This document shows positions 1-64,000 of a stretch of 64,000 nucleotides of DNA, in pieces. Positions within the stretch are counted from its first letter, which is position 1, and every line of letters starts with the position of its first letter. Made by a program: the position numbers and the translations under genes. The stretch spans positions 20,313-84,312 of the forward strand of contig CAIMEY010000089.1 of the NCBI GenBank assembly GCA_903840165.1, read 5' to 3'. The notes under the pieces are model-generated. The model worked only from the letters and a program-made list of their open reading frames with translations, was not told the origin of the DNA and did no database searches. This stretch comes from an uncultured Myxococcales bacterium (GTDB lineage: Bacteria; Myxococcota_A; UBA9042).

Positions 1-3000
1 ATCTGCACAAAAACGCGCCGTGTCACGCACCCGCGGGTCCTGCCCGTGGGCGGCAAGGCGTTGAATACCTTGCGCCAAATCGGCTTGAGAAACGCGGTCA
101 TGGACAGCATCGAGCCACAATCGCCACAAATCGCGCTGGGCAAAGGACCATGTCGAGGAGAATCCCACGTGCTTGCGGGCATCAAACGCCGGTCGGACCA
201 AATCAGCGAGGTTCGTGCCAAATTCTTGCGCCAGAATCGCTAGTTGTTCAGCCTGCGGGTCGACTTCGCTGACCCTAGGCACCGGGGACAAATCGTGCCC
301 AAGGTTTGCTGCCAAGGCACGCACAGACTGCATCAAAGCCCCGTCCGGGCCAGCGATTTTTGCCTCCAGCGCCGCGACAACGGCTGCATCGACGGCCATC
401 GCCGCCCCACTACTGCTTGCCGCAGCCCCGCCCAAGGACCAGCCACGCTCAGCGGCAATGGCGGTCACGAATTGATCAATCCGTTGAACCGCTTCGGCCT
501 TATTGGCTGCCGGTGCCACGGCGACAGTGCCCAGGGCCCCGCCGCGCCCCGACTGACCGTCACGGCCTTCGACCGCAAGAAAATCAAAGACATGAGCCTG
601 CGCTGGTGCAGCCAAGTTCCACGTGTCCGTCAAATGCCCGGCCAGTTCCTTACGAGTCCAGCCGCTACGTGCGAAAAGCTTTTTAATTGCTTCATCTTGC
701 GCAGCACGGAGGTACCGTCCAGGCGCCTGGTATGTGCCGGCCCTTTTGGCGAGTTCGGCCGTGAGCGCTGACAAAGGCTTTTCATGGGCCCCGTCCATGG
801 CACCAGCCTCAAATTCTGACGTAATATCAAGGAGAACCTGGTTGCGTCGCGACGAAACGCCATCGAACAATTCGTCAATGGTTTCCTGATCCCGCAGTTG
901 GTCCGGGCGAACGCGGGCCTGCAATGCGAGCAGACTGCGCAAGGACCGGGCAACGTCCGGCCCAACGTCGGTCACGGCGACCGTGCCACGCGACGGCTGC
1001 GCTGCTGCCGCTTGGATAGGTAATGGGGCAACCGCTGACGATTCAATCGCTTTTGCCTGAGCGGCGGGTGCTTCCACTGCGTCGATGGACGTCGTGACCT
1101 CGGGCCAATCGGCCGGTTCGCCCGCCGCGTCGCGCAGGAAGATCGTCTGGATATCCGCTTCGGCATTGAGGATTTGCACGCCAGCGCTATTTCCCTCCAG
1201 CGAGGTGCGCGCCATGTTGGCCAAGGTTGGCTGATAGCCCACGCCGACTTCGAGCAACCGGCGTACGCCCAGGCCACCCGATTGCTCAGGCGCGACAAGG
1301 ACTTCCTGGGTCTCAATCCAGCGCACGGGACTAGCGAACTGCCACGCCAGCAGTTCGACCAATAGCAGACGGGCCAAGGTCGGAGCTTGGGCCTGATGCG
1401 CCGGCAAATCACGCAATACTTCAAGCAGTTGTGGCGACCCTGTGGCAGCGTGCACCGCGGCAATAAAGTCACGCTCTAGGCTGAACGGCAGCGGCACGAG
1501 GTTGGGCACGTAGCGGTGGATGAGTCGCTCGGGCGGCATGGTCTTGGGCAGCCGCTGGTCCAGCACCGCGCGGAAGGCTGGCACGCCGTCACGCAACACC
1601 TCAGAATGGAAAGGAACATCGATGCCCGGCACTTCCACCCAAGCCGGCCTATCGCCGCGGGTCCGCTCCGCAAGGGCCCGCTGCAGGTGGGCCAGCGCCG
1701 CAACACGCCCTGTCACGGAATACTGGCGATTGCGCACGTTGTAGTTGACAATTTGGACGAATTCGCCGCTTTCCTGCCTCACCTGCGCGACCAAAGCCTC
1801 GGCAGCAGCATGGTCTAAACCTGCGAGATTGGGGCGAATTACCCCCATGCGATAGCCACTCTCGCCACTGGCATCCCGAGGCACCAGCGTATGCATCGCT
1901 AGGCCACGCTGGTAGACGATCTCTACGACCGATTCCAACGGCAAAACGCCCACGTAGGCGGCAAGGGCGTTGTACTCGCCGACGCTATGGCCACAAGCGA
2001 CCGCCGCTTCATCGAGGACGCCGGCTTCACGCATTTCAGCCACTTGGGCCTGCGCCAACACCGCCATCGCGACCTGGGTGAACTGCGTCAGGTTCAGCAC
2101 GCCTGAGGCCAGCAGCCAACGCCGCCCGGACACTACGATTTCTTTGGGATTTTCGCGCACAACTTGCAAAATGGAAAAACCGAGCTCGCGACGTGTGAAA
2201 GCATCTGCCTGATCCCAAACCGATTTTGCCGCCGGCGACCGCTGGTATCCATCCTGGCCCATGCCCTTCTGTTGAATGCCCTGACCGGGAAAAACATAAG
2301 CCGTTCGGGGAGGTAGAACGCTAGCCGTCGCACGCACGACCGACTGGTACTGGCCGTCCTGCAGGGCGGAGACTAGGCACTCGCACTGCGTCTGGCCGTC
2401 CTTAGCACCGATCCGCGCGACTTCAAAGCGTAAATGCGCCCCGGGAGCGACGGGGGCCAAGAAGGCAGCCTGAACCTCCGTCAACCGAGTTACGTCGCCA
2501 CCAGCCAGCGATTCAGCAATCGCTGCATGGGCTTTGGCCGACGTCCACATGCCATGGACGATGGCGCCTGGCAGCCCAGCCAAGCGGGCCGCCGTATCGC
2601 TGCGGTGGATGGGGTTGCGGTCCCCACCGGCCTGAGCAAAGGCGTGCATGGCCAGGGGCGCGCGATCCGCTTTGCGCATCAAGACCTTTCGCGCAACCGC
2701 AGCTCCCGTCTTTGGCGGAGGGGCCAACAGGGACAGAACTTGGGTCACCGGGTGCACGGTGTGGGCATCGTGGCTAGACCACTGCACCTGGCCAACAACC
2801 GTTTCGCCATCAAAAACGGTTGTATAGCAAGCCGTTAAGCTATTGTTATTCCTGGCGATTTCCCGAACGGCATTGCCAGTGAAGCGCAGCGTCGTGCCCG
2901 GCTGCAGGGGCGTGTTTAGGCGCAGCCAAGGCTGTTCGGTCAGCAAGGAAACAGCGGCGGCATCCGGCAAGAAGACTTCCTGCTCTAGGGGCAGGTGTTC

Positions 3001-6000
3001 TCGCAATGAGTACGCGGTATTGCCAAAGTGCCCGCGGACGAAAAACTGCGAGCGCAGCTCGGCTGCCAGCACATCGCCGGCCCGCAGCTCGGCCTGAACG
3101 TGGATGGTTCTACCGGTGGCGGCGTCATCGACGCGAGTTACAAAAGCGCTTGACTTCCATGCGTTTAGACCCTTGCTATACAAGCCTTGAAAGCCTGCAT
3201 GAAGGGCAATTTGCTGGTCCAGGTGAACCAGATTGAGCAAGCCCCCGGCCAGTTCGGGCGCGGCCAGCACCGAGAACATGGGCTGCCACACCAGGGAGAA
3301 GGCGTAATCCGGTGAAATCCCTTGACTTGTGCCGCCCGAGGTCAGCGCCGCGTGGGCGAGCGCCAAGGTGGGCTGGATGACAACATCGGCCTGCGCACGG
3401 AAAAACAGAGGCGTCGCCTGCAGTTGTCCGCCAAAGAGGCCAGTGCGGTAAAAGCCCAGGATGCCTTCTGCAGCCTCTGCTTGGCTGAGGTGAACGGTCC
3501 ATGTGCCGGTGTCGCCGTCGGCCAGGTCGAGGTTCCACGTCAATTGCGCTGTAGGTCCGCCGTCTTGTGCGGGCACTTGCAGTTCAACCCGAACGCGTTC
3601 GCCAATGCAAGTCAGCTCAACGGAATCAGACAATTCCGAAGATATTCTAGGCGCTTGCCAGCGTAGTCGCGCAATACTGCCGCCCTCAGCGTGGTGCAAC
3701 TCCACGGTCGCGCCCGCCTGTCCGTGCAGCAAGGCCTTCAAAGGATTGCGAATTAGGCGCCGACCTGACACCCACGCCGGGGCCAAGAGGCACGCAGCTA
3801 GGGCCGGTGAGACCTGCGCGGCAAGCCACGACTGCCACAGTTCTGCTTGAACAGACTCAGAAAATCGCAAAATCGTCTGGCCGGGCTCAGACTCAACCCG
3901 CACTCGACGGTCAAGCGGGGCATGAGCCACGACGGGCAAGCGTCGGTCCGAAGCATGAACAACAGCTGCCCCATCTGCCTGCAATTGCGCAACAATTGCC
4001 GCGTCAAAGCGCCCAAGAAGCCCAGCCACCGGTTCATCGACGCGGACACCGGCCACGGCCTCGGGCCCAGGAATCACCAGCACCTGATCTGCTGTAAACT
4101 TAGGGTGTTGGGCCTGCCACAGCGAATCCGACTTGAACCAACGGCGCACATCGGCGTCGATTACCGGAACGAAGGGCACTGGCTTGCCCGGGCGTCCGCA
4201 AACCTCGTGGAAATACAAACGATCCGCCGGATGCAGCGGTTCGGTCGCCAGCTGTGGGCAGACCGCGAGCAAACGGTCCAAGACGACCTCAGGCGCGTCA
4301 AAGTCGGCCCAATCTCGCCACACGCGCTGCACAGTCGCCTGATCCGTTTGAGCAAATCGCGCCTGGGCGCGGTCCACCAAGTCTGCCATGCGCTCGCGCC
4401 AAGACCGGTCCAGCCACGGCCCGTCTTCATACAGATCGCCCGAGCCGATGGCCGTCAATTCCTTGAAACGTTGGAGAACTTCCCACCACGTCATCTGCTG
4501 GAGTTCGCCGAAATAGGGCTTGGCCGTGGGCGCCAACGCCGCAATAATTTCGTCATGCCGCTGCCGAACGACGTCCGCCTGGCCCGCTACTTCGTCCAGG
4601 AGCCGACCGCAGCGCGATGCCGAATTGTCCAAATAGTGAATATCTGCGTTGAGTTGACTGCGCCCTGACGTGACACCGCCGCGTACTTGCCCGGCCAGCA
4701 CCCACTCCGGACTCCCTGTGGCCGCCGCCAGGGCCTTTTTGACATCTGCTGTGGCCGTCGCCTCCAAACAGGTCATCGCCAGGGTGCCGAGAAAGACCGC
4801 GTCCACCGGCATCGCCGGCAGTCCTCTTCGCAAAGACCAGGAACCAGTGAGCAATTCGACTGCACGGGCCTCCGTGGCGATACCGCCGCCGACGCACAGC
4901 ACGAGATTGGGCTGCCGACGAATCAAGTGGTACGTATCTACGAGCAATTGCTCAAGATCCTCCCAGCTGTGGTGACCTCCGGCCTTGCCGCCCTCAAGGT
5001 GCAATCCCAGCGTATGATGGCTTGCCGCCTTGGCAATTCGGATGACTTGCTCCACTTGCGCCGTCGTCCCCGGCTTGAAGGCGTTGAGCCAGATGCCGGC
5101 ATCTCGAAATTCATCAAGCAAAGCAACCGCTTCATCCACCTCCGGCAGACCGGCGCTGATGGTCACACCCGCCAGCGGCAGACCGGCGCGACGGGCCTTT
5201 TGCGCCAGTTGACCGCGCTTGACCTGCATATCCCATAGGTAAGGGTCTAAAAACAGGGCGTTTAACGTGAACTCTCGGCCCGGCTGCAACAGTTGGCTGA
5301 GTTCGTCCATCCGCTGCTGCCAGATCTTCTCAGTCACTTGGCCACCGCCGGCCAATTCTGCTGTAAATCCAGCGTTTGCGGCCGCGGCAACGATTCCGGC
5401 ATCGGCAGTGGTCGGCGTCATACCTGGCAAAATGATGGGCGATTGCCCCGTCCAGCGGCTATAGCGATTGTCGACGAGCTGGCGACCATTGGGCAACTGC
5501 AGCAAATTCGGCATAAACGCTTGGTAGTTCAGCGGCGTCTCACCGCTCGCCCCGGCCGAAAATAGACGCCGCCGTCCGACCGGCACCGCAATGGCCACCG
5601 TCTCGATGCCGCGTCCGCGCAAGTTGGCCGCAGTGAGCTTGGCCACACCGTCGCTTGGCCCCAAATCGACAATGAATTCAGGATTATGTTGCATGGCGAC
5701 CGCAGTGACGGTCTCGGTCCAGCGCACGGGCATCAGGAACTGATCCTCGACCAGCCATTGCGTCAAGTGGTTGGCATCACGCGCTTCTTGGTAGGAAGTC
5801 GCCAGAGAAGGCGAATACACCGGCAAGCGCAATTTCTGTGGATCGACGGAAAACCCAATATCAGCAATGGTTTGCCGCATCGCCGCGTGGCCCGCTTGCA
5901 TGTGCGGGCTGTGAAACGGCGCACCGACGGCGAGGTATTCCCATGTCGGCACAACGACTTTGCCAGGTCGGCGCCCTTCCTTCTTGCGTTTGAGCTCCTG

Positions 6001-6843
6001 CGCCGCCTGCGTGCTCAGCTGCTTGTCCAGGCGCTGCAAGGTCGGCACAGGACCGCTGACAACGAAGCGCTGAGCGGTGTTATACAGTGCAATTACAGCG
6101 GCTTGTCCAGGGTCAAGATTGCGATTGACCGCGTCCAAATGTGCCTGCAGTTCGCTGTCACTCAGCCCCGCAACGGCGGCCATGGGCGTGGCGTCGCCCT
6201 GGGGCCCCAGCCCTTTGCCCGACTGCGCCATGTGCAGCCCCTGCCAGATAAAATACTGCAAATACGCCAGGGTACGCGGCAGTGATACGGCAGCAGCCTC
6301 GGTACTCTCAGAAATGAGCAGCGCCGGCATCATGCCCTGCGAATGCCCGAGAACGGCAGCTATTTTTCCGGAGCGCCACACGGCGTCCAAACCGCGCTCC
6401 GCTGCGTCATTCCATCGCAAGATTTGGCAAAGAAAAATAAGCGGTTGCGAGATTTGTGACGAGGCGAGGTAACCGGCGTCTGGACGCAACTCCGCCTGCA
6501 GAATCCAGGCCCGCAGGTCGAGGCCAAAACCGTATAACCCACTGAATTGAAATACGTCTGCAGCAATCCAACCCTGCATAGCTGCACTGGCCGCCTCGAT
6601 CCACGCGCGAGCAGATGCCGATTCCTGCCATAACTCAACAAGTTCTGCGAATGCAGGCCCGCCCTGCCCGGCAAATGCGATCGCAACCCGGCGATCGCCA
6701 TGGACCAGGATCTGCAGCAAGCTCTCGAGTTCATGGGCAGAATGCGGCACACCGTGAACCAGGTGCTGCGCCAGGGGGCCTCCCACGGCCGGTGAGCTAC
6801 GTACGCCTTGAGAATTCGCGACACCAGACGATGAATGAACCAT
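1..6843 (-). CDS. fas: Type-I fatty acid synthase-like megasynthase (FAS-I architecture). The 5' 2281 codons are in the window and the 3' end runs off it.
   Basis: Absent from the ORF track because the frame stays open to the window edge. By-eye reverse-complement translation from the ATG (complement of 6841-6843) reads MVHSSSGVANSQ... with no stop seen. Motifs occur in FAS-I order: acyltransferase GHSQG (6334-6348); FMN/TIM-barrel enoyl reductase HLEGGKAGGHHSWEDL (~4954-5001); MaoC-type dehydratase GGDRNPIH (2605-2628); malonyl/palmitoyl transferase GHSVGE (1975-1992); ACP-like DGVSSRRNQ (~838-864). The KR and KS domains are expected beyond position 1. Confidence 0.85.
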   Translation of the reverse strand, partial: MVHSSSGVANSQGVRSSPAVGGPLAQHLVHGVPHSAHELESLLQILVHGDRRVAIAFAGQGGPAFAELVELWQESASARAWIEAASAAMQGWIAADVFQFSGLYGFGLDLRAWILQAELRPDAGYLASSQISQPLIFLCQILRWNDAAERGLDAVWRSGKIAAVLGHSQGMMPALLISESTEAAAVSLPRTLAYLQYFIWQGLHMAQSGKGLGPQGDATPMAAVAGLSDSELQAHLDAVNRNLDPGQAAVIALYNTAQRFVVSGPVPTLQRLDKQLSTQAAQELKRKKEGRRPGKVVVPTWEYLAVGAPFHSPHMQAGHAAMRQTIADIGFSVDPQKLRLPVYSPSLATSYQEARDANHLTQWLVEDQFLMPVRWTETVTAVAMQHNPEFIVDLGPSDGVAKLTAANLRGRGIETVAIAVPVGRRRLFSAGASGETPLNYQAFMPNLLQLPNGRQLVDNRYSRWTGQSPIILPGMTPTTADAGIVAAAANAGFTAELAGGGQVTEKIWQQRMDELSQLLQPGREFTLNALFLDPYLWDMQVKRGQLAQKARRAGLPLAGVTISAGLPEVDEAVALLDEFRDAGIWLNAFKPGTTAQVEQVIRIAKAASHHTLGLHLEGGKAGGHHSWEDLEQLLVDTYHLIRRQPNLVLCVGGGIATEARAVELLTGSWSLRRGLPAMPVDAVFLGTLAMTCLEATATADVKKALAAATGSPEWVLAGQVRGGVTSGRSQLNADIHYLDNSASRCGRLLDEVAGQADVVRQRHDEIIAALAPTAKPYFGELQQMTWWEVLQRFKELTAIGSGDLYEDGPWLDRSWRERMADLVDRAQARFAQTDQATVQRVWRDWADFDAPEVVLDRLLAVCPQLATEPLHPADRLYFHEVCGRPGKPVPFVPVIDADVRRWFKSDSLWQAQHPKFTADQVLVIPGPEAVAGVRVDEPVAGLLGRFDAAIVAQLQADGAAVVHASDRRLPVVAHAPLDRRVRVESEPGQTILRFSESVQAELWQSWLAAQVSPALAACLLAPAWVSGRRLIRNPLKALLHGQAGATVELHHAEGGSIARLRWQAPRISSELSDSVELTCIGERVRVELQVPAQDGGPTAQLTWNLDLADGDTGTWTVHLSQAEAAEGILGFYRTGLFGGQLQATPLFFRAQADVVIQPTLALAHAALTSGGTSQGISPDYAFSLVWQPMFSVLAAPELAGGLLNLVHLDQQIALHAGFQGLYSKGLNAWKSSAFVTRVDDAATGRTIHVQAELRAGDVLAAELRSQFFVRGHFGNTAYSLREHLPLEQEVFLPDAAAVSLLTEQPWLRLNTPLQPGTTLRFTGNAVREIARNNNSLTACYTTVFDGETVVGQVQWSSHDAHTVHPVTQVLSLLAPPPKTGAAVARKVLMRKADRAPLAMHAFAQAGGDRNPIHRSDTAARLAGLPGAIVHGMWTSAKAHAAIAESLAGGDVTRLTEVQAAFLAPVAPGAHLRFEVARIGAKDGQTQCECLVSALQDGQYQSVVRATASVLPPRTAYVFPGQGIQQKGMGQDGYQRSPAAKSVWDQADAFTRRELGFSILQVVRENPKEIVVSGRRWLLASGVLNLTQFTQVAMAVLAQAQVAEMREAGVLDEAAVACGHSVGEYNALAAYVGVLPLESVVEIVYQRGLAMHTLVPRDASGESGYRMGVIRPNLAGLDHAAAEALVAQVRQESGEFVQIVNYNVRNRQYSVTGRVAALAHLQRALAERTRGDRPAWVEVPGIDVPFHSEVLRDGVPAFRAVLDQRLPKTMPPERLIHRYVPNLVPLPFSLERDFIAAVHAATGSPQLLEVLRDLPAHQAQAPTLARLLLVELLAWQFASPVRWIETQEVLVAPEQSGGLGVRRLLEVGVGYQPTLANMARTSLEGNSAGVQILNAEADIQTIFLRDAAGEPADWPEVTTSIDAVEAPAAQAKAIESSAVAPLPIQAAAAQPSRGTVAVTDVGPDVARSLRSLLALQARVRPDQLRDQETIDELFDGVSSRRNQVLLDITSEFEAGAMDGAHEKPLSALTAELAKRAGTYQAPGRYLRAAQDEAIKKLFARSGWTRKELAGHLTDTWNLAAPAQAHVFDFLAVEGRDGQSGRGGALGTVAVAPAANKAEAVQRIDQFVTAIAAERGWSLGGAAASSSGAAMAVDAAVVAALEAKIAGPDGALMQSVRALAANLGHDLSPVPRVSEVDPQAEQLAILAQEFGTNLADLVRPAFDARKHVGFSSTWSFAQRDLWRLWLDAVHDRVSQADLAQGIQRLAAHGQDPRVRDTARFCAD
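2820..2831 (+). repeat. TTGTATAGCAAG motif copy inside the FAS-I gene
   Basis: Exact 11-mer at 2821-2831, followed by the AT-rich CCGTTAAGCTATTGTTATTCC. Confidence 0.8.
3172..3184 (-). repeat. CTTGTATAGCAAG motif copy (reverse orientation) inside the FAS-I gene
   Basis: The + strand reads CTTGCTATACAAG. This is the only minus-orientation exact copy. Confidence 0.8.
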
Positions 6844-7068
6844 GATTCTCCGAAGTTTTGGCACGGCAGAGGGTTGCACGGGAGGGCGCAACAGGGCCGC
6901 TTAGGCGATGGATTATGTCACAGACTGCCGCACAGCTACAAGTCGGGCACAGTGTTGTATTTTCAGAGTATTACACCGAATCAAAGCGTCAACGCGGTGC
7001 GTCAAAGTGGGCATTTTTGCAGGCAACGGCCAGGCCATGACGCCGCAGTCGAGACGGTGCGCCGTCCA

Positions 7069-9459
7069 TCATAGCCGCATGCGCAAGAGTTCTTCTGGAT
7101 CCGACTTGCATAAGTTCGCAAACTGCATGGACATTTCACCTCGAGCGACCTTCCCCGGTCCCGTGCGCGCCAATGGCTCTGGACAAAACCGCCATATCAA
7201 CGGGCGCTTGTAGGGGGCCACCCGCCCCAGAGCCTGCTCGAGCAAGGGCCAGCACTGCTCCGGCCGCAGCGCAGTGACTAGCCAGGCGCCGACAATCTGC
7301 CCGCGCTCAAAGTCCGGCACGCCGCAGACAATCGCCTCGTCAATGCCAGGGATGCCTATCAAAACCGTTTCAATTTCTTGAGGATAGATGTTCTCGCCGC
7401 CGCTGATGATGATGTCGCTTCGCCTCGCTGCGATCGTAAGCGCGCCACCTTGTAAGTTCGCCCAGTCGCCCGTGTCCAGCCAACCATGGCCAACCTCAGA
7501 TTCTGGCTGCACTTCTTCTCCAGGCAGTTGCGCGTAGCCCGTCATTGATTGCCAGGTGTGCGCGATCAGCCGGCCATACCCATCGTTATCAGGTTGGTCA
7601 ATGCGCAGTTGGACGCCAAGCAGGGGGTGAAGCGTGTTGTCGGCCACGCCGGTAATCGCCACCTGCGCGCAAGTCTCTGTTTGGCCGTAGGTTTGCCTTA
7701 GGGGCAGTCCACGACGGCGGCCCTCGTCAAGCCACTCAGGCGGCACGGGCCCTCCGCCCACCAGCACGCAGCGCAGCGGAGAGTCGATAACATCTTTTGA
7801 TTGTTGGAGAAATCGTTGCAGTTGCAGGCCGACGATGGACGCCTGGGTGAGGGCAAAGCGCTCGCTCAAAGTATGTATAGCAAGCCCTGAACTACCTGAA
7901 CTTACAACCAAAGTTCCGACACCGACCGCCGCACGCGCCGCCACCATCAGCCCGCCCACGTGGCACAGGGGCAGAGGGCACAGCCATACATCATCCGCCG
8001 TGGCCCCGACCGCATCCAGGCTCGCCGCGACTGCATACCAAAGGCTAAAGTGACTAATTCGACACAGTTTTTGCCGACCAGTGGTCCCTGACGTCGGCAG
8101 CCAGAGTGCGTCGGCCGTCGCGTCCATGGCCGGCATGACATAGGAAATCGGCGAGGGTTCAAGCTGTTCGGGAGCAATGACGAGACCGTGGGCATGTGGG
8201 TGTCGCCGGTCGGTCAACAAGACCCGGGGACGCGTTCGCGCCAGTAATTCGTCTACTTCTGCTGTAGTTGCGCGGGGATGGATGGGCAGCCACACCGCCC
8301 CGAGTCGCCATGCCGCCCATTGTGCGGGCAGCAGCAACGCCGCATCATCGGCCCAAGCTGCCACGATTTCGCCAGCTAACACGCCGGCTTGACTGATCAA
8401 TCGAGCGATCGCATGGCCTTGTGCATCTAGCTGCTTCCAGGTCCAATCGATGTTGCGGTCGGCGTCGCGCAGCGCCAAACGGTCAGGCTGATACCGCGCG
8501 GCCCGGGCAAGCCCGTCGGACATTCGCCACATCATTTGCAATGTCGGCAGGTTATCAGACATGCGCAGCTGCCCTGCGGGCTGTCCCGGCACCCCAAGAC
8601 CACATGCGCGCAACCTCCCAGGCGCGACCGCCGCCAGCGCGTGCAGGGCGCTGCGACCAACCGGCCCATCAAAGAGCGAACTAATGACAAGGTCACAGGA
8701 AAGCTTGGACAAGGCTTGGGCAAACTGGAGAAATCGGCCAATCGACCCGAGCAAAGCGGGCTTGACGACCGCCACCGCCACGGCACCTCGAGCGGCGAGG
8801 GCAAGCACAGATTCTGGCGAACTATCAAGGAGATCAGCAGCGAGGGGCACGGCGCTTGAATTCGGCCAGTCCGCTACGGCCGTCGGGTCCTCTACATATT
8901 CAACGCCTTGCGCTGCCTCAAGGAGGGCCGCCAGATCAGCAGGCGGTCGTCCCTGCCAGCCGCCGTTGACGTCAAGCCGCAATTGCAGGCCGTTGGCACG
9001 AACCATCGCAACAAATTCAGCAAGTTCTTTGGGATCGGCGCTGGTCCACTTGACCTTGACGTGGCGATCCCCCGCGGCTGCCAGGGACGCCCAAATCGCG
9101 GGGTCGAAGGTTGCTGCCACGACGGTCTGAGCGACAACCTCTGGACGCGGTGGCACCGTACTATCCGGATATTGCAGATGAAGCCACTGGGCAAGGCCCA
9201 TGTTGGCCTGACACGCCTGCAGAGCATGAAGCGCAACGTCCCGGGCAAAGGCAACGATTGTGGCGTGGTGTCTGGAATCACGAGGCAAGTCAGGCGCTTC
9301 GCCGGCGCAGAGGTGAATGCCGTCGCTCACCAAGTGCAGATCGCTTCCCGTAGATCCCGTTTCTCCACGGCTACTTGCAAGCAGCGCCCCTTCGCCGTGC
9401 CAACGCTGCGCGGGCAACCAGGTAACCTGTGGCGCGTCAGGCCCGACTAGCACAGCCAC
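7069..9459 (-). CDS. menE: Fusion of an o-succinylbenzoate synthase-like enolase-superfamily domain (MenC) with o-succinylbenzoate-CoA ligase (MenE)
   Basis: 796-aa ORF. The N-terminal ~300 aa carry KVKW, LRLDVNGGW, VEYVEDP and VVKP, as in MenC/MLE-type enzymes. The C-terminal ~490 aa carry the AMP-binding motifs LPTSGTTGRQK, TYGQTE, GWLDTGD and SGGENIYPQEIE. No stop codon lies between the two halves. Confidence 0.8.
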   Translation of the reverse strand: MAVLVGPDAPQVTWLPAQRWHGEGALLASSRGETGSTGSDLHLVSDGIHLCAGEAPDLPRDSRHHATIVAFARDVALHALQACQANMGLAQWLHLQYPDSTVPPRPEVVAQTVVAATFDPAIWASLAAAGDRHVKVKWTSADPKELAEFVAMVRANGLQLRLDVNGGWQGRPPADLAALLEAAQGVEYVEDPTAVADWPNSSAVPLAADLLDSSPESVLALAARGAVAVAVVKPALLGSIGRFLQFAQALSKLSCDLVISSLFDGPVGRSALHALAAVAPGRLRACGLGVPGQPAGQLRMSDNLPTLQMMWRMSDGLARAARYQPDRLALRDADRNIDWTWKQLDAQGHAIARLISQAGVLAGEIVAAWADDAALLLPAQWAAWRLGAVWLPIHPRATTAEVDELLARTRPRVLLTDRRHPHAHGLVIAPEQLEPSPISYVMPAMDATADALWLPTSGTTGRQKLCRISHFSLWYAVAASLDAVGATADDVWLCPLPLCHVGGLMVAARAAVGVGTLVVSSGSSGLAIHTLSERFALTQASIVGLQLQRFLQQSKDVIDSPLRCVLVGGGPVPPEWLDEGRRRGLPLRQTYGQTETCAQVAITGVADNTLHPLLGVQLRIDQPDNDGYGRLIAHTWQSMTGYAQLPGEEVQPESEVGHGWLDTGDWANLQGGALTIAARRSDIIISGGENIYPQEIETVLIGIPGIDEAIVCGVPDFERGQIVGAWLVTALRPEQCWPLLEQALGRVAPYKRPLIWRFCPEPLARTGPGKVARGEMSMQFANLCKSDPEELLRMRL
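7874..7916 (+). repeat. TGTATAGCAAG motif copy plus hairpin inside the menC/menE gene
   Basis: Exact 11-mer at 7874-7884. Direct repeat CCTGAACT at 7886-7893 and 7895-7902. Inverted repeat GAACTT-N7-AAGTTC at 7898-7916. Confidence 0.75.
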
Positions 9460-10517
9460 AGCCCCACGGCGGCCAGGATCGCGGTGATCAAGTGGGCCCG
9501 CGCCGTCGCCCCGAGCAGTGCGTTATAGCGAAGCCCCGACTGCGGCTGACTTGCCGCACGGCGCAATTGCCAAGCCAAACGCAGCCATAGCGGCAAAGCC
9601 AGCAGAGGCAAGGCCAGCCACGCGAGGTGGGCCTGCACCGCGAGTGCCACGGGGCCAATGCTCGCAATCAGCGCCAGCAGGACGTACTCCGACCAGGCCA
9701 CGTTTGGGCCCCAGCGCACGGCCAGCGTCCTCTTGCCGACCAGCGTATCCGTAGCAATATCACGGAGATTATTGACAACCAGGATTGCCGTGCAACTCGC
9801 GCCAACGGGCAGAGACCAAAGCCATGCTTGCAGCGGCACGTGGCCCGTCTGCACAAAGTACGTGCCGACCACGGCGGCGATGCCGAAGAAGGCGAAAACG
9901 AATACATCGCCAAGCCCGTGATAGCCAAGCGGATACGGCCCGCCCGTGTACGCGATCCCAGCGGTAATGCTCGCCAATCCGAGCACGACGATCGGCCAAC
10001 CCGCCTGCGTCACCAGGACGACGCCACAGAGTGCGGCGGAGAAAAAAGCTAAGAACATCGCACGCTTCATCGCCTGCGGTGTCACTAGGCCGGCAGACGT
10101 CACGCGCAAAGGGCCCTGACGGTCGGCCGTATCGGCCCCCTTTTCATGGTCATAGACGTCGTTGGCGTAATTTGTACCAAGCTGAATGAAGCAGGCCCCC
10201 AAGAGCGCAAATAGCCACGGCCACAGGGAAAACGCTTGGTCATGCTTGGCCAACGCGCCGCCGACCAAGACCGGTGCCATTGCCGCTGTCATCGTCGCGG
10301 GCCGAGAGGCGAGGAGCCACAGCTTAGCGCGGGAGAACTGTTGGGCCGACGCTCCGACTCCAGCCAACTCCGCATGAGTACGGTCAAAATCGCCGTCAAG
10401 GTCGGGCGTGGCGCGGCTTGGCGGCGCGGCAGGCTGGGGCTCAGACACAAGGCGCTCCAACTGGGCAGAGGCGACGGAAAAATCCAGAACTTCACAGGAT
10501 TCTCGTGCGCGCGCCAC
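9447..10517 (-). CDS. menA: 1,4-dihydroxy-2-naphthoate polyprenyltransferase (UbiA family). The true start may lie downstream of the annotated Met.
   Basis: Multi-pass membrane protein with the UbiA-type motif NDVYDHEKGAD. Position is in the men operon. The ~60-aa N-terminal extension is non-membrane. The 3' end overlaps the next gene by 13 nt. Confidence 0.82.
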   Translation of the reverse strand: MARARESCEVLDFSVASAQLERLVSEPQPAAPPSRATPDLDGDFDRTHAELAGVGASAQQFSRAKLWLLASRPATMTAAMAPVLVGGALAKHDQAFSLWPWLFALLGACFIQLGTNYANDVYDHEKGADTADRQGPLRVTSAGLVTPQAMKRAMFLAFFSAALCGVVLVTQAGWPIVVLGLASITAGIAYTGGPYPLGYHGLGDVFVFAFFGIAAVVGTYFVQTGHVPLQAWLWSLPVGASCTAILVVNNLRDIATDTLVGKRTLAVRWGPNVAWSEYVLLALIASIGPVALAVQAHLAWLALPLLALPLWLRLAWQLRRAASQPQSGLRYNALLGATARAHLITAILAAVGLWLC

Positions 10518-10544
10518 AACTCACGGGATTCGCAGGGCCGACTA

Positions 10545-11390
10545 CTAGGGCACGCGCGAAAACTTCTTAAAATCCGGTGGCCTGCGCTCCAGATAGGCAT
10601 TGCGCCCCTCTTGGGCCTCTTGGGTCATGTAGAACAGCAACGTAGCATTGCCGGCTAGTTCTTGAACGCCGGCCTGACCGTCCACCGCCGCGTTGAAGCT
10701 CGACTTGAGGCAGCGCAAGGCAAGCGGTGAATGTTCCAAGATTTTTTGGCACCACGCCACCGTTTCCGCCTCCAACTGCGCGAGCGGCACAACGGTGTTG
10801 ACAAGGCCCATATCTAGGGCCTCTTGAGCGGAATATTGACGGCACAAGTACCAGATTTCTCGCGCTTTTTTCTGCCCAACGACGCTGGCCAAGTAGCCCG
10901 CGCCAAAGCCGCCATCAAAGCTGCCGACCTTGGGCCCCGTTTGCCCAAATACGGCGTTGTCGGCGGCAATGCTTAAGTCGCACACCAAGTGCAGGACGTG
11001 GCCGCCACCGACCGCGTAGCCCGCCACCATGGCGATCACGGGCTTGGGGAGGGTGCGGATATCCCTTTGAAGATCAAGGACATTTAGGCGCGGAACTTTG
11101 TCGCCGCCGACATAGCCCTGCTCGCCACGGACGCGCTGGTCGCCCCCGGAACAGAAGGCTTTGTCGCCGACGCCGGTGAGAATGATCACGCCCACGCTGG
11201 CGTCATCGCGCGCTTTGGCAAACGCATCAATGAGTTGCGCGGTTGTCTCGGGCCGAAAGGCGTTGCGCACTTCGGGACGGTTGATGCTGATCTTGGCGAT
11301 GCCATCCCAGGTTTCATACAAGATATCGCTGTATTCAGCGCTTTTGGTCCACAGAAATGGTGGTGTTGCGCTTGGCATTTTCGACTGCAT
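10545..11390 (-). CDS. menB: 1,4-dihydroxy-2-naphthoyl-CoA synthase (crotonase fold)
   Basis: 281 aa. [28 protein letters not shown] and GGDQRVRG...GYVG are typical of MenB, and the length matches. Confidence 0.93.
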
Positions 11391-11743
11391 AGCTGGCCTT
11401 CAAGTTCATGTAAATTACGACGTTTTTCAGGCCCGCGGGGCCAACTTCCCTGCGGCACAAGGCCAACGCCAAGTTTCACCGCCCACTGACAACTAGTACC
11501 TCAGACCCGAAGTTCCTTCCGGGTTAGGGGTACAGTGTTTGCATCTAGTTTCACGGGCCCGCGGACTCTCCCTTCGTTGGGCCGTGTCCCCGACCGAAAG
11601 CGCACAAAACCCTGTGCTTTCCGGGAGCCCGCAAAGCACTTAGCGTACTTGGACTAGGCTAACGCAGCGTCAGGCCGATTGACAACCGCTACGGGTGCAC
11701 CACCTATTTTGGCTAGGTTTTCGCGTGCGCAATCAGCGGGAGG

Positions 11744-12091
11744 TCAATCACCATCGTCATCGTCGCCGCCACCACCTTGACCATCAAGGCCAGATTGCGT
11801 GCCGGTGGGACCCGAGGAATTCTCTTCCGGCGGGCTCGGTTCCGTGACCTTTTCTTCTTCTGCAGCGGCCGCAGCTGGGGCGACAGAACCGCCACTCGGA
11901 GCGGGCGCAGCGCCTTGCGGGACTTGCCGGCCCGTGTAATACGCGTACGGGGAAGGCGGTGGGTAGTCGTCCTGCACCTGACCAGCGGCGCTACCGCAGC
12001 CACCCGCGCACAACGCGACAAGCCAAAGCGTCGATTTTTTCAGGTATTGCACGCTGTTTGCGGATTGCTGATGCATCGAATGTACTTCCAT
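11744..12091 (-). CDS. Small secreted acidic Pro/Ala-rich lipoprotein of unknown function. An alternative start is at 12076.
   Basis: The signal peptide plus lipobox-like LVALCAGGC is followed by low-complexity sequence and a poly-Asp tail. The gene is divergent from the HupE-like gene. Confidence 0.5.
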   Translation of the reverse strand: MEVHSMHQQSANSVQYLKKSTLWLVALCAGGCGSAAGQVQDDYPPPSPYAYYTGRQVPQGAAPAPSGGSVAPAAAAAEEEKVTEPSPPEENSSGPTGTQSGLDGQGGGGDDDDGD

Positions 12092-12133
12092 TGGGCCTGC
12101 CTTGCAGATTGGTGCCGCACGCGCCCGGTGTCA

Positions 12134-13336
12134 ATGGTGGTTAGCGCCATCATCGCGTCATTGGTCGCGACAACGCTTTTCATCTCAGGTACTTGGGCAC
12201 ACCCCATCGACGAAGTTCAGGGTGAAGCCGCCCTCAATATGCAGCAAGGCGCGGACGGCCAATTTGACGTCGCGATCACACTGACTCCCGGATTCGTCCG
12301 CAACTACACGTCCAAACACCTTCAATCGACAACGGAAACCAGCGCGCCCGACCTCATCTACGGTGCCGTGGCCCATGCCTTCGCCTTTGAGCCCTGCAAA
12401 GTACAGACGCTCGAAGGCAGCGATCGGTTCGCGCCCGTCACCGCGGGAGGTCTTTCCCTGCGCTTTCGGCTGATCTGCCCAACACCGTTGCTGAATTTGG
12501 AGATTCGCCGCCTAGGCTACAAGCAGTCCGATACCCGAACGACGCTGTACGTTCAGTTGGCGCGTAACCATGGTGAACCGCTCGCATTTCTTCTTCCGCC
12601 TCGCCTTGCGTCTCTGAGCATCGACCTGCAGACGGAGGCCATGCAACCTGGCGAAACAATTCGTGGACGAGTGATTCACGACACGAGCCCGGGTGCCCTG
12701 CCCTCGGACAACCAGAAGCTGTCGCACTTTCCGCAGTCGGCTGGCACTGTGCCGTGGTACCAGCCACCGCCAACCATGCTGATTTATTCCTGGTTTGAGG
12801 AGGGCGCCCACCATTTGCTGGTCGGCTGGGACCACTTGCTCTTTTTGCTGACCTTGGTGCTTGCTGCTCGTCGACTTTCGGCGTTACTAGGCGCGGTGAC
12901 AGGGTTTTCCATTGGTCACCTCAGCAGCATGACCCTGGCCTTGTGCCTGCACCTCCCGGCCCCCGCCTGGCTCGACGTTCTGATCGGCGCGACTATCGCT
13001 GTTTCGGCGCTGAGGGCGAGGCTGCCTCGGCGTGATTCCGCGTGGAAGCTTGCGGCAATCGCCTGTGGTTTCGGACTCATCCACGGCATCGGCTTTGGTG
13101 CCGGCCTGCAGGCGCTGACCGCGGGCGTCGACCGATTGGCTTGGCCGTTGCTGAGCTTTGGCCTTGGCCTGGACTTGGCACAAACAGCCTGGATTACGAT
13201 GGGTTGGCTGGCTCTGAGCCTACTGCACCATGCGCAGATAGCCCAAGAGGCGACGGTCCAGCGACGGCTAGCCTACGGCCTAGCTACAGCGGGGGCGGGC
13301 GCGGGGATTTGGGCAGCGGTGGCTGGGCCCATCTGA
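12134..13336 (+). CDS. HupE/UreJ-family membrane protein with an N-terminal periplasmic domain
   Basis: The C-terminal half carries GAHHLLVGWDHLLFLLTLVL plus 5-6 TM helices, the HupE_UreJ_2 signature. The start is trimmed to the in-frame ATG at 12134 (MVVSAIIASLVATTLF, signal-like), because the track ORF beginning at 11777 overlaps the divergent lipoprotein gene. Confidence 0.65.
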   Translation: MVVSAIIASLVATTLFISGTWAHPIDEVQGEAALNMQQGADGQFDVAITLTPGFVRNYTSKHLQSTTETSAPDLIYGAVAHAFAFEPCKVQTLEGSDRFAPVTAGGLSLRFRLICPTPLLNLEIRRLGYKQSDTRTTLYVQLARNHGEPLAFLLPPRLASLSIDLQTEAMQPGETIRGRVIHDTSPGALPSDNQKLSHFPQSAGTVPWYQPPPTMLIYSWFEEGAHHLLVGWDHLLFLLTLVLAARRLSALLGAVTGFSIGHLSSMTLALCLHLPAPAWLDVLIGATIAVSALRARLPRRDSAWKLAAIACGFGLIHGIGFGAGLQALTAGVDRLAWPLLSFGLGLDLAQTAWITMGWLALSLLHHAQIAQEATVQRRLAYGLATAGAGAGIWAAVAGPI

Positions 13337-13360
13337 TCGCGAAATTACAGCGAATTTTCC

Positions 13361-13395
13361 TTGTATAGCAAGCCTTTAACTGCTTGTTCCTCAAG
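13361..13395 (+). repeat. TTGTATAGCAAG motif copy plus hairpin in a convergent intergenic region
   Basis: Exact 11-mer at 13362-13372, with a CTTG-TTCCT-CAAG hairpin at 13383-13395. Confidence 0.75.
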
Positions 13396-13443
13396 GAATT
13401 AATCCGAAGCCCCTTGATTTCCCTCAGCAATTCCGCTACCTGA

Positions 13444-13995
13444 TCAGCGCTGCCGGCTAACCGCATGTGCCGCCACGTAAATCCGCGCTGCTGCCTCTGC
13501 GTCTGATCCGGCTTCATGGTGTTGCAGGCGGATGCCAAGGTGCCGAGCTACGGCGTCCAGCCGATTGCTGGGCAAAGACCATGCCTTACGCGCAATTTGC
13601 ACCGTGCAGCGAAAGGCCTGCGCCGGTCGTTCCAGACCAGCAGCGTCCAGGCATGCGTGCAACACCCGACGATCAAAGGCTGCATTGTGCGCCACAAGAC
13701 ATTCAACGCCGTCGATGATGCTGCCGACTTGCTGCCACACCTCCGCAAACGTCGGCTCGGAGCGAACCATCGCCCACGTAATGCCATGAATTTCCGTAAA
13801 TTGAACCCGTGGTCGCGGCGGCCGAATGAGGCGAGTCGCCCTGGCCACGATCTGCCCGCCTTCCATCCGCACAAGGCCAATGGCACAAGCGCTGTCCGGC
13901 AGGGTATCGGCCGTTTCAAAGTCGACCGCCACAAACGGCGGCAGAATGTCGACATCCGGCAGCGGCCAGGATTTAGTTGCCATCAGCCGCTCCAA
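13444..13995 (-). CDS. DEDDh 3'-5' exonuclease (DnaQ / Pol III epsilon-like, stand-alone)
   Basis: Exo motifs: VAVDFETAD (ExoI), LVAHNAAFDRRVL (ExoII), HHEAGSDAEAAARI (ExoIII, H-x4-D). Confidence 0.8.
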   Translation of the reverse strand: MERLMATKSWPLPDVDILPPFVAVDFETADTLPDSACAIGLVRMEGGQIVARATRLIRPPRPRVQFTEIHGITWAMVRSEPTFAEVWQQVGSIIDGVECLVAHNAAFDRRVLHACLDAAGLERPAQAFRCTVQIARKAWSLPSNRLDAVARHLGIRLQHHEAGSDAEAAARIYVAAHAVSRQR

Positions 13996-14052
13996 ATGCC
14001 GGTATTTACGCCGGATATCAGGTCATTGTTGCTGCGTCGCCCAGAGCATTCT

Positions 14053-16740
<2,688 letters not shown>

Positions 16741-17079
16741 GGAGCCTCATCGCCCGTTGCGCGCCCGGTTGGGGCGAAGCGAGCTCTGCAAAATCGGGAC
16801 CGCCCGGGCTAGTCTTGGCGAACCTAGCGCAGCGCAACGCAAATCGCTTGCCCTGGAGATGCGGCTGTCTGGTCGCGTCCAGGGGCAGTTGCGGGGGCGA
16901 GAGTGTACGGCAAACAAAGCGCCACGTCAACGCCATGCGCTCAAGGGAACCCATGGATTTTCAAGGCAGAACCCAAGCTGAGCACTGGGCCGGCACGGCT
17001 CAGGGCCGAACTCACTCTGGCGAAGACGTCGCCCCTGGCGTTTCCTATGCATTTCTAAGGAGATACCTGGCGTCTATTC

Positions 17080-18411
17080 TCAGGTCCCTGCGACCATGAC
17101 CTTGTCGAACACTAAGGACGGCGTGCGCATCGACGAATACGGATAGGGGTCGTTGCCCACGGCCACCAAACGCGGCCAGAACTGCAGGTGATTGTCGGCG
17201 ATATTGGCCTCGGCCACAGGCTCAGCGAGCTTGCCGTTGCGAATGGCAAACCCTTGTACGCCCAGGGAAAAATCACCGGTCGTCGCGTTGGAATTGCCGC
17301 CGAGAAAACCGGTCACGTAGAGCCCCTCGCCCGCCTGGGCAATGAGGCCCATCGCGTCCAAAGAACCCAACTGCCAGGCTAGGTTACTCGAACCTGAGGT
17401 CGTCGGCGGCACGCCCAGCTTGCGACCGTAGTAGGTATCGATGAAGAACATGGACAATCGACCTTGGTCCAAGATAACGCGGGGTTTGGCCTCAATTCCT
17501 TCAGAGTCGACCAAGCGCGAACCGAAACCGCGTTTCACAAAGGGGTCGTCTTGCACATGCAGCAGCGGTGAGCCGATCGATTGTCCGAGTTTTTCCCCTA
17601 AAAACGTGCGCTTTTGCTGCAATGCCGCGCCAGACATGGGCCCCATCAGGTAGGCGAGCAGGCGGCCGCTGGCCCGCTGATCGACGACCAAGGTTTGCAC
17701 CGCAGACGCCGGCTTGACGCTGCCCAGACGCCCGAGGGCCCTCTCCACGGCCAGTTGACCGACACTGATGGCTTGGGGCAATTGGTTGAAAAATCGGCTA
17801 CCTGCGTAAGCCGCTTCCTCCGGGCGACGGCCATCGACGTCCTGCACGCTGACATCGGCGCCCAGCCAGTAGGAAGTTCCGCGGCGCGCAGCCGAAAAGC
17901 CATTGGAATGCACACGCCAAGACTCGTCGATGCTGTCCGACACACTGGTCGTCACCGACAGAATCGCGCCGTTGCTGTCGCCCTTTCGCGCAGATTGCTC
18001 CAGTATTTCAGCAAGTTCTCGACGCTCAAGCGCCGTAACCTGGGCGTAGTCGGGATCTTCCAGTTCCAGGTCTATCGGGGCCGGCTCACTGCGGCGAGCC
18101 CATTGTGGATAGCTTTGCGGATCGGGCAGCTGGCGGAACGGGTCGGCGGCAATGGTTCGCGTCAGGGCCACCGCGTCCTGAAGAAAGCGGTCCAGGGCCT
18201 CGTCGCGCATGTCGCAGGTCGATACCGAGGCGAAGCGGCCATCGACGTAGAGGTCCACGCCCAAGCCGCGGCTGGTCGCCTCGATGACTTTCTCCATCTG
18301 GCCATCGCGCCATTGGATGGAGACTTCACGACTGCGGTACACCCCGGCGGCGGCTTGCTGAGCCCCGAGTTGGCGAGCGCGTTCAACGGCACGGGCAGCG
18401 ATTTGCAACAT
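17080..18411 (-). CDS. pmbA: PmbA/TldE-family metalloprotease partner
   Basis: 443 aa, with TldD/PmbA family features along its length and the GGNSNATTGDFS motif. It lies directly downstream of tldD. Confidence 0.85.
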   Translation of the reverse strand: MLQIAARAVERARQLGAQQAAAGVYRSREVSIQWRDGQMEKVIEATSRGLGVDLYVDGRFASVSTCDMRDEALDRFLQDAVALTRTIAADPFRQLPDPQSYPQWARRSEPAPIDLELEDPDYAQVTALERRELAEILEQSARKGDSNGAILSVTTSVSDSIDESWRVHSNGFSAARRGTSYWLGADVSVQDVDGRRPEEAAYAGSRFFNQLPQAISVGQLAVERALGRLGSVKPASAVQTLVVDQRASGRLLAYLMGPMSGAALQQKRTFLGEKLGQSIGSPLLHVQDDPFVKRGFGSRLVDSEGIEAKPRVILDQGRLSMFFIDTYYGRKLGVPPTTSGSSNLAWQLGSLDAMGLIAQAGEGLYVTGFLGGNSNATTGDFSLGVQGFAIRNGKLAEPVAEANIADNHLQFWPRLVAVGNDPYPYSSMRTPSLVFDKVMVAGT

Positions 18412-18440
18412 ATTGATACTCCAGGAAAAATCGGCGGCGC

Positions 18441-19901
18441 TTAACCGCGTCCACCCACCGTCATGGCGGCAACACGCACAGTCGGCATGCCTTGGGACAC
18501 GGGCACGGATTGTCCATCCTTGCCACAGGTCCAGCCTCCCTGGTCGATCACCAAATCGTCGGCCACCATGTCTACTTTTTCCAGTACTTTTGGGCCATTA
18601 CCGATTAGGTTCACGTCCTTGACCGGCCGCGTCAGCTTGCCGTCCTCGATGAGCCAACCGTTCTTGACATAAAACGAGAAATCGCCAGCGCCAATCTGCA
18701 CTTGGCCGTTGGCAAAGTTGGTGCAGTAAATGCCCTTCTTCACCGACGCAATGATTTCATCGTGTTTATGCGGACCTGCCAGCATGTACGTCGCCCGCAT
18801 CCGCGGCATCGGCACGTGGCGAAAGCTCTCGCGCCGACCGTTGCCTGTGGGCTGCACGCCGTAATGCCGGGCGCTCATGCTATCATGCAAGTAGCTCTGA
18901 AGTATGCCTTTTTCCACGAGCGTGGTGCATCCCGCGGCATTGCCTTCATCATCGACGTCGATCGAGCCGCGTGCGTGATCCAAGGTCGCGTCATCGACGA
19001 TGGTTACCAAATCACTGGCAATAGCTTTACCCATCTTGTCCGAGTAGATGCTGACCTTCTTGCGGTTAAAATCCGCCTCGAGGCCATGGCCGATGGCTTC
19101 GTGCAGCAAAATCCCTGAAGATCCAGCGGCTAAGACGACCGGCATTTCACCCACAGGCGCTGGCACCGCGTCAAACAGTTGCATCGTCCGGGCCACGGCT
19201 TGACCGACCATGTACTGCAGGCGCTCGGCCGTGTACCAGTCAAAGCCTTGTCGTCCCGCGAGGTTAAAGCCATTAGATTCGCGGCGACCGTCCTGCTCGG
19301 CCACGCAGGACAGCGACAGCACCGTCATCGGTTGCAGGTCAAAGGCGATGCGCCCTTGACTATCGGCGACGAGAAAGGCGCTCGACGAATCGGCAAAGTG
19401 CACGGAAACTTTCTGAATTCGCGGGTCGGCTGCCAGGGTATCGATGCTCAAACGCTGCAATACCGGCAACTTTTCTCCCGGATGGACGTCCGACCAGGGC
19501 CTGGCAATCGGGTAGCGGGATGGCACGATATCTGCTGAAAATGCTTGCGGAAAATCCCGAGCTGGTCCGTCAGCAACGGCCGCTGCGGTCAGGGCTGCGC
19601 GCCGCACGGCTTGGGGCGACAAGTCTTCGGTGTAGCCATAGCCCGTCTGATCGCCGCGCACTACCCGAATACCTACGCCAAGTTCCACGCCCGTGTAGGC
19701 GCGATTGACCTCGCCATCTTCTAGCCCGAGCGAGTTGGCCTGCCCATATTGAAAGAACAGGTCCGCAAACTCGCCACCGCGCGACAACGCTGCCTGCAGG
19801 CCAGTGCGAATCAGTGCCTCGTCAATGCCGAACTGACCAAAATAGGCTAGTCCTTCTAAATGGTTGTCTGCCACGAGCCCACCCTTTGTGCGGCAAAGCA
19901 C
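18441..19901 (-). CDS. tldD: TldD metalloprotease
   Basis: 486 aa. Contains the HEAIGHGLEAD zinc motif, and the C-terminal GNGRRESF...GAGDFSF is typical of TldD. Confidence 0.9.
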   Translation of the reverse strand: MLCRTKGGLVADNHLEGLAYFGQFGIDEALIRTGLQAALSRGGEFADLFFQYGQANSLGLEDGEVNRAYTGVELGVGIRVVRGDQTGYGYTEDLSPQAVRRAALTAAAVADGPARDFPQAFSADIVPSRYPIARPWSDVHPGEKLPVLQRLSIDTLAADPRIQKVSVHFADSSSAFLVADSQGRIAFDLQPMTVLSLSCVAEQDGRRESNGFNLAGRQGFDWYTAERLQYMVGQAVARTMQLFDAVPAPVGEMPVVLAAGSSGILLHEAIGHGLEADFNRKKVSIYSDKMGKAIASDLVTIVDDATLDHARGSIDVDDEGNAAGCTTLVEKGILQSYLHDSMSARHYGVQPTGNGRRESFRHVPMPRMRATYMLAGPHKHDEIIASVKKGIYCTNFANGQVQIGAGDFSFYVKNGWLIEDGKLTRPVKDVNLIGNGPKVLEKVDMVADDLVIDQGGWTCGKDGQSVPVSQGMPTVRVAAMTVGGRG

Positions 19902-20099
19902 CGCCGATTGCTTGCACCCTTGGCGGTCCGTGGCTGATCAGCCAACGTCCACGCCGTGTCGCTTGCCGGCCAAGGTCCCACCTGGCCCGCAGGTCCGGGG
20001 CGGCGAGCGCTGGTCGCTACTGCAGGATCCCTTTGAAAATACACCGTTTGCTTGCATTCATCCGCAGCAACGGCTGGGCACAGTTCTCCCCGGGGACCG

Positions 20100-21707
20100 T
20101 CAGTGACCGAGCGTCTTGTCGAGGTTGTCCAAGACGCCACTGACGCACTCCTTTTCCGAATTGGCTAAGCCCGTCGCCGCTGCCCGCGCATCCTGCAAGG
20201 CTTGGGCACGCGCCGGACCGCCGGGCAGGCCTTGATCAAACAATTCAGAGAGAACGGCCACGCCGTCTCCCTTGCTGCAGCGTACCGAGGCCGCCTGCGC
20301 CAAACAGCGCTGACCAAAGGGCTGGCCGGCAAAGAAGCGCAAGACGCCTTGATTACCAAGCAAATCTGCGTGCTTGGTAATGAGACCGCAGTCCCCGGCC
20401 GGCGTGCGCGCGATCTCGCCGCCCAGCCACCGCGCTTGGAACAAGTCGGCACTGTTTCGGTCGGCAAAGATCCAGTTGCCGGAACTGCCATCGGCCTTAA
20501 ACAGCTGCGATTGATACGTTTTTTCGCATACTTGCTTGCGACGTTGACCGTCATCGCCGCCGACGCCTGCATCCACAGCGACCGCGCCCCATTTGGCGTC
20601 GATCGCTTGGCGGCACGTATCCAGACTAAACGCCTGTGAAGACGCACTCTTGTTGATGATCTGCACGCGAATCAGGCGATCGACCATGTCCAGCGCCTCA
20701 GCGCCAGTCCACGACAAGTACACGAATTCCTTTTGCAATCGCGCAGCCAGAAGGGCCTCATAGACGGTCGACCAACTCGCCTTCTGCTTGATGTCTGTGG
20801 GACTGGCGCCATCGCTGGTCTTGGAGGCGGTCAGTGGATTGGCTTTCTCGAAGCTTACCAAGGTGTTGAGGTCACGGTACGTCGCCAAGTACGGATAGAC
20901 GCACTGCACGCCGAACTGGGCCTTCTCATCGAGCCCGTAATTCTTGGCGAATTGCTGAAAGCGGGCGCGATCGGCATCAGAACTCAGTTGGCGGGCGACA
21001 AAGGCGTCTGCCACTTTGCACTCGATGGGCGGAATCTCTAACAGCGCGTCCGCCTTGGTAAATCCATAGTCTGTGTCGAGTACGGGCGGCCGCGCCAGCA
21101 GCACCAGTTGCACCTTGGGGTACTGGGCCTGCAGGGCATCGACCTCCTGCAACACGGCTTGGCGCTTAGTAAAATCGACTTCTTCGATGGAATCAAAGAA
21201 GAAGATGCCGCGCTGTTCGGTCAGCGCCTGCGTCAGCGTCGCCGAGGACACCCCCATTTCCTTGCCCACCAAGGTCAGGATCGGACTGGGGCCCGTCAGA
21301 CCAGCAGCCACGTCCTTGAGATCGACAAAAAACGTTGGAATTGTTCCGCAAAGCTGCGCACGCAAGGAATCGCCGATCCGCGATTTGCCCAGGCCACCGC
21401 GGGAAATGATCAGCAGGCGCTTGACTTCCGAGCTATCCAGAGCTGCTGCAAGTCGTGATTCTGAAACGGATGTCTCAGCCGCGACCGGCCAACTGTGCGC
21501 GTAGAGTACCGCCGGGTTGTAAGCACCTTGATCCAGGTCCTTGCCCTGCTTGGCCGCATGTTCAGCGCATAATGCTGTATATTTGCTGACTTTTGCGTCC
21601 GCCAGCGCGCCGTTGATGCCCCCTGTGGCACCGCCGCAGCCTAGCGGAAGAGTCGCAAGGGAGGTCCAAGTCAAGAGTATTGTCGCTGATTTCAAAGTAT
21701 TTTTCAT
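20100..21707 (-). CDS. Predicted lipoprotein carrying a NACHT/STAND-like P-loop NTPase core; function unknown
   Basis: The N-terminus MKNTLKSATILLTWTSLATLPLGCGG is a signal peptide plus lipobox. It has a Walker A-like LLIISRGGLGKSR and a Walker B-like GIFFFDSIEEV (pattern hhhDxhDE). Cys residues are scattered throughout. Confidence 0.6.
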   Translation of the reverse strand: MKNTLKSATILLTWTSLATLPLGCGGATGGINGALADAKVSKYTALCAEHAAKQGKDLDQGAYNPAVLYAHSWPVAAETSVSESRLAAALDSSEVKRLLIISRGGLGKSRIGDSLRAQLCGTIPTFFVDLKDVAAGLTGPSPILTLVGKEMGVSSATLTQALTEQRGIFFFDSIEEVDFTKRQAVLQEVDALQAQYPKVQLVLLARPPVLDTDYGFTKADALLEIPPIECKVADAFVARQLSSDADRARFQQFAKNYGLDEKAQFGVQCVYPYLATYRDLNTLVSFEKANPLTASKTSDGASPTDIKQKASWSTVYEALLAARLQKEFVYLSWTGAEALDMVDRLIRVQIINKSASSQAFSLDTCRQAIDAKWGAVAVDAGVGGDDGQRRKQVCEKTYQSQLFKADGSSGNWIFADRNSADLFQARWLGGEIARTPAGDCGLITKHADLLGNQGVLRFFAGQPFGQRCLAQAASVRCSKGDGVAVLSELFDQGLPGGPARAQALQDARAAATGLANSEKECVSGVLDNLDKTLGH

Positions 21708-21827
21708 GTCTCGCCTCCGCGGCCCGCACCCAACTGGCCGCCATTACAACACCGCAACCTTGTAGCCAATGCCCGACCGAGACGCAACCATGCCTCAGGC
21801 CCACACCGACACAACTCGCGAAAATAG

Positions 21828-22682
21828 CTACCGAATCGTCTCTGTCGGCCCATAAACAAAGGCCATTTCCGTCACGCGCCCTTGTCCGGGCTCCTGGGGC
21901 CAAAAACACAATCGTCGCAGCGTAGCCTTGCCCTCCGGCACGGGGTCGGGCACGGCGTAAGTGCAACAATGGTCAAGACATGTGGGCTCGCCAGGCACCA
22001 GCAGCGGCGTACCATGCGCGTCCGAGTGCTGCGTGTCAAAGCGAACGGCCACCTTGGCAGCCAGCGCTAGGCCGATCAATGGCCGACGCGTCTCGTTGCG
22101 TGCTGCCAAGTTCGCGCAATTCGGGCAAACGCGGACGAGATCGAAACTGACCTTGGGGTCGACAAATGAGTTTAGCTGCACCATGTCCGTGTTTTGCAAG
22201 GCTTTGGCCAACAGTGCACTCCAGCGCGCGTAAGGCAAAGGCGCCGCCGGCACGGGATCGAGGAGGGCCTGCCCTTGGGCCGTGTCGCGCAGATGGGCAA
22301 ACGCCGTGTCGCGTTTGACGTTTTGCAGAAGCTCAAGACAGACGCCGCTGCTCTTGAGCAGTTCGCCACAAGGTTGGAGCAGCTTGAGCGCCACCGACGA
22401 TCGCCCCGCTTTGGCGAACAGCCGCGCCAGCGCCAATCGCGCCTGTGGATTGCTCGGGTCCTGTGTGAGGGCCTGGGTCAAAAGGCCAATCGCTTTGCCG
22501 GGATCCGGCGCTGCCTCAAGAGAGGTCGCCTGCGCCGAGAGGTCCACCGCCAGTTGACGCTGCCCCGGACTGGGCCGCTGCGCCGAGTAGGTGGGCACCG
22601 ACGTTGGAATGGCCAAGGTTGCATTGGGGTCATCGAGGGCAGGCCGACACGCGACCAGTGCCAGAGACAACACGAGAATCAT
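21828..22682 (-). CDS. TPR-containing lipoprotein with a Cys-rich C-terminal domain
   Basis: An internal Met gives MILVLSLALVAC (lipobox). TPR-like segment: AIGLLTQALTQDPSNPQARLALARLFAKAG. The track ORF start at 22745 would overlap the upstream porin gene. Confidence 0.55.
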   Translation of the reverse strand: MILVLSLALVACRPALDDPNATLAIPTSVPTYSAQRPSPGQRQLAVDLSAQATSLEAAPDPGKAIGLLTQALTQDPSNPQARLALARLFAKAGRSSVALKLLQPCGELLKSSGVCLELLQNVKRDTAFAHLRDTAQGQALLDPVPAAPLPYARWSALLAKALQNTDMVQLNSFVDPKVSFDLVRVCPNCANLAARNETRRPLIGLALAAKVAVRFDTQHSDAHGTPLLVPGEPTCLDHCCTYAVPDPVPEGKATLRRLCFWPQEPGQGRVTEMAFVYGPTETIR

Positions 22683-22702
22683 CTTTGCTTTCAATGCTTT
22701 TC

Positions 22703-24088
22703 CTACAGGGCAATGGCCAGACGCAGGCCCAGTTCTTGCTCCCAAGCGCTGCCGCCATTGACGCCGCCAATCGCACTTTGCACGGCTGCGCTGTCGCCGG
22801 CAAAGTGGTGGACCAGGGCATTGATCGTTGCGCGAAATGTCTTTGAGTACCAGTAGTTAATCCCGAGTTCGCCACTGTCCATGCGCGTGCGGCCTAGGCC
22901 AGGATTGACGGTCAAGCCATCGTTGCTCAGCGTCTCATCCAAGTGCTCGTAACGCAAGGCAATCATCAGCCCCGTGCGCGGACCGGTTGCCGTGCTGACG
23001 CTAGGCCGTGGCCGCCATTTCGGTAAGCGCTGGGCCGTGTCAAAGGGCACGATCGTGTCGTCGCCCACAAGCCAATACCAAACCTGGACATACGCCGATG
23101 ATCCCTGCAGCAGCGCCTGACCGGCCTTGGCAGCAGCGGTCACGTCTATTTCGGCTAAGTTTTGGCTTTTATGAATGTATTCTGCGCGTAAACCATAGAG
23201 GTGATGAATGGGCGCGTTGAGCTCCAGGGCCCATTGGGTGAGGCTGCCTTGCTGGCGCAATTCCATGTTCTGCTTAGTCTTTCCTGCCGGCGTCTCCGAC
23301 CACTTGTTGCCGAAAAAGCCAAACCCCATCTGCGTAGTCTGGGCGACGAACAGTTGAGACTTGGCGATGTCATCGCCGCGCACGCCCGTCCAGAGCGATG
23401 CACCTAAACTCACTGCGTGCAAAGGGGAATCTTCCTCCTCGGCCCACGGCGCGACGAAGGCTCGGCCGATGAGGTCAAAGTGATTGTCGACATTGTTGAC
23501 GTTGCGGCCATCGCCATTGAAGGCACCAAGCGAATAATACAGGCGATCTCCAAGCAGCAGGCCGCTGACCATGGCCCCCACTTCCTTGTTGGTCGGCACG
23601 CCAAAGGCGCGGACGGTGGCCGACCGCTCCATGAAGTCGAAGTACTTGTCCGCCATGCGGTTTTCCAGCGAGAACGGCGCGTCAAACTGGCCGAGCTGGA
23701 ACATCAAAGCGTTGCGCCAGGGGTCCAGCAACACGTAGTTGTCGGTTGCCGGCAGCCCGTTGGCCGCGGAGGAGAAGTCGCCCGCAATGTGAAATCCGAC
23801 CCAACTCCCTACACGGCCAGCCATTTCCAAGCGCGCCCGCCGGCTGGTGAGGGTGTCAAAGGGGGCCGCCTCGCTGCCCCGCTGGAGAAACAGCGCATCG
23901 GTCTGCAGCCGGCCGTGGGGAAAGAACTGATACTGGTGATCGGGCGACACCAAATACATGGAACCATTGTTGATTCCCGCCAAGACAGTATCAGGCGTTG
24001 CCGTCGCAGGCAGTTCAGTGGCCGCCTGTGCCCAGGCAGAGCAACTTACGAAACTACCTATAATCACAAGTATAATGCGCTTCATCAT
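22703..24088 (-). CDS. Outer-membrane porin, phosphate-selective porin O/P (OprO/OprP) family
   Basis: Signal peptide MMKRIILVIIGSFVSCSAWAQ. RRARLEMAGR...GQFDAPFSLENRMADKYFDFMERS matches the Porin_O_P consensus as I remember it. Confidence 0.78.
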   Translation of the reverse strand: MMKRIILVIIGSFVSCSAWAQAATELPATATPDTVLAGINNGSMYLVSPDHQYQFFPHGRLQTDALFLQRGSEAAPFDTLTSRRARLEMAGRVGSWVGFHIAGDFSSAANGLPATDNYVLLDPWRNALMFQLGQFDAPFSLENRMADKYFDFMERSATVRAFGVPTNKEVGAMVSGLLLGDRLYYSLGAFNGDGRNVNNVDNHFDLIGRAFVAPWAEEEDSPLHAVSLGASLWTGVRGDDIAKSQLFVAQTTQMGFGFFGNKWSETPAGKTKQNMELRQQGSLTQWALELNAPIHHLYGLRAEYIHKSQNLAEIDVTAAAKAGQALLQGSSAYVQVWYWLVGDDTIVPFDTAQRLPKWRPRPSVSTATGPRTGLMIALRYEHLDETLSNDGLTVNPGLGRTRMDSGELGINYWYSKTFRATINALVHHFAGDSAAVQSAIGGVNGGSAWEQELGLRLAIAL

Positions 24089-24199
24089 TGGTCAGTCGTG
24101 CCTCCCCGCGGTAGCCCTCTGGCGCATCTGACGGCCGTCCATGACCGCAGCTGCCAGTGGTCTGTGCGCACGGTACAGCAATTCGGCATGAACGCGAAT

Positions 24200-24751
24200 C
24201 TATGGACGATTGTCCGCCTCAGGGTTCACGCCCAAGCCATGCAGCGTCAAGGCAAAGCGTTGTCCGCGGTCCTTGGGCGCAAAGCGCATGGAAACGACGT
24301 AAAGCAGCGTATCTACAGTCTGAACGTCGATGCTATCCCCCGGCGGCAGGCCTTCCAGCGGCTGCCCCCTGAAGTTGAACGGGCACACGTCCAGATCCCC
24401 ATCGACGCGAACGGGGGCACCGTGGCTGCGGCAAATCAGCGGACGTACAGGATAAATCAGGCAAGCACCAGCGCCGTCCAGCATCCCACAGCGGCTGCTG
24501 CCGTGGGGCTGTTCAAGGGCCAACTGCCGCAGCTGATCGACGAAGTCGGGATGGTAGCTGAGCCAGCTCCGTATCGCTTCGCGCTGCAAAAAGCCAACTG
24601 TCAGGCCTGGTTGACAGCATCCGTGACAGCCCAGGACGCACTGCATCTGCGCGCCATGGGCCGTAGCAATGGCTGCGAACTTGGCGTCCACCTTGGCGAC
24701 GACGGCGCTGTATTCGGCGAACTCTGGAGGAAGTTCAGTCGCTTGAGGCAT
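24200..24751 (-). CDS. YkgJ-type cysteine-cluster (putative Zn/Fe-chelating) protein
   Basis: N-terminal cluster CVLGCHGCC, plus the later CGMLD...GACLIY...RPLICRSH pattern typical of the CxxCxxCC family. Confidence 0.55.
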   Translation of the reverse strand: MPQATELPPEFAEYSAVVAKVDAKFAAIATAHGAQMQCVLGCHGCCQPGLTVGFLQREAIRSWLSYHPDFVDQLRQLALEQPHGSSRCGMLDGAGACLIYPVRPLICRSHGAPVRVDGDLDVCPFNFRGQPLEGLPPGDSIDVQTVDTLLYVVSMRFAPKDRGQRFALTLHGLGVNPEADNRP

Positions 24752-24801
24752 GCCAATTCCTGCGGTGCTTGCCGCCCGGGCTGGCGGAAAATGCCCATCG
24801 C

Positions 24802-24820
24802 GGGCTTGTATAGCAAGCCC
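24802..24820 (-). terminator. Perfect 7-bp stem-loop GGGCTTG-TATAG-CAAGCCC abutting the glmU stop codon. It contains the 11-mer and is a candidate terminator or processing hairpin.
   Basis: Inverted repeat at 24802-24808 / 24814-24820. The glmU stop is the complement of 24821-24823. There is no U-tract on the minus strand, but the + strand has T-rich sequence downstream. Confidence 0.35.
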
Positions 24821-26239
24821 TTAATCTTTTGATTTCTTTCGCTTTTCATCGTCGCGCACCTGTTTTCGCGCCACCCAGCCTTCGATGGCCCGCTGCGGTG
24901 TCCGACTCAGCGCCAAGGCTCCTGCAGGTACGTCCTGCGTGATCGTGCTGCCCGCGCCGACGTAGGCCCCTTGGCCAACGGTGACCGGGGCTACCAGTTG
25001 CGAATCGCTGCCGATGAAGACGTCGGCCCCTAGGGTCGTGCGGTACTTGAATACCCCGTCGTAATTGCAGGTAATTGTCCCGGCACCGATGTTGCAGTTT
25101 GCGCCGATGTCGGCGTCGCCCAGGTACGACAAGTGGCTGGCCTTGGCCCCCGGCCCCAAGTTCGCCTTCTTGGTCTCGACAAAATTCCCAACCTTAACGC
25201 GCTCTTGCAGCACAGTCCCTGGACGCAAGTGGGCAAAGGGTCCGACATGGGCACCCGCGCCAATGGACGCCTCGGTTGCCACGGTATAGGGCAGGACGTG
25301 GGCCCCCGCCGCCACGGTGACGTCGGTCAGGACACAGCCACGATCGATGCGCGCCCCGGCCTCAATCTGCGTATTTCCGCGGAGTTCCACATCCATCCCC
25401 AGAGAGCAATCGGCCGCCAACTGCACGGTCGGTTCGATCCAGACGGCGTCCGCGTCGTCCATGCCCACCCCAGCGTGGAGGTGCGCCAGGGCCACCCGAT
25501 TGCGCAAGACGGTAGTCAATGCCGCCAGCTCAGCCCGGGAATTGACACCAGAAACTTCCATATTGTCATCAACTTGAAGCGCCACACCGCCTTGCCCCTG
25601 CGCCGCAGCCAGGGCGACCAAATCGGTCAGGTACAACTCGCCCTGGGCATTGTTCGGCTGGAGCTGGGTCAGCGTGTTCGCCAAGAAATCCGCGGATACA
25701 GCCATCATTCCGGCGTTGACGATGCGCAGTTGCCGCTCCGCCTCGGAGGCGTCCTTGTGCTCGACAACGCCCAGCATGTGCTGCCCGTCAGGGTGCAGCG
25801 CGACTCGGCCATATCCTGTAGGATCAGGCAGTTGCGCGACCAGGAGCGCCAATGGTGCCTTCTGCCGTACGGCCAGCAACGCGTCCAGAGTCTGCCAACG
25901 CAAAAGCGGAACATCCCCATAAAGAATCAAGACTTGCTCAGCATCCTGCCAGCCTTCCCGCGCGCACAGCACAGCGTGCCCGGTGCCATTGGGATTGGGC
26001 TGCTCGAGACAAACCGCTTGAGCCTGGTTGACTTGGGCCCACTGTGCCACGTAGGCCTGCACCGCCTCGCGACCGTGGCCCGTGACGACCACCATGCGTT
26101 TGGGCTGTAATTGCAAGGCTGTATTGAGTACGTGCCCCAACATCGGCGTCCCCAGCAGAGGGTGCAACACCTTGGGCAACGCGCTGTGCATGCGCTTGCC
26201 TTGGCCGGCCGCCAAGATCACCACAACGAGTCCAGACAT
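24821..26239 (-). CDS. glmU: Bifunctional UDP-N-acetylglucosamine pyrophosphorylase / GlcN-1-P acetyltransferase
   Basis: N-terminal VVILAAGQGKRMHSALPKVLHPL, with C-terminal left-handed beta-helix hexapeptide repeats. Confidence 0.93.
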   Translation of the reverse strand: MSGLVVVILAAGQGKRMHSALPKVLHPLLGTPMLGHVLNTALQLQPKRMVVVTGHGREAVQAYVAQWAQVNQAQAVCLEQPNPNGTGHAVLCAREGWQDAEQVLILYGDVPLLRWQTLDALLAVRQKAPLALLVAQLPDPTGYGRVALHPDGQHMLGVVEHKDASEAERQLRIVNAGMMAVSADFLANTLTQLQPNNAQGELYLTDLVALAAAQGQGGVALQVDDNMEVSGVNSRAELAALTTVLRNRVALAHLHAGVGMDDADAVWIEPTVQLAADCSLGMDVELRGNTQIEAGARIDRGCVLTDVTVAAGAHVLPYTVATEASIGAGAHVGPFAHLRPGTVLQERVKVGNFVETKKANLGPGAKASHLSYLGDADIGANCNIGAGTITCNYDGVFKYRTTLGADVFIGSDSQLVAPVTVGQGAYVGAGSTITQDVPAGALALSRTPQRAIEGWVARKQVRDDEKRKKSKD

Positions 26240-26653
26240 TAGATTCCTCTATAATTTCAGGGTCTTCACCAGGCCACACCTGAACTGTGGCTGCCCAGGC
26301 TGCAGCGAGCCCACGGACGCCTTGGGCATCCCCGCCTCAAGAATCCCTTGGGGCCGGCCCAGCGTCAACGGTCGCGGCGGCCGGCGCAACCAGACGGTTT
26401 GAGCCAGCCCGTCCGCCCGAATGACCAGAACCTTGGGGTTACGTCTGCGCTTGGGCCACCGCAGAATCATGGGTGACGCTGGATTCTGCTGCCCGCTTAG
26501 ATGTTGATTTCTCTAGTACATTGCACCCCAGATACGGTCATCACGTCGGGCCTCTGACCGGCGCCGGCATTGCAGGGAAGTTCTGGGCATGGCTACACTG
26601 CGCCGCGCACCAAGTACGCCCTGCATACGGTACGGCGCCAAGCGAGGATTCTC

Positions 26654-27628
26654 ATGGTTCAATCCCCAGTTTCTGCGGCCCCTGAGGCCATTGCTGCCCA
26701 AACCGACGTCCGCGTGTGGGTCAACGGCCAAATCGTGGATGCCGAAGGCGCTCGCCTACCTCACCTAACCCATTCATTTCACTATGGTCTTGGTGCCTTT
26801 GAGGGCATTCGCGCCTACGAGGTTGCACCCGGCGTTGGGGCCGTCTTTCGCCTGGACGATCATATCCGTCGCCTGATCGCTAGCTGCCATTTGGTCACCC
26901 TGGATAAGGCGTTGACCTTCAGCCACGCCGACTTGACCCAGGCCTGCGTCGCCACATTACAGGCAAATCGCTTGAGCGAAGGCTACTTACGCCCGGTCAT
27001 CTACCTCGGTGCCGGCGCGATGGGCATCGGCGCCACCAGCAACCCGGTGCACGCGCTGGTCGCCGGTTGGAAATGGGGCGCTTACCTAGGCGATGAAGGC
27101 CTGCGCCGCGGAATTGCCTGCTGCATCAGTAGCTTTCAGCGCCCCGGCCACGCCACGACGTTGACCAAGGGCAAGCTGACGGGCCAATACATCAACTCGA
27201 TCTTGGCCAAGCGCGAGGCAGTGGGCAACGGTTATGACGAAGCGATCTTGCTCAATGAGCAGGGCTACATCACCGAAGCTACGGGCGAAAATGTCTTTAT
27301 GGTCAAGGACAATCAGCTGATCACTCCCCCCCTTGGTATGAATATTCTGGCCGGCATCACCCGCGCGACCATGATCGAAATGGCCTGCGATCGTGGGATC
27401 ATCGTGGTGGAACGTCCCTTTGCGCGCGACGAATTGTACTGCGCAGACGAGGTGTTCCTGACCGGCACTGCTGCCGAAGTGACGCCGGTGCGGGCTGTCG
27501 ATGGGCGCAACATTGGCCAGGGCCAACGCGGGCCGATGACTGAGCTTTTGCAGCAGGGGTACTTCGACATCGTACGCGGGCGCGACAGCCGGTACGCGCG
27601 GTGGCTGACCCGCTTTGACCTTCCGTAA
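26654..27628 (+). CDS. ilvE: Branched-chain amino acid aminotransferase (fold type IV)
   Basis: HYGLGAFEGIRAY, YLRP, and the EATGENVF...TP...ILAGITR motifs. The start is set at the in-frame ATG at 26654. Confidence 0.85.
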   Translation: MVQSPVSAAPEAIAAQTDVRVWVNGQIVDAEGARLPHLTHSFHYGLGAFEGIRAYEVAPGVGAVFRLDDHIRRLIASCHLVTLDKALTFSHADLTQACVATLQANRLSEGYLRPVIYLGAGAMGIGATSNPVHALVAGWKWGAYLGDEGLRRGIACCISSFQRPGHATTLTKGKLTGQYINSILAKREAVGNGYDEAILLNEQGYITEATGENVFMVKDNQLITPPLGMNILAGITRATMIEMACDRGIIVVERPFARDELYCADEVFLTGTAAEVTPVRAVDGRNIGQGQRGPMTELLQQGYFDIVRGRDSRYARWLTRFDLP

Positions 27629-27726
27629 GGGTTGATTGGGCAAGCTTTTCTCACCCAGCATAGGCACAGGCTTGGCGAGCGAGGGGCGCAGCGTACACCG
27701 TAAGATGGGCTGGCCAATTCGGGAGG

Positions 27727-29067
27727 ATGCAGGTGGCACTGTTCGCAGATCGGTTTGAAGGCTGGTTAGCTTCTGATTTTGAAGCCTTTTCACCAGCCAA
27801 CTGGAGCTCGAACCGCTTCAACCGTCCTCGGTCTGCGGTTCGCGATCGATTGTTGTCCCTGCTCGAACAGAGCACAAAGACAGCCAATTTGCCCGCCCTA
27901 GGCCTAACGCTGTGGGCTTCGCGCGCCGACCCAAGTCTGATCAACAACCACAAGGTATCTCGACTTCGCGCTGTTATTACACGTAGTTCCGAGCGTCGCG
28001 CCGAATTGGAAGCCGCGCAGTCCCAACTCGATGCGACGCAAGTGGACCGCTTTGGTGCCTGGCTGGGCCTAGAAGTCGACCACGAGCGCGTTCTTGTTCA
28101 GCTTTCGGTTCCGGCTGAGGCGGCGATCGACCGCGAGTCCCTGCCCTCGCACCTCGGACTGCTGCCGAGCCTGAGCGATGGTGAACATCTGCGCCATGGC
28201 GAAACTGCTGTAGATTTAGGGGTTTGGCTGGACGCCTTGGCCCAGACGGAGGCCCCAGTCGACCTAGCCCTGGCGTGGATCCTGCCCCTCGATCAGGCCC
28301 TGCAAGGATCTGGAACTGCTGAAGAAGTCCGTAGATTTGTCGAGAAGATGCTGCCCGCCTTGGTGGCTGTGATCGGCGGTGATCCAGCGGCCATTGTGTG
28401 GGAATCCGCGGAACATTCTGAATCTACGGCGAATTCTTCTGAATCGGCGATGGCCGAATTGAGCGGCGACGGCCAAAAAGAGGCTTGTATAGCAACGAGC
28501 CAAGCCCCCAATCAGAATGACGAATTTCGTCCAGCCACCCCAATTGCCCCACCGCGGCGCCCTGGGTCCTACCGGCCGGCCTTTGCCCCGGCGCGTCCCA
28601 CGGCCGTTCCCGCCGATCGGGCACCGATCGAGCGCATTGTGCCACCCACCTGGAGGCCAGAAACCACTGATATCGGTCGGCAATTGCGTCAGGCGCACGA
28701 GGAACGCGACCGCCAACAAGCGCGAAGCTACCCGCCGGCCGCGCCGCAACGACCGCAATCGCCTGACCGAGGACCGCGCCCGCAGCCTCCTACCCAGGAG
28801 GGACGTTCGAATAACTACCAGTCTTCACAGACGAAATCGGGCGGTTTTCCCGATCGCCGTGGCAGTGGTCGGCCCTTTGAACTCGGCCCCGATCCAAAGG
28901 CGGGCCAAGCCGTGACCACGTTGGCTCCCGGCGCTCGCGTGCGCATGCAGGCGGGGCTTTGGCTGGGCAAGGAAGGGGTAGTCGTTGAAATCAAAGGCGA
29001 TACCGTGCATGTCCAGCTGGGCGCCCTCACCGTCAAGGTGCCCAAGTCGGGCGTGGCGCTCGCCTGA
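27727..29067 (+). CDS. Hypothetical protein: unknown N-terminal domain, Pro/Arg-rich linker, KOW/SH3-like C-terminus
   Basis: 446-aa ORF with coding-like composition. The C-terminal GARVRMQAGLWLGKEGVVVEIKGDTVHVQLGALTVKV resembles the KOW-like element of MutS2-type proteins. I recognise no family for the remainder. Confidence 0.6.
   Translation: MQVALFADRFEGWLASDFEAFSPANWSSNRFNRPRSAVRDRLLSLLEQSTKTANLPALGLTLWASRADPSLINNHKVSRLRAVITRSSERRAELEAAQSQLDATQVDRFGAWLGLEVDHERVLVQLSVPAEAAIDRESLPSHLGLLPSLSDGEHLRHGETAVDLGVWLDALAQTEAPVDLALAWILPLDQALQGSGTAEEVRRFVEKMLPALVAVIGGDPAAIVWESAEHSESTANSSESAMAELSGDGQKEACIATSQAPNQNDEFRPATPIAPPRRPGSYRPAFAPARPTAVPADRAPIERIVPPTWRPETTDIGRQLRQAHEERDRQQARSYPPAAPQRPQSPDRGPRPQPPTQEGRSNNYQSSQTKSGGFPDRRGSGRPFELGPDPKAGQAVTTLAPGARVRMQAGLWLGKEGVVVEIKGDTVHVQLGALTVKVPKSGVALA
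28486..28531 (+). repeat. One-mismatch motif copy (TGTATAGCAAC) plus hairpin inside the ORF at 27727-29067
   Basis: Motif at 28486-28496, with the palindrome GACGAATTTCGTC at 28519-28531. Confidence 0.6.
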
Positions 29068-29112
29068 CCAAGCTAGCTGTTTTATCTTAAGTTAAGCGAA
29101 CTTAGTGGATAT

Positions 29113-29132
29113 CCCTCTGCTCGGCCAGAGGG
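29113..29132 (+). terminator. Stem-loop CCCTCTG-N6-CAGAGGG downstream of the ORF at 27727-29067
   Basis: Seven-bp perfect inverted repeat 46 nt after the stop. It follows an AT-rich patch and has no U-tract. Confidence 0.25.
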
Positions 29133-29329
29133 TGACGCCAACCCGCGAAAGCAGCATCGCTCCCTGGTCAGCGAAATCCGCAAAGTACGACGGATTCTGC
29201 GCATTGCAGCCGGCCTTGGCTGGCAGAGTTGGCTTTTTTGCACGGCCGCGGTAGCCATGCCCTTGCCGCCGCGGCCCTGGACACCTACCTTAGCGCACCC
29301 GCCGGGACCGTCTGGCGGCAGGATCCTCC

Positions 29330-32300
29330 ATGCTGCAAAAGTTGCTCGCCAAAGCGTTTGGCACCAAAAACGACCGTGAACTCAAGAAGATTCGCCCCGT
29401 CGTTGACCAAATCAACAGCCTGGAAGCGCGCATTCGCCCCCTGAGCGACGACGAATTGCGTGGCAAGACGGTCGAATTTCGCAACAAACTCAGCCAGGGT
29501 GCCAGCCTGGACGATCTGCTGCCGGAAGCCTTCGCGGTGGTGCGCGAGGCTGCATGGCGACGCCTGGGTCAGCGGCACTATGACGTGCAGATGATCGGCG
29601 GCTACGTGCTGCACAAGGGCATGATCTCGGAAATGCGCACCGGTGAAGGCAAAACACTGGTTGCCACGCTGCCCGCCTACCTCAATGCCTTGGCCGGAAG
29701 AGGCGTCCATGTCGTCACGGTCAACGACTACTTGGCCCGCCGCGACTGCGAATGGATGAGCTTGGTTTATAATTTCCTGGGCTTATCTACAGGCGTCGTG
29801 ACCACCGATATCGAGGAGGACGTACGCCGAGCGGCCTACAACTCCGACATCACGTACGGCCAGAACAATGAGCTAGGGTTCGACTATCTTCGCGATAATA
29901 TGAAGTTTTCGCTGGATGACTACGTCCATCGCTACCTGGCCGAGGCTGTCGATGGCAAGGCCGATAAGCTGCTGTCCTACGCCATCGTTGACGAAGTGGA
30001 CTCTATCCTGATCGACGAAGCCCGCACGCCGCTTATCATTTCCGGTCGCGGTGAGGACAGTTCGGAGCCCTACCTACGCGCAAATGCCGTGATTCCCTTT
30101 CTAAAGCGCGAATATGACTACATTGTTGATGAGAAAGGCCATTCCGTCTCTCTGACCGAGTCCGGCGTCGATAAGGTAGAATCCCGCTTAAAAATCGGGA
30201 ACTTGTACGATGCCGAGCACATGACCTGGGTGCACTACATTCACGCGGCGCTCAAGGCGCACACTCTGTACCGAACTGAGGTCAACTATCTGATTGAAGA
30301 GGGAAAAATCGTCATCATCGACGAGCATACGGGCCGCAAGATGCCCGGGCGGCGCTGGTCAGACGGCATTCACCAGGCCATCGAAGCCAAAGAAGGCCTG
30401 AAGATTCAACAGGAATCCCAGACTCTTGCGACGATCACGTTCCAGAATTACTTTCGCATGTACAGCAAGTTGTGCGGCATGACCGGTACGGCCGAAACCG
30501 AAGCCGAGGAAATGGCCAAGATCTACAATTTGGACGTGCTGGTCATTCCAACCAACCGGCCCATCAGCCGCCTGGATAGCGAAGATATCATTTACAAAAC
30601 TGAGCACGGCAAGTTCAAGGCCGTCATTGGCGACATCCGCAATAGCCATGAGCAAGGACAGCCGGTCCTGGTGGGCACGATCAGCGTGGAGAAGAGCCAA
30701 TTCCTCTCTGATCTTCTGACTCAAGACGGCATTCCGCACAACGTCCTCAATGCCAAGCAGCACGCACGCGAGGCGGATATCGTCGCGCAGGCGGGTCGGC
30801 TCGGTGCCGTGACGATTTCGACCAATATGGCCGGCCGTGGCACGGACATCTTACTGGGCGGTAATCCTGAGCTTTTGGCCCGTTCCGAAACCTTTGGCGG
30901 CGGTCTGATTCACCAAGACTTCGACGATAAATCGCCTGAATTTCAAGAGAAACTGCTGCAATACAAGGCGATTGCCGCGGCCGAAAAGCAGCAGGTGCTC
31001 GCCGCCGGTGGCCTCAAGATCATCGGTACCGAACGGCATGAAAGTCGGCGTATTGACAATCAGTTGCGCGGTCGTGCCGGTCGTCAGGGCGACCCGGGAG
31101 CCAGTCAGTTCTATCTGTCCCTCGACGACGACCTGATGCGTGTCTTTGGCGGCGATCGCGTCCGCAAGATCATGGAATTTCTGCGGATTCCTGAGGATGA
31201 GCCCATCGTCGACCCGATGGTGTCCAAGGCCATTGAAGGGGCGCAAAAACGCGTTGAAGGTCAACACTTTGACGCGCGAAAGAATGTTCTTGAGTACGAC
31301 GACGTCATGAACCTGCAGCGCAAGTCCATCTACGCCCTGAGGCGGCGGGTCTTGGGCAGCGAAGATACACGGGAATTGGTGCGCCAAGTCATTGGCGATG
31401 TCGTTTATACCGTAGCGCGACAGTTCTGCGTGGCGGACCGCAATCCACTGGACTGGGACATCGAGGGACTGGAAGACGCACTCTTCGATTTAACCAAGAT
31501 AGACATGGACTTAGAGGACGTACATCGGGACTTCGCGGCCATCGCGGAGTCGGTGACCACTCACCTTGAGCGCGAATTTGACGAACGGCGGCAGCGACTT
31601 GTCGAGCAAGTGCAGCATTCGCTGGACGATGACGACGCTGTGGACGAAGACGGTAAGGCCGAGCTGGCCGAGGATCGCTGGGCCGAGTTTGAGCGCGAGG
31701 CATACCTGCGTGGGATTGACACGCACTGGCGCGAACACCTCAAGATCATGGACGGTCTCAAGGAAGGCGTCTACTTGGAAGCGTACGCGCAGAAGGACCC
31801 AAAGCTCATCTACAAGAAGGAAGGCTATGACCTTTTTGGGCAGATGATCGAGCGAATCGAAGCCCAGTTGGTCGAAGCGCTGTTCCAAGTGGAAGTCAAG
31901 TCCGCGGATGAACTGGATAGATTGCGCAAAGAGGCCGAACAACGGCGGTCCCGCGCCAAGCAGCAGATGCTTGAGACCCATACGCAGACGAACCTGCACG
32001 ATGAAGCGGCGGCTGTAGAAAAGATGGCCCGCGAAATGGCTATCCAACAGGCGCAGTTAGCCCGACAGGCTGCGAGAAAGCCTGGCGTTGCCCAACCCGC
32101 TGGAACGGCGACTCGACCGGCAGCGGCTGCACCAGCGGCCAGCGCGGCAGCGACGGCCAACTTGGCCGAACTGGAAGCCCTTGCCCTGGCTGCGGAAGCG
32201 GCGGATGGGGGCCCTGCAGCAGCCGAGCCGGCCAAAGTGGAAACGTACCGGCGCGATCGGCCCAAGATTGGCCGCAATGATCCGTGTTGGTGCGGGAGCG

Positions 32301-32356
32301 GTAAGAAATACAAGAAATGTCATGCGGATATCGATGGCGGACCGACAAGTCCTTGA
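29330..32356 (+). CDS. secA: Preprotein translocase ATPase SecA
   Basis: 1008 aa. Contains MRTGEGKTL (Walker A), the [23 protein letters not shown] box, and the C-terminal zinc finger [13 protein letters not shown]. Confidence 0.97.
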
Positions 32357-32372
32357 CAATATGCGCATGTTG

Positions 32373-32387
32373 GCGGCTTGAAGCCGC
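32373..32387 (+). terminator. Stem-loop GCGGCTTGAAGCCGC 17 nt after the secA stop
   Basis: Six-bp GC-rich stem with a 3-nt loop, but no U-tract, so the terminator call is weak. Confidence 0.25.
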
Positions 32388-32599
32388 GAGCGTGTCGTGC
32401 TGGCAGCCACTGAGAACGGCGCTACCCAACTGAAGTCTTTGAGAAGATTGGAAAGTTTTCGCGGTCCTTCTTGACTTCGCGCTGGCGGCATGGCGCACTC
32501 GGGTGCTCGGACACCGGTCCCATTCCGGGCGCGTCTTGATTTTCTGCGTGGGGGCGTGGCAATCAGTCGTGCCGGCAAACCACAGCGCGGCGCACAGAA

Positions 32600-34324
32600 T
32601 TGGGGCAAGGCGTGACCGAAGTCTTCGGCAATCGCTACGAGGTCATCGAACGCGTCGGCGACGGCGGAATGGCCACGGTTTACCGGGGCTTAGACCGCGT
32701 CCTCAAGCGTGACGTCGCCATCAAAGTCATGCACCCGCACCTAGCCGGTCGGGCCGATGCGCGGCAACGCTTCAACCGCGAAGCTCAGGCGATTGCGCGT
32801 CTTCATCATACCAATATCGTTGATGTATTTGACTTTTCGCTGGGCACTGACGAGAACGCGTACCTGATCACAGAGTTTGTCCACGGTGACACGCTGACGC
32901 GATTCGTTATGGACCACGGGCCCTTTCTGCCCCAAGCGGCTGCGTTGATTGGCCACGCGGTGGCGTCGGCCCTGGAGCACGCGCACGGCGTCGGTATCGT
33001 TCACCGCGACATCAAACCCGATAACCTCATGATTTCTAAGGATGGTCACATCAAGCTGATGGACTTCGGCATTGCGACTGCGATGGACCTTGAGCAGATG
33101 ACTGCAACGGGCGCTATCGTCGGCTCGCCCGCTCACATGGCGCCCGAGCAGATCGAGGGTGGTCCCCTGGATCATCGCTGTGATATCTTTGCCTTTGGTA
33201 CGGTCCTGTACTACTTGGTCACACGTAAACTGCCGTTTGTGGCGAGCAATCCGCACGCGCTGTTCCGGATGATTCTCGAGGGGCGCTACGAGGCAGCGAG
33301 CAAGCATAATCCCCAAGTGGATCGCGGCTTTGACAGCCTAATCGCCCAATGTTTGGCGCGTCAGCCGGCTGACCGCTGGCCGACGATGACGGCCGTGCAA
33401 AACGCCCTGAGCCTGTACCTCAAGCAGTTCCGCATGAGCGATGTGGCGACCCTGTTGCCGCGTTTCCTCAAGGCTCCTGAGGTGTTCCAGTTCGACCTCA
33501 AACCGTCCCTGGTGCAAATCTTGACGGCGGAGGGCCGGCGCTACGGTCAGGCCAATCAGTTGGCCTTGGCGATTGACTCGCTCAATCGCGCCTTGGTGCT
33601 CGACGCTGACGCCGATGAACCCCGCTTGGCACTAAGGGAATTGACGGTTCGCTCTCGACGACGCAAGCAGTTTCGACGGTTGACCGTGCTCGGGGCGGTC
33701 GCGGCTGGTCTGTTGCTGATTGCCTGGGTTGGCTGGGCGCTATTGCAGGAAGTTCCCAGTGATCAGCCTGTTACCGTGGTCAAAGCGCCGCTGAGCCTAC
33801 CTGCGCTGCCGGCGGCAACGACCAATCGCTGGCCGACGCAGCCTTTGCCCCAGGTCGTGACGGGTACGCAGGTGCCCGCTCCCCAGCCGCTGCCGGAACC
33901 TGCCGTGGCGGGCAATGCCATCAACCAGCATGTCCGCCCGAGCGTGGACGTCGATGTGCGCAAAGCCGCTGTTAATGCAAGGGTTCTTGGCTGGCGTTTG
34001 CCGGTAAAGAATGATCCCCACGATACCAAGCTGGCCGATCCGCCCGGGCCATCGCAGCACTATCGCGTCAGTCTTGGCTCGAATCCACCGTCCGCAAGCC
34101 TGGTTGTGCGGCGCCTGGACCGTCCTGGGCCTTCACCCAGTGGCGATGGCTTCTTGGCTCCGGAGCTGGAAACGGGCAGCTACGTGCTGACTTGCACATT
34201 CCCGTCCGAGGCGTGCGCCGACTGTACACCTGCGGAACTTAAGCGGGAACGTCGGTTCGAAGTGCCCGTCCGCCCTGGGGTCGCCATCAAGTGTGAAAGG
34301 CCAGAACACAAAGAACATCCCTGA
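32600..34324 (+). CDS. Hanks-type Ser/Thr protein kinase, single-pass membrane protein with an extracytoplasmic C-terminus
   Basis: GDGGMATVY...AIK, HRDIKPDNL, DFGIA and SPAHMAPEQ, with a TM segment VLGAVAAGLLLIAWVGWALL. Confidence 0.9.
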   Translation: MGQGVTEVFGNRYEVIERVGDGGMATVYRGLDRVLKRDVAIKVMHPHLAGRADARQRFNREAQAIARLHHTNIVDVFDFSLGTDENAYLITEFVHGDTLTRFVMDHGPFLPQAAALIGHAVASALEHAHGVGIVHRDIKPDNLMISKDGHIKLMDFGIATAMDLEQMTATGAIVGSPAHMAPEQIEGGPLDHRCDIFAFGTVLYYLVTRKLPFVASNPHALFRMILEGRYEAASKHNPQVDRGFDSLIAQCLARQPADRWPTMTAVQNALSLYLKQFRMSDVATLLPRFLKAPEVFQFDLKPSLVQILTAEGRRYGQANQLALAIDSLNRALVLDADADEPRLALRELTVRSRRRKQFRRLTVLGAVAAGLLLIAWVGWALLQEVPSDQPVTVVKAPLSLPALPAATTNRWPTQPLPQVVTGTQVPAPQPLPEPAVAGNAINQHVRPSVDVDVRKAAVNARVLGWRLPVKNDPHDTKLADPPGPSQHYRVSLGSNPPSASLVVRRLDRPGPSPSGDGFLAPELETGSYVLTCTFPSEACADCTPAELKRERRFEVPVRPGVAIKCERPEHKEHP

Positions 34325-34378
34325 AACCGGTGCAATTCTGGGTTTCGCGACATAGTGAGGCGTCAACTTAGCGATATT

Positions 34379-34777
34379 TTAGGCTGACTTGGGCCGCTTC
34401 AAGGCCATGGCCAAGCTCAACCAGCCGCCAAGAAGGGCCACGCCGCCAATCGGCGTCACCATGCCCAAGCTGCGCACCTGGGTCCCCACGAGGGCGTACA
34501 GGGAACCGCTGAAGATCACAGTACCTACTGCGAAAGTAAAGGCGGCGCGCCCAAGCCAACGCTGCATCGCAGCGGGCGGATTGGTTCGCTGCAGCAGCGC
34601 TACCACCACCAAGGCGAGCGCGTGGTACATCTGGTAGCGCACGGCGGTTTCGACGATCGCCTGGTCCGCAGCCGGCAATCGACTGCGCAGGGCGTGAGCG
34701 GCAAACGCGCCGATCGCCACAGCCAGCAGTCCTAGCCAAGCACCTATCGCTCCAGCGGAATTGACGATTCGCTCCAT
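34379..34777 (-). CDS. DUF423 (YgdD/TMEM256-like) small membrane protein
   Basis: From the internal Met MERIVNSAGAIGAWLG: four TM helices with AFAAHAL, MYHALALV and IFSGSLY, the family hallmarks. Confidence 0.7.
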   Translation of the reverse strand: MERIVNSAGAIGAWLGLLAVAIGAFAAHALRSRLPAADQAIVETAVRYQMYHALALVVVALLQRTNPPAAMQRWLGRAAFTFAVGTVIFSGSLYALVGTQVRSLGMVTPIGGVALLGGWLSLAMALKRPKSA

Positions 34778-35067
34778 GCCTCTCCTTGGTCCGCGAGCCG
34801 GCTGTCTTGGTCGGCGGGGAGGCCGACTGCGCGGTCTAGGCCACAAGCGTGCCTGATTTCTCAACCATTCTCTAGGGCTGATGCCGATACCGGTGGTCCA
34901 ACCAGACAAAGAGCCCGGCGAGAGCCACGGCTAGCACGGTCACAACACCACCGACGATCAGCAATCCGTGGTCATGCGCCTGCACGACGCAAACGACGCA
35001 AGAGGCAGGCAGGGGGTGCACGGGCGGAATTATCATGATTTTGCCGACATTGCGCCACGACGACGCC

Positions 35068-35090
35068 GAACGAGGATGGGCGCTACGGTC
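35068..35090 (+). promoter_or_regulatory. Candidate autoregulatory ECF-type promoter (GAAC-N16-GTC) upstream of the ECF sigma gene
   Basis: CCGAAC at 35066-35071, a 16-nt spacer, then GTC at 35088-35090. The geometry is the same as at 36714-36736. Confidence 0.22.
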
Positions 35091-35361
35091 GGGCGCCACC
35101 CAGGCCTGATTTTCCCTTTTTGCCGGATGCGGTGTCCATAGATTTGCACTGTGATCGCGCACAGGAGCGCGCCTGATGCTGATTGCCCTGACCAAATCCT
35201 CGCAAATGAAGGTCGACCAAGACCAGGCAGTTCTGCGACCAATCGCAGCCGCAACCGCGAGCCGCCGGGGGAATCTGCATTGCGTTGCCGCGCTGACTTT
35301 GACAGCGCTACCACTGGACAACGGCTTGGAAATTGAGGCACAAGGGGATGCCTTTGCCGCC

Positions 35362-35958
35362 ATGGAGACGGTCGCAGCCATGCCCGAACCCGAGTCCGCA
35401 GCCGCGCAGCAAGAAGCCCGCCTGGCCGAGCGATTTTGCGCGGGCGATCGGCAAGCGTTCGCGGACCTGGTGACGATGTGGCAAAAGCCTGTGTATTACG
35501 CGATTTGGCGTTATGTCCGCCACGAAGAAGACGCGCGCGACCTGACCCAGGCCACCTTTGCCAAGGCTTGGCTGCACGCTGCCACGTTTCGCGGGGAAAG
35601 TAGCCTCAAGACTTGGTTATTCCGCATCGGCATCCACTTGGCCCTCAATCACCTGCGCGACCAAGGTCGCTGGAAGCAAGCGGGCGTGGAAGTGGATGAA
35701 ATTGCGCACGATCCTGCACTGCTAGAGCAACTGGATGAGGCGGACACGGCCCAGCAACTGCGCCTAGCGGTTGAGGAATTGCCGCCCAAACAACGATTGG
35801 TGGTTGAACTGCGCGTGCAGGAAGAGCTTTCGTTTCGCGACGTCGCGCAACTGGCTCAATGCAGCGAAGATGCCGCCAAGGCCAACTTTCAACATGCAAT
35901 CAAGAGATTGCGTTCGCTGCTGGGCAACCGCGGCGGGCGCTTGGAGCAAGGCCCATGA
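35362..35958 (+). CDS. ECF (sigma-70 group IV) RNA polymerase sigma factor
   Basis: Region 2: DARDLTQATFAKAW...LKTWLFRIGIHLALNHLRD. Region 4: LPPKQRLVVELRVQEELSFRDVAQL. The start is set at Met 35362. The track start at 35176 adds 62 non-homologous residues. Confidence 0.85.
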   Translation: METVAAMPEPESAAAQQEARLAERFCAGDRQAFADLVTMWQKPVYYAIWRYVRHEEDARDLTQATFAKAWLHAATFRGESSLKTWLFRIGIHLALNHLRDQGRWKQAGVEVDEIAHDPALLEQLDEADTAQQLRLAVEELPPKQRLVVELRVQEELSFRDVAQLAQCSEDAAKANFQHAIKRLRSLLGNRGGRLEQGP

Positions 35959-36662
35959 AGCCGACTATCCCACCGACGGGCGAGATTCCACTGTGTACGA
36001 GCGATGTTGCCTTACACAAGCCCAGCAACGTGATTCCACTCTTTGGCACCAAGGCTCGGCAGCTAGCGGCCGACTCGTGCGCTAATCTTGCTGATTTGTT
36101 GCCGCTTTGGGCCAATAGCTCCTTGGCTGGAGCCGAGGCAGAGCGCGTCCAGCGTCATGTGGCAACCTGCGCGGCCTGCCAGGCGGAAGTGTCTGCAATA
36201 ACGGCCCTTCTGGCCGAGATTGGCGCCGACGCAGGGGATGGCCCGGCACACGAGGACGCGTATTGGACAGCGCTGACGGCGGACATTCTCGCTGCCACGG
36301 CTGCTGTCCCTCAAGCGCCTGAAACAAAGGCGCCTTGGTCTGTTTCACAGCCGGTGATGAGGTCCAACGCTGCGACTGCGGCTCGGCAGCGACGCTGGTG
36401 GCATTTGTCAGCGGTTGCAGGTAGTGCCGTTGCTGCGGCCGCGGCGCTGGCCTTGGTGGTCGCTAAGCCGTGGACGCCTGAGTTGAGACCGGTGGCGACC
36501 GCGGCGACCGGCGACCACGGCGCAAACTGGTATGAATTGCCTGTGTTACCTCTTGATGATGATTTTGCGGCTGGCGATGACGACCCGATGGGTACCGTGG
36601 ATGACTTGGACGACAACGAGTTGGAACTCGTAGACGCCGTTCTAACCGACGATGGAGTCTAA
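35955..36662 (+). CDS. Anti-sigma factor (zf-HC2 type), single TM
   Basis: Its ATG overlaps the sigma gene stop (ATGA). It has the HVATCAACQAEV zinc-finger motif and a central TM segment WWHLSAVAGSAVAAAAALALVVA. Confidence 0.7.
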   Translation: MKPTIPPTGEIPLCTSDVALHKPSNVIPLFGTKARQLAADSCANLADLLPLWANSSLAGAEAERVQRHVATCAACQAEVSAITALLAEIGADAGDGPAHEDAYWTALTADILAATAAVPQAPETKAPWSVSQPVMRSNAATAARQRRWWHLSAVAGSAVAAAAALALVVAKPWTPELRPVATAATGDHGANWYELPVLPLDDDFAAGDDDPMGTVDDLDDNELELVDAVLTDDGV

Positions 36663-36705
36663 GCTTTTTTACAAAGGCAAGTCTGATGGCTGCCGATGGG
36701 ACGCT

Positions 36706-36750
36706 CGCCGTCGGAACGGTCACCGTCGGAACGGTCGCCGTCGGAACAAA
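36706..36750 (+). repeat. Three tandem 15-bp units CRCCGTCGGAACGGT between the anti-sigma gene and the Spy-like gene
   Basis: Units at 36706-36720, 36721-36735 and 36736-36750. The last unit ends in AAA instead of GGT. Confidence 0.85.
36714..36736 (+). promoter_or_regulatory. Candidate ECF-type promoter (GAAC-N16-GTC) upstream of the Spy-like gene
   Basis: GGAAC at 36713-36717, a 16-nt spacer, then GTC at 36734-36736. It lies ~75 nt upstream of the ATG at 36811 and sits within the tandem repeats. Confidence 0.28.
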
Positions 36751-36810
36751 GCGGGGCAACAGCCCCATGGCTCCCCGGTTCTTGGGCTGCACGAAGGTTA
36801 GGTTGCGAAC

Positions 36811-37422
36811 ATGCGCTCAATTTCAATAGCTTGCTGGCCCCTCTTGATCACGTTGGGGTTGCCGGCCTTGGCCTTTGGCCAGGCTCCACCGCTTGCACCA
36901 CCGGCCGCCCACAGCGCTCCCGCCGCGACGACGCCAGCTCGCCCCGGTCCTGCCCCGGCAAAACCACTTGATCCCAAACGGCAATCACAGACGCCTCAGC
37001 AGATTCGCGAAACGATGCACCAGAGCATTCGCGCGTGGCGCAAGCAGCGCCTGGCCGACGTGGTGCAACCCGATGCACCGACAGCCTTGAAGATCCAGGA
37101 TATTTTGGACCAACACGCCATTCAGACCATGGCATTGGGCGATGAGCTGCGCAAAACGAAAGCCGAACTGACGCGCCAACTCAAGTTGCCAGCCCCAGAC
37201 CTCGCGTTGCTGACCCGGCTCACGGACCAACTGCTGGCCGTGCAGGCCAAAATCGCCAAGGTGGAAGAGGACCGAAGCACGGCCGTGCGTAAAGTCCTTA
37301 CTCCCGTTCAGTTTTCCCGTTATCTGATTGCGTGGCCCAAGATCAACCGGCAAATCCAGGAAAAGATCTACCAGGCGCTGGCCAAGATCGGTGACCGGAC
37401 GGGGACGCGCGACGAGTTTTAG
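36811..37422 (+). CDS. Periplasmic Spy/CpxP-like (LTXXQ-motif) protein
   Basis: Signal peptide MRSISIACWPLLITLGLPALAFGQ, a helical Q/K/L-rich body, and LTPVQFSRYL (LTXXQ). Confidence 0.5.
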   Translation: MRSISIACWPLLITLGLPALAFGQAPPLAPPAAHSAPAATTPARPGPAPAKPLDPKRQSQTPQQIRETMHQSIRAWRKQRLADVVQPDAPTALKIQDILDQHAIQTMALGDELRKTKAELTRQLKLPAPDLALLTRLTDQLLAVQAKIAKVEEDRSTAVRKVLTPVQFSRYLIAWPKINRQIQEKIYQALAKIGDRTGTRDEF

Positions 37423-37436
37423 CCGCCAATTAGGCA

Positions 37437-37483
37437 TGTATAGCAAGGGTCTATCGCCTCGTTCTGAAACACGAATCTGCGAC
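37437..37483 (+). repeat. Copy 1 of a ~47-nt repeat starting with TGTATAGCAAG (possible small RNA or regulatory element)
   Basis: TGTATAGCAAGGGTCTATCGCCTCGTTCTGAAACACGAATCTGCGAC. Internal hairpin TCGT/ACGA at 37459-37474. Confidence 0.7.
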
Positions 37484-37582
37484 GCTGACGCCCTGACACC
37501 TCGCCCAAACTGCCCTGCTCGATGACGCAACGGGTACGAGGGGCTAGGCCAACCGCTCGGTGAATTGGCACCCAATCACGCG

Positions 37583-37629
37583 TGTATAGCAAGGCTCTAT
37601 CACCGTGTTCTAAAACGGGAATCTGCGAC
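37583..37629 (+). repeat. Copy 2 of the ~47-nt repeat
   Basis: TGTATAGCAAGGCTCTATCACCGTGTTCTAAAACGGGAATCTGCGAC, about 40/47 identical to copy 1. Its hairpin CCGT/ACGG (37603-37618) is at the same offset with compensatory changes. Confidence 0.7.
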
Positions 37630-37751
37630 CGACATCCTCCCGCGACCCCTCAGCCCGTCGCCGCCCAGGGACCTGTCGGCAAGATGCTTGTCGGTAACTT
37701 CGCCGCGGGCCTGAGCGGTGAGTCGAGCGCCAATTCGCCGCCAGAGGGCCT

Positions 37752-37788
37752 TGTACACCAAAGGTCTATCCCCTTGTTTTCTTAGGGG
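37752..37788 (+). repeat. Copy 3 (degenerate) of the repeat; its hairpin overlaps the stop codon of the Cys-rich gene
   Basis: TGTACACCAAAGGTCTATCCCCTTGTTTTCTTAGGGG. Hairpin CCCCT/AGGGG (37770-37788) at the equivalent offset. Confidence 0.55.
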
Positions 37789-40700
37789 CATCCGCCCTTG
37801 CCAACGCAGGCCGGGTCAGCACAATCCACTTTGCCATTGCCGTTGTCGTCGAGGTTGTTGCCGCAAATCTCCGGCCCAAACTGCAAGGTGACCGCCACAT
37901 CGTCGATGAACCAGCCTTTGCCTTGATTGCCCTGGTTGGTCGGAGCTTGCAGGCTAAATTCCATGCGAAAACGGTGTCCGGCCACCTTGGGCACGTCCAA
38001 ATCGATGGACCGCCACAGGCTCTGGCACGGACCGCTGCACGCACTGGTCGATTTGGACAGGGTAAACTGGTCGAGCACGGCATTGGTGTCCACGTCCCTC
38101 AGGACGACCAAGGGTAAGTCCTGGTCCACAGTGCCAAATCCGGTTCCACCAGGCAGGGGGCCATCCAGCGCGTAGTAGGTCGCAAACGCCAGGTGCGGCA
38201 TGGCTACCTTGGCTGTCAGGTCAATGGTGGGCGACTTGGCCACCAAGACCGGCGGCAAAAGGCAATAAATACCGACCTGTTGATCACAGTAGTTCAGACC
38301 GTTGTTGTAGTTCATCGTGCAGCCATGCTTGTCGGCATCCGGCGTGACCGGCGTCTGGTCCACGGCCCACAGTACCTTGTAGCCAGCCGGAGCGGTGACA
38401 GACCAGTCCTTTACGCCGGCGTCACAGGCAAAACCCTCTGAATACCAAGTGCATTCTTCCTGGGTTGGCGTACACAGTCCACCTTGGCAAGCACTGCTGA
38501 GGGTGCACGCCAAGCCGTCGTCACACGCACTGCCCTCCGGCGCCGGGGCGTGAGTGCAAGCACCTGATTTTACCTGGCAATTATCGACCGTGCACGGATT
38601 GCCGTCATCGCAAGGGCTCTGGCTGCCACCGTTGCAACTGCCTTTGGCGTCACAAGTATCGCCCAATGTGCACGGATTGGCGTCATCACAAGGTCCAATC
38701 TTCGCAACGTGCGTGCACAGCCCGGTGACTGCGTCGCAAGCATCCGTCGTGCACCCGTTCCCGTCGTCGCAGCCCCCGTTTGCCGCCGAGCCGCCACAGT
38801 TGCCCGCTGTGCAGTGGTCGCCGCTGGTGCAGGCGTTACCGTCATCGCAGGGCACATTGGCGCTCTGGGGAACATGCTGACAAAGGCCTGATTTTCCTTC
38901 ACAACTGTCGACGGTACAGCCATTGCCATCTTCGCAGTTCTTGGGACTGCCCGCGCCGCAACTGCCGCCCACGCAACTATCGCCGCTGGTGCAGGCATTG
39001 CCGTCGTCGCAGGTACCGCCCTGGGCCTTGGCCACGCACAGGCCCGTAGTGCTGTCGCAGGAATCCTCGGTGCACGGATTGCCGTCATTGCACGCGGCGT
39101 TGACGGCGCCCTGACAAGCGCCGCCGCTGCAGTGGTCACCGCTGCTGCACGCATTGTAGTCGTCGCAGGCGCTGCCGTTATTCTTGTGGCTACACCCGGC
39201 CTTGGCTGAACACACGTCGTCCGTGCATGGATTGGCGTCGCTACAGTCCTTGGCGGTCCCGGGCAGACACTTGCCGGATTTGCAATGGTCGCCGGTCGTA
39301 CAAAGGCTACCGTCCTCACAACTTGCTGTATTTGCAACCCATTGGCACCCAGTTTGCGGGCTGCAACCATCGTCGGTGCAGGGATTGTCGTCGCTGCAGT
39401 CGGTCTTTGTCCCTGCTACGCAACTGCCTTTGTTGCATGTGGAATTATCCGAGCATGCATCGCCATCGCCACAGCCACTGCCGTCAGGTAGCAGTGATGT
39501 CACGCAACCTTGCCCAGGTACGCACCAATCCTGCGTGCAGGGGTTGTTGTCGTCGCACCCGGCCACGCCGCTCCCTTGGCACTGCCCGGCTTGGCACTGG
39601 CCCAACTCGCAGACTTTGTCAAGTAAGCATTTGTTTTGATTGGGCAAATACTGGCAACCGCTGGCCGGCACACATGCGTCGGTGGTGCATGGATTGCCGT
39701 CGTCGCAGGTCGTCACGGCACCGGGCAAGCACACGCCTTGGCTGCAAGAGTCGCCGAGCGTGCATTTGGACCCATCCTCGCAAGGCCCTGTTACAGCGAA
39801 GAATTGGCAAGCGCCCGTGGCCTCGTCGCAGCTGTCTTGGCTGCAGGGGTTGGCGTCGGCGCAGACCTTGGCTGGGCCGGCTTTGCACACGCCATTGGCG
39901 CAGATGTCTCCAATCGTACAGGACTTTCCGTCCTGGCATGGCCCGACTGTGGGCACAAACTGGCAAATGCCGGTGCTCGGGTTGCAGGCATCGCTCGTGC
40001 ACGGATTGGCATCGTCGCAACTCGTTGAATTTCCCTGAATGCAGGCGCCTTGGCTGCATTGCCCGGGGGCCGCGCACAACTGGCCCAAGCCGCAGGGTCC
40101 AAGGGTCGGCTGATGGATGCAACCGCCTACAGGCAAACAGGTATCGCTGGTGCACTCGTTGCCGTCGTCACAGTCCAACAGCCCGGCAGCCGCCTGACAA
40201 CTGCCGCCACTGCACGCATCGCCCACCGTACACGCGTTGTTGTCATTGCAGGGCGCAGCGTTATTGCTGTGGAAGCAACCGAGGTTAGAAGCGCAGCTGT
40301 CCTCCGTGCAAGGATTGGCGTCTGTGCAATCCTTGATCGTCCCGAGGCATTGGCCCTGCACGCAGGCGTCGTCCGAGCTGCACGCGTCGCCATCCTCGCA
40401 CGGCGATCCGTCCGCTTTGGCCACCTGCTGACATTGGCCCTGGGCGCAAATGGACTGCCAACACGGCTTGGCAACAGGACATTGCGCTTGATTCTGGCAG
40501 TCTTCACCGCCGTCAGCCTCGCCATCTGCCTTTGTCGCATCCGCCGCGTCCCCGTCCGCCTGCGCATCCGGCTCAGCCTGCTCGTCCATTTCGTCTTTAT
40601 CTTCCAGATCTTGCCCTAGCGCGTCAGCCGAATCGGTGGCCACCAGGGTGTCGACGTCGTCCGGCTGTGTGGCCAGTTCTTGGTCCGGCCCGGCAAAGTC

Positions 40701-40940
40701 AGCAAACACCGCATCGGACGATTGTGCTTCTGAAACAAGGGCATCGGTGGACGCAGGCCCAGCATCGGCAGCCACCGTCGGCGCATCGCCCAGCGTCACC
40801 AGGGCATCGGGCGAACAGCCCCAAAGCAGCGCGGGAGCGAGGACAAACGTCACAAAAGCACGGGCAAATTGCGGCCATCGCCTCCTGCGATTAGGACAGG
40901 TCTCCCCGGCACCGATTGAATTGTGCGCCGCACTAGCCAT
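37782..40940 (-). CDS. Large secreted or lipid-anchored protein with ~20 Myxococcus-type cysteine-rich repeats and a C-terminal jelly-roll-like domain
   Basis: 1052 aa. It has an LLWGCSP lipobox-like N-terminus and an acidic linker. About twenty D-x-N-x-C-T-x-D-x-C / C-x-D-G-x-x-C-T-x-G-D-x-C units follow. The tail ends with CGNNLDDNGNGKVDCADPAC. Confidence 0.85.
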   Translation of the reverse strand: MASAAHNSIGAGETCPNRRRRWPQFARAFVTFVLAPALLWGCSPDALVTLGDAPTVAADAGPASTDALVSEAQSSDAVFADFAGPDQELATQPDDVDTLVATDSADALGQDLEDKDEMDEQAEPDAQADGDAADATKADGEADGGEDCQNQAQCPVAKPCWQSICAQGQCQQVAKADGSPCEDGDACSSDDACVQGQCLGTIKDCTDANPCTEDSCASNLGCFHSNNAAPCNDNNACTVGDACSGGSCQAAAGLLDCDDGNECTSDTCLPVGGCIHQPTLGPCGLGQLCAAPGQCSQGACIQGNSTSCDDANPCTSDACNPSTGICQFVPTVGPCQDGKSCTIGDICANGVCKAGPAKVCADANPCSQDSCDEATGACQFFAVTGPCEDGSKCTLGDSCSQGVCLPGAVTTCDDGNPCTTDACVPASGCQYLPNQNKCLLDKVCELGQCQAGQCQGSGVAGCDDNNPCTQDWCVPGQGCVTSLLPDGSGCGDGDACSDNSTCNKGSCVAGTKTDCSDDNPCTDDGCSPQTGCQWVANTASCEDGSLCTTGDHCKSGKCLPGTAKDCSDANPCTDDVCSAKAGCSHKNNGSACDDYNACSSGDHCSGGACQGAVNAACNDGNPCTEDSCDSTTGLCVAKAQGGTCDDGNACTSGDSCVGGSCGAGSPKNCEDGNGCTVDSCEGKSGLCQHVPQSANVPCDDGNACTSGDHCTAGNCGGSAANGGCDDGNGCTTDACDAVTGLCTHVAKIGPCDDANPCTLGDTCDAKGSCNGGSQSPCDDGNPCTVDNCQVKSGACTHAPAPEGSACDDGLACTLSSACQGGLCTPTQEECTWYSEGFACDAGVKDWSVTAPAGYKVLWAVDQTPVTPDADKHGCTMNYNNGLNYCDQQVGIYCLLPPVLVAKSPTIDLTAKVAMPHLAFATYYALDGPLPGGTGFGTVDQDLPLVVLRDVDTNAVLDQFTLSKSTSACSGPCQSLWRSIDLDVPKVAGHRFRMEFSLQAPTNQGNQGKGWFIDDVAVTLQFGPEICGNNLDDNGNGKVDCADPACVGKGGCP

Positions 40941-41290
40941 CGCGCGCGCCCCACACCTTTGGAAATCGTCACTGTTTCGCGGGCTTGTTGTCGTTCAAGC
41001 GCGCCAAGTCAACGGAGGGTCAAGCCACAAGGACACTAGCCCTGCCACACAGTCGCGAGTTCCGCCCGGCCCGTCAAGCGCTGCCTACCTAGGCTCCGAG
41101 GTCCTTGGTGCACTGTGCTGCGATATAGGCTTGAAATAAATACTCTTTCTCAGCAAACTGCGATGCGTTGCATTGTGTGAAGGCGTTGGCGCCCGCCCTC
41201 CACAAGCCCCGACGCTGGAACGTCTATCCCTGGACGATGTCAGTGGTTTTGCGTAGAATCGCCACGTTTGCTCCAGGGAGTCGGCGCGGG

Positions 41291-41761
41291 ATGACCAATT
41301 TGCATTACATCACACCGGGTGGCGCGGCGCGATTGCGCCAAGAACTCGACGAGTTGGTCAAAGTCGAGCGGCCTAGGGTGGTTGATCAGGTCGCCGATGC
41401 CGCGGCCATGGGCGACCGCTCGGAAAATGCGGAATATATTTACGGAAAACGTCGTCTGCGTGAAATTGACCGGCGGGTACGCTTCTTGGGGCAGCGCCTC
41501 GACACGGCCATTGTCGTCGCCCCGCCTGAACAAAAGCGTAAAGATCGCGTGTATTTCGGTGCCGTTGTCGATCTTGAGGACAGCCAAGGCCAAACCAAGA
41601 CGTGGCAGCTCGTCGGTCAGGATGAGGTGGACGCGCAAACCGGGCAGATCAGCTACGTTTCTCCGTTGGGTGCCGCGCTGCTGGGCAAACTGTTGGACGA
41701 CGAAGTCAAGGTGCAAACCCCTGGCGGCGTGCGGGTTTATACCATCATCGACATTCGCTAG
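41291..41761 (+). CDS. greB: Transcript cleavage factor GreB
   Basis: ITPGGAARLRQELDEL...GDRSENAEYIYGKRRLREIDRRVRFL aligns closely with E. coli GreB from memory. The start is set at Met 41291. Confidence 0.88.
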   Translation: MTNLHYITPGGAARLRQELDELVKVERPRVVDQVADAAAMGDRSENAEYIYGKRRLREIDRRVRFLGQRLDTAIVVAPPEQKRKDRVYFGAVVDLEDSQGQTKTWQLVGQDEVDAQTGQISYVSPLGAALLGKLLDDEVKVQTPGGVRVYTIIDIR

Positions 41762-41794
41762 CCGGCACAGGTCGCACGCTTGGTCCTCGAGCGC

Positions 41795-42928
41795 CTAGGC
41801 CACGTCAAAGTCGACGCTCATGCTACCGCCATAGCCCGCCAAATCCTGCGGCCCGCCGTCATCGGAACTTTGGGCGGAATTCGCTGTCTGGCAGCGCGCT
41901 TGCACGGTATGTGCCCCAGTCGTAACGATCAGGTCCAGGTGCCACAGCACCCAAATGTCGGCACCGGGCGCGTAGTCCAACACCGCGTTTTGCCAAGGCC
42001 CTTGGTCCAGGCGAACCTGAACCTGCTCAACCGCATCGCTCCCCGCATAAGCCGTTCCGTAGACCTTGAGCGATCCGGGCGGCGTCGTTCCCAGGGCCAG
42101 CGGACGGGCGATCAGGGTCTGGGGGCGGTAGACAGCCGTGTCCGACCAGCCCGCCTTTTCCCAGAACCCGAGGTAAGGCGTATCGATAAACTCCATGCTG
42201 GTCAGCCACTTCGGATTCTTCATGCCGTAGCGGCCCGGATTGAGCAGGCGCACCGGAAAGCCGTGCTCGGGCGGAATTGCCTGCCCATTCATCAGCCATA
42301 CCAGCCACATCGGCTTCTGCAGGTCCGAAACTGGTACTGCCGTAGTATAGCCATCGGCACAGGTGAACTTGAGCGACAGCGCGCTTGGCGGCACGGCAAT
42401 GCCGATCGAGGCCATTACCTCAAGCAGAGGCACGCCAGTCCAAATTGCGTTGGAAATCGCTTGGTTCAGCGGCCCTGCACTAATGCACTCCAGGGTGTGC
42501 TCCTTGGTCTTGGCCGGCAACTTGAGCAGCTGCCCCATACCGAATTGTCCAAGTGTTTTACCGCGGTCCAGTACTTGTACCTGCCAGGCGCTGGCGTCGA
42601 TGGCCGGGGATCCGCAGCAGCTCGTCACGTAGTGCAAATTGGCCGGCGTGATGGCAGAAATCGGTTGTATATCAGGCAGTGAAGTGTCTGTAATTTCAAC
42701 GGAATCCAGGACACTGCCAGCGTCAGCCGTCTGCGAGGGCGCAACCGCCAAGCTGTCCACTTCGCCGCTCTGAGCGTCGGCACCTAGATTACCTCCCGAA
42801 TCAGAAGGTTGCGCATCGGGCAGTGCCTGCTGGCTGGCCTTGAGCGCTGGTGCACAAGCCGCAGTGAGGGCGGCCCCGCTCAAAATCATTAGAAGATCTC
42901 GGCGTTTGACGGTGCCTCTTGCGCTCAT
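41795..42928 (-). CDS. Molybdopterin-dependent oxidoreductase (sulfite oxidase / MsrP-like fold), Tat-exported
   Basis: Twin-arginine signal KRRDLLMILSGAALTAAC. Also ECISAGP...WTGVPL and HGFPVRLLNPGRYGMKNPKWL. Confidence 0.75.
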   Translation of the reverse strand: MSARGTVKRRDLLMILSGAALTAACAPALKASQQALPDAQPSDSGGNLGADAQSGEVDSLAVAPSQTADAGSVLDSVEITDTSLPDIQPISAITPANLHYVTSCCGSPAIDASAWQVQVLDRGKTLGQFGMGQLLKLPAKTKEHTLECISAGPLNQAISNAIWTGVPLLEVMASIGIAVPPSALSLKFTCADGYTTAVPVSDLQKPMWLVWLMNGQAIPPEHGFPVRLLNPGRYGMKNPKWLTSMEFIDTPYLGFWEKAGWSDTAVYRPQTLIARPLALGTTPPGSLKVYGTAYAGSDAVEQVQVRLDQGPWQNAVLDYAPGADIWVLWHLDLIVTTGAHTVQARCQTANSAQSSDDGGPQDLAGYGGSMSVDFDVA

Positions 42929-43247
42929 GGTCTCAAACTCCCGAAAATGATAGGGCGTATCGGCCAGGTCGTCCTTGTCAGGCGCCTTGGGTCGGCGGGG
43001 CGCTGCAACTGGTGCGGCCAGAGGTCGCGGACTCAGCATTCAATCCTAGCAGTCACCACCGATTTCTGCCCTGGAAATGGTCGCATTAGCTTGTAATTGC
43101 AGTATAAACACTGACAGCGCGGTCGCCAAAAGGCGTTTGAACCTCGCAGAAGTGACGGCCGCACCAAGGGGCGCTAGAGTCAGCGATTGCCGGCCCGGGC
43201 CCGAACTCGGTCGCCCCCGTTTCCCAGCAGCCGACACCGAGGCCGTC

Positions 43248-45032
43248 ATGCGCTTGTGCCCACAATGTGGCAATAAAATTGAAGATTTGCGTTGCCCTAC
43301 CGACGGTACATCGACGCTGCTTTTGACCGCGGGCCCCCCGGAATGGCGCTTTTCTGTGGGCCAAGAGGTCAATGGCCGCTACCGCATCGGTCCCGTGATC
43401 GGACAGGGGGGCTTTGGCGCCGTCTACCGTGCGACGAGCCGTGCAACGGGCCAAGACGTTGCGCTCAAAGTACTTTCCGTAGCTCTTGACGGCAATGACG
43501 CCGAAGTCGTGCAGCGCTTCTTTGCCGAGGCCCAAATCACGGCGTCGCTACAACACCCAAATACGATTCGTGTTTTTGACTTTGGCCAGACCGAAGGCGG
43601 TGCTCTGTTTATTGCCATGGAACTGCTCCAAGGCCAGACGCTGATGGAAACGCTGGACGCGCGGCTCAAAGCGGGGCAGGTTCTGAGTCAGACCGAGACC
43701 GTGCGAATTGGTACACAAGTCCTGAGAAGTCTTGGTGAAGCGCATCTGGCGGCGCTGGTACATCGCGATCTGAAGCCGCAGAACATCTTCCTGCATGAGG
43801 TCAAAGGCGACGATCCGGTCGTCAAGGTCCTGGACTTCGGCATTGCCAAGAGACTTGGGCAGAAATTCACAAGCACTGGGCAGTCTTTTGGCACGCCGCA
43901 CTACATGAGCCCCGAACACGCGCGCGGTTGGGCGATCGATGGCCGCAGCGATTTGTACGCCCTTGGCGTGGTCCTGTACCAGTGCGTGGCCGGTCGAACG
44001 CCGTTCGAATTCGACGACGCGATGCAGGTCCTCCTCGCTCATGTTACTGAAACTGCACCGAATCTTCGCCTAGCTGCGCGCACGCCGGTGTCCGAAGGGT
44101 TCGTCCGCGTCTTGGAGCGCGTGCTGGCCAAGGATCCCCAGCAGCGGTTTGGGTCGGCCATCGAAATGCGCCAAGCGCTTGAGCAATTGCGCGACGAGCC
44201 GGCGGTGGCGTCCTTGCGCGATGTGGCGACCCTTCCGGAAGCAATTCCGGCCTATGCGCCTAGGCTTACGACCCATGTTTCTATGTCCGACGACTCGGTT
44301 GGCTTTGCGGTCCCGCCGAACTCTGCCGCCCCTGGTAGCGATGTGCCGGCGACCGGAAATATCCTTGAAATCAATCGAAATATCGATACGGACGCCCAGC
44401 CAACTTTGCCCATGTCCCAAACCCCTGTGCCATCCAACCGCCTCGCGCCCAAGCCCGCCGCAGCCGCGGCTCCACAGGTGGTCGCACAACCAGCTGTAAC
44501 AGTAATGGAATCTTCCATCCCGGCTGAGTCTCCTGCGGCTCGCGCCCCAGCGGCCCCCGTGTCGACCCCGACGCCGGCTAGGCCAACCGCGCCCGCTTCA
44601 TCCAATCACAACCTGCTGATTGGGCTTGGTTTTGCTGCAACACTGGCGATAGCAGCCGTCGGCCTTCTCTTGGTTCGTGGTCGGTCAACACCGCCCGCCG
44701 CTGCAACGGTCGCAGCCCCAACGGCCGCCGTCCCTAGCCCTGCGTCCCCAGTTGCTGCGCCTGCACTCGCGACAGGATCGCCTGAATCTCCTGCCTTACC
44801 AATTCCTTCTGCGGCCACAGTGGCGCAAATTGCTCCGCCAACCTTGCCGCCCGCCGCCGAACTGCCGGCCCAAGCCACGGCAGCCGTTGAGGCAGCGCCG
44901 AACGGACAAGCGCCTGAAAGTCCTGCACGACCTGCTCACACTGGCCCGCGCCATCCCAAGGGCAAAAGCGCACCGGCCAACGGTGCGGCTCCGGGCTCAG
45001 CAGGCTCCAGCGATGGTTTCAAACTCGATTAA
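43248..45032 (+). CDS. Hanks-type Ser/Thr protein kinase with an N-terminal zinc ribbon and a Pro/Ala-rich tail containing a TM segment
   Basis: MRLCPQCGNKIEDLRCPTDG, then GQGGFGAVY...ALK, HRDLKPQNIF, DFGIAK and TPHYMSPE. TM segment: LLIGLGFAATLAIAAVGLLLV. Confidence 0.9.
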   Translation: MRLCPQCGNKIEDLRCPTDGTSTLLLTAGPPEWRFSVGQEVNGRYRIGPVIGQGGFGAVYRATSRATGQDVALKVLSVALDGNDAEVVQRFFAEAQITASLQHPNTIRVFDFGQTEGGALFIAMELLQGQTLMETLDARLKAGQVLSQTETVRIGTQVLRSLGEAHLAALVHRDLKPQNIFLHEVKGDDPVVKVLDFGIAKRLGQKFTSTGQSFGTPHYMSPEHARGWAIDGRSDLYALGVVLYQCVAGRTPFEFDDAMQVLLAHVTETAPNLRLAARTPVSEGFVRVLERVLAKDPQQRFGSAIEMRQALEQLRDEPAVASLRDVATLPEAIPAYAPRLTTHVSMSDDSVGFAVPPNSAAPGSDVPATGNILEINRNIDTDAQPTLPMSQTPVPSNRLAPKPAAAAAPQVVAQPAVTVMESSIPAESPAARAPAAPVSTPTPARPTAPASSNHNLLIGLGFAATLAIAAVGLLLVRGRSTPPAAATVAAPTAAVPSPASPVAAPALATGSPESPALPIPSAATVAQIAPPTLPPAAELPAQATAAVEAAPNGQAPESPARPAHTGPRHPKGKSAPANGAAPGSAGSSDGFKLD

Positions 45033-45053
45033 GCCTGTTGCGACGCGAAGTTA

Positions 45054-46235
45054 TCAAACGCCAGCACCATCACGCCGCCGGGTGCTCGCTGCGCGCAGTT
45101 CGTCCAGCTCATCATTGATAACATCGGTCATTTCATGAACATGCGCAGCAACTGCCGCGTGCAGGGCCGGCTGCGCCAACCAGTGGGCGCTGTGCACCAG
45201 CGTCGGCTCAAGTCCGCGTCGCAGCTTGTGATCGCCGCCCGCGCCGGCTTCAAACCGCGTCCAGCCTTGTTCGATGCACAACTCCATCAGCCGGTAGAAG
45301 GCAAGCTCAAAGTGCAGCATCGGCACCTCCTGCAGTGCGCCCCAGTAACGGCCATATAAATGCTGGCCTTTTTGCAGATTGAGGGTGCCCGCTATGCGTT
45401 CGCCATTGCGCCACGCCAAGACGACGACGACCTGTTCTGGCATTTCGCGCCGTAGCCACTCGAACATGGGCACATTGAGGTAAGGGGCTGATCCGTAACG
45501 GCGATATGTGGCCAAATAGCACGCGCGAATCGCCTGCCAGTCCGCATCGACCATGTCCGGCCCACGCAGCACCTGAACCGTGATGCCGGCGTCGATAATC
45601 GCCTTTCGTTCTCGGCGTATCTGCTTGCGGGCGGCGTGCCGACGCGTCTGCAGAAAGGCTTCAAAGCTGCCATACCCGGGATTGAGCCAGACCGCTTGAG
45701 ACTCGACGCGGTGAATGTATCCAGACTCACTGAGTTTTTCCGCGGTCGCCGCCGGCGTAAACAGCCAGTGCACGCTGTGGGCGTCTGTCTGCCCGGCGAG
45801 CTGCTTGGCCGCATGTACAAGCGCTTGAGTCACCAGGGCGGCATCTGCAAGCGGGTGCACGAGAATCCGAGGACCGCTCACCGGCGAAAAGGGCACAGCC
45901 GCGACTAGTTTGGGGTAGTAAGGCCAGCCATTTCGCACAGAAAAGTCCGCCCAGGCGAAGTCGAAGATGAACTCACCCATGGAGTGGGCCTTGACGTACA
46001 GAGGCACTGCGCCAAGCACCTGAGCCCCTGGAGGCAGCGGCGTTTGCGCTGTTCCTTGAGGCCCTTGCACCGCCAAGAGGTGCAGAGGCCACCAGCCCGT
46101 GTCTCCCCCTACGCAGCCGGTTGCCTCAAGGCCACAAAGAAAGGCGTGGTCTGTAAAGGGATAATTCGGATCCCCCAACGCGTTCCATGCGGCAGGTTGG
46201 ACTAGGCTTAGGTCTGGTAAGGCAATTACGTGCAT
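45054..46235 (-). CDS. FemAB-like / DUF482 GNAT-fold acyltransferase family protein
   Basis: PLYVKAHSMGEFIFDFAWADF...YYPKLVAAVPFSPVSGPRIL matches the DUF482 consensus as I remember it. Confidence 0.7.
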   Translation of the reverse strand: MHVIALPDLSLVQPAAWNALGDPNYPFTDHAFLCGLEATGCVGGDTGWWPLHLLAVQGPQGTAQTPLPPGAQVLGAVPLYVKAHSMGEFIFDFAWADFSVRNGWPYYPKLVAAVPFSPVSGPRILVHPLADAALVTQALVHAAKQLAGQTDAHSVHWLFTPAATAEKLSESGYIHRVESQAVWLNPGYGSFEAFLQTRRHAARKQIRRERKAIIDAGITVQVLRGPDMVDADWQAIRACYLATYRRYGSAPYLNVPMFEWLRREMPEQVVVVLAWRNGERIAGTLNLQKGQHLYGRYWGALQEVPMLHFELAFYRLMELCIEQGWTRFEAGAGGDHKLRRGLEPTLVHSAHWLAQPALHAAVAAHVHEMTDVINDELDELRAASTRRRDGAGV

Positions 46236-46556
46236 GGGGCGAGCCTGCCACGTTCGGTCTTGACCGAGCAAATGGGCTGAGGGGCGGTGAACGGGTTGTG
46301 GCTCACCGAGCCCCGACCTAGGCTACTGCGATGGTCACCTGGGCACCGCTGACAGATGCAAGTCCGCCTACGCGTGACTCTGCGGACGTTCGCTAATCTC
46401 ATTGCCAATCATTGACTTAAGTGCTAGTGCTGGACTCCCGGTGGGCACGGCCACAGCTGGCATCGTCGTTGCCAAGGCCAGTCATGACCACGGATCCTCT
46501 CCCGCATCCAGCGGCGTCAAGCAGTCGACACTCCAGCGAATTTGCGACCAACACTG

Positions 46557-47438
46557 TCAGGGCGGCCAAGGCATCTGTGTCAGTTGCTTGGCATTCTCGA
46601 GCAATTTTGCGCAGTTGAGGTCCTGTGGCACGGGCTGCCAGCGCAGTTGCACCGGCACTTCTCCAGGCAGCGGTTTGTCGTCCGCCGCGGTCACCAAGAC
46701 CGAACTGCTAGCGCCCACGGTCACTTGCTCCACTTTGGCCTCTGGACTGGCCGTAATTGCGCCGTCCTGGCCCAAAGCACCCTGCCAATTGGTCGTGCTG
46801 CGCTGCACCACGTACAAAGCCTGTTCACCCAGAAAAGGCGCGTCAATATAGACAGTTACACCGGGGTGACCATCGCCATCGTCGTCGACGATCGCCGAGT
46901 CCTGCCCCTGCCCGACCGCCGGCATCGCCCCGGCATAGCCCGCTTTGAGCCCAAGCCACTCGGTGTGGGCGTCCTGGGCGATCGTCTGCCCTTGCCGGTG
47001 GAGCACAACGACCTGTTCACCGATAGCATTAATAAAATCGGGCGGATATGTGAGCTGACTGTCGAAGATGGGATTGTTGACCACGGCGCAGGTGTGGAGC
47101 TGGGCGACGCCGTCATTGCCTTGCCAATCGACCTTGACCAGCCCAACAGTACTGGTCCGACTGGCCTGCCACGCGTCACCAAATGGCGACGGATTGTGCG
47201 AAAGTCGGCGGGTTTGCTGCCAAAATGCGTACCAACTACTGGCGCCGGCTGCGTCACTGGCAGCACCGGTGGCGGCATCGGTGCTGGCATCGCCCAGCGG
47301 GACCCCAGCACTGTCAGCTGCATCGCCCGCGGAACCTGTGGCATCGGCCAACCAAGACGGGTCATGCACTGCCCCGCCAGGAACATCAACGCCACAAGCT
47401 ACCAACAACGGAATAACGAGTAAAAATATACACTTCAT
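46557..47438 (-). CDS. Hypothetical lipoprotein
   Basis: The internal Met gives MKCIFLLVIPLLVACG (lipobox). I recognise no family. Confidence 0.55.
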   Translation of the reverse strand: MKCIFLLVIPLLVACGVDVPGGAVHDPSWLADATGSAGDAADSAGVPLGDASTDAATGAASDAAGASSWYAFWQQTRRLSHNPSPFGDAWQASRTSTVGLVKVDWQGNDGVAQLHTCAVVNNPIFDSQLTYPPDFINAIGEQVVVLHRQGQTIAQDAHTEWLGLKAGYAGAMPAVGQGQDSAIVDDDGDGHPGVTVYIDAPFLGEQALYVVQRSTTNWQGALGQDGAITASPEAKVEQVTVGASSSVLVTAADDKPLPGEVPVQLRWQPVPQDLNCAKLLENAKQLTQMPWPP

Positions 47439-47571
47439 GAACAACCTTAGCGAACTGGCAATTGCGCCGTCACGCATCTTCCGTTACATCCTCTGGCCTT
47501 GTTGACCGGCCACCAGACCCGCAAAACTGCGTGTCGCCGCCACCGCTCCCCCCGACCACAATGCACATCTT

Positions 47572-49059
47572 ATGAACGGCCGGAAGAGAGCGCAACGTTT
47601 CCGATTGACAGACGCGACTTTACAGCACAATTCCTGCGGAGCTCCCGTGACGATTCAGGCCCTTGAGCAGCAATTCACCGACCTTCGCGTTCAATTCCGC
47701 AGCCGCCGCCCTCTGCCCGATCAGGGTCCGGTCGTGCTCTGGATGCAGCGGGCGCAACGGGCCTACGACAACCCAGCCATGGACCTCGCGATTTCGGTGG
47801 CCAACCAACTCAATTCTCCCCTGGCGGTATTCTTCGCGCCCCGCCCCGACTATCCCGATGCCCAGCTGCGCCACTTCACTTTCCTGGCCCAAGGAATTCC
47901 AGAGCTTGCCCGGGACGTCACGGCCCGCGGTGCCACGTTCATTCTCCGTTCACCGCCGCACACTTCCCTGACGCAATTCTGCACGGAAGTCGGTGCGCGC
48001 TTGGTGATCGGCGATGAGAATGCCATGGATTTTGCAGAGGATTGGCGGCGACGGGCGGCACTACAGCTGCGGGTCTCCCTGTGGACGGTGGCTGCAGATC
48101 TCATCGTGCCGCCGCGCGCCTTGCCGGCCCAGGAGTTCTGGGCCGCCCGGAGCTTGAGGCCGAAAATCGCAGCCTTACTGCCGATCTACCTTGGGCTGGA
48201 GCACTCCCAGCCTCCCGAGCGGGTGCTGCATTCGTGGCCCGACCTGCCACCGCCTTCCGAGGATCCTCAGGATATTTCAGGCCTTCTCAGGAGATTGGGC
48301 CCGATCGCCTGCCAAGCGGGCCCTGTGGCCTGGCAAGGGGGCCGAGGAGCCGGCCTGGAGCGACTCCAATCCTGGATTGACAAAGGGCTTTCGCGTTACA
48401 CGATCAGCCGCGATGAGCCTTCGCAGGACGGAACCAGTGCCCTATCGCCCTGGCTGCACTTTGGGCAGTTGGGGCCCGCCGAAGTGGCTCGGGCTGTCGA
48501 GCGGAGCCAGGCCCCAGAGGACGCCAAGGCCGCGTATTTGGAACAGTTAATTGTTCGTCGCGAGCTGGCCTGGCACTTTGTCGCCCGCAATCCCGAATTC
48601 CGCACACTGGCGGGCTGCGAGCCGTGGGCGCGCAAGACCTTGGCCGAACACGCGCTCGATCACCGTCCATTCTCCTATACATTTGAGCAGTTGGAGAGTG
48701 CTCAAACCCACGATCCCGCCTGGAATGCAGCGCAGCGACAAATGGTCCAAACCGGCTGGATGCACAACCGAATGCGCATGTACTGGGCCAAGCAGCTGCT
48801 CTTGTGGACGCCCGACCCGCAGACGGCGATGAAATTTGCACAGCGTTTGAATGACAAGTGGCTGCTCGACGGGCGCGATCCCAATGGATACACGGGAATT
48901 GCTTGGTCGATCGGCGGCAAACACGACCGACCGTGGCCACCGGCCAAGCCCGTTTGGGGCTGGATTCGGCCTATGGCGCTGAGCGGCCTCAAGAAGAAGA
49001 CGAATCTTGACGCCTATTTGGCACAGCATCCTCCACTCACGGCCTTCAGCCTGACCTAG
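47572..49059 (+). CDS. phr: Deoxyribodipyrimidine photolyase, class II-like
   Basis: GWMHNRMRMYWAKQLLLW and LDGRDPNGYTGIAWSIGGKHDRPW are class II CPD-photolyase signatures. The N-terminal alpha/beta domain carries VLWMQRAQRAYDNPA. Confidence 0.85.
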   Translation: MNGRKRAQRFRLTDATLQHNSCGAPVTIQALEQQFTDLRVQFRSRRPLPDQGPVVLWMQRAQRAYDNPAMDLAISVANQLNSPLAVFFAPRPDYPDAQLRHFTFLAQGIPELARDVTARGATFILRSPPHTSLTQFCTEVGARLVIGDENAMDFAEDWRRRAALQLRVSLWTVAADLIVPPRALPAQEFWAARSLRPKIAALLPIYLGLEHSQPPERVLHSWPDLPPPSEDPQDISGLLRRLGPIACQAGPVAWQGGRGAGLERLQSWIDKGLSRYTISRDEPSQDGTSALSPWLHFGQLGPAEVARAVERSQAPEDAKAAYLEQLIVRRELAWHFVARNPEFRTLAGCEPWARKTLAEHALDHRPFSYTFEQLESAQTHDPAWNAAQRQMVQTGWMHNRMRMYWAKQLLLWTPDPQTAMKFAQRLNDKWLLDGRDPNGYTGIAWSIGGKHDRPWPPAKPVWGWIRPMALSGLKKKTNLDAYLAQHPPLTAFSLT

Positions 49060-49147
49060 TCAGACTGCTCCTCGATGCGACTTGACACGCGGTCAGGTAT
49101 TGAATAGCTTATGAACTGCCGGCGCGTTGACCGGTCAGGAATGAGCG

Positions 49148-49885
49148 ATGCCTCTGTTCAACCATATGACGCACAATACCAAGCAACATCATCCGTTGGC
49201 GCACAGGCCGCCTGCGCAACAGCCGGCCGCGCCTCATCCGGCGGTGCCTCATCCGGCGGTTCCTCATCCGCTGGCGCATTCGCCGAAGGCACACTTTGGC
49301 ACCACTAGCACGGCAGTAACGCCGCTGGTTAGCCGGCTGGCCAACCGCGAACCCCGCGCCGTGGATGAGTTTTACCGCCTGTATCGCAGTCGGATCTATG
49401 CTGTTGCCCTGCGCGTTGTCGGCACGCCGTGGGATGCCGAAGAAGTGCTTCAAGACGTCGTGTGGATCGTGTTTCGCAAAGTAGAAGCATTTCGCGGGGA
49501 TGCCGAGTTTAGCTCTTGGCTGTTCCGGGTGACGCAGAACTGCGCCAAGATGCTCCTACGCAAGCGAAAGCGCACGCCCACGCCCCTACAGGACGATCAG
49601 ATCGAGCCGACGCTGCAACGGTGGCGGCCTCAGGAGCTGGGCGTCGATGACGATTTGGCCCAGCGGCAAGTTGCTCGGCAAGTGAACGCCCAAGTGGCCA
49701 AACTCGACGATCTGAACAGAACGATCTTCTGGTCCGCCGCCGTGGAAGGGGATACTGCACAAGAAGTGGGCGAACGTACAGGACTTTCCGTGCTGGCTGT
49801 CAAGGCCCGTCTGTTTCGCATCCGTGCGAATTTGAGGCAGGAAACCCAGGAAATCCTCGACCGCGCCCCGCTTTGCGCCGCGTAA
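49148..49885 (+). CDS. ECF sigma factor with a His/Pro-rich N-terminal extension
   Basis: Region 2: DAEEVLQDVVWIVFRK...FSSWLFRVTQNCAKMLLRKR. Region 4: LNRTIFWSAAVEGDTAQEVGERTGLSVLAVKARLFRIR. No adjacent anti-sigma gene. Confidence 0.8.
   Translation: MPLFNHMTHNTKQHHPLAHRPPAQQPAAPHPAVPHPAVPHPLAHSPKAHFGTTSTAVTPLVSRLANREPRAVDEFYRLYRSRIYAVALRVVGTPWDAEEVLQDVVWIVFRKVEAFRGDAEFSSWLFRVTQNCAKMLLRKRKRTPTPLQDDQIEPTLQRWRPQELGVDDDLAQRQVARQVNAQVAKLDDLNRTIFWSAAVEGDTAQEVGERTGLSVLAVKARLFRIRANLRQETQEILDRAPLCAA
49232..49276 (+). repeat. Three tandem 15-bp in-frame repeats (CCTCATCCGGCGGTG-like) encoding PHPAV x3 in the ECF sigma N-terminus
   Basis: Units at 49232-49246, 49247-49261 and 49262-49276. Confidence 0.85.
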
Positions 49886-49984
49886 CCCATGGGCCTTGGG
49901 CGGTGCACCCTGCCCGGCGGGACATTGAAGTTCACGGCGAAATGCGGCTGCGCAGGACCTCGCAGCCGAGACCGTGAAGCGGTC

Positions 49985-50019
49985 CATGAACAGTGCATAA
50001 TCATAGATTGCCATGTTCA
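49985..50019 (+). promoter_or_regulatory. AT-rich island with the inverted repeat CATGAACA...TGTTCA upstream of the CarH/LitR-like gene; candidate operator/promoter
   Basis: TGAACA at 49987-49992 and TGTTCA at 50014-50019, in the only AT-rich stretch of the 49886-50084 intergenic region. Confidence 0.3.
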
Positions 50020-50084
50020 ATAGGGTGATGCATGATGGTCCAACTTGTTAGGGCGGTGATTGGGCCTACTCTGAACTTTGCGAG

Positions 50085-51173
50085 GTGAATAGCAACCAGA
50101 TGCGCAGTCAACGCCTTGATAATGACCAAGATCCGACCGGAGACGACGTGCCAGAGGTTCATGCGACCTTGGGCATCGGCGCGCTGTCGAAGGCGACGGG
50201 GGTGCCTGTCGAGACCCTGCGAACCTGGGAAAGGCGCTACGGATTCCCGCGGGCTGAGCGCGAGGCCTCTGGGCAGCGCACCTACGACCTGCCAACGCGG
50301 CAACGCCTTCTTCTGATTAAGGAAATCCTACAGCAGGGTCTGAGGCCAGCTCGGGTCCTGCCCCTGCCCATGGCCGAGTTGATGCGCTTGGTTCAGCCGG
50401 GTCCGCCTCGCCCGAATGCAGACAGTCAAGAGCCTGATAATAAGACGTTAAGCGAGCAAGGTCGTCCTCTGCCGAACCGTGGTGAGGGCGCGGAAACGCG
50501 CGAGGACCGGCGTAGCGATCCCGTACGTGGGTTGAACGCCACGCCGACGCGCACCCAACTGATTATCGACTACTGGCTGGAACTGGTCCGCCGCTTTGAC
50601 AGCGCTGCCCTGGCCGATGAACTGACGCGGGCATGGAACCACTCGGGAACCGTCGCTTTTCTCGATGACGTCGCCAGCCCGTTCATGACCGCCGTCGGTG
50701 CGGCTTGGGCTAATGGTGAACTGTCCGAGGTTCATGAACACTTTGCCTCCGAGCACTTGCGCGCCAAGCTGATCGATGTCACCGGGCCGACCAATGCCGA
50801 GGCCCCGACGGTGGTTTGCGCCACGCTGCCCGGCGAGCAACACAGCCTTGGGCTGCAAATGGCGGCTTTAACCCTGCGGATCGCGGGGTTGCGGGTCGTG
50901 TACTTGGGCACCGATCTGCCGATTCGGGGTCTGGCGCGGACGATTGTCGAACTGCAGCGAATTGGCGAGGTTCGGGCGATGCTCGTCAGCGTCTCTCTGG
51001 CCGTCGAGGCGACCCACTCGCGCAACCAGTTGTCCCAACTGCGAAGTCTGGTGCCGGAGTCGGTGTTGGTGCTGGCAGGCGGCGGCGGTCTGCCCTCTGG
51101 CGTTGCCGGGATTGTCGAGCCGGGGAGCCTGCGCAACCTACTGGATTGGGCGCGCGGACAAGTGCCTGGCTAG
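50085..51173 (+). CDS. MerR-family regulator with a C-terminal cobalamin-binding domain (CarH/LitR-type photoreceptor regulator)
   Basis: MerR HTH: IGALSKATGVPVETLRTWERRYGFP. Wx9EH motif: WANGELSEVHEH (50706-50741). B12-binding ExHxxG: GEQHSLG (50835-50852), followed by a Rossmann-like segment. Confidence 0.85.
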   Translation: MNSNQMRSQRLDNDQDPTGDDVPEVHATLGIGALSKATGVPVETLRTWERRYGFPRAEREASGQRTYDLPTRQRLLLIKEILQQGLRPARVLPLPMAELMRLVQPGPPRPNADSQEPDNKTLSEQGRPLPNRGEGAETREDRRSDPVRGLNATPTRTQLIIDYWLELVRRFDSAALADELTRAWNHSGTVAFLDDVASPFMTAVGAAWANGELSEVHEHFASEHLRAKLIDVTGPTNAEAPTVVCATLPGEQHSLGLQMAALTLRIAGLRVVYLGTDLPIRGLARTIVELQRIGEVRAMLVSVSLAVEATHSRNQLSQLRSLVPESVLVLAGGGGLPSGVAGIVEPGSLRNLLDWARGQVPG

Positions 51174-51262
51174 CACATTGAGCCTTGTACTTATTGGCTT
51201 TTCTAGTAAGTGCCCTCACTGCGCCAGTCGGGTGGGGGTCAAGGACGGAGCATCTGGCCAGG

Positions 51263-52417
51263 CTATAGCCCGCTCGGTAACACCTCGGCAGGCACCTCGT
51301 GGCGCAGCACCGTGCCATCGGGCAAGGTCCCGCCGTGGGTGCGTAAATCCCCGTAAATCCAAGCTGAATCGCCCTTCTTGAAGTGGTAATCCAGTGCTCC
51401 GACCACAATCTTCCACACGCCGTACCAGTCCAGGGCGTCCAAATGGCTCAGCGGCGTCGCCATGTCCGCGATACCACCGTTCTTTCCTTCGATGGCCCCC
51501 GGGAACATGTGGTCCGCAGTCAAGGTCGGCGCCGTCGGTGGATTGAGGGCGTCAGCCGGGCCGCTACCATGTAGCAAGATGATTTGCTTGCCTTTTGCCG
51601 GCGATAAGTCAAAGAGCGCTTGGGTATTCGGCTTGGTCGGATCGGCGTACGGCGCGATGGTATCCGCCTGCCCGGCCAAGTAGGTGACCCAAAAGGTATT
51701 GCCGGGCCATTGCTTTACAAATTCGCGGGCATCCACATAGTCACCGATAGGAGGTGGCGTGTTTTCGACCGCCATGGGCAGCAGCAGGTCCGGGTCGGCG
51801 TACGCATTGGCTGTGTCGAGCGTTGTCGCCTTTGCCCCTGCGATCACAATGACTTTGGCCCCCATGGAATGCCCCGCATAGGCAATGCGCGTTGGGTCGG
51901 CCTTGGGCTGCAGCGCCAGGGCCGCTTGCAGGGCGCTCAGGAAATCATCGGCCATTCGCGCATGGTCACCGTCGAGGATATCCTGCTCAACACGCACAAA
52001 AACAACTACATAGCCCTTGCGCGCCACATGTTCGAGCATGGGGCGGTACACATGCGCCAGTTGCACCTGCCCCGGCGCCACGGTCCCTTCATACAGCTGT
52101 TTTCCATGGACAAAAGCCAGCACTGGGTAGGGCCCCGGCCCATCCGGCGTGTAGATGAGGCAGGGCCGCTGCGCCGCACCGAGAGCCACCTCTTGCACGG
52201 TCACCGTTTCAGCGTAGGTGGAACTGCCGGGCTGATTGCCCGTGGGCTGTTGGGCAATCGGGCAATTGCCACATGGATCTAAGGCTTTGCCGTCACCGTT
52301 CACGATATCGACCGCGTCCGTTGCGTCCCCAGACCCTTGAGTCGACGGCGGTGATTGGCAGGCAATGAGCGCACCGAACATCGCACCCAGCATCGCAATT
52401 AGCAGGTACCTCAGCAT
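51263..52417 (-). CDS. Secreted alpha/beta-hydrolase lipoprotein
   Basis: Lipobox FGALIACQ, nucleophile elbow AYAGHSMGAKV (GxSxG), and an upstream oxyanion-like AFVHGK. Confidence 0.65.
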   Translation of the reverse strand: MLRYLLIAMLGAMFGALIACQSPPSTQGSGDATDAVDIVNGDGKALDPCGNCPIAQQPTGNQPGSSTYAETVTVQEVALGAAQRPCLIYTPDGPGPYPVLAFVHGKQLYEGTVAPGQVQLAHVYRPMLEHVARKGYVVVFVRVEQDILDGDHARMADDFLSALQAALALQPKADPTRIAYAGHSMGAKVIVIAGAKATTLDTANAYADPDLLLPMAVENTPPPIGDYVDAREFVKQWPGNTFWVTYLAGQADTIAPYADPTKPNTQALFDLSPAKGKQIILLHGSGPADALNPPTAPTLTADHMFPGAIEGKNGGIADMATPLSHLDALDWYGVWKIVVGALDYHFKKGDSAWIYGDLRTHGGTLPDGTVLRHEVPAEVLPSGL

Positions 52418-52702
52418 TTCCTATCCCCGTGCAATGGGCCTCGCGGGCATGGACACGCGCAGCCCGGCGTAGGCGTGCGCACCACGTTGCCGATTGAGCG
52501 CAGCTTGGTCAACTCCGTCCAGACATGGCGACGTCTAACCGACTATTTTGCAACCACTCTTTCGTCCATTCGTGCACGATTGCCATCGGGCTTGAGGCCT
52601 CGACTGTGACGCATGATGGGCAGCCACCGACCGCGCCCAAAACCTTGACATCCCAAGCCAATCGCTGACAGTCACCACCTCTACCGGGCGCGCGCGGCCC
52701 GA

Positions 52703-53437
52703 TTGAACAGGACTTCAATGCGACCGCAGCTGCCCTTGTCGGCCAAACACCTTCTGGTTTTGAGCATTTTCGCGGCGTTCGCGCCCGCGCTGCCGAGGGT
52801 GGCTAGGGCCGAGTCCCTGGTCTGCGACCGCTTGATCGATGATTTTTCCACAAATACGCCCGGTTCTTGGCCCAAAGGCTGGCGAGAGCGCGACGGCGGC
52901 ACGGCCGAAGAAGCCCTCAAGCACAGCCGCTACGCCGTGGAACAAGCCTCTGGTTTCAAAGCATTACGCGGCACCTATGGCGACAAATCGGTGACCATCG
53001 GCCGCAGCATCGCCAACTGGGATCTCAAGCAATACCCGATCCTACAGTGGCGCTGGCAGGCCGTTCGCCTCCCCAAAGGCGGCGACGAGACCCGCAGCGG
53101 GCACAATGATACCGCGGCATCGGTCTACGTCTTTTGGAAAGCGTCCTGGCCCTTTCGCGTGCAAAGTCTGAAGTTTACGTGGAGTTCCACAAAACCCGTG
53201 GGCACCCATGTCGACCGCGGGATGGGCCACTACCATGTTCGCGTGCTCGAAAGTGGCGCGGGCCATGTCGGGCAGTGGCAGACCGTGCAAGCCGACGTGC
53301 GCACCGAGGCAATCCTGCGTTTTGGCGAAGATATCGGCATTCCGTACGGCATTGCCATCCTCACCGATGGGGATGACACCGAGAGCCCGTCCGAGGCCCT
53401 CTATGCCGAGTTCCGGCTGTGTCGAAAAAACCCTTGA
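52703..53437 (+). CDS. DUF3047 domain protein (secreted)
   Basis: Has a signal peptide. LQWRWQAVRLPKGGDETRSGHNDTAASVYVFW matches the DUF3047 core as I remember it. Confidence 0.65.
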   Translation: MNRTSMRPQLPLSAKHLLVLSIFAAFAPALPRVARAESLVCDRLIDDFSTNTPGSWPKGWRERDGGTAEEALKHSRYAVEQASGFKALRGTYGDKSVTIGRSIANWDLKQYPILQWRWQAVRLPKGGDETRSGHNDTAASVYVFWKASWPFRVQSLKFTWSSTKPVGTHVDRGMGHYHVRVLESGAGHVGQWQTVQADVRTEAILRFGEDIGIPYGIAILTDGDDTESPSEALYAEFRLCRKNP

Positions 53438-53449
53438 TTTTATAGCAAA

Positions 53450-54886
53450 TTAGGGCACAGCGGGCGTGGGCAGGGACCAATTGCCCCCTGGGTCGATATC
53501 GCAACCCACGGCAAATAGGACTTCAGCCCGAGCCACCAGCACATCACGCAACCCTTCGTAATGCGTGCGCTTGGCCTGAACAAACGCCACCAAACCATCC
53601 ATGACGTCGCGCGCCTCGCCCGTGCCCGTCGTATAGGCCGCCGCAGCGAAGGTCAGCCACCGTTGGGCCGCCTTGACCTGCGCGGTGGTGCCTTGGGCCA
53701 GTTCGATTTGCCGATTGAAATCCGCTAACGATTTACGCACTTGCAGCGGAATTCCCGACGCAGCAAACCGCGCCTGGGCCTGCACTTCCTGCCCCATCGC
53801 CTTCGCCGCCGCCGAGCGAGCCATGGCCGCCATCGGGTCGAAATTCCACAAGAATCCAACGGCAATTCCACCCGCAATGATGTTGTACGGGTCGTAGTGA
53901 TACGGATTGGGGTCATCGTCGCGATTGGGCGTCCAACCGAGCTCTAGCTGACCACCCACGGCCAAAACCGGAGCATTGGCGCGCAGTTCCGCCTTGGCCA
54001 GAGCCTCCGTCGCCCGCAGACCATGGTCGATCTGCTGCCATTCCGGCCTTTGCTGCGCCGCCCACTGCAGCAGGGCCTCGCGCGGTGGCAGCGTGGCGAT
54101 GTCGTCACTGTTGGGCAACCGAGCCTGGGCAAGAGTTAGGGTCATTTCATCAGGCATATCGAGTGCTTGCTTGAGCGCCTGCCGCGCCAGGTCTGCGCCG
54201 TCTTGGGCCAACCGATGAAGGCGAGCCACTTCCAACTGCCCGTAACTCAAGCGATCCAAGTCGACTTGGGTCACCTTGCCAGTGCCTTCCGCGTAGAGTT
54301 CCTGAGCGCGGTTGAGGGCATCGCCAACGGTGGTGCGCGCGAACTCAAGGGTGGGCACAAGGCTGCGTGCGTACAAGTGAATTGCGTACAGCCGGCGAAT
54401 TTCCAAGGCCAAAATATTGCGGGCTTCGCGCACACGCGCCGATTCGACAAGGGCCCGCTGTTTGGCTGCAGTTTCGCCCGCTTCCACGCGGCCAAAGCTA
54501 TAGATCGGCCAGGCCAAGGTTGCCTGCAGACGCGCATAGGGCCCCCAGGCCTTGGGCGCAAAATCATAAGAAACACGCGGCTCTGCGCCTGTTCCCTTGA
54601 CCGCAAAGGTCGGAGCTACAAAGCCGAGGGCATTGAGCTTGGGCCAGTAGGTCGATTCCACTTCCGCCAAGCGGGCTTCCCACTGCCGCACCCGCGCCTG
54701 GGCCTCAGCAACCTTGGGCGAATGCGACAAAGCCCATCGCACACAACCTTCGGCATCTAATGGTGTTGTTGGGCCCCCAACTCCGTCAGCGTGCGCGGTG
54801 CTGGCCGACCCGTACGTGCCCGCTAGCGTCAGCAAGACCGCGATCAGGCGACCGAGCGCAGGCCTTCGATCTGCTGTCACGATCAC
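53450..54886 (-). CDS. TolC-family outer-membrane efflux protein
   Basis: 478 aa with a signal peptide and two repeated long helical / beta-barrel halves of OEP-family composition. It has a GTG start and overlaps the upstream gene by 4 nt. Confidence 0.7.
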   Translation of the reverse strand: MIVTADRRPALGRLIAVLLTLAGTYGSASTAHADGVGGPTTPLDAEGCVRWALSHSPKVAEAQARVRQWEARLAEVESTYWPKLNALGFVAPTFAVKGTGAEPRVSYDFAPKAWGPYARLQATLAWPIYSFGRVEAGETAAKQRALVESARVREARNILALEIRRLYAIHLYARSLVPTLEFARTTVGDALNRAQELYAEGTGKVTQVDLDRLSYGQLEVARLHRLAQDGADLARQALKQALDMPDEMTLTLAQARLPNSDDIATLPPREALLQWAAQQRPEWQQIDHGLRATEALAKAELRANAPVLAVGGQLELGWTPNRDDDPNPYHYDPYNIIAGGIAVGFLWNFDPMAAMARSAAAKAMGQEVQAQARFAASGIPLQVRKSLADFNRQIELAQGTTAQVKAAQRWLTFAAAAYTTGTGEARDVMDGLVAFVQAKRTHYEGLRDVLVARAEVLFAVGCDIDPGGNWSLPTPAVP

Positions 54887-55542
54887 GGCGCCGCCTCGCC
54901 GCGCTTCTTGCGTTCATCGTCAAAGCGCGATTGAAGCTTCTTGAGCAGCCCGGCCACCCCATCCTTGGCGAGAATCTTCCCGAATTGATTACGGTAATCG
55001 GCGACAAGCGACGCGCCGTCAAAGCGCACATCGGCCACCAGCCACTGCCCCTTGGACTGCTGCCAGTGGAAGGTCACGTCGGTTTCCAGGTCCTCCGCTT
55101 CCTTGCGGGCGTGCACGATCACATCGGCCTGATCTGCCTGAGCCGGCCCCGCTTTGGCCGTCCAAGTCGCGCCACGCAGGGCATCGGGATAGGCGACGAG
55201 GCGAATCAACTCCCAAAAAAGCTGAACATACTTCGCCATTTGCGGAGCAGCGAACTGGGCCTTGTACGGTGCAATGGCCTCGGCGGTGAGGGCGTCACGA
55301 TCGAAGAAGGCATCGAGCTGCTTGTAGACATCGCGATTGGCCTTTTTCACCGCATCGCTCCGGGTTTGGCCCGGTTGAGCGTGCTGCACTGACTCGAACG
55401 TCCGCATCAGAGCCTGGGTGCGGACCAGGGGCGCATCGGCGGCGCTCAGGGGACGGACCAGAGAAATCATCAACAATATCAAGAGGATTTGCAGTCGCAT
55501 GGGGCTTTCCTTGGGCCAGTTGCCGGCGTGGTTGTACGCCAT
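54883..55542 (-). CDS. MlaC/Ttg2D-like periplasmic lipid-binding protein
   Basis: Has a signal peptide. The C-terminal WLVADVRFDGASLVADYRNQFGKILAKDGVAGLLKKLQ fits the MlaC family consensus. Confidence 0.68.
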   Translation of the reverse strand: MAYNHAGNWPKESPMRLQILLILLMISLVRPLSAADAPLVRTQALMRTFESVQHAQPGQTRSDAVKKANRDVYKQLDAFFDRDALTAEAIAPYKAQFAAPQMAKYVQLFWELIRLVAYPDALRGATWTAKAGPAQADQADVIVHARKEAEDLETDVTFHWQQSKGQWLVADVRFDGASLVADYRNQFGKILAKDGVAGLLKKLQSRFDDERKKRGEAAP

Positions 55543-55723
55543 CGGGGCCGCTCAAGCAACGCGATGCACTTGCACATCATTCAACTAGGCACAGCAGGTC
55601 CGCCGCCCGGGCCGGCGCCGCTGTAAAAATGCGGGGTTGACCTCGGTGCGTCGAGCGTAGCTACAAAGTATTGTTAAGCGCCTTGACGGAAAGCCCGACC
55701 GTCCCTACCTTGCTTTCGCCGAA

Positions 55724-55739
55724 TTGAACGCGTGTTCAA
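55724..55739. promoter_or_regulatory. Inverted repeat TTGAAC-GCGT-GTTCAA in the divergent mlaC-like/tetR intergenic region; candidate TetR operator
   Basis: Six-bp perfect arms at 55724-55729 and 55734-55739, about 180 nt from each divergent start codon. Confidence 0.35.
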
Positions 55740-55917
55740 ATCGGTGAACAATGATCAAGCCGGGGTGAAGCGAGCGCCCATCGCTGGCTTTGCATCCGGG
55801 GCCGCTCTGGCTGCCCATCCGCAACCGCGCGCAACGACTGGTTGGCCCTCTGCCCGCTAGGATGGCTTTGACCCTGCGCCCGACCTGAACTGAACTTTCG
55901 CTAGGCTGGACCCCACT

Positions 55918-56559
55918 TTGACTCGAGTCGCCGCCACTTCTGACGATCGCCGCAGCCGGGAAATCGGTCGGACCCAGGAGGACATCCTGCACGCCGCGGC
56001 CAAGGTGTACGCATCGCACGGCTTTGAAGGTACGACGATTCGGCGCATCGCGGAAGAAGCTGGGTATACGCCTGCAGCGTTGTACTCGTACTTTGAAGGG
56101 AAAGAGCAAATCTTTCGCGGTCTTGTCCAACGCATGCAGCAGTCTCTTCTGGACACATTTGCAGAGCGCCAACCCACCGGCGTGGACTTTGCCCACCGCC
56201 TAGAGCTTTTGCTGCTGCGGCAGATGGAATCGGTCCAGAATCAGTGGCAGGCTTGCGTCGTATTCTTCCTGCTGCGGTCGCCGGGAACGGATGCTGATTC
56301 GGGCAGCCTAGCCGATAAGCACGCGGGATTTCCGGCGTTTCATCAGGCCATGAGCCAGTGGTTGCTTGACGCAGGTGCCAAAGAAGCCATTGCCGTCCCA
56401 GCGGACGAAGCCGCGGACATCTTGGTCGGTCTGACCTACGCGATGTTTCGCCGGTGGCTACGCAATCGAGGCCCTGAGCCTTTGTCCGATGTGGCCCCAA
56501 GGATTGTAAATTTATTTCTTCATGGCGCGGCGGGTGCCGGTCGCCAAGTGCCTAGCTAG
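55918..56559 (+). CDS. TetR/AcrR-family transcriptional regulator
   Basis: N-terminal HTH: TQEDILHAAAKVYASHGFEGTTIRRIAEEAGYTPAALYSYFEGKEQIF. Confidence 0.85.
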   Translation: MTRVAATSDDRRSREIGRTQEDILHAAAKVYASHGFEGTTIRRIAEEAGYTPAALYSYFEGKEQIFRGLVQRMQQSLLDTFAERQPTGVDFAHRLELLLLRQMESVQNQWQACVVFFLLRSPGTDADSGSLADKHAGFPAFHQAMSQWLLDAGAKEAIAVPADEAADILVGLTYAMFRRWLRNRGPEPLSDVAPRIVNLFLHGAAGAGRQVPS

Positions 56560-56684
56560 CATTGCGCCTAGCTTGCTGTTTGTTTCTGGCCCCGCACAGG
56601 CGGAGCCCATTGCCAATCGCCAGGCCTCTGCATCGGTAGATTTGCAGTCGACATGGCAATTCCCCTTGCCTTTCACGGAGTATC

Positions 56685-57803
56685 ATGAAAACGATTCGGA
56701 TTGCCATCGCTGGCCTGGGCAACTGCGCGAGTTCGCTTATCCAGGGCATTACCTACTACCGCGACCGCGACTTGGATGAGACTGCAGGCCTGATGCACTC
56801 GGAGATCGGCGGCTACAAGCCAAGTGATTTGGAAGTCGTGGCGGCATTCGACATCGACCGCCGCAAGGTGGGCCAACCTGTTGAAATTGCAATGTTCGAG
56901 CAGCCAAACTGTACCACGGTGTTCCAAAAGGAGATCCCGCCCACTGGCGTGATCGTCCAGATGGGACCGATCCTCGACGGTATTGCCGTACACATGGCGA
57001 AGTACCCGGATCGCCAGGCTTTCCGCGCTTCGGACGCGACGCCCGTCGATGTCACCGCGGTGCTCAAGGAGCGCAAGGTCGACGTGCTGGTCTGCTACAT
57101 GCCGGTAGGCAGCGAGCAGGCCGTGCGCTACTACGCTGAGGCAGCCCTGGATTCTGGTTGCGGATTCGTCAATTGCGTTCCCGTGTTTATCGCTTCGGAC
57201 GCCATCTTCGCGGCCAAGTTTGCGGCCCGCGGCCTGCCCATCGTCGGCGACGACATCAAGAGTCAGTTCGGCGCGACCATCTTGCACCGCATGCTGGTTC
57301 GCTTGATGGGCGATCGCGGCGTGCAAGTGCAGCGCACCTACCAGCTCAACACCGGTGGCAATACGGACTTCCTCAACATGCTTGAGCGCACCCGCTTGGA
57401 AAGCAAGAAGATTTCCAAGACCGAGTCGGTGCAGTCCCAGCTCGATGTGCGCCTGGACGATGACAACATCCACGTCGGCCCGTCGGACTACGTTCCATGG
57501 CAGAAAGACAACAAGCTCTGCTTCTTGCGCGTGGAATGGGACGGCTTTGGTGGCGTGCCAATGAACCTCGAAGCTCGCCTGAGCGTTGAGGATTCGCCGA
57601 ATTCGGCAGGCGTTGCTGTCGACGCGATTCGCTGCTGCAAGGTGGCTTTGGAACGCGGCATCGGTGGTCCGTTGCACGCGGTGTCGTCCTACACGATGAA
57701 GCACCCGCCGATTCAGATGCGCGACTCGGAAGCCCGTGACCAACTCAACGCGTTCATTGCGGAATCCTCTCCTCGCTCAACGGTAGCTTGGCAGGCTGCC
57801 TAA
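56685..57803 (+). CDS. ino1: myo-Inositol-1-phosphate synthase (bacterial/archaeal type)
   Basis: IRIAIAGLGNCASSLIQGITYY resembles the mycobacterial Ino1 N-terminus. Also GDDIKSQFGAT and the SYxMKHPP C-terminus. Confidence 0.9.
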   Translation: MKTIRIAIAGLGNCASSLIQGITYYRDRDLDETAGLMHSEIGGYKPSDLEVVAAFDIDRRKVGQPVEIAMFEQPNCTTVFQKEIPPTGVIVQMGPILDGIAVHMAKYPDRQAFRASDATPVDVTAVLKERKVDVLVCYMPVGSEQAVRYYAEAALDSGCGFVNCVPVFIASDAIFAAKFAARGLPIVGDDIKSQFGATILHRMLVRLMGDRGVQVQRTYQLNTGGNTDFLNMLERTRLESKKISKTESVQSQLDVRLDDDNIHVGPSDYVPWQKDNKLCFLRVEWDGFGGVPMNLEARLSVEDSPNSAGVAVDAIRCCKVALERGIGGPLHAVSSYTMKHPPIQMRDSEARDQLNAFIAESSPRSTVAWQAA

Positions 57804-57807
57804 GCCA

Positions 57808-60354
57808 ATGACCGATCGCGTGTGGCAGGGATGGGCGCGGATTTCCCACCAACATGCGGGAAAACTGCTGGGGCTCGGGGTGGCGGTGCTATTGGCATCG
57901 CTGCCCTGGGCGGCCCAGCTCTACGGCAACTTACACACAGATATCCGTGAGTTGCTGCCCCAAGGCGCCCCTGCTGCTGTCGCGCTCGATGAGCTAGAAC
58001 ACCGAATCGACGGGCTCTCTTCCCTGACCCTGGTGGTTCAAGCCGACGAGCCGAAACAAGGCCAAGCATTTGTCGACGCTTTAGCCAAACAAATTCGGCA
58101 GTTACCGGCCGGAATGCTCTCGCGCGTCGATGCCGACCTCAAACAGGAACAAGCCTTTTCGCACGCCCACGGCGCGCTGTACGCGGACACCTCAGATCTA
58201 CAGACAATTGCCGATGGCTTGCAGAAGCGCAAGGACGAGGCTCGCAAAAAAGCCAATCCTTTCCATGTTGAGATCGACGACGATCCGCCGCCGGTGGCGC
58301 CTACGGCGACAGAGCCCAAGGCCGATGACCTCGATGCCGCCGTCGAACGTCTGCGGCAAAAAGCCAAGCAAGCCGATACCTTCCCGAGTGGCTACTTCGC
58401 CAGCGAGGACGGCAAGACCCTGATCGTGCAGGTCAAGCCGTTGGGCGCTGCCGTGGACCTCGATTCGGCCAAGAAGTTGTTCACGGCCGTGGACGGCATT
58501 GTCCAGGGACTTCACCCAACTTTCCCAAAGATTCATGTTGGTTATAGTGGCGAAGTCCGTGGTGTGATCGAGGCCCAGCAGCATCTGGTCGCGGACATGC
58601 TGACCTCGTCGGTGCTCGTCTTGGTCGCTGTCTCGGCGGTACTTCTTTTGTATTTCGGGCACTTGCACAGCTTGCCGCAGTTGATCCTTCCTCTGTTCAT
58701 CGGCGCGACAGCGACCTTCGCGGTTTCGCGCTGGGTCATCGAATACCTCAATCCGAACACGGCCTTTCTCGGCAGCATCATTGTCGGTAATGGCATCAAC
58801 GCGGGCATCATCTTGCTGGGCCGCTACGACGAGCAGCGTCGCCAAGGGCAAGCCGCCGAGCAAGCTTGGCAGCAAGCGCTGTCCTCGACTTGGCTGGCAA
58901 CCTTGACCGCGAGTGGCGCCGCGGCGCTGAGCTACGGTGCCTTGGGAACCGTGCAATTTCGGGGCTTTAATCAGTTTGGCTTCATCGGCTTTCTCGGCAT
59001 GATCACGTGCTGGCTAACTACCTACGCGTGGCTGCCGGCCGTGACTACAGTGCTGGAGCGGTGGCGACCGAATAACTACGGCAAGCTCACACAACCATTG
59101 AAGTTGACTTCCTTTTTTGCCAATCTGGTCACGCGTCATGCGCCTTGGGCCACCGCCTTTGCAGCTCTACTGGCCGCCCTTGCGGTGGTCGGTGCGCTGC
59201 ATTTTTCCCAGGCACCTATTGAACATAACTTGCAAAACCTAGGTTCGCGCCAGGGCCAAATCGACGGGGAAGCCTTCTGGGGCCGCCGTGTTGACGCCGT
59301 CATGCGCAGTTACCAGACGCCGACGGTGATTTTGACCGATAGCCCCGCTCAGGCCGAGCAAGCTGCGGCAGCGTTGAGGACGGCGAAAAAGGCCGAAGGC
59401 AGCCACGGCACCATCGATACGGTTCGGACATTGCAAGACTTTCTCCCGGCCGACCAGCAGGCGCGTCTGCCCTTGGTGGGCCGCATTCTCGCACTGCTGC
59501 AGCCGGCCAATGGCACGCTGGGCCAAGTGGATGCCAAGCTCTTGCAGCGTGTTCGCCCCGATCTACGCGAAACAGTAAAGCAATTGGCCAGGGACACCCA
59601 GCTGACGCCGGTCACCCCCGCGGATTTGCCACTGCGCTGGGGAGCCCCTTTCCATGAGAAAACAGGCCATTGTCTAGGCTGCATCGCCTTGGTCTATCCG
59701 ACGCTGACCACCGATGCCTCCAATGGCCAGGGCCAGGTGCAACATGCGCAATTACTTCGGGAAACTGTCAGTAGCTCGGTGCCCGGTGCCCGCATTGCCG
59801 GGACCATCGTGCTGACTTCAGACATCAATCGCGCGATCACGGTCGACGGACGCGGCGCGACGCTGCTGAGCCTTTTGGCCGTAGCGCTGATTACCTTTAT
59901 TATTCTGAGGTCTTTGAGTGCTGCGGCGTGGGTGGTGACATCCCTGGCCGTGGGCGTGCTGTGGATGTTCGGTGCCTTGGGCTGGCTCGGCATCAAGTTG
60001 AATTTCGTCAATTTCGCTGTAATGCCAATCACTTTTGGCATTGGCATCGACTACGCCGTCAACTACGTGCAGCGCTATCGTCAGGTCCAAGATGCGGCAG
60101 CGGCCCTGCGCTCGATCGGTGGCGCTGTAGCGCTTTGTTCTGCAACGACAATCATCGGCTATGCGACGCTGATAACGGCCGACAACCGAGCTGTGCAGTC
60201 CTTCGGCATCAGCGCCGTTCTTGGTGAAATCACTTGTCTTTCTGCCGCGCTTCTCTTGACACCCGCGCTTTTGGCCTGGCGCGACCAACGGGTGCGGCGC
60301 AGGGCCAACCGCTTGGCCAACGACGCTTTGGCTCAACCACCTTCAACTCTCTGA
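57808..60354 (+). CDS. MMPL/RND-superfamily (HpnN-like) membrane transporter, probable lipid exporter
   Basis: 848 aa with two TM bundles and two periplasmic loops, as in an RND duplication. GNGINAGIILLGRY and FGIGIDYAVNYVQRY are MMPL-type motifs. Confidence 0.75.
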   Translation: MTDRVWQGWARISHQHAGKLLGLGVAVLLASLPWAAQLYGNLHTDIRELLPQGAPAAVALDELEHRIDGLSSLTLVVQADEPKQGQAFVDALAKQIRQLPAGMLSRVDADLKQEQAFSHAHGALYADTSDLQTIADGLQKRKDEARKKANPFHVEIDDDPPPVAPTATEPKADDLDAAVERLRQKAKQADTFPSGYFASEDGKTLIVQVKPLGAAVDLDSAKKLFTAVDGIVQGLHPTFPKIHVGYSGEVRGVIEAQQHLVADMLTSSVLVLVAVSAVLLLYFGHLHSLPQLILPLFIGATATFAVSRWVIEYLNPNTAFLGSIIVGNGINAGIILLGRYDEQRRQGQAAEQAWQQALSSTWLATLTASGAAALSYGALGTVQFRGFNQFGFIGFLGMITCWLTTYAWLPAVTTVLERWRPNNYGKLTQPLKLTSFFANLVTRHAPWATAFAALLAALAVVGALHFSQAPIEHNLQNLGSRQGQIDGEAFWGRRVDAVMRSYQTPTVILTDSPAQAEQAAAALRTAKKAEGSHGTIDTVRTLQDFLPADQQARLPLVGRILALLQPANGTLGQVDAKLLQRVRPDLRETVKQLARDTQLTPVTPADLPLRWGAPFHEKTGHCLGCIALVYPTLTTDASNGQGQVQHAQLLRETVSSSVPGARIAGTIVLTSDINRAITVDGRGATLLSLLAVALITFIILRSLSAAAWVVTSLAVGVLWMFGALGWLGIKLNFVNFAVMPITFGIGIDYAVNYVQRYRQVQDAAAALRSIGGAVALCSATTIIGYATLITADNRAVQSFGISAVLGEITCLSAALLLTPALLAWRDQRVRRRANRLANDALAQPPSTL

Positions 60355-60390
60355 CACCAAAGTGCAATCCTGCACAAGGCGACTAGAATC

Positions 60391-61488
60391 ATGGCAAACT
60401 CGAAGCTGCGTGGCGCCCTCATTGGCTATGGCTGGATTGCCCGTCACGGCCACGTGCCGCATTACCAAGCGACGGACGAGGTGACCCTGGTGGCTGTGGC
60501 CGACCCGGTGCTCGCGTGCCGGACCCAAGCTGCCCATGATTTCCCGGGGATCCGCTGCTACAACGACGCAGCGAGTCTGTTGGCGGCCGAGAAGGACCTA
60601 GACTTTGTCGACATTTGCACGCCGCCCTGCTGGCACGCCGAATACGCAATTGCAGCTTTGGAACAAGGGCTTCACGTCCTGTGCGAAAAGCCCCTGGCGA
60701 CTTCGACGGCCCAGGCGACGGCCATGCTGCAAGCAGCTGAAAAAGCAGGAAAAGTACTCCTTCCTTGCCACACGTACAAGCACGCCCCGGTGGTCCGCGC
60801 TGTGCGTAAGTTGTTGGATGAAGACCGGATTGGCAAGGTTCACTTGGTTACCTTGCAGACCTTTCGCAACACGCACGCCAAAGGCATCCCCGACTGGAAC
60901 ACCGATTGGCGCCGCGAGTTCCGCTATTCGGGCGGTGGCATCGCCATGGATCACGGTAGCCACACGTTTTACTTGGCTTTTGACTGGCTTGGCGCCTTGC
61001 CGACCAGCGTGACGGCGCAGATGACAGCCCAAGGCAACTGGGACACCGAAGACGCCTACAGCTGCACCGCTACTTTCCCCAATGGCGGCCTTGCGATGGC
61101 TCAGTTGACCTGGACTGCCGGCATCCGCCGCGTGTACTACACGATTCACGGCGAAAGGGGCGCAATTACAGTGCAAGACGACGACGTGGAGCTCTGCATC
61201 AAGGGCGAGGCCTTGGCCGGCGGCAACGGCACAGTGACGTGGAGCTATGAAAAGATCGCTTGCCCTTCCGATTGGATGGATGCCAGTCATTGCGGGTGGT
61301 TTGGCTCCTTGTTTGCCAAGTTCCAGGCGACGATCGCCTCCGGTCAGGCCGTCTCTTCGGAGCTAGAGCAAGCCTGGACCTGCGTGCATCTCATTGAATC
61401 TTCGTACAAATCCGCGCAGGCATCCAGCCTCGCTCAGCCCTTGGCCCCCGTCGCACAGGTGCGCGGCGCCGTGGCAGGAGGTCGCTAA
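60391..61488 (+). CDS. Gfo/Idh/MocA-family NAD(P)-dependent oxidoreductase
   Basis: N-terminal Rossmann segment LRGALIGYGWIARHGHVPHY, plus LCEKPLA, the conserved EKP motif. Confidence 0.8.
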   Translation: MANSKLRGALIGYGWIARHGHVPHYQATDEVTLVAVADPVLACRTQAAHDFPGIRCYNDAASLLAAEKDLDFVDICTPPCWHAEYAIAALEQGLHVLCEKPLATSTAQATAMLQAAEKAGKVLLPCHTYKHAPVVRAVRKLLDEDRIGKVHLVTLQTFRNTHAKGIPDWNTDWRREFRYSGGGIAMDHGSHTFYLAFDWLGALPTSVTAQMTAQGNWDTEDAYSCTATFPNGGLAMAQLTWTAGIRRVYYTIHGERGAITVQDDDVELCIKGEALAGGNGTVTWSYEKIACPSDWMDASHCGWFGSLFAKFQATIASGQAVSSELEQAWTCVHLIESSYKSAQASSLAQPLAPVAQVRGAVAGGR

Positions 61489-62252
61489 TGGCTGACTGGA
61501 TCTATCCGCTGCTGCCGTGGGTGCCCATTGCCCTGCTAATCGTGGTGTGGATCCCGATGAAAGCTGCGGGAAAGACGCCGCATTTTCAGCGGACGGACGA
61601 GCTCGGCGGCAGCGCCTTGGTCGGCAAGAATGCCAAAGAAATGATGTATTGGGCGATGCAGCCCGCTGGCCGTATCTTGCTCACGCTGCGCATCACGGCC
61701 AACGGTGTCACCTGGAGCTCGGGAATGTTCGGCCTAGGCGCCGGCATCGCATTAGCCAATGGTCGCATGGGGTTAGGCTCGCTGCTTGCCTTTCTTTCCT
61801 TCCTGGCCGATGGTCTCGACGGCATGGTCGCCCGGCTCAACGGCACCGGCTCCTTGGCGGGCGAAGTGCTCGATGCGGCCATGGATCGCTACGTCGAGTT
61901 CTTCTGGTTCATCGGCGTTGCTGTATGGTATCGCGGAGATACGCCCCGGCTTGTCCTGACCTTGGCCGCCTTGGCCGGCGCGATGATGGTCAGCTACACC
62001 TCGGCTAAGGCGGAATCGATGCAGACCGAAGTGCCCAGCGGGGCCATGCGGCGCATCGAGCGGGCGGTCGTGGTCAGCTGCGGCGGCTCCTTCACCGCTT
62101 TTGCCAAACCTTTTGAAGGCTTCTGGCAGGACCATGGCATCGCCGCCGATTGGCCGATGCTGTTGGCGCTTGGCCTTATCGCAGTTCTGGGTAATTACAG
62201 CACTTTTACTCGATCCCGGGCCTTGATGCGGGCAGTCGCCCATCGCAAATAG
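61488..62252 (+). CDS. CDP-alcohol phosphatidyltransferase family protein (candidate phosphatidylinositol-phosphate synthase-like)
   Basis: The complete motif D-G-x2-D-G-x2-A-R-x8-G-x3-D-x3-D is present in ADGLDGMVARLNGTGSLAGEVLDAAMD. Membrane protein. The start overlaps the previous stop (TAATG). Confidence 0.85.
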   Translation: MADWIYPLLPWVPIALLIVVWIPMKAAGKTPHFQRTDELGGSALVGKNAKEMMYWAMQPAGRILLTLRITANGVTWSSGMFGLGAGIALANGRMGLGSLLAFLSFLADGLDGMVARLNGTGSLAGEVLDAAMDRYVEFFWFIGVAVWYRGDTPRLVLTLAALAGAMMVSYTSAKAESMQTEVPSGAMRRIERAVVVSCGGSFTAFAKPFEGFWQDHGIAADWPMLLALGLIAVLGNYSTFTRSRALMRAVAHRK

Positions 62253-62277
62253 CGCGGGTCTTGGTCTCCATCCCTAG

Positions 62278-62697
62278 GTGACCGCAGCGAGTTTCGTGAA
62301 GAATTTTCCGTTCTTACAACTGCTCCGCCATCAGCTCGGTGCCATTGTCACCACGGCGGTGGACTTCTCGGTCATGGCCGTGGTCGTATCGGGGCTGGGG
62401 CAATCGCCTGTCCTAGGCACCGTTTGCGGAGCAAGTTGCGGTGCCGTCACCAATTTCTACCTGGGCCGCCGCTGGATCTTTGGCGCCGAAAAGCAGGGCA
62501 AGCGTGGGCAGTTGGCCCGCTACCTCCTTGTTTCTGCTACAAGTCTGGGCTTCAATGCCGGTGGTGAGTGGTTGCTCGCCGTACGCTTAGGGCTTGGCTA
62601 CGTGATCGCACGCGCCGCAGTGGCGGTTGCTGTCAGTTTGCTTTGGAATTACCCCATGCAGCGGCATTTTGTCTTTGCCGTACCGAGGATCCCGTGA
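62278..62697 (+). CDS. GtrA-family membrane protein
   Basis: 139 aa with four TM helices. It has the GtrA-like N-terminus FLRHQLGAIVTTAVDF and the C-terminal NYPMQRHFVF. Confidence 0.7.
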   Translation: MTAASFVKNFPFLQLLRHQLGAIVTTAVDFSVMAVVVSGLGQSPVLGTVCGASCGAVTNFYLGRRWIFGAEKQGKRGQLARYLLVSATSLGFNAGGEWLLAVRLGLGYVIARAAVAVAVSLLWNYPMQRHFVFAVPRIP

Positions 62698-64000
62698 CGA
62701 CATTGGAAGCCAAATCTCAAGACTTGACAAACATCAACCCAAGCCAACCCAAGAATCAGCAAGTGGTTTTGCGCACGTCTTTGCCAGGCCCCTTAAGCCA
62801 GGCGCTGCGTGACCGGGAGGATGCCCACCTCGCCCCGGGTGCCCAAGCCTACGCGTTGCAGGCGGGCGTTGTCGTCGATCACGCTGAAAACGTGGCGATT
62901 ACCGATGTCGATGGCAATACGCTCTTCGATTTCGTCGGTGGCATCGGTGTTTGCGCCATTGGCCACAGCCATCCGCGCTGGGTCAAGGCGCTGCAGAATC
63001 AGACCGCCAAGGCCGCCATGGGTTCGTTCACCAGCACGGCAAGGGTCGAATTACTCGAACGAATCGCCGCGCAGCCTCCGGCCCCAGGCGTCCATCGCAC
63101 CCAGCTCTACTCCGGCGGGGCCGAAGCCGTGGAGAGTGCCCTGCGTTTGGCCCGCGCCCACACAGGACGTCAGGATTTCATGGCGTTTTGGGGCGCTTTT
63201 CATGGCAAGACGGTCGGCGCCTTGTCGCTGATGGGCTCGCCCTGGTCGCGCGGACTCGGGCCGCTCATGTCCGGCGTTCACCACAGCCCTTATGCCGATT
63301 GCTATCGCTGCCCGCTTGGAACTACCTATCCCGGCTGCGGATTGGCCTGTGCCGAGCAGTTGCGCCAACGCCTCAAGTCGGGGCCCGAAGTCGCCGCGGT
63401 GATCGCCGAGCCCATCCAAGGGACCGCTGGCAACATCGCGCCGCCCAATGACTTTATCCCTGCCGTGGCGCAGATTGCCCACGAGAGCGGTGCGCTCTTC
63501 ATCGCCGACGAAATGATCACGGGCTTTGGTCGCACCGGCAAACGGTGGGGCGTGCAACACAGCGGCGCACGGCCAGATATCGTCACGATTGGCAAGGCTT
63601 TTGGCGGTGGATTCCCCATCAGTGGCCTCATCACCCGCGACGACATTTGCCAGGCCAAGCCGTGGAGCGCCCCTTCGGGTTCTTCGTCGAGTTACGGCGG
63701 AAATCCGCTCGCTTGCGCGGCAGCCAACAGCGCCTTGGAAATTATTGAGGACGAGCATTTGGCGCAAAATGCCGCCGAAGTCGGGGCGATTCTGCTGGAG
63801 GAACTGCAAGACCTGGCCGAAGCCTTCCCCTTTGTCGGCCTGGTGCAGGGCAAGGGCCTGATGTTACGCATTGAATTGGTGCAGGACCGCCAGACCAAGG
63901 AGCCGCTGAGTCGCGCTGTGTGTATGCGCCTGTTCCACGCCCTGGTGCGTCGCGGCCTGATCACGATGGCGACTTCACCGCACCTGCGCTTGCAGCCGCC
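62694..64000 (+). CDS. Class-III (fold type I) PLP-dependent aminotransferase; 3' end runs off the window
   Basis: Absent from the ORF track because there is no stop in the window. The GTG at 62694 overlaps the gtrA stop (GTGA). Translation gives DVDGNTLFDFVGGIGVCAIGHSHP, SGGAEAVESALRLAR, ADEMITGFGRTGKRW and TIGKAFGGGFP, which contains the PLP lysine. Confidence 0.85.
   Translation, partial: MTTLEAKSQDLTNINPSQPKNQQVVLRTSLPGPLSQALRDREDAHLAPGAQAYALQAGVVVDHAENVAITDVDGNTLFDFVGGIGVCAIGHSHPRWVKALQNQTAKAAMGSFTSTARVELLERIAAQPPAPGVHRTQLYSGGAEAVESALRLARAHTGRQDFMAFWGAFHGKTVGALSLMGSPWSRGLGPLMSGVHHSPYADCYRCPLGTTYPGCGLACAEQLRQRLKSGPEVAAVIAEPIQGTAGNIAPPNDFIPAVAQIAHESGALFIADEMITGFGRTGKRWGVQHSGARPDIVTIGKAFGGGFPISGLITRDDICQAKPWSAPSGSSSSYGGNPLACAAANSALEIIEDEHLAQNAAEVGAILLEELQDLAEAFPFVGLVQGKGLMLRIELVQDRQTKEPLSRAVCMRLFHALVRRGLITMATSPHLRLQP

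Follow-up and report, generated by a model that had tools for sequence, protein, structure and literature searches.

Chi, KOPS/SRS and the "architecture imparting sequences" lie in genes and spacers without indels, and their skew is independent of gene direction. Chi and KOPS words are read by RecBCD/AddAB or FtsK and are oriented along replication, with a switch at the origin and the terminus. In Escherichia coli, Chi recurs every few kilobases. Tus-Ter and RTP-Ter sites are AT-rich and polar, about 23 to 30 bp long with an invariant core of 11 to 13 bp, and they occur both in and between genes. A genome has about 10 Ter sites, spread across hundreds of kilobases around the terminus, and in RTP-Ter the polarity is obtained from the layout of a strong and a weak site. 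Ter sites form two opposed groups on either side of the terminus and go with a terminator-protein gene. Uptake signals number in the hundreds to thousands per genome. The uptake signals USS of the Pasteurellaceae and DUS of the Neisseriaceae occur about once per kb (PMC2817400). Findlay and Redfield describe how genic USS and DUS arise by substitution only, in all frames and at poorly conserved residues (PMC2817400). HIP1 of cyanobacteria, GCGATCGC, is a hyper-abundant palindrome in coding and noncoding DNA that is maintained by selection and whose function is unknown (PMC5861425). REPs lie outside genes, and each folds into a stable GC-rich hairpin with a GTAG or CGTC tag (PMC3733652).

We analyzed a stretch of 64,000 nucleotides (the window), which is housekeeping chromosome from an uncultured member of the Myxococcota and has a GC content of 61%. 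Its top-ranking 11-mer by frequency is TGTATAGCAAG, with seven exact copies against the 0.006 to 0.012 expected under Markov models of order 1 to 4, an excess of about 600- to 1000-fold within the window. When one mismatch is allowed, there are nine matches against 0.46 expected from dinucleotide shuffles, and the highest count in 100 shuffles was two. The seven exact copies of the original prediction (2821+, 3172-, 7874+, 13362+, 24807+, 37437+, and 37583+) were all verified by position and strand. Its one-mismatch copy was found at 28486+, and its degenerate copy at 37752 is borne out by the flanks. A further degenerate copy had been placed at 53438-53449, but the flank score there (-43.9) is at background level. 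The flank of a one-mismatch match at 30459 shows no similarity either. Both matches are probably due to chance. We also noted two additional degenerate copies with flank support, at 42666+ and 11386+. The flank match is strong at 11386 (score 14.5, reached by about 1e-4 of random positions) and above background but weak at 28486. The total is 11 sites, seven exact and four degenerate (28486, 37752, 42666, and 11386) that are backed by flank similarity, at a density of about one per 6 to 9 kb of the window. The AT-rich signal with the TGTATAGCAAG core is real and lineage-specific; a search of about 79 kb from four related lineages gave zero copies. The sites are as follows.

2821..2831, + strand: exact core with type-A flank CCGTTAA; extended motif complete (~2809 to 2872); antisense in a giant type-I FAS gene (- strand), encoding ..SLTACYTTV.. 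with the rare codons TTA and ACA
3172..3182, - strand: exact core with type-B flank GGTCTAA; the sole - strand copy; sense in the FAS gene, encoding G-LYSK-GLN
7874..7884, + strand: exact core inside a MenC-MenE fusion gene (-), encoding ..G-LAIH-T.. with the rare codons ATA and TCA
11386..11396, + strand: candidate degenerate copy TGCATAGCTGG with three core mismatches, at the 5' edge of a menB-like gene
13360..13395, + strand: exact core at 13362-13372, in a 107-nt convergent spacer between HupE-like (+) and RNase T-like (-) genes; second dyad CTTGTTCCTCAAG at 13383-13395, 23 nt downstream
24802..24823, + strand: exact core at 24807-24817, with GGG/CCC flanks that give a perfect 8-bp stem; the motif TTA (24821-24823) doubles as the glmU (-) stop codon; 56 nt upstream of a 183-aa CxxCxxCC ORF (-)
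28486..28496, + strand: one-mismatch core TGTATAGCAAC, sense in a hypothetical + strand gene (27850..29067), encoding CIAT
37419..37483, + strand: 65-nt type-B module, exact core at 37437-37447; located in a 359-nt convergent spacer, where it follows the stop codon of a Spy-like periplasmic protein gene by 15 nt
37565..37629, + strand: second 65-nt module, exact core at 37583-37593, 80% identical to the first
37734..37798, + strand: third module, degenerate, core TGTACACCAAA at 37752-37762; its distal box provides the stop codon (37782-37784) of a converging repeat-protein gene
42658..42695, + strand: degenerate genic copy, core TGTATATCAGG at 42666-42676, in a sulfite-oxidase-like gene (- strand)

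The motif is AT-rich and about 20 to 50 bp long. Its invariant core, TGTATAGCAAG, is a near-dyad, CTTG-TATAG-CAAG. The CTTG-N5-CAAG dyad was observed 14 times against about 3.4 expected and is enriched at a spacing of 5 only. Three boxes follow the core, namely TAA (+16 to +18), TTGT (about +23), and GAAT (about +38), and the one-sided extended consensus runs to about +40. The similarity claimed for this side holds, with +17 (A) and +25 (G) each conserved in 10 of 11 copies, as is an A or T at +18; a T at +24 is shared by eight of the 11. The flanks are weaker, AT-rich, and roughly helically spaced, the AT tracts are phased, and there are two flank sub-types, CCnTTAA (type A) and GGTCTAw (type B). 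The ratio of exact to one-mismatch copies is sharp. The copies at 42666 and 2821 are identical at 28 of 38 nucleotides, in unrelated genes and different reading frames. Between the modules of 37437 and 37583, the DNA shows no similarity beyond that of shuffled sequences.

Five of the 11 copies are genic, in four combinations of frame and orientation. As predicted, four copies in ORFs are read in differing frames, giving the peptides LYSK, ACYT, LAIH, and CIAT. The genic copies use the rare codons CTA, TTA, ATA, and TCA (relative use, 0.04 to 0.07). These codons and the four frame/orientation combinations support the view that the conserved object is nucleic acid and not peptide. Against yeast FAS ("PLK-KG-D"), the copy at 3172 shows just two 1-residue gaps, and therefore it is not an insertion. 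The copy at 2821 has one gap at most against yeast FAS, and 7874 is gap-free against five MenE homologs and is also present in an independent assembly (L140, 99.96% identical). Because the alignments of these three exact genic copies hold no insertion, the copies must have arisen by substitution, which excludes insertion of the Rickettsia palindromic element or MITE type. The alignments show that the exact genic copies came about through base substitution, against codon preference. Rickettsia palindromic elements are similar in being repeats in ORFs that remain open. However, they add residues as in-frame insertions, and 2821, 3172, and 7874 align with homologs without gaps, or almost so, and show no added residues. 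The miniature in-gene insertion that had been proposed was rejected on this comparison.

The other copies of the original prediction sit at gene 3' ends or in convergent spacers, as had been claimed. Convergent spacers account for 675 nt, or 1% of the DNA, and hold three of the seven exact copies (p=4e-5). The 2169 nt of divergent spacers in the window hold zero copies. These counts show that the copies accumulate in the least-constrained DNA, the convergent 3' spacers, and avoid promoter spacers. The predicted strand bias stands at 10 + to 1 - over the 11 sites of this single window, with the flank-supported degenerate copies added (two-sided binomial p≈0.012), but it is not significant for the exact copies by themselves (6:1, p=0.125). 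The skew spans both the - strand gene block (1-26 kb) and the + strand block (26-37 kb), and orientation is independent of gene direction. Seven copies are sense and four antisense to local transcription. The GC skew of the window is weak, shows no switch, and mostly tracks gene strand, and replication direction cannot be read from it.

The most likely reading, to which we assign a probability of roughly 0.35, is that the copies are a lineage-specific, polar recognition signal on duplex DNA for a putative sequence-specific protein. The site of a sequence-specific DNA-binding protein remains the most general of the options in the original prediction. On this reading, a dimer would recognize the strong near-dyad core, (C)TTGTATAGCAAG, and the weaker helically spaced boxes on one side (TAA, TTGT, and GAAT) would confer direction. 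The strong core and weaker downstream dyad resemble the strong and weak dimer sites of RTP-Ter. We infer that selection may maintain the sites for a directional chromosome-handling process. It could be the passage or arrest of replication forks, the action of a DNA translocase, or the processing of recombination ends. Among the window's genes, no candidate binding protein was identified.

Comparison with known polar signals gives a mixed picture. The spacing of Chi resembles that of the motif, and the orientation skew fits the proposed Chi or KOPS option, with a local ratio of 10:1 in a window whose GC skew does not define replication direction. However, length and information content do not fit. 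Chi and KOPS words are 5 to 8 nt, G-rich, and over-represented a few fold, whereas the motif is 20 to 50 bp and over-represented more than 500-fold, with an AT-rich core of 11 invariant bases and conserved positions out to about +40. With Ter sites the motif shares AT richness, an invariant core of similar length, polarity, and occurrence both in and between genes. There are about 11 motif sites in 60 kb, in contrast to the known Ter sites of a whole genome. In the window, the polarity is one-sided only, the GC skew does not switch, and a gene for a terminator protein is absent. That known polar signals are much shorter (Chi and KOPS) or far sparser (Ter) is a point against the polar-signal reading. 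A fork or translocase signal gives no reason to expect enrichment in convergent spacers, which fits only as "least-constrained DNA." Moreover, the sharp flank sub-types (CCnTTAA versus GGTCTAw) and the 65-nt modules look more like copying descent than independent selection.

The main rival, which we consider rather unlikely, is an uptake-signal-like "self" word comparable to USS and DUS. The uptake machinery of a competent lineage would prefer the motif, and biased uptake and recombination would spread improving point mutations in genes and spacers alike. The anatomy fits this option. Like Haemophilus USS and Neisseria DUS, the motif is a lineage-specific hyper-abundant word (compare the DUS "dialects") with a strong core, weaker AT-rich flanks of roughly helical spacing, and an excess at gene 3' ends. 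Substitution alone gave rise to its genic copies, in several frames and at poorly conserved residues, and the exact-to-one-mismatch ratio is sharp. The orientation skew does not fit: USS and DUS have about equal orientations, and 10 + to 1 - is unexpected if duplex fragments are taken up. In the window, the motif is also about 6 to 9 times less dense than USS/DUS (one per 6 to 9 kb versus about one per kb; PMC2817400), its core is longer, and competence genes are absent. HIP1 is likewise a hyper-abundant, palindromic word in coding and noncoding DNA (the motif being near-palindromic), but it is a perfect 8-bp GC-rich palindrome without orientation and far denser than the motif.

A non-polar site for a global regulator or nucleoid-associated protein is improbable. 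It could be a LexA-like dimer on CTTG-N5-CAAG or an IHF-like bender on TAGCAA-N4-YTA. The IHF consensus is WATCAANNNNTTR, and TAGCAAnnnnYTA agrees with it at eight of nine specified positions; the phased AT tracts and the dyad enrichment at spacing 5 also speak for such a site. The 13-mer CTTGCTATACAAG matches the Leptospira LexA SOS box, TTTGCTATACAAA, at 11 of 13 positions and has the same xTTG-N5-CAAx dyad geometry (PMC3789691). However, that box marks the promoters of just a few repair genes, and the motif has far too many copies, at a density well beyond any SOS regulon. No copy lies in divergent or promoter spacers, which makes a repressor-operator role unlikely. The Leptospira-type SOS box was ruled out, as there was no promoter-spacer copy and none beside recA, lexA, or uvr genes. 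The 11 exact bases, including an asymmetric center, together with the skew exceed the needs of a symmetric dimer or indirect readout. The parS centromere, a 16-bp palindrome (TGTTNCACGTGAAACA) near parAB, was ruled out because the motif sequence differs. The window holds no parS within two mismatches and two matches at three mismatches, which is the chance level, and parAB is absent among its genes.

It is very unlikely that the copies are a REP/REPIN- or MITE-like mobile module of about 65 nt, spread by a single-stranded-DNA transposase such as RAYT or an IS200/IS605-type enzyme. Such a module would explain why the motif is species-specific, falls into sub-families, sits at 3' ends, and is biased toward one strand. 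Discrete 65-nt units, 80% identical, are set in unrelated DNA; there are two flank sub-types, enrichment in convergent spacers, and relatives without the motif. Like the motif, REPs, REPINs, and BIMEs are species-specific, are found at 3' ends and between convergent genes, and can have adjacent copies. However, nearly half of the copies (five of 11) are genic, and the three exact ones add no length relative to homologs, whereas those elements are extragenic. The copies have no conserved stable palindrome of 20 to 40 nt; the hairpin is weak or absent, and only 24807 and 13362 fold well. The GTAG/CGTC tag that defines REPs (PMC3733652) and insertion-bounding terminal inverted repeats are lacking, and no transposase or RAYT gene was found among the window's genes. 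The inverted pair 2821/3172, 351 nt apart, would suit a mobile module but encloses ordinary FAS coding sequence.

An RNA or transcription signal, be it a 3'-UTR hairpin, a terminator, a small RNA, or a promoter, is highly improbable. The copy at 24807 is the best terminator-like hairpin within its 20 kb, folding of the 13362 spacer beats shuffles (z=-3.2), and a T5·G9 wobble pair is possible on the motif strand only. However, neither stable nor co-varying structure is seen in the remaining copies, and no consistent fold runs across the copies. Rfam covariance models gave zero matches at gathering thresholds in the window, and no tRNA or tmRNA was found. The 7:4 split between sense and antisense also argues against RNA. 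The reverse complement reads as a promoter-like xGAACA-N17-TATACA with TGC in front, and at 24807 an ORF starts 56 nt downstream of it. However, no copy coincides with a sigma-70-like promoter prediction, and the majority are intragenic or face into convergent genes. The signal is shown to lie at the level of DNA, and neither of peptide nor of RNA.

The probability that chance, an assembly artifact, or adapter contamination lies behind the word is virtually nil, and this explanation is refuted, with nothing found in its favor: none of the 100 shuffles gave nine matches, the word stands in frame within conserved genes, and copy 7874 recurs in the independent assembly.

The motif, an 11-nt AT-rich core TGTATAGCAAG with weaker flanks, is a real, strongly non-random and lineage-specific family whose anatomy is unlike that of any one known class. 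The core is the commonest 11-mer of the window, despite its AT-richness in DNA of 61% GC. The core matches, named by core start, are as follows.

2821, + strand: exact copy
3172, - strand: exact copy
7874, + strand: exact copy
11386, + strand: three core mismatches, flank-supported
13362, + strand: exact copy
24807, + strand: exact copy
28486, + strand: one core mismatch, with flank support weaker than at 37752, 42666 and 11386
30459, + strand: one core mismatch, flank score at background and so not supported as a copy
37437, + strand: exact copy
37583, + strand: exact copy
37752, + strand: three core mismatches, flank-supported
42666, + strand: two core mismatches, flank-supported

All seven exact copies lie where, and on the strands on which, the original prediction had placed them. 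Markov models of order 1 to 4 predict 0.006 to 0.012 exact copies, so the claimed over-representation holds within the window. The expectation with at most one mismatch is 0.46 matches, with a maximum of 2 in any dinucleotide shuffle, and at most two mismatches give 18 matches versus 6.6 expected. Degenerate copies were judged by a flank score covering -12 to +42, with the core left out and the matrix taken from the exact copies. A further degenerate copy claimed at 53438-53449 scored at background and was dropped. Leave-one-out flank scores were 4 to 10 for 2821 and 13362; those of 3172, 7874 and 24807 lay close to background. Copies 42666 and 2821 share 28 of 38 bases, although they lie in unrelated genes and in different frames.

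The window is an unremarkable stretch of chromosome from an uncultured member of the Myxococcota. Its GyrA has an identical database entry from ENA metagenome assemblies. The nearest GyrA relatives are 78 to 83% identical and include proteins labelled as from Myxococcota, Myxococcales or Deltaproteobacteria MAGs. The gene order, from the source-contig gene calls and Pfam scans, is as follows.

1-6843 (part in the window), - strand: type-I fatty-acid-synthase (FAS) gene, 3352 aa, open frame confirmed
7069-9459 (fusion gene), - strand: menaquinone genes, including a MenC-MenE fusion
After the menaquinone genes: HupE-like gene, RNase T-like gene, gyrA, tldD/pmbA, porin, glmU, secA
After secA: kinases, ECF sigma/anti-sigma pairs, Cys-rich repeat protein, greA
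After greA: CarH-like photoreceptor regulator

No transposase, parAB or canonical parS was found in the window. The part of the FAS in the window is its N-terminal 2281 residues, of fungal/CMN type, with SAT, MaoC dehydratase, acyltransferase and KS domains. Its PDB match is to the DH domain of yeast FAS beta, and a protein search with the fragment gave no match. Such a gene is unusual for a Myxococcota chromosome. The fusion joins MenC (o-succinylbenzoate synthase, MR_MLE_C) to MenE (AMP-binding), and no database relative from beyond this population comes closer than 44% identity.

Five copies are genic: 2821 and 3172 in the FAS gene, 7874 in MenC-MenE, 28486 in a hypothetical gene and 42666 in a sulfite-oxidase-like gene. 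Of these, the four that are exact or have one mismatch encode ACYT, LYSK, LAIH and CIAT in four distinct frame and orientation combinations, which upholds the earlier view that the conserved object is DNA or RNA and not peptide. They rely on uncommon codons, whose shares of the synonymous family in this genome are CTA 0.05, TTA 0.04, ATA 0.04 and TCA 0.07. Comparison with homologues, proposed earlier as a check, showed how the three exact genic copies arose. Around 3172, ..hagfqglyskglnaw.. pairs with ..fpgadplk-kg-dvv.. of yeast FAS beta with two single-residue gaps only; the same alignment has one single-residue gap around 2821, and there are no gaps around 7874 against five MenE homologues. 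An insert of 20 to 50 nt would bring 7 to 17 extra residues, and none was gained. Therefore, a miniature in-gene insertion of the Rickettsia palindromic element (RPE) or MITE type, which the original prediction had offered as an option, is ruled out for 2821, 3172 and 7874. This test covered the three exact genic copies; a PDB alignment for the gene with copy 42666 does not include that site. Since the word adds no length and uses rare codons, it was imposed at the DNA level, against coding preference. The motif is thus a DNA-level signal that entered genes by substitution. An invertible segment between the inverted pair 2821/3172 was also rejected, because there are stops in all three opposite-strand frames.

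The motif shuns promoter spacers and accumulates in convergent ones. Intergenic DNA makes up 10.3% of the window and holds four of the seven exact copies (p=0.003). Convergent spacers (675 nt, 1.05% of the window) hold three exact copies (p=4e-5) and one degenerate copy, and the divergent, promoter-bearing spacers (2169 nt in the window) hold none. Copy 24807 lies on the glmU stop codon, the TTA of the motif being that stop. The exact copies outside genes are placed at gene 3' ends and in convergent spacers, as first described. In the spacer at 37.4 to 37.8 kb, three copies form discrete 65-nt modules (37419-37483, 37565-37629 and 37734-37798), the first two of which are identical at 52 of 65 positions. 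The DNA between modules is no more alike than shuffled sequence (55 matches versus 55.0 ± 2.3). Therefore, this spacer is not a simple tandem duplication.

The motif is also kept in one orientation. The strand bias of the original prediction stands when the flank-supported degenerate copies, 4 of 4 on the + strand, are included (10:1, two-sided binomial p≈0.012); the exact copies alone, at 6:1, do not reach significance (p=0.125). The orientation does not change between the - strand gene block (1 to 26 kb) and the + strand block (26 to 37 kb) and is therefore independent of the direction of transcription; about 7 copies are sense and 4 antisense to the local transcripts. The GC skew of the window is only -0.03 and, as third-codon-position skews show, mostly tracks gene strand.

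The consensus reads G-C-T at -3 to -1, then T-G-T-A-T-A-G-C-A-A-G, SS and YT. The similarity claimed beyond the core, with AT-rich flanks, is borne out by A at +17 and A/T at +18 (each in 10 of 11 copies), T-G-T/A-T at +24 to +27 (G25 in 10 of 11), A at +33, A-A-T at +38 to +40, and further AT-rich patches near -17 and -7. Outside the three modules, similarity past about +20 is modest. The 3' flank has two flavors: CCnTTAA (type A) at 2821, 7874, 13362 and 24807, and GGTCTAw at 3172 and the three modules. The C and T that frequently precede the core make it a near-dyad, CTTG-TATAG-CAAG. In the window, the generic dyad CTTG-N5-CAAG is present 14 times, versus about 3.4 at other spacings, but spacing 8 is also raised (n=9), so codon periodicity may contribute to the excess. 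Eleven of the 14 are not motif copies (examples at 11776, 13383, 19962, 20348, 21261, 31598, 38235, 50756, 57395, 61308 and 61616). Copy 13362 has one of these dyads 23 nt downstream (13383-13395), in the place that the weaker TTGT box takes in other copies.

Scanning 185,579 species-representative genomes with TTGTATAGCAAGSSNYTANNNNNNTG gave three single matches in Bacillota MAGs, and a viral scan gave ten single matches, both at chance level. A metagenome scan gave at least 120 loci. Among the matches listed, all were single-copy, none had flanks like the window copies, and none had a tetranucleotide profile like that of this genome (highest correlation 0.87, versus at least 0.94 for the window's own 5-kb pieces). 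Conservation in related genomes was not seen: about 79 kb around gyrA in four related lineages (L124, L128, L141 and L143; GyrA 78 to 83% identical, GC 62 to 71%) held no copy at up to one mismatch and two two-mismatch matches, which is chance level, whereas about 11 copies would be expected at the window's density. Therefore, within the sequences sampled, the word is confined to this lineage. Apart from the Leptospira SOS box, a literature search for it returned nothing but coincidental primers. A single copy at metagenome loci L019/L111 (GC 0.55), TGTATAGCAAGccgttaactacTTGaac, lies in an unrelated contig of lower GC and repeats the type-A flank and the +23 TTG box of the window motif; this likeness may be chance, since the search pattern itself fixed several of those positions.

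We favor, with a probability of about 0.35, a polar signal that a protein recognizes and that serves a directional process on the chromosome, a reading suggested by the near-dyad core and the one-sided weaker boxes. In this scenario, a protein dimer would bind the core on duplex DNA, and the weaker boxes would provide auxiliary contacts that confer polarity. An uptake signal of the USS/DUS kind is a lesser possibility; it would account for genic copies made by substitution, a core with AT-rich flanks, the excess at 3' ends and the restriction to one lineage (PMC2817400), but it leaves the orientation skew and the low density unexplained. It is doubtful that the motif is a non-polar regulator or nucleoid-protein site, which does not agree with the location, number and skew of the copies, even though the motif matches the IHF consensus at 8 of 9 positions. 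The match to the Leptospira SOS box, at 11 of 13 positions (PMC3789691), also hints at this reading. The 65-nt modules, flank sub-types and location would suit a REP/REPIN-like module, an improbable reading that does not hold for the genic copies, the hairpin or the tag (PMC3733652).

A role in RNA or transcription is more unlikely still. Copy 24807 has a perfect 8-bp stem, the top terminator-like match in its 20 kb, and the 13362 spacer folds notably (z=-3.2); these are the only notable folds. The three modules have none (z between -1.0 and +0.35), and folding the alignment gives a weak structure (-3.3 kcal/mol) that shows little covariation. Taken as its reverse complement, the motif can be seen as xGAACA-N17-TATACA. 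However, a promoter in either orientation was rejected, except possibly at 24807, because the positions are inside genes or face convergent genes and no sigma-70-like match coincides with any copy. Inspection by eye showed no sigma-54 -24 element at the motif, and the window has no Rfam family or tRNA. An artefact is extremely unlikely: a second, independently assembled sequence from this population (L140, 99.96% identity across 7.2 kb) has copy 7874 unchanged, which excludes an assembly artefact.

Lineage-specific, hyper-abundant DNA words are rare, and those that are well understood (USS/DUS, Chi, KOPS and Ter) each uncovered a chromosome-reading machine. This word joins features that are not known together from any one class, namely, the length and anatomy of uptake or terminator sites, Chi-like spacing, strong strand skew and substitution-only copies in essential genes. 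We tentatively propose that it may represent an undescribed class of long (about 20 to 50 bp), polar, genome-wide Myxococcota-lineage signal, maintained strongly enough to override codon preference in housekeeping genes. Examples would be dense sites directing a replication fork or translocase, or a first uptake or self-recognition sequence beyond Pasteurellaceae and Neisseriaceae, with strand bias. If genome-wide, the word would reveal a new DNA-reading system of the Myxococcota, and the 22-mer GGCTTGTATAGCAAGCCTTTAA would be a simple handle to pull down its protein. If only a local cluster, it would point to a chromosome landmark, for example a terminus trap or loading site, in a phylum in which none is known to have been defined.

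Other repeats were seen in the window. The 11-mer CAAAGCGGGGC occurs five times (36747 and 43667 on the + strand; 22413, 49875 and 55156 on the - strand) and the 12-mer GCGCTGCCTCAA four times (8910 and 22508, +; 10716 and 44898, -), mostly in genes. At 36693-36747, three tandem 15-nt units, CCGTCGGAACGGTCR, lie between an anti-sigma gene (35955-36662) and a 203-aa Spy/CpxP-like ORF with a signal peptide (36811-37422); their GGAAC repeats resemble ECF -35 elements. The Cys-rich protein (37782-40940, - strand; about 1050 aa) has at least eight Dicty_CTDC repeats, and its DNA carries a 30-nt unit 17 times, mostly 75 to 87 nt or about 150 to 160 nt apart. A light-response-like cluster at 47572-51173 comprises a photolyase, an ECF sigma factor (49148-49885) and the CarH-like regulator (50085-51173), which has MerR and B12-binding domains.

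Follow-up and report, generated by a model that had tools for sequence, protein, structure and literature searches.

The repeats that lie in the convergent spacer at 37423-37781 represent an undescribed, lineage-specific interspersed DNA word, which is more widespread than first noted. Throughout the window (the whole stretch of 64,000 nucleotides that was analysed), the family totals about ten copies, eight strong and one or two degenerate, at seven independent loci. An earlier note on this DNA, made from the letters alone, had proposed that the spacer copies are a candidate sRNA family or cis-element with a covarying hairpin. The spacer repeats are not a structured sRNA family. We tentatively read them as copies of a species-specific recognition word that would be read on duplex DNA by a putative protein, with an anatomy closest to that of uptake signal sequences, a reading that we hold as possible and somewhat short of an even chance.

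The spacer is 359 nt long. On its left, a Spy/CpxP-like gene (36811-37422, plus strand), whose homologues are named as Spy/CpxP family or match PF13801, closes an operon encoding an ECF sigma factor and a zf-HC2 anti-sigma factor. On its right lies the 3' end of a gene encoding a Cys-rich protein with Dicty_CTDC repeats (37782-40940, minus strand, stop codon at 37782-37784). A repeat finder recovered three direct repeats starting at 37437, 37583 and 37752 and spaced 146 and 169 nt apart, in agreement with the earlier note for the copies, their coordinates and their spacing. The unit length of about 47 nt given there was not borne out, as was the case for the hairpin (see below): the conserved unit is 65 nt long and begins 18 nt upstream of the core, and conservation of the spacer copies ends about 47 nt past the core. 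Copy 1 (37419-37483, plus strand), used as reference by the repeat finder, begins where the Spy-like gene ends, at its stop codon, and carries the core TGTATAGCAAG at 37437-37447. Copy 2 (37565-37629, plus strand, core 37583-37593) is 80% identical to copy 1, and copy 3 (37734-37798, plus strand), with the degenerate core TGTACACCAAA at 37752-37762, is 63% identical to it and extends over the stop codon at which the Cys-rich gene ends. Copies 2 and 3 share 60% identity, and the three 65-nt blocks are thus mutually 60-80% identical. Their scores against a position weight matrix (PWM) are 40.6, 41.4 and 38.1 bits, respectively. Copies 1 and 2 share their sequence through GAATCTGCGAC and then diverge, as had been described; the DNA that follows between the copies is unrelated (local alignment, p=0.68 versus shuffles). 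Since this intervening DNA is unrelated, a tandem duplication of the whole unit is ruled out.

No other 11-mer in the 64-kb window is as over-represented as the core TGTATAGCAAG. Seven exact occurrences were found (2821+, 3182-, 7874+, 13362+, 24807+, 37437+ and 37583+), compared with about 0.03 expected from the window size, and were accompanied by degenerate copies at 37752+ and 42666+ and by a doubtful copy at 28486+. Thus, the three spacer copies and the additional copy that had been noticed at 13.4 kb are real, and the family extends beyond them to the exact cores at 2821+, 3182-, 7874+ and 24807+ and to the degenerate site at 42666+. Longer patterns gave the same picture in the window, with five matches to a 19-mer allowing up to three mismatches (0.01 expected) and seven matches to a 29-nt pattern (0.00 expected), while sub-words of 6-8 nt showed no enrichment beyond the full copies. 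The scan with the PWM, 33 nt long, was sharply bimodal: eight copies scored 36-46 bits and one 19.8 bits, and the remaining positions did not exceed 13.1 bits, for a shuffle maximum of 14.4 bits. The extended consensus reads (c)(t)TGTATAGCAAG-SNNY-TAW-N5-YTGTT, with two flank subfamilies, GCAAG-CCNTTAA and GCAAG-GNTCTA. Identity of the core across copies is all-or-none, and its conservation is asymmetric.

All three intergenic loci are located at gene 3' ends. Besides the 37423-37781 spacer, the copy at 13342-13408 (plus strand, core 13362-13372) has the best PWM score, 45.8 bits, contains two CTTG-N5-CAAG palindromes and sits in a 107-nt convergent spacer between a HupE/UreJ gene (plus strand) and an RNase T-like exonuclease gene (minus strand). 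The copy at 24787-24853 (plus strand, core 24807-24817, 42.9 bits) carries the perfect palindrome GGGCTTG-TATAG-CAAGCCC in the 69-nt spacer that separates glmU from a CxxCxxCC gene, both on the minus strand, and overlaps the glmU stop codon.

Four of the approximately ten copies fall inside intact ORFs, all on the minus strand. Two are found in a giant FAS-I-like ORF, which runs for 2281 codons without a stop: one at 2801-2867 (plus strand, core 2821-2831) is antisense to the ORF, and the other, at 3136-3202 (minus strand, core 3182-3172), is sense and is the sole minus-oriented copy of the family. A third copy, at 7854-7920 (plus strand, core 7874-7884), lies antisense in a MenC-MenE fusion ORF, and the degenerate member at 42646-42712 (plus strand, TGTATATCAGG at 42666, 19.8 bits) lies in a molybdopterin oxidoreductase ORF. 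Compared with homologues, the FAS-I-like sites occupy variable loops, with a 2-aa indel at 2821 and a 3-aa indel at 3182. The copy at 7874 falls in the MenE half of the fusion, which aligns with B. subtilis MenE (5x8f) through the site with no insertion. Because the ORFs are intact, MenE shows no insertion and the FAS-I-like indels are only 2-3 aa long, these copies are explained better by point substitution than by insertion of an element. The word has a codon cost at these sites. GC3 in the 62-bp ORF footprints is 0.32-0.48 versus 0.65-0.69 across the host genes (0.32 versus 0.65 for MenC-MenE), and each footprint ranks within the lowest 1-11% of GC3 among windows of the same size in its own gene.

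Around the invariant asymmetric 11-bp core, a footprint of about 60 bp stands out from a window background of 61% G+C, with an A/T content of 54% inside versus 33% outside. When the profile was averaged with one copy per locus, A/T patches were observed at about -18, -7, +2, +15, +27 and +38, and they occur in all loci, ORF copies included. The A/T signal is strongest at a period of 11.25 bp, with a power that 3000 column permutations never attained (p<0.001, under a lenient null).

The hairpin was analysed in an ungapped alignment of 47 columns. The proposed stems occupy columns 23-26/35-38 in copy 1, 21-24/33-36 in copy 2 and 19-23/33-37 in copy 3, and they are not at the same offset as had been thought. 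The same holds for the copy at 13362, whose stem (columns 22-25/31-34) had been placed at a similar offset and is not homologous with those of the other copies. As the stems fall in different columns, the changes in them are not compensatory in homologous pairs. Over eight copies, 59% and 47% of the stem cells were paired, no better than in shuffled or slid controls. RNAalifold found no consensus pair on the plus strand and, on the minus strand, only a CAAG/CTTG helix of -1.9 kcal/mol with a positive covariation term. The 47-mers folded no better than dinucleotide shuffles (MFE z from +0.88 to -1.42), and chance stems are common, since 29% of random 24-mers from the window contain a perfect 4-bp stem with a loop of 3-10 nt. 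A stem of 7 bp is present at the copy at 24807 only, those of the other copies being 2-5 bp long. The GTTC or TTC reported for the loops does correspond to a conserved block, YGTTY, which belongs to a fixed offset (23-27) independently of any stem. Short stems that the eye picks out in three related copies do not amount to covariation, and the repeat does not qualify for listing as an sRNA candidate.

Searches for known RNA features pointed the same way. Rfam gave no match in the whole window at gathering thresholds and only chance matches by E-value in 37300-37900 (E 0.8 and 8.4), and a tRNA/tmRNA scan found none. A scan for sigma-70 consensus promoters returned no site overlapping the three spacer copies, bearing in mind that planctomycete promoters are poorly known, and a scan for intrinsic terminators found none at these copies and no hairpin with a U-tract. 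Thus, the argument for a structured RNA from covariation fails, as does assignment to a structured small RNA family of the Rfam type, neither covariation-supported structure nor a match to a described family being present. The candidate sRNA family has no positive support: the spacer copies come with no consensus promoter or terminator, their conservation stops soon after the core, and the word also occurs in intact ORFs. An analogy with sigma-E-dependent sRNAs had also been suggested. Like MicA, RybB and MicL, the spacer cluster adjoins an operon of an ECF sigma factor, an anti-sigma factor and a periplasmic chaperone-like protein. However, the ECF sigma gene has its own distinct promoter-like motif upstream, TTTTCCYTTTTTG-N9-GTGTC, and this motif, conserved across four lineages, bears no resemblance to the repeat and has a single occurrence in the window, at 35110-35136. 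No ECF motif precedes the spacer copies, which, unlike the sigma-E/ECF-dependent sRNAs, have no intrinsic terminator and no conserved structure and share their word with ORFs, and the candidate was rejected for want of a cognate promoter. What stands of the earlier interpretation is a genuine repeated non-coding element; the structured RNA does not, and the sRNA and the sigma-E analogy are unsupported.

We then consider the distribution of the word outside the window. The best named matches of the window genes are from Fimbriiglobus and Gemmata, and together with the gene content they assign the window to a Gemmataceae-like planctomycete MAG of lake metagenomes. The nearest relatives are 54-68% identical at the protein level, with a G+C content of 65-68%, and their loci contain neither the word nor any analogous A/T-rich word. 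At the position of the spacer, these relatives have a PSCyt1-like and a Cu2_monoox_C gene instead, and the spacer is therefore rearranged DNA; remnants of these two genes were sought in the window and none was found. The Spy-like protein has no relative among GTDB genomes, and the RNase T-like locus is not syntenic in the relatives. Scanning 185,579 species genomes with three patterns, and JGI metagenomes and IMG/VR as well, yielded nothing but singleton chance matches in unrelated taxa. Judged by these scans, the word family is lineage-specific within the collections covered. Contigs from other samples are 99.98% identical to the window and are uninformative on insertion polymorphism. In the literature, the exact word was found only within the SOS box of Leptospira and in primers unrelated to it, and papers on Planctomycete promoter motifs, interspersed repeats and LexA-binding motifs included none describing the repeat motif.

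Several other explanations were weighed against a word read on duplex DNA. Each copy could be the promoter of a specialised sigma factor driving short sRNAs or antisense RNAs, the form that the sRNA idea of the earlier note would take, which we regard as unlikely. An RNA polymerase footprint also covers about 60 bp with phased A/T patches, similar in extent to the A/T-rich phased footprint observed here, the core is TATA-like, a 65-nt block would cover about -55 to +12 around a putative start, and the cluster adjoins the ECF sigma operon. On the plus strand one can read TGTATA-N17-YGTTYT with upstream A/T patches like those of an UP element, but with an invariant G at the equivalent of the critical A-11. 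On the minus strand, rGAACA-N17-(TGC)TATACA offers an ECF-like -35 plus an extended -10-like element, but its AAC block is the least conserved part of the whole element. Since both orientations can look promoter-like, the match is weak, and in neither of them do -35 and -10 form a coherent pair. The sigma-70 and terminator scans and the distinct motif of the neighbouring ECF gene, already described, weigh against promoters too, and the putative transcripts would be unconserved past about +12. In addition, transcription from most copies would start within ORFs or run antisense into genes, and an exact 11/11 identity at about one copy per 7 kb is unlike a regulon. Improbable as well, in our view, is an RNA cis-element on minus-strand transcripts, in which ...AACA-N4-S-WUA-RNNS-CUUGCUAUACA would serve an RNA-binding protein or an RNase as a site of binding or processing in 3' UTRs, between cistrons and within coding sequence. 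Eight of the nine PWM-scored copies are indeed sense for a minus-strand transcription unit (three after the stop codon of the Cys-rich gene, one after the RNase T-like gene, one 3 nt past the glmU stop codon and three in minus-strand ORFs), but the copy at 3182 is antisense and the orientation is confounded with replication direction, given the negative GC skew and the minus-strand genes of the first 27 kb. The weak CAAG/CTTG helix predicted for the minus strand would fit such an element, but its low energy and positive covariation term, together with the lack of a terminator-like hairpin with a U-tract, do not, and an 11-bp phasing of A/T across 60 bp characterises duplex DNA and not RNA.

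To a decaying small non-autonomous mobile element, MITE- or SINE-like, inserted three times in the spacer and also elsewhere, we give a small chance only. It would account for the 65-nt blocks, which are sharply bounded between unrelated DNA, for the identity of the copy at 3182 to copy 1 at 17/17 nt, for the lineage specificity and for the rearranged spacer where relatives have two genes. The two flank subfamilies and the all-or-none core identity could likewise reflect copying from a master element, which speaks against a DNA word. However, the unit boundaries show neither terminal inverted repeats nor target-site duplications, and the ORF copies come without an element-sized insertion, both of which are unlike a MITE; nor was any full-length parent element or transposase seen in the window, or any copy in the public collections scanned. 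Far less credible is a family of mini-ORFs, NTG-TAT-AGC-AAG encoding M-Y-S-K-(G/A/P)-L-(S/T)-(P/A)-C..., with the upstream A-rich patch marking a start devoid of a Shine-Dalgarno sequence. The base before TG is never C, and all ten copies therefore open with ATG, GTG or TTG. The core changes of copy 3 amount to two synonymous and one conservative substitution, aligned codons vary among CCT, CCC and CCG for Pro and among TCG, TCA, TCC and AGC for Ser, and pN/pS is 0.53 in the core frame versus 0.94 and 1.02 in the others. Yet the ORFs would be 5, 5, 8, 11, 13, 20, 29, 46 and 67 aa long with unrelated tails, a search of 1.84 billion representatives gave no homologue of the 67-aa ORF, and no source called a gene in the spacer. 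Nucleotide identity over the first four codons also exceeds what selection on the protein would require, and several copies would be antisense within essential-looking ORFs. On this point the earlier note, which had argued against a protein-coding repeat, was right. Sites for sigma-54, integron attC, dif/Xer, IHF, Tn7/Mu ends and T7-like promoters, compared by eye with consensus sequences, misfit in spacing or key bases.

Among known systems, the word is most similar to the DNA uptake sequences of Neisseria and Pasteurellaceae (DUS/USS). As in these, an exact species-specific core word occurs far above chance in both ORFs and intergenic DNA, here within the window, and its extended consensus has helically phased A/T-rich flanks, the Pasteurellaceae USS being about 29 bp long with flanks of this kind. 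Copies inside ORFs are likewise found at tolerant, non-disruptive positions, with a relative enrichment at intergenic gene 3' ends. The word differs from DUS/USS by its density (about one per 7 kb versus about one per kb) and, on a small sample, by lying nearly all on one strand (9:1) as direct repeats instead of using both strands equally with inverted terminator pairs. To our knowledge, no competence or uptake bias has been reported for Planctomycetes.

REP/BIME elements and Chi/KOPS words each share some traits with the word, and each fails in a defining one. REPs and BIMEs, whose action is attributed to DNA-binding proteins such as gyrase and IHF, are also short, interspersed, lineage-specific and present as tandem clusters at operon ends and in convergent spacers. 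REPs are by definition extragenic and are stable imperfect palindromes of about 35 nt; the sites at 2821, 3182, 7874 and 42666 lie in intact ORFs, and the longest stem is the 7-bp one at 24807 only. No RAYT transposase was seen in the 64-kb window. Chi and KOPS are strand-biased words that occur in coding and non-coding DNA about once per 5-12 kb, as does the word, whose own strand bias is based on seven loci only. They are read on DNA by translocating enzymes, and Chi varies between lineages. Unlike the word, they are 5-8 nt long and devoid of a 60-bp phased footprint, flank subfamilies and intergenic clustering; here the sub-words of 6-8 nt are unenriched and the footprint is about 60 bp, which excluded a short word of the Chi/KOPS type.

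The bias towards the plus strand, 9:1 by copies and 6:1 by loci, is only marginally significant. GC skew is negative over nearly the whole window and the first 27 kb contain mostly minus-strand genes. Replication and transcription polarity are inseparable here because of this skew and of the minus-strand orientation of most genes nearby; with nine of ten copies on the plus strand and a skew that is negative almost everywhere, the window includes neither ori nor ter, so that no skew switch is visible.

The reading as a signal carried by DNA rests on the exact and discrete word, its phased footprint of about 60 bp, its persistence in ORFs, its enrichment at 3' ends, its lineage specificity and the absence of RNA structure. 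According to this recognition-word model, the spacer copies are a local cluster of lineage-specific short interspersed DNA elements with the invariant core TGTATAGCAAG, which a sequence-specific protein would recognise on duplex DNA, and the phased A/T patches would allow the DNA to bend or wrap around the bound protein. The binding of a protein to the word and the effect of this binding are what we infer, and over-representation across the genome is extrapolated from about ten copies at seven loci in 64 kb. Selection or a conversion-type drive would keep the word in the genome, in the manner of uptake signal sequences or Chi-like words, and either force would explain its persistence in genes, in tolerant protein loops, despite the codon cost. 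Where it is intergenic, the word accumulates at gene 3' ends, and the 359-bp spacer would contain three sites, each maintained on its own, at intervals of about 150 bp.

In its most specific form, the model would make the word a self-recognition DNA signal of a Gemmataceae-like planctomycete, uptake- or Chi-like, which would have arisen independently of those of Neisseriaceae and Pasteurellaceae, would be written by selection or drive and would have a lineage-specific reader around which about 60 bp wrap. We consider this form a long shot. If the recognition-word model is right, the organism would carry a new kind of genomic word, in which an exact 11-bp core in a 60-bp phased footprint is kept even inside conserved enzymes and despite its codon cost. 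Such words mark readers that act chromosome-wide, in DNA uptake, at recombination hotspots, in chromosome organisation or in topology control, and finding the reader protein would open one such system in Planctomycetes, for which we know of no described interspersed signal sequence.

Finally, the word was compared with the LexA1 SOS box of Leptospira, TTTG-N5-CAAA, whose recA box is TTTGCTATACAAA (PMC3789691). A LexA SOS box, as a symmetric palindrome in repair promoters, was rejected: the conservation of the word is asymmetric and its sites are 3' ends and ORFs. Unlike the LexA1 box, the word is not found in repair-gene promoters, its density is far above that of an SOS regulon, only about half of its copies retain the left arm, and its TATAG spacer is invariant. 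However, the reverse complement of the core together with the common left flank, CTTGCTATACAAG, matches the Leptospira recA box at 11 of 13 positions with the same 4-5-4 palindromic layout, a resemblance between sequences that we take as a lead only.

A promoter-like motif, TTTTCCCTTTTTG-N9-GTGTC (35110-35136, + strand), precedes the ECF sigma gene by about 40 nt. Within the window it is found only once, and in three distant relatives (loci L042, L046, and L049) it is likewise conserved in front of the orthologous ECF genes; we consider that it is probably the autoregulated ECF promoter. Further along the same operon, the 148-nt intergenic spacer separating the anti-sigma gene from the Spy-like gene contains a tandem repeat of a 15-nt unit (CCGTCGGAACGGTCA, 2.7 copies with 96% matches; 36708-36747, + strand), followed by the GC-rich hairpin GGGGCAACAGCCCC. 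GGAAC, present in this repeat, resembles an ECF -35 element.

Downstream of the operon, the gene content differs between the window and the relatives. In the latter, a PSCyt1-like gene and a Cu2_monoox_C gene are found between the Spy-like and Cys-rich genes (L042:10648-12500 and L049:10858-12691). Both have been lost from the window at 37423-37781, and no remnant of either gene was detectable in the window.

The 11-bp core word of the interspersed repeat family, present in the spacer at 37423-37781, is absent from the spacer into which the Ser/Thr kinase and DUF423 genes converge (34325-34378, 48% G+C), indicating that the word is carried by some, not all, convergent spacers. A GAAACC...GGTTTC hairpin was observed inside the kinase/DUF423 spacer. 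Intact ORFs also host the word. One is part of a giant FAS-I-like ORF of the fungal/CMN type, here in a planctomycete (1-6843, - strand; 3352 aa according to the source's gene call), whose top homologues come from Myxococcota and Mycobacterium MAGs with 33-56% identity. Its copies at 2821 (+) and 3182 (-) are mutually inverted and 361 nt apart, so that two 11-mers within its mRNA are perfectly complementary to each other. Another host (7069-9201, - strand) combines in one ORF an o-succinylbenzoate synthase-like domain (MR_MLE_C) and MenE (2-succinylbenzoate-CoA ligase). This fusion ORF belongs to a menaquinone-type cluster that also includes UbiA and a gene of the enoyl-CoA hydratase family.

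Two other G+C-rich words recur in the window, CAAAGCGGGGC five times (36747+, 43667+, 22413-, 49875-, and 55156-) and GCGCTGCCTCAA four times (8910+, 22508+, 10716-, and 44898-). Flanking similarity is absent among the copies of each in the window, and these recurrences may be codon-usage artefacts or additional short signals.

Follow-up and report, generated by a model that had tools for sequence, protein, structure and literature searches.

The locus raises the question of what is made by an operon in which inositol-phosphate synthesis and a CDP-alcohol transferase stand beside a dehydrogenase, an aminotransferase, a GtrA protein and an MMPL exporter. An earlier note on this DNA had proposed a modified-inositol lipid. 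We find a real, widely conserved operon; because it joins a known route to phosphatidylinositol (PI) with a dehydrogenase, an aminotransferase and an exporter, its product is probably an undescribed amino-modified inositol membrane lipid. Within the window (the whole stretch of DNA analysed, 64,000 nucleotides), the features concerned are:

52703..53437, + strand: DUF3047 protein (Pfam DUF3047, 1.6e-26), N-terminal signal peptide visible in the translation
53450..54886, – strand: TolC-like OEP (Pfam OEP, 6.5e-25), divergent from the operon
54883..55542, – strand: MlaC-like periplasmic lipid-binding protein (Pfam MlaC, 1.5e-20), 4-nt overlap with the OEP gene
55724..55739, no strand: perfect 16-bp palindrome TTGAACGCGTGTTCAA in the divergent intergenic region between mlaC and tetR
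55918..56559, + strand: TetR-family regulator (Pfam TetR_N, 2.9e-16), 126 nt 5' of ino1 on the same strand
56685-57803, + strand: MIPS (ino1), 372 aa
57808-60354, + strand: MMPL protein, 848 aa
60391-61488, + strand: Gfo/Idh/MocA dehydrogenase, 365 aa
61488-62252, + strand: CDP-alcohol phosphatidyltransferase, 254 aa
62278-62697, + strand: GtrA, 139 aa, with an alternative start at 62296
62694-64000, + strand: class-III PLP aminotransferase, open at the window end, 435 of 466 aa inside the window

The six open reading frames from MIPS to the aminotransferase lie on one strand (+) with junctions of 4, 36, –1, 25 and –4 nt, and the stop codon of the Gfo/Idh/MocA NAD-dependent oxidoreductase gene overlaps the transferase start (ATGA). 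The frames and spacings were exactly as the earlier note had given them, and its family assignments were upheld by HMM searches of Pfam and NCBIfam (Pfam matches: Inos-1-P_synth, 5e-35; MMPL, 5e-33, in two stretches; GFO_IDH_MocA plus C-terminal domains, 7e-25; CDP-OH_P_transf, 2e-10; GtrA_DPMS_TM, 5e-20; Aminotran_3, 8.5e-95). Gene callers on the parent contig placed the GtrA start at 62296 (133 aa), which leaves a 43-nt gap instead of 25. The expectation that the operon runs beyond the window was borne out on the parent contig. On a 181-kb contig with an identical transferase, the full-length aminotransferase (466 aa) is followed by a PgpA gene (165 aa, 4-nt overlap) and a Hexapep protein gene (321 aa, 70-nt gap), the next gene being a convergent bipA. 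The six genes proposed as the unit therefore stand, but the unit is larger by the genes of a PgpA-like phosphatase and of a hexapeptide transferase, and the downstream sequence held the expected PIP phosphatase gene. Terminator-like sites inside the operon were at chance level (10 observed, 9.3 ± 3.4 expected), as were promoter-like sites; these counts are compatible with a single transcript and, without transcript data, do not prove one.

We compared the operon with the characterised inositol-lipid cluster of Bacteroides thetaiotaomicron, BT_1521 to BT_1526, which contains MIPS, PIPS, a GtrA-like protein, a PgpA-like PIP phosphatase, an AUR1-like synthase and an MprF-TM-like protein (Heaver et al. 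2022, PMC9246714). The clustered MIPS, PIPS-type transferase, GtrA and PgpA resemble BT_1523 to BT_1526, and loci related to the window's encode the AUR1-like PAP2_3 synthase and an MprF-TM-like protein as well. Our criteria for a PIP-route cluster were a MIPS, a transferase with the PIPS-type motif and an inositol-phosphate pocket, a PgpA-like PIP phosphatase and an AUR1-like (PAP2_3) gene. The MIPS criterion was met within the operon, that of the transferase was met, and that of the phosphatase was met by the PgpA gene that overlaps the aminotransferase stop outside the window and was also found in five related loci. The AUR1-like criterion failed, since neither the window nor the parent-contig operon has the gene; the PAP2_3 genes of the relatives match only the BT_1522-type model NF052609. 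The small GtrA-family membrane protein is the counterpart of BT_1524, in which the same motif is found, and GtrA homologues are fused to the transferase in four proteins (P0017, P0021, P0036, P0039).

The transferase carries the complete canonical motif Dx2DGx2ARx8Gx3Dx3D, which is invariant (D108-G-L-D111-G112-M-V-A115-R116-x8-G125-x3-D129-x3-D133); the motif had been reported as complete, correctly, but in a form ('DGx2DG') with one residue extra. Its best NCBIfam matches were in the group of AIP synthase and PIP synthase, yet it fell below the curated cut-offs of all three equivalog models compared (NF045883, NF040950, NF052561), with 89.8 bits against 180 for AIP synthase NF040950, 86.5 against 170 for PIP synthase and 73.8 against 350 for the BT_1523-type model. 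It was thus rejected as a PIP or AIP synthase equivalog and, from its sequence, is placed as a separate clade within the PIPS/AIPS group. The closest solved structures are mycobacterial PIPS, then Renibacterium PIPS fusion constructs and DIPPS, which are other CDP-alcohol transferases using inositol-phosphate. In the pocket of Mtb PgsA1, R94, S132, Y133, R152 and R155 are kept as R134, S169, Y170, R189 and R192, while R137 becomes a lysine, K174; the mapped positions are invariant or nearly so among 32 transferase homologues. PgsA1 K135 is not conserved (Ser172 in the window). With PIP synthases as nearest relatives and the inositol-phosphate pocket retained, the proposal that this enzyme serves the PIP route holds up.

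The window MIPS is of the short actinobacterial/archaeal type (PF01658, 5e-35). TIGR03450 aligns with it end to end (residues 1-355 of 355) at 457 bits, under the equivalog cut-off of 638. Almost all relatives instead carry the long NAD_binding_5-type MIPS, and these gave no tblastn match to the window MIPS gene (E <= 1e-3); the window enzyme is a non-orthologous displacement. The mycobacterial PI pathway (Ino1, PgsA1) shares the short-type Ino1 and a PIPS-like transferase with conserved inositol-phosphate pocket, and MMPL-family lipid exporters, typical of the mycobacterial envelope, have a counterpart in the operon. It differs in that both window enzymes score under the equivalog cut-offs, the context is a diderm bacterium (OEP, MlaC), probably one of the Myxococcota, there are no PIM mannosyltransferases, and an oxidoreductase and an aminotransferase are added. 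We are highly confident that the locus is an inositol-lipid cluster.

The claim that this composition is undescribed thus stands only in part. The core (MIPS, PIPS, GtrA-like and PgpA-like genes) is known from Bacteroides; the dehydrogenase, aminotransferase and MMPL exporter, all lacking from the BT cluster, are the sole additions, and the window operon further differs in its short MIPS and missing PAP2_3 gene. In the literature searched we found no description of the three added genes together with inositol-lipid genes, and no report of an amino-inositol lipid.

Oxidation of myo-inositol by a dehydrogenase followed by transamination is established aminocyclitol chemistry (streptomycin, spectinomycin, rhizopine). 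Like the window, these pathways use a Gfo/Idh/MocA dehydrogenase, then a PLP aminotransferase, on inositol from MIPS, but their aminotransferases are of the DegT/StsC type and they yield soluble antibiotics or signals instead of lipids. In the window dehydrogenase, E99-K100-P101 and D187-x3-H191 are invariant among orthologues, and EKP and D-x3-H are common to the entire Gfo/Idh/MocA family. The orthologues are ~55% identical across phyla. The NCBIfam search reached no curated family cut-off; inositol 2-dehydrogenase IolG (TIGR04380) was rejected at 74 bits against 355, and solved structures gave at best only ~80 bits. Judged by such comparisons, the dehydrogenase belongs to an uncharacterised, highly conserved subfamily.

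The aminotransferase likewise reached no curated cut-off in the NCBIfam search. Aminotran_3 was the sole Pfam family found, not DegT_DnrJ_EryC1, which rules out a DegT/StsC-type inosose aminotransferase and bears out the caveat already entered on this point; the inosose aminotransferases known so far belong to the DegT type rather than to class III. A GABA enzyme here would have counted against the original proposal. Every GABA-AT equivalog scored below its cut-off (GabT, TIGR00700: 284 bits against 506.65), and although K268 and R398 (GabT numbering) are retained, the substrate residues R141 and E211 are replaced by Lys and Thr in 6/6 cluster aminotransferases compared. By score and residues the enzyme is not a GabT orthologue, and a canonical GABA transaminase was rejected.

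Conservation was examined in 35 species-level loci anchored on the transferase with at least 6 kb on each side. The dehydrogenase was present in 32/35, the aminotransferase in 27/35, PAP2_3 in 22/35, MMPL in 20/35 and MIPS in 18/35. The dehydrogenase lay directly 5' of the transferase in 40/75 loci, and the aminotransferase within 1 kb 3' of it in 45/63. Anchoring on the dehydrogenase in 21 metagenome loci gave the transferase in 15, the aminotransferase in 16 and MMPL in 10. Hosts were mostly Myxococcota, Bdellovibrionota and Binatia. Gene order and strand varied, with eight loci as examples, and the start/stop overlap of dehydrogenase and transferase was kept in the window and five others. 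The genes thus stay together in different phyla, on either strand and in varying order, as the proposed co-occurrence check required. All computational checks that the earlier note had proposed favoured its reading. Four dehydrogenase orthologues were isolated among housekeeping genes, and three transferase homologues were isolated. The genome scan relied on motif patterns from this family, so its hits lean towards close relatives. We identified no cultured carrier of the cluster, and there is therefore no published lipidome to match.

The same pair of enzymes recurs in a second architecture. In L154 the order is dehydrogenase, MIPS, a weakly ITPK-like protein (E = 0.005 to ITPK4), CDP-OH transferase, MprF-TM-like protein, HAD plus NTP-transferase, and aminotransferase. 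In L165/L166 it is HAD, NTP-transferase, an unknown homologous to the ITPK-like protein of L154, aminotransferase, dehydrogenase and a different CDP-OH transferase. An 'alternative' inositol-lipid cluster of the Bacteroides vulgatus/Prevotella type, with NTP-transferase, CDP-alcohol transferase and HAD, has been proposed (PMC9246714). As published it has neither dehydrogenase nor aminotransferase, but the gene set holds distant relatives of the window's pair, with MIPS, in L154, L159, L165 and L166. We read the second architecture, on gene content, as this alternative set with the pair added; the window uses the PIPS/PgpA route and not its cytidylyltransferase route. The link between the pair and inositol lipids is strengthened, as the pair recurs with MIPS and CDP-alcohol transferase in an unrelated architecture.

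Genes for export and regulation surround this core. The MMPL protein best matched the HpnN-like model TIGR03480 (203 bits against 751.85), followed by BstA (143.9 against 1400) and NF052374 (104.6 against 1100). With scores far below cut-off and no hopanoid or sterol genes found in the window, it was rejected as an HpnN or BstA equivalog. HpnN and BstA, its best curated matches, are RND exporters, each taking a specialised lipid out of the inner membrane and into the outer one, and a putative role as an MMPL/RND-type inner-membrane lipid exporter is inferred. The OEP is probably the outer-membrane part of the lipid export route: in L096 the cluster itself includes OEP and MlaC homologues, placed between transferase and aminotransferase, and in L170 an OEP gene immediately follows the dehydrogenase. 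The DUF3047 protein is a possible accessory envelope component, with homologues adjoining the dehydrogenase in seven loci (in L140 on the opposite strand). At the cluster head of L004/L005 a TetR gene is divergent from MMPL. The palindrome TTGAACGCGTGTTCAA is a candidate TetR operator, its function only inferred; it occurs as a single exact copy in the window, and allowing up to two mismatches gave 3 matches where 1.55 were expected, so overall the pattern lacks significance.

Several other readings of the pair must be weighed. The lipid could be ordinary PI (and inositol phosphoceramide in the relatives), while the pair taps the shared inositol-phosphate pool for a soluble aminocyclitol (for example an inosamine-type solute, signal or building block) which is never built into a lipid as its head group. 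Both enzymes do resemble ordinary soluble cytoplasmic ones, the dehydrogenase often has MIPS, not the transferase, as its adjoining or overlapping neighbour (L154, L087, many Bdellovibrionota loci), and the alternative clusters resemble soluble aminocyclitol pathways in encoding the weakly ITPK-like protein along with a HAD phosphatase. We nevertheless consider this unlikely: both genes are most tightly linked to the membrane transferase, that of the dehydrogenase by a conserved overlap, they accompany a CDP-alcohol transferase even where MIPS is not nearby (L165-L169), and they keep company with lipid exporter and flippase-like genes. If instead the dehydrogenase alone tailored the ring, to a keto-inositol or, once re-reduced, to a stereoisomer (scyllo-inositol, for example), some other role would fall to the aminotransferase. 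Seven loci with full flanks have dehydrogenase, MIPS and transferase without an aminotransferase within 10 kb, the dehydrogenase is kept more often (32 against 27 of 35), and the original proposal also allowed a keto-modified head group. Those missing aminotransferase genes could, however, sit elsewhere in their genomes, and the close placement 3' of the transferase, together with direct pairing with the dehydrogenase even in the distant L165-L170 lineage, leaves this option with little support.

The possibility that the pair acts on an unrelated substrate, either a nucleotide sugar giving an amino sugar that decorates PI, or in GABA/ornithine-type metabolism, with linkage reflecting only a shared envelope function, draws on its kinship. 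Sugar and UDP-sugar 3-dehydrogenases are among the nearest curated or structural relatives of the dehydrogenase, GABA and acetylornithine transaminases are nearest to the aminotransferase, and GtrA proteins elsewhere accompany polyprenyl-sugar glycosylation (refs 25-27 of PMC9246714). But no glycosyltransferase is a conserved member (one GT1 family, in only 6 closely related loci), the cluster has no nucleotide-sugar synthesis genes, the GabT scores and residues speak against GABA, and inositol is the sole polyol supplied by the conserved gene set; we doubt this reading strongly. That the genes are neighbours by chance or inherited synteny without forming a functional unit could be argued from the few related phyla that supply most relatives and from scan patterns that favour close kin. 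It is very hard to reconcile with recurrence in varied orders and orientations, with fusions, with a non-orthologous MIPS and in a second architecture on a different transferase clade.

We therefore favour, at a probability of roughly 0.55 and with no substrate tested, a locus dedicated to making and exporting a tailored inositol lipid. Modification of the inositol head group by the dehydrogenase and aminotransferase is, as inferred chemistry, somewhat better than an even bet; for an amino-inositol lipid in particular as the product we would give even odds, and the choice between amino- and keto-inositol remains an inference without substrate data. By homology to characterised systems, MIPS would convert glucose-6-phosphate to inositol-3-phosphate, the PIPS-like transferase would join this with CDP-diacylglycerol to give phosphatidylinositol phosphate, and the PgpA-like phosphatase, whose gene lies just beyond the window's end, would strip its phosphate. 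The Gfo/Idh/MocA enzyme is inferred to oxidise one ring hydroxyl to a ketone and the class-III aminotransferase to turn the ketone into an amine, acting either on soluble inositol phosphate before transfer or on the lipid head group after it; anionic PI would thereby become a zwitterionic aminodeoxy-inositol ('inosamine') phospholipid. In the relatives, the AUR1-like PAP2_3 enzyme may hand the head group to ceramide. GtrA (with MprF-flippase-like proteins in the relatives) may help to translocate the lipid. Its delivery to the outer envelope would fall to the MMPL pump, probably working with the MlaC-like carrier and OEP channel of the divergent genes, and the TetR regulator is predicted to control the unit. 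Pathways that modify the charge of envelope lipids, namely the Arn pathway (L-Ara4N on lipid A) and MprF lysyl-PG, offer a parallel in which a dehydrogenase and an aminotransferase put an amine on a polyol or sugar destined for an anionic lipid, with a small flippase-type membrane protein alongside, and MprF-TM-like genes occur in the window's relatives; carrier, substrate and enzyme families all differ, so the likeness is functional only.

More broadly, and only tentatively, we suggest that undescribed zwitterionic aminocyclitol phospholipids, and aminocyclitol sphingolipids where the AUR1-like gene is present, may be widespread in Myxococcota, Bdellovibrionota, Binatia and other bacteria, made through both inositol-lipid routes and exported to the outer membrane by a dedicated MMPL-MlaC-OEP system.

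Six open reading frames run in one direction up to the end of the window, with gaps of 4, 36, –1, 25 and –4 nt, as the earlier note had read them, and the family that it assigned to each was upheld by a significant Pfam match:

56685-57803, + strand, inositol-phosphate synthase (MIPS, ino1; Inos-1-P_synth, 5e-35)
57808-60354, + strand, MMPL transporter (MMPL, 5e-33)
60391-61488, + strand, dehydrogenase (GFO_IDH_MocA plus C-terminal domains, 7e-25)
61488-62252, + strand, CDP-alcohol transferase (CDP-OH_P_transf, 2e-10)
62278-62697, + strand, GtrA protein (GtrA_DPMS_TM, 5e-20)
62694 to the window end, + strand, class-III aminotransferase (Aminotran_3, 8.5e-95)

The GC content of this region was uniform with that of its flanks, and terminator-like and promoter-like matches in the operon interior occurred at chance level. 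The operon had been expected to run past the window, and it does so in the gene table of a 181-kb contig encoding an identical transferase; the downstream genes are known from this table only, without DNA. There, the full-length aminotransferase has 466 aa and is followed, with a 4-nt overlap, by a PgpA-family gene (165 aa), then after a 70-nt gap by a hexapeptide-repeat protein (321 aa) and next by a convergent bipA. The downstream hexapeptide transferase was not conserved in L002, one of the related genome and metagenome loci (L-numbers) used for comparison.

To our knowledge, inositol lipids are regarded as rare in bacteria, and the characterised bacterial pathways come only from Actinobacteria and Bacteroides. 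The core of the operon is of a known kind, a bacterial inositol-lipid cluster of the phosphatidylinositol phosphate (PIP) route. In the genetically characterised cluster of Bacteroides thetaiotaomicron (Heaver et al. 2022, PMC9246714), BT_1526 is the MIPS, BT_1523 the PIP synthase, BT_1525 a PgpA-like PIP phosphatase, BT_1522 an AUR1-like phosphoinositol-dihydroceramide synthase, BT_1524 a GtrA-motif membrane protein whose knockout gave no lipid phenotype, and BT_1521 an MprF-TM-like neighbour. From the roles of BT_1523 to BT_1526, the MIPS, transferase, GtrA and PgpA genes of the operon are therefore the counterpart of the described module. Relatives of the locus also have the other two genes, as PAP2_3 and LPG_synthase_TM genes, and the sole model that their PAP2_3 genes match is NF052609, of the BT_1522 type. 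In contrast, three genes of the operon are additions to the B. thetaiotaomicron module, namely those for the dehydrogenase, the class-III aminotransferase and the MMPL exporter. In the literature searched, we found neither a description of these three with inositol-lipid genes nor a report of an amino-inositol (inosamine) lipid. The earlier note knew of no described pathway with such a composition, a statement that fails for the MIPS/transferase/GtrA/PgpA core and, within the literature searched, stands for the other three genes. The conserved dehydrogenase/aminotransferase/MMPL extension would be new, and so would the lipid head group predicted as its product.

The transferase has the complete motif of its family (D108-x2-D111-G112-x2-A115-R116-x8-G125-x3-D129-x3-D133), as had been noted earlier, although the spelling 'DGx2DG' used then held one residue too many; the motif is invariant across 32 homologues. 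Among curated families it scored best against archaetidylinositol-phosphate synthase (90 bits), then against PIP synthase (86.5) and the BT_1523 type of Bacteroides (74), each time below cut-off. Among solved structures, mycobacterial PIP synthases (PIPS) ranked first; next came further CDP-alcohol transferases that use inositol phosphate (PIPS fusion constructs from Renibacterium, DIPPS and the AF2299 protein that serves as their fusion partner). The residues of the inositol-phosphate pocket of M. tuberculosis PgsA1 (PMC6506517) served as the reference and were mapped through a HMMER alignment.

Pocket residues of PgsA1 and the aligned residues of the window transferase
PgsA1 R94: window R134
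PgsA1 S132: window S169
PgsA1 Y133: window Y170
PgsA1 K135: window S172 (not conserved)
PgsA1 R137: window K174
PgsA1 R152: window R189
PgsA1 R155: window R192

The conserved pocket positions were invariant or nearly so across the family, which makes it most likely, as far as sequence can tell, that the acceptor carries a phosphate, as inositol-3-phosphate does. As a possible marker of amine binding we weighed the clade-specific acidic residue Glu126, part of GEVLD where mycobacterial PIPS have GAVLD. The idea was dropped, since the residue was present with or without the dehydrogenase and aminotransferase nearby and since GEVLD had been demanded by the scan pattern itself. Few members of the transferase family are in the protein database (49 matches, four of which are fusions with GtrA).

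The MIPS of the window is of the short actinobacterial/archaeal type and matches TIGR03450 end-to-end, scoring 457 bits where the equivalog cut-off is 638. Almost all relatives have a long eukaryote-like MIPS, which did not match the window gene (tblastn, E ≤ 1e-3). Two non-orthologous MIPS types have been recruited into the same cluster, and this argues that inositol phosphate is the input that the cluster requires.

A genome scan with the transferase alignment placed the transferase clade in at least 415 species-level genomes, and dehydrogenase relatives were found at no fewer than 585 metagenome loci. The best 80 of the at least 415 genomes were nearly all metagenome-assembled genomes (MAGs), from Bdellovibrionota, Myxococcota and Binatia; Gemmatimonas and Acidobacteria contributed one each. 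Closest among the matches listed was a 'Myxococcales' MAG whose genes are in the same order (identity 66% for the transferase, 81% for the dehydrogenase). A metagenome scan with the window dehydrogenase alone gave no match, and no metagenome relative of this enzyme exceeded ~59% identity in the alignment-based scan. With the dehydrogenase of a MAG labelled Myxococcaceae as the query, the matches included no named isolate. Around the transferase, at 35 loci that extend 6 kb or more to either side of it, we found the dehydrogenase at 32, the aminotransferase at 27, PAP2_3 at 22, MMPL at 20, MIPS at 18, GtrA at 16 and PgpA at 11; the last two counts are probably too low because short proteins were sought by tblastn. 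Metagenome loci anchored on the dehydrogenase had the transferase in 15/21, the aminotransferase in 16/21 and MMPL in 10/21. Co-occurrence across genomes, which the earlier note had named as a check on its proposal, was thus borne out, and in varied gene orders: MMPL comes first in L004 and last in L006, and the cluster is in divergent halves in L088 and L096. The start/stop overlap of dehydrogenase and transferase is conserved among loci. Seven loci had dehydrogenase, MIPS and transferase without an aminotransferase within 10 kb, and four dehydrogenase orthologues stood alone amid housekeeping genes.

Individual relatives carry further genes. In a Minicystis sp. MAG (L091, 14698-20461) the cluster is directly followed, on the opposite strand, by a pair of LPG_synthase_TM genes (MprF-flippase-like), a gene of the FemAB family (TIGR03019, 226 bits) and an MMPL gene, which hints at further acylation or flipping of the head group in that lineage. 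The split cluster of the distant relative L088 (1-9760) includes a B12-binding radical SAM gene and adjoins genes for a Radical_SAM plus DUF3463 protein, which we take to be HpnH-like, an NAD-dependent epimerase/3-beta-HSD-family protein and DXP synthase.

The dehydrogenase retains the catalytic EKP lysine and the D-x3-H of the Gfo/Idh/MocA family and lies below every curated cut-off (IolG, 74 against 355). Levoglucosan, xylose and UDP-GlcNAc dehydrogenases matched it as weakly as IolG, its best solved structures reached only ~80 bits, and its sequence matches were equidistant from many enzymes of the family with differing substrates. Orthologues are ~55% identical across phyla, and by these comparisons the enzyme is a well-defined, uncharacterised subfamily. 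The aminotransferase is nearest to GABA and acetylornithine transaminases, below all cut-offs. Aligned with E. coli GabT, six cluster aminotransferases keep the PLP lysine K268 and R398; R141 is replaced by Lys and E211 by Thr, and there is a three-residue insertion. The enzyme is no canonical GABA transaminase. The inosose aminotransferases that we know of so far are DegT-type.

More distant dehydrogenase/aminotransferase pairs (35-37% identity) occur in a different gene set in L165 and L166, in the order HAD protein, NTP-transferase, unknown protein, aminotransferase, dehydrogenase, another type of CDP-alcohol transferase (its motif complete) and CopD-like protein; this transferase clade also follows the dehydrogenase in L167-L169. 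In L154 (and L159) a dehydrogenase at orthologue level overlaps MIPS, which is followed by a 304-aa homologue of the unknown protein, a CDP-alcohol transferase and an MprF-TM-like gene, with HAD, NTP-transferase and aminotransferase alongside. The unknown protein (~290-300 aa, no Pfam match; L154 12414-13328, L159, L165 1737-2597, L166 2911-3747) is conserved in these clusters. The L165/L166 protein, without a family or structure match of its own, is 28% identical to that of L154. Two copies were tested: the L154 copy matched only inositol 1,3,4-trisphosphate 5/6-kinase 4, and that weakly (E = 0.005), and the L165 copy gave no match in the same search. We withdrew the idea of an ATP-grasp-like, amide-forming ligase that acylates the amine in view of the weak L154 match; a kinase is more likely, and the protein may act on a cyclitol or inosamine. 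An NTP-transferase, a CDP-alcohol transferase and a HAD protein with a BT_1521-like neighbour make up the 'alternative' inositol-lipid cluster proposed for B. vulgatus/Prevotella (PMC9246714), and the sets of L154, L159, L165 and L166 share the first three. The pair is present in PIP-route and alternative-type gene sets and is therefore joined to both bacterial strategies of inositol attachment, which we regard as the best evidence so far for its action on the inositol head group.

Co-conservation and this second architecture support the reading of the operon as a modified-inositol lipid pathway, with the product inferred and no chemistry demonstrated. By homology, MIPS would make inositol-3-phosphate, the PIPS-like enzyme would convert CDP-diacylglycerol to phosphatidylinositol phosphate, and PgpA would dephosphorylate it. 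The dehydrogenase is inferred to oxidise a ring hydroxyl and the aminotransferase to aminate the ketone, giving an aminodeoxy-inositol head group, neither step having been demonstrated chemically; GtrA and MprF-TM-like proteins may help translocation, and in relatives PAP2_3 may move the head group onto ceramide. The ring could be tailored at the soluble stage, before lipidation, or on the lipid afterwards, and the order remains unresolved. A soluble stage would fit the distinct clade of the transferase, the frequent adjacency of dehydrogenase and MIPS, the kinase/HAD/cytidylyltransferase logic of the alternative clusters and the two paralogous transferases of one MAG, but transferases of the same clade occur without the pair in L017, L020, L065, L068 and L073. 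In the MAG with two transferases (bin-0880; L007 and L008), one lies in MMPL-dehydrogenase-transferase-GtrA-aminotransferase and the other in MIPS-transferase-PAP2_3, with no dehydrogenase in 2.2 kb upstream; these may be separate tailored and plain inositol-lipid branches.

Upstream of the operon lie the following genes:

52703-53437, + strand, signal-peptide-bearing DUF3047 gene, 3 kb upstream of the operon
53450-54886, – strand (divergent from the operon), OEP (TolC-like) gene, overlapping the MlaC-like gene
54883-55542, – strand (divergent from the operon), MlaC-like gene
55918-56559, + strand (same as the operon), TetR regulator

HpnN-like and BstA lipid exporters are the families closest to the MMPL protein, which scores well short of their cut-offs. 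In L096 the cluster itself contains homologues of OEP and MlaC (6574-8429), and in L170 the dehydrogenase is followed by an OEP gene (4121-5509). The MMPL pump, MlaC-like protein and OEP suggest a three-part lipid export route, by which the lipid is inferred to leave. DUF3047 homologues adjoin the dehydrogenase in seven loci, mostly Binatia (L026, L038, L043, L058, L140, L144, L151), in 6/7 immediately upstream on the same strand, and the protein, so far unrecognised, may belong to the system. In L004/L005 the cluster has a TetR gene at its head, and TetR is inferred to control the unit. A perfect 16-bp palindrome (TTGAACGCGTGTTCAA, 55724-55739) lies between the divergent MlaC-like and tetR genes and is a candidate TetR operator without binding data. 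It is not repeated before ino1, and the idea of an operator common to tetR and ino1 was set aside.

Elsewhere in the window, a photolyase-family gene (47572-49059) near a MerR plus B12-binding (CarH-like) regulator (50085-51173) resembles the light-response modules that are typical of myxobacteria; in L091, too, the cluster has a CarH-like neighbour. Between this regulator and DUF3047, a 384-aa protein (51263-52417, – strand) has a chlorophyllase-family (alpha/beta-hydrolase) match (1.5e-10). A 1051-aa protein (37782-40940, – strand) has seven matches to Dictyostelium CTDC repeats (PF00526, 6.7e-53), unusual for a bacterium, and several eukaryote-like Ser/Thr kinases are present. These kinases, the CarH-like regulator with the CTDC-repeat protein, and the nearest relatives of the operon all point, by inference, to the genome of an uncultured member of the Myxococcota as the source of the window. 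A 795-aa fusion of an enolase-superfamily MR_MLE_C domain with an AMP-binding ligase (7069-9459, – strand) may be o-succinylbenzoate synthase plus OSB-CoA ligase.

These results suggest that an inositol-lipid pathway exists in many diderm lineages, uncultured and predatory, and that the tailoring module in those lineages predicts a lipid head group unseen so far. Under this proposal, two subfamilies, one of Gfo/Idh/MocA enzymes (large and uncharacterised) and one of class-III aminotransferases, gain a concrete role that can be tested, and MMPL-MlaC-OEP is put forward as a route of lipid export. An inositol amine would cancel the charge of phosphatidylinositol, with expected consequences for the properties of the outer membrane, for resistance to cationic peptides and possibly for the way in which predators protect themselves.
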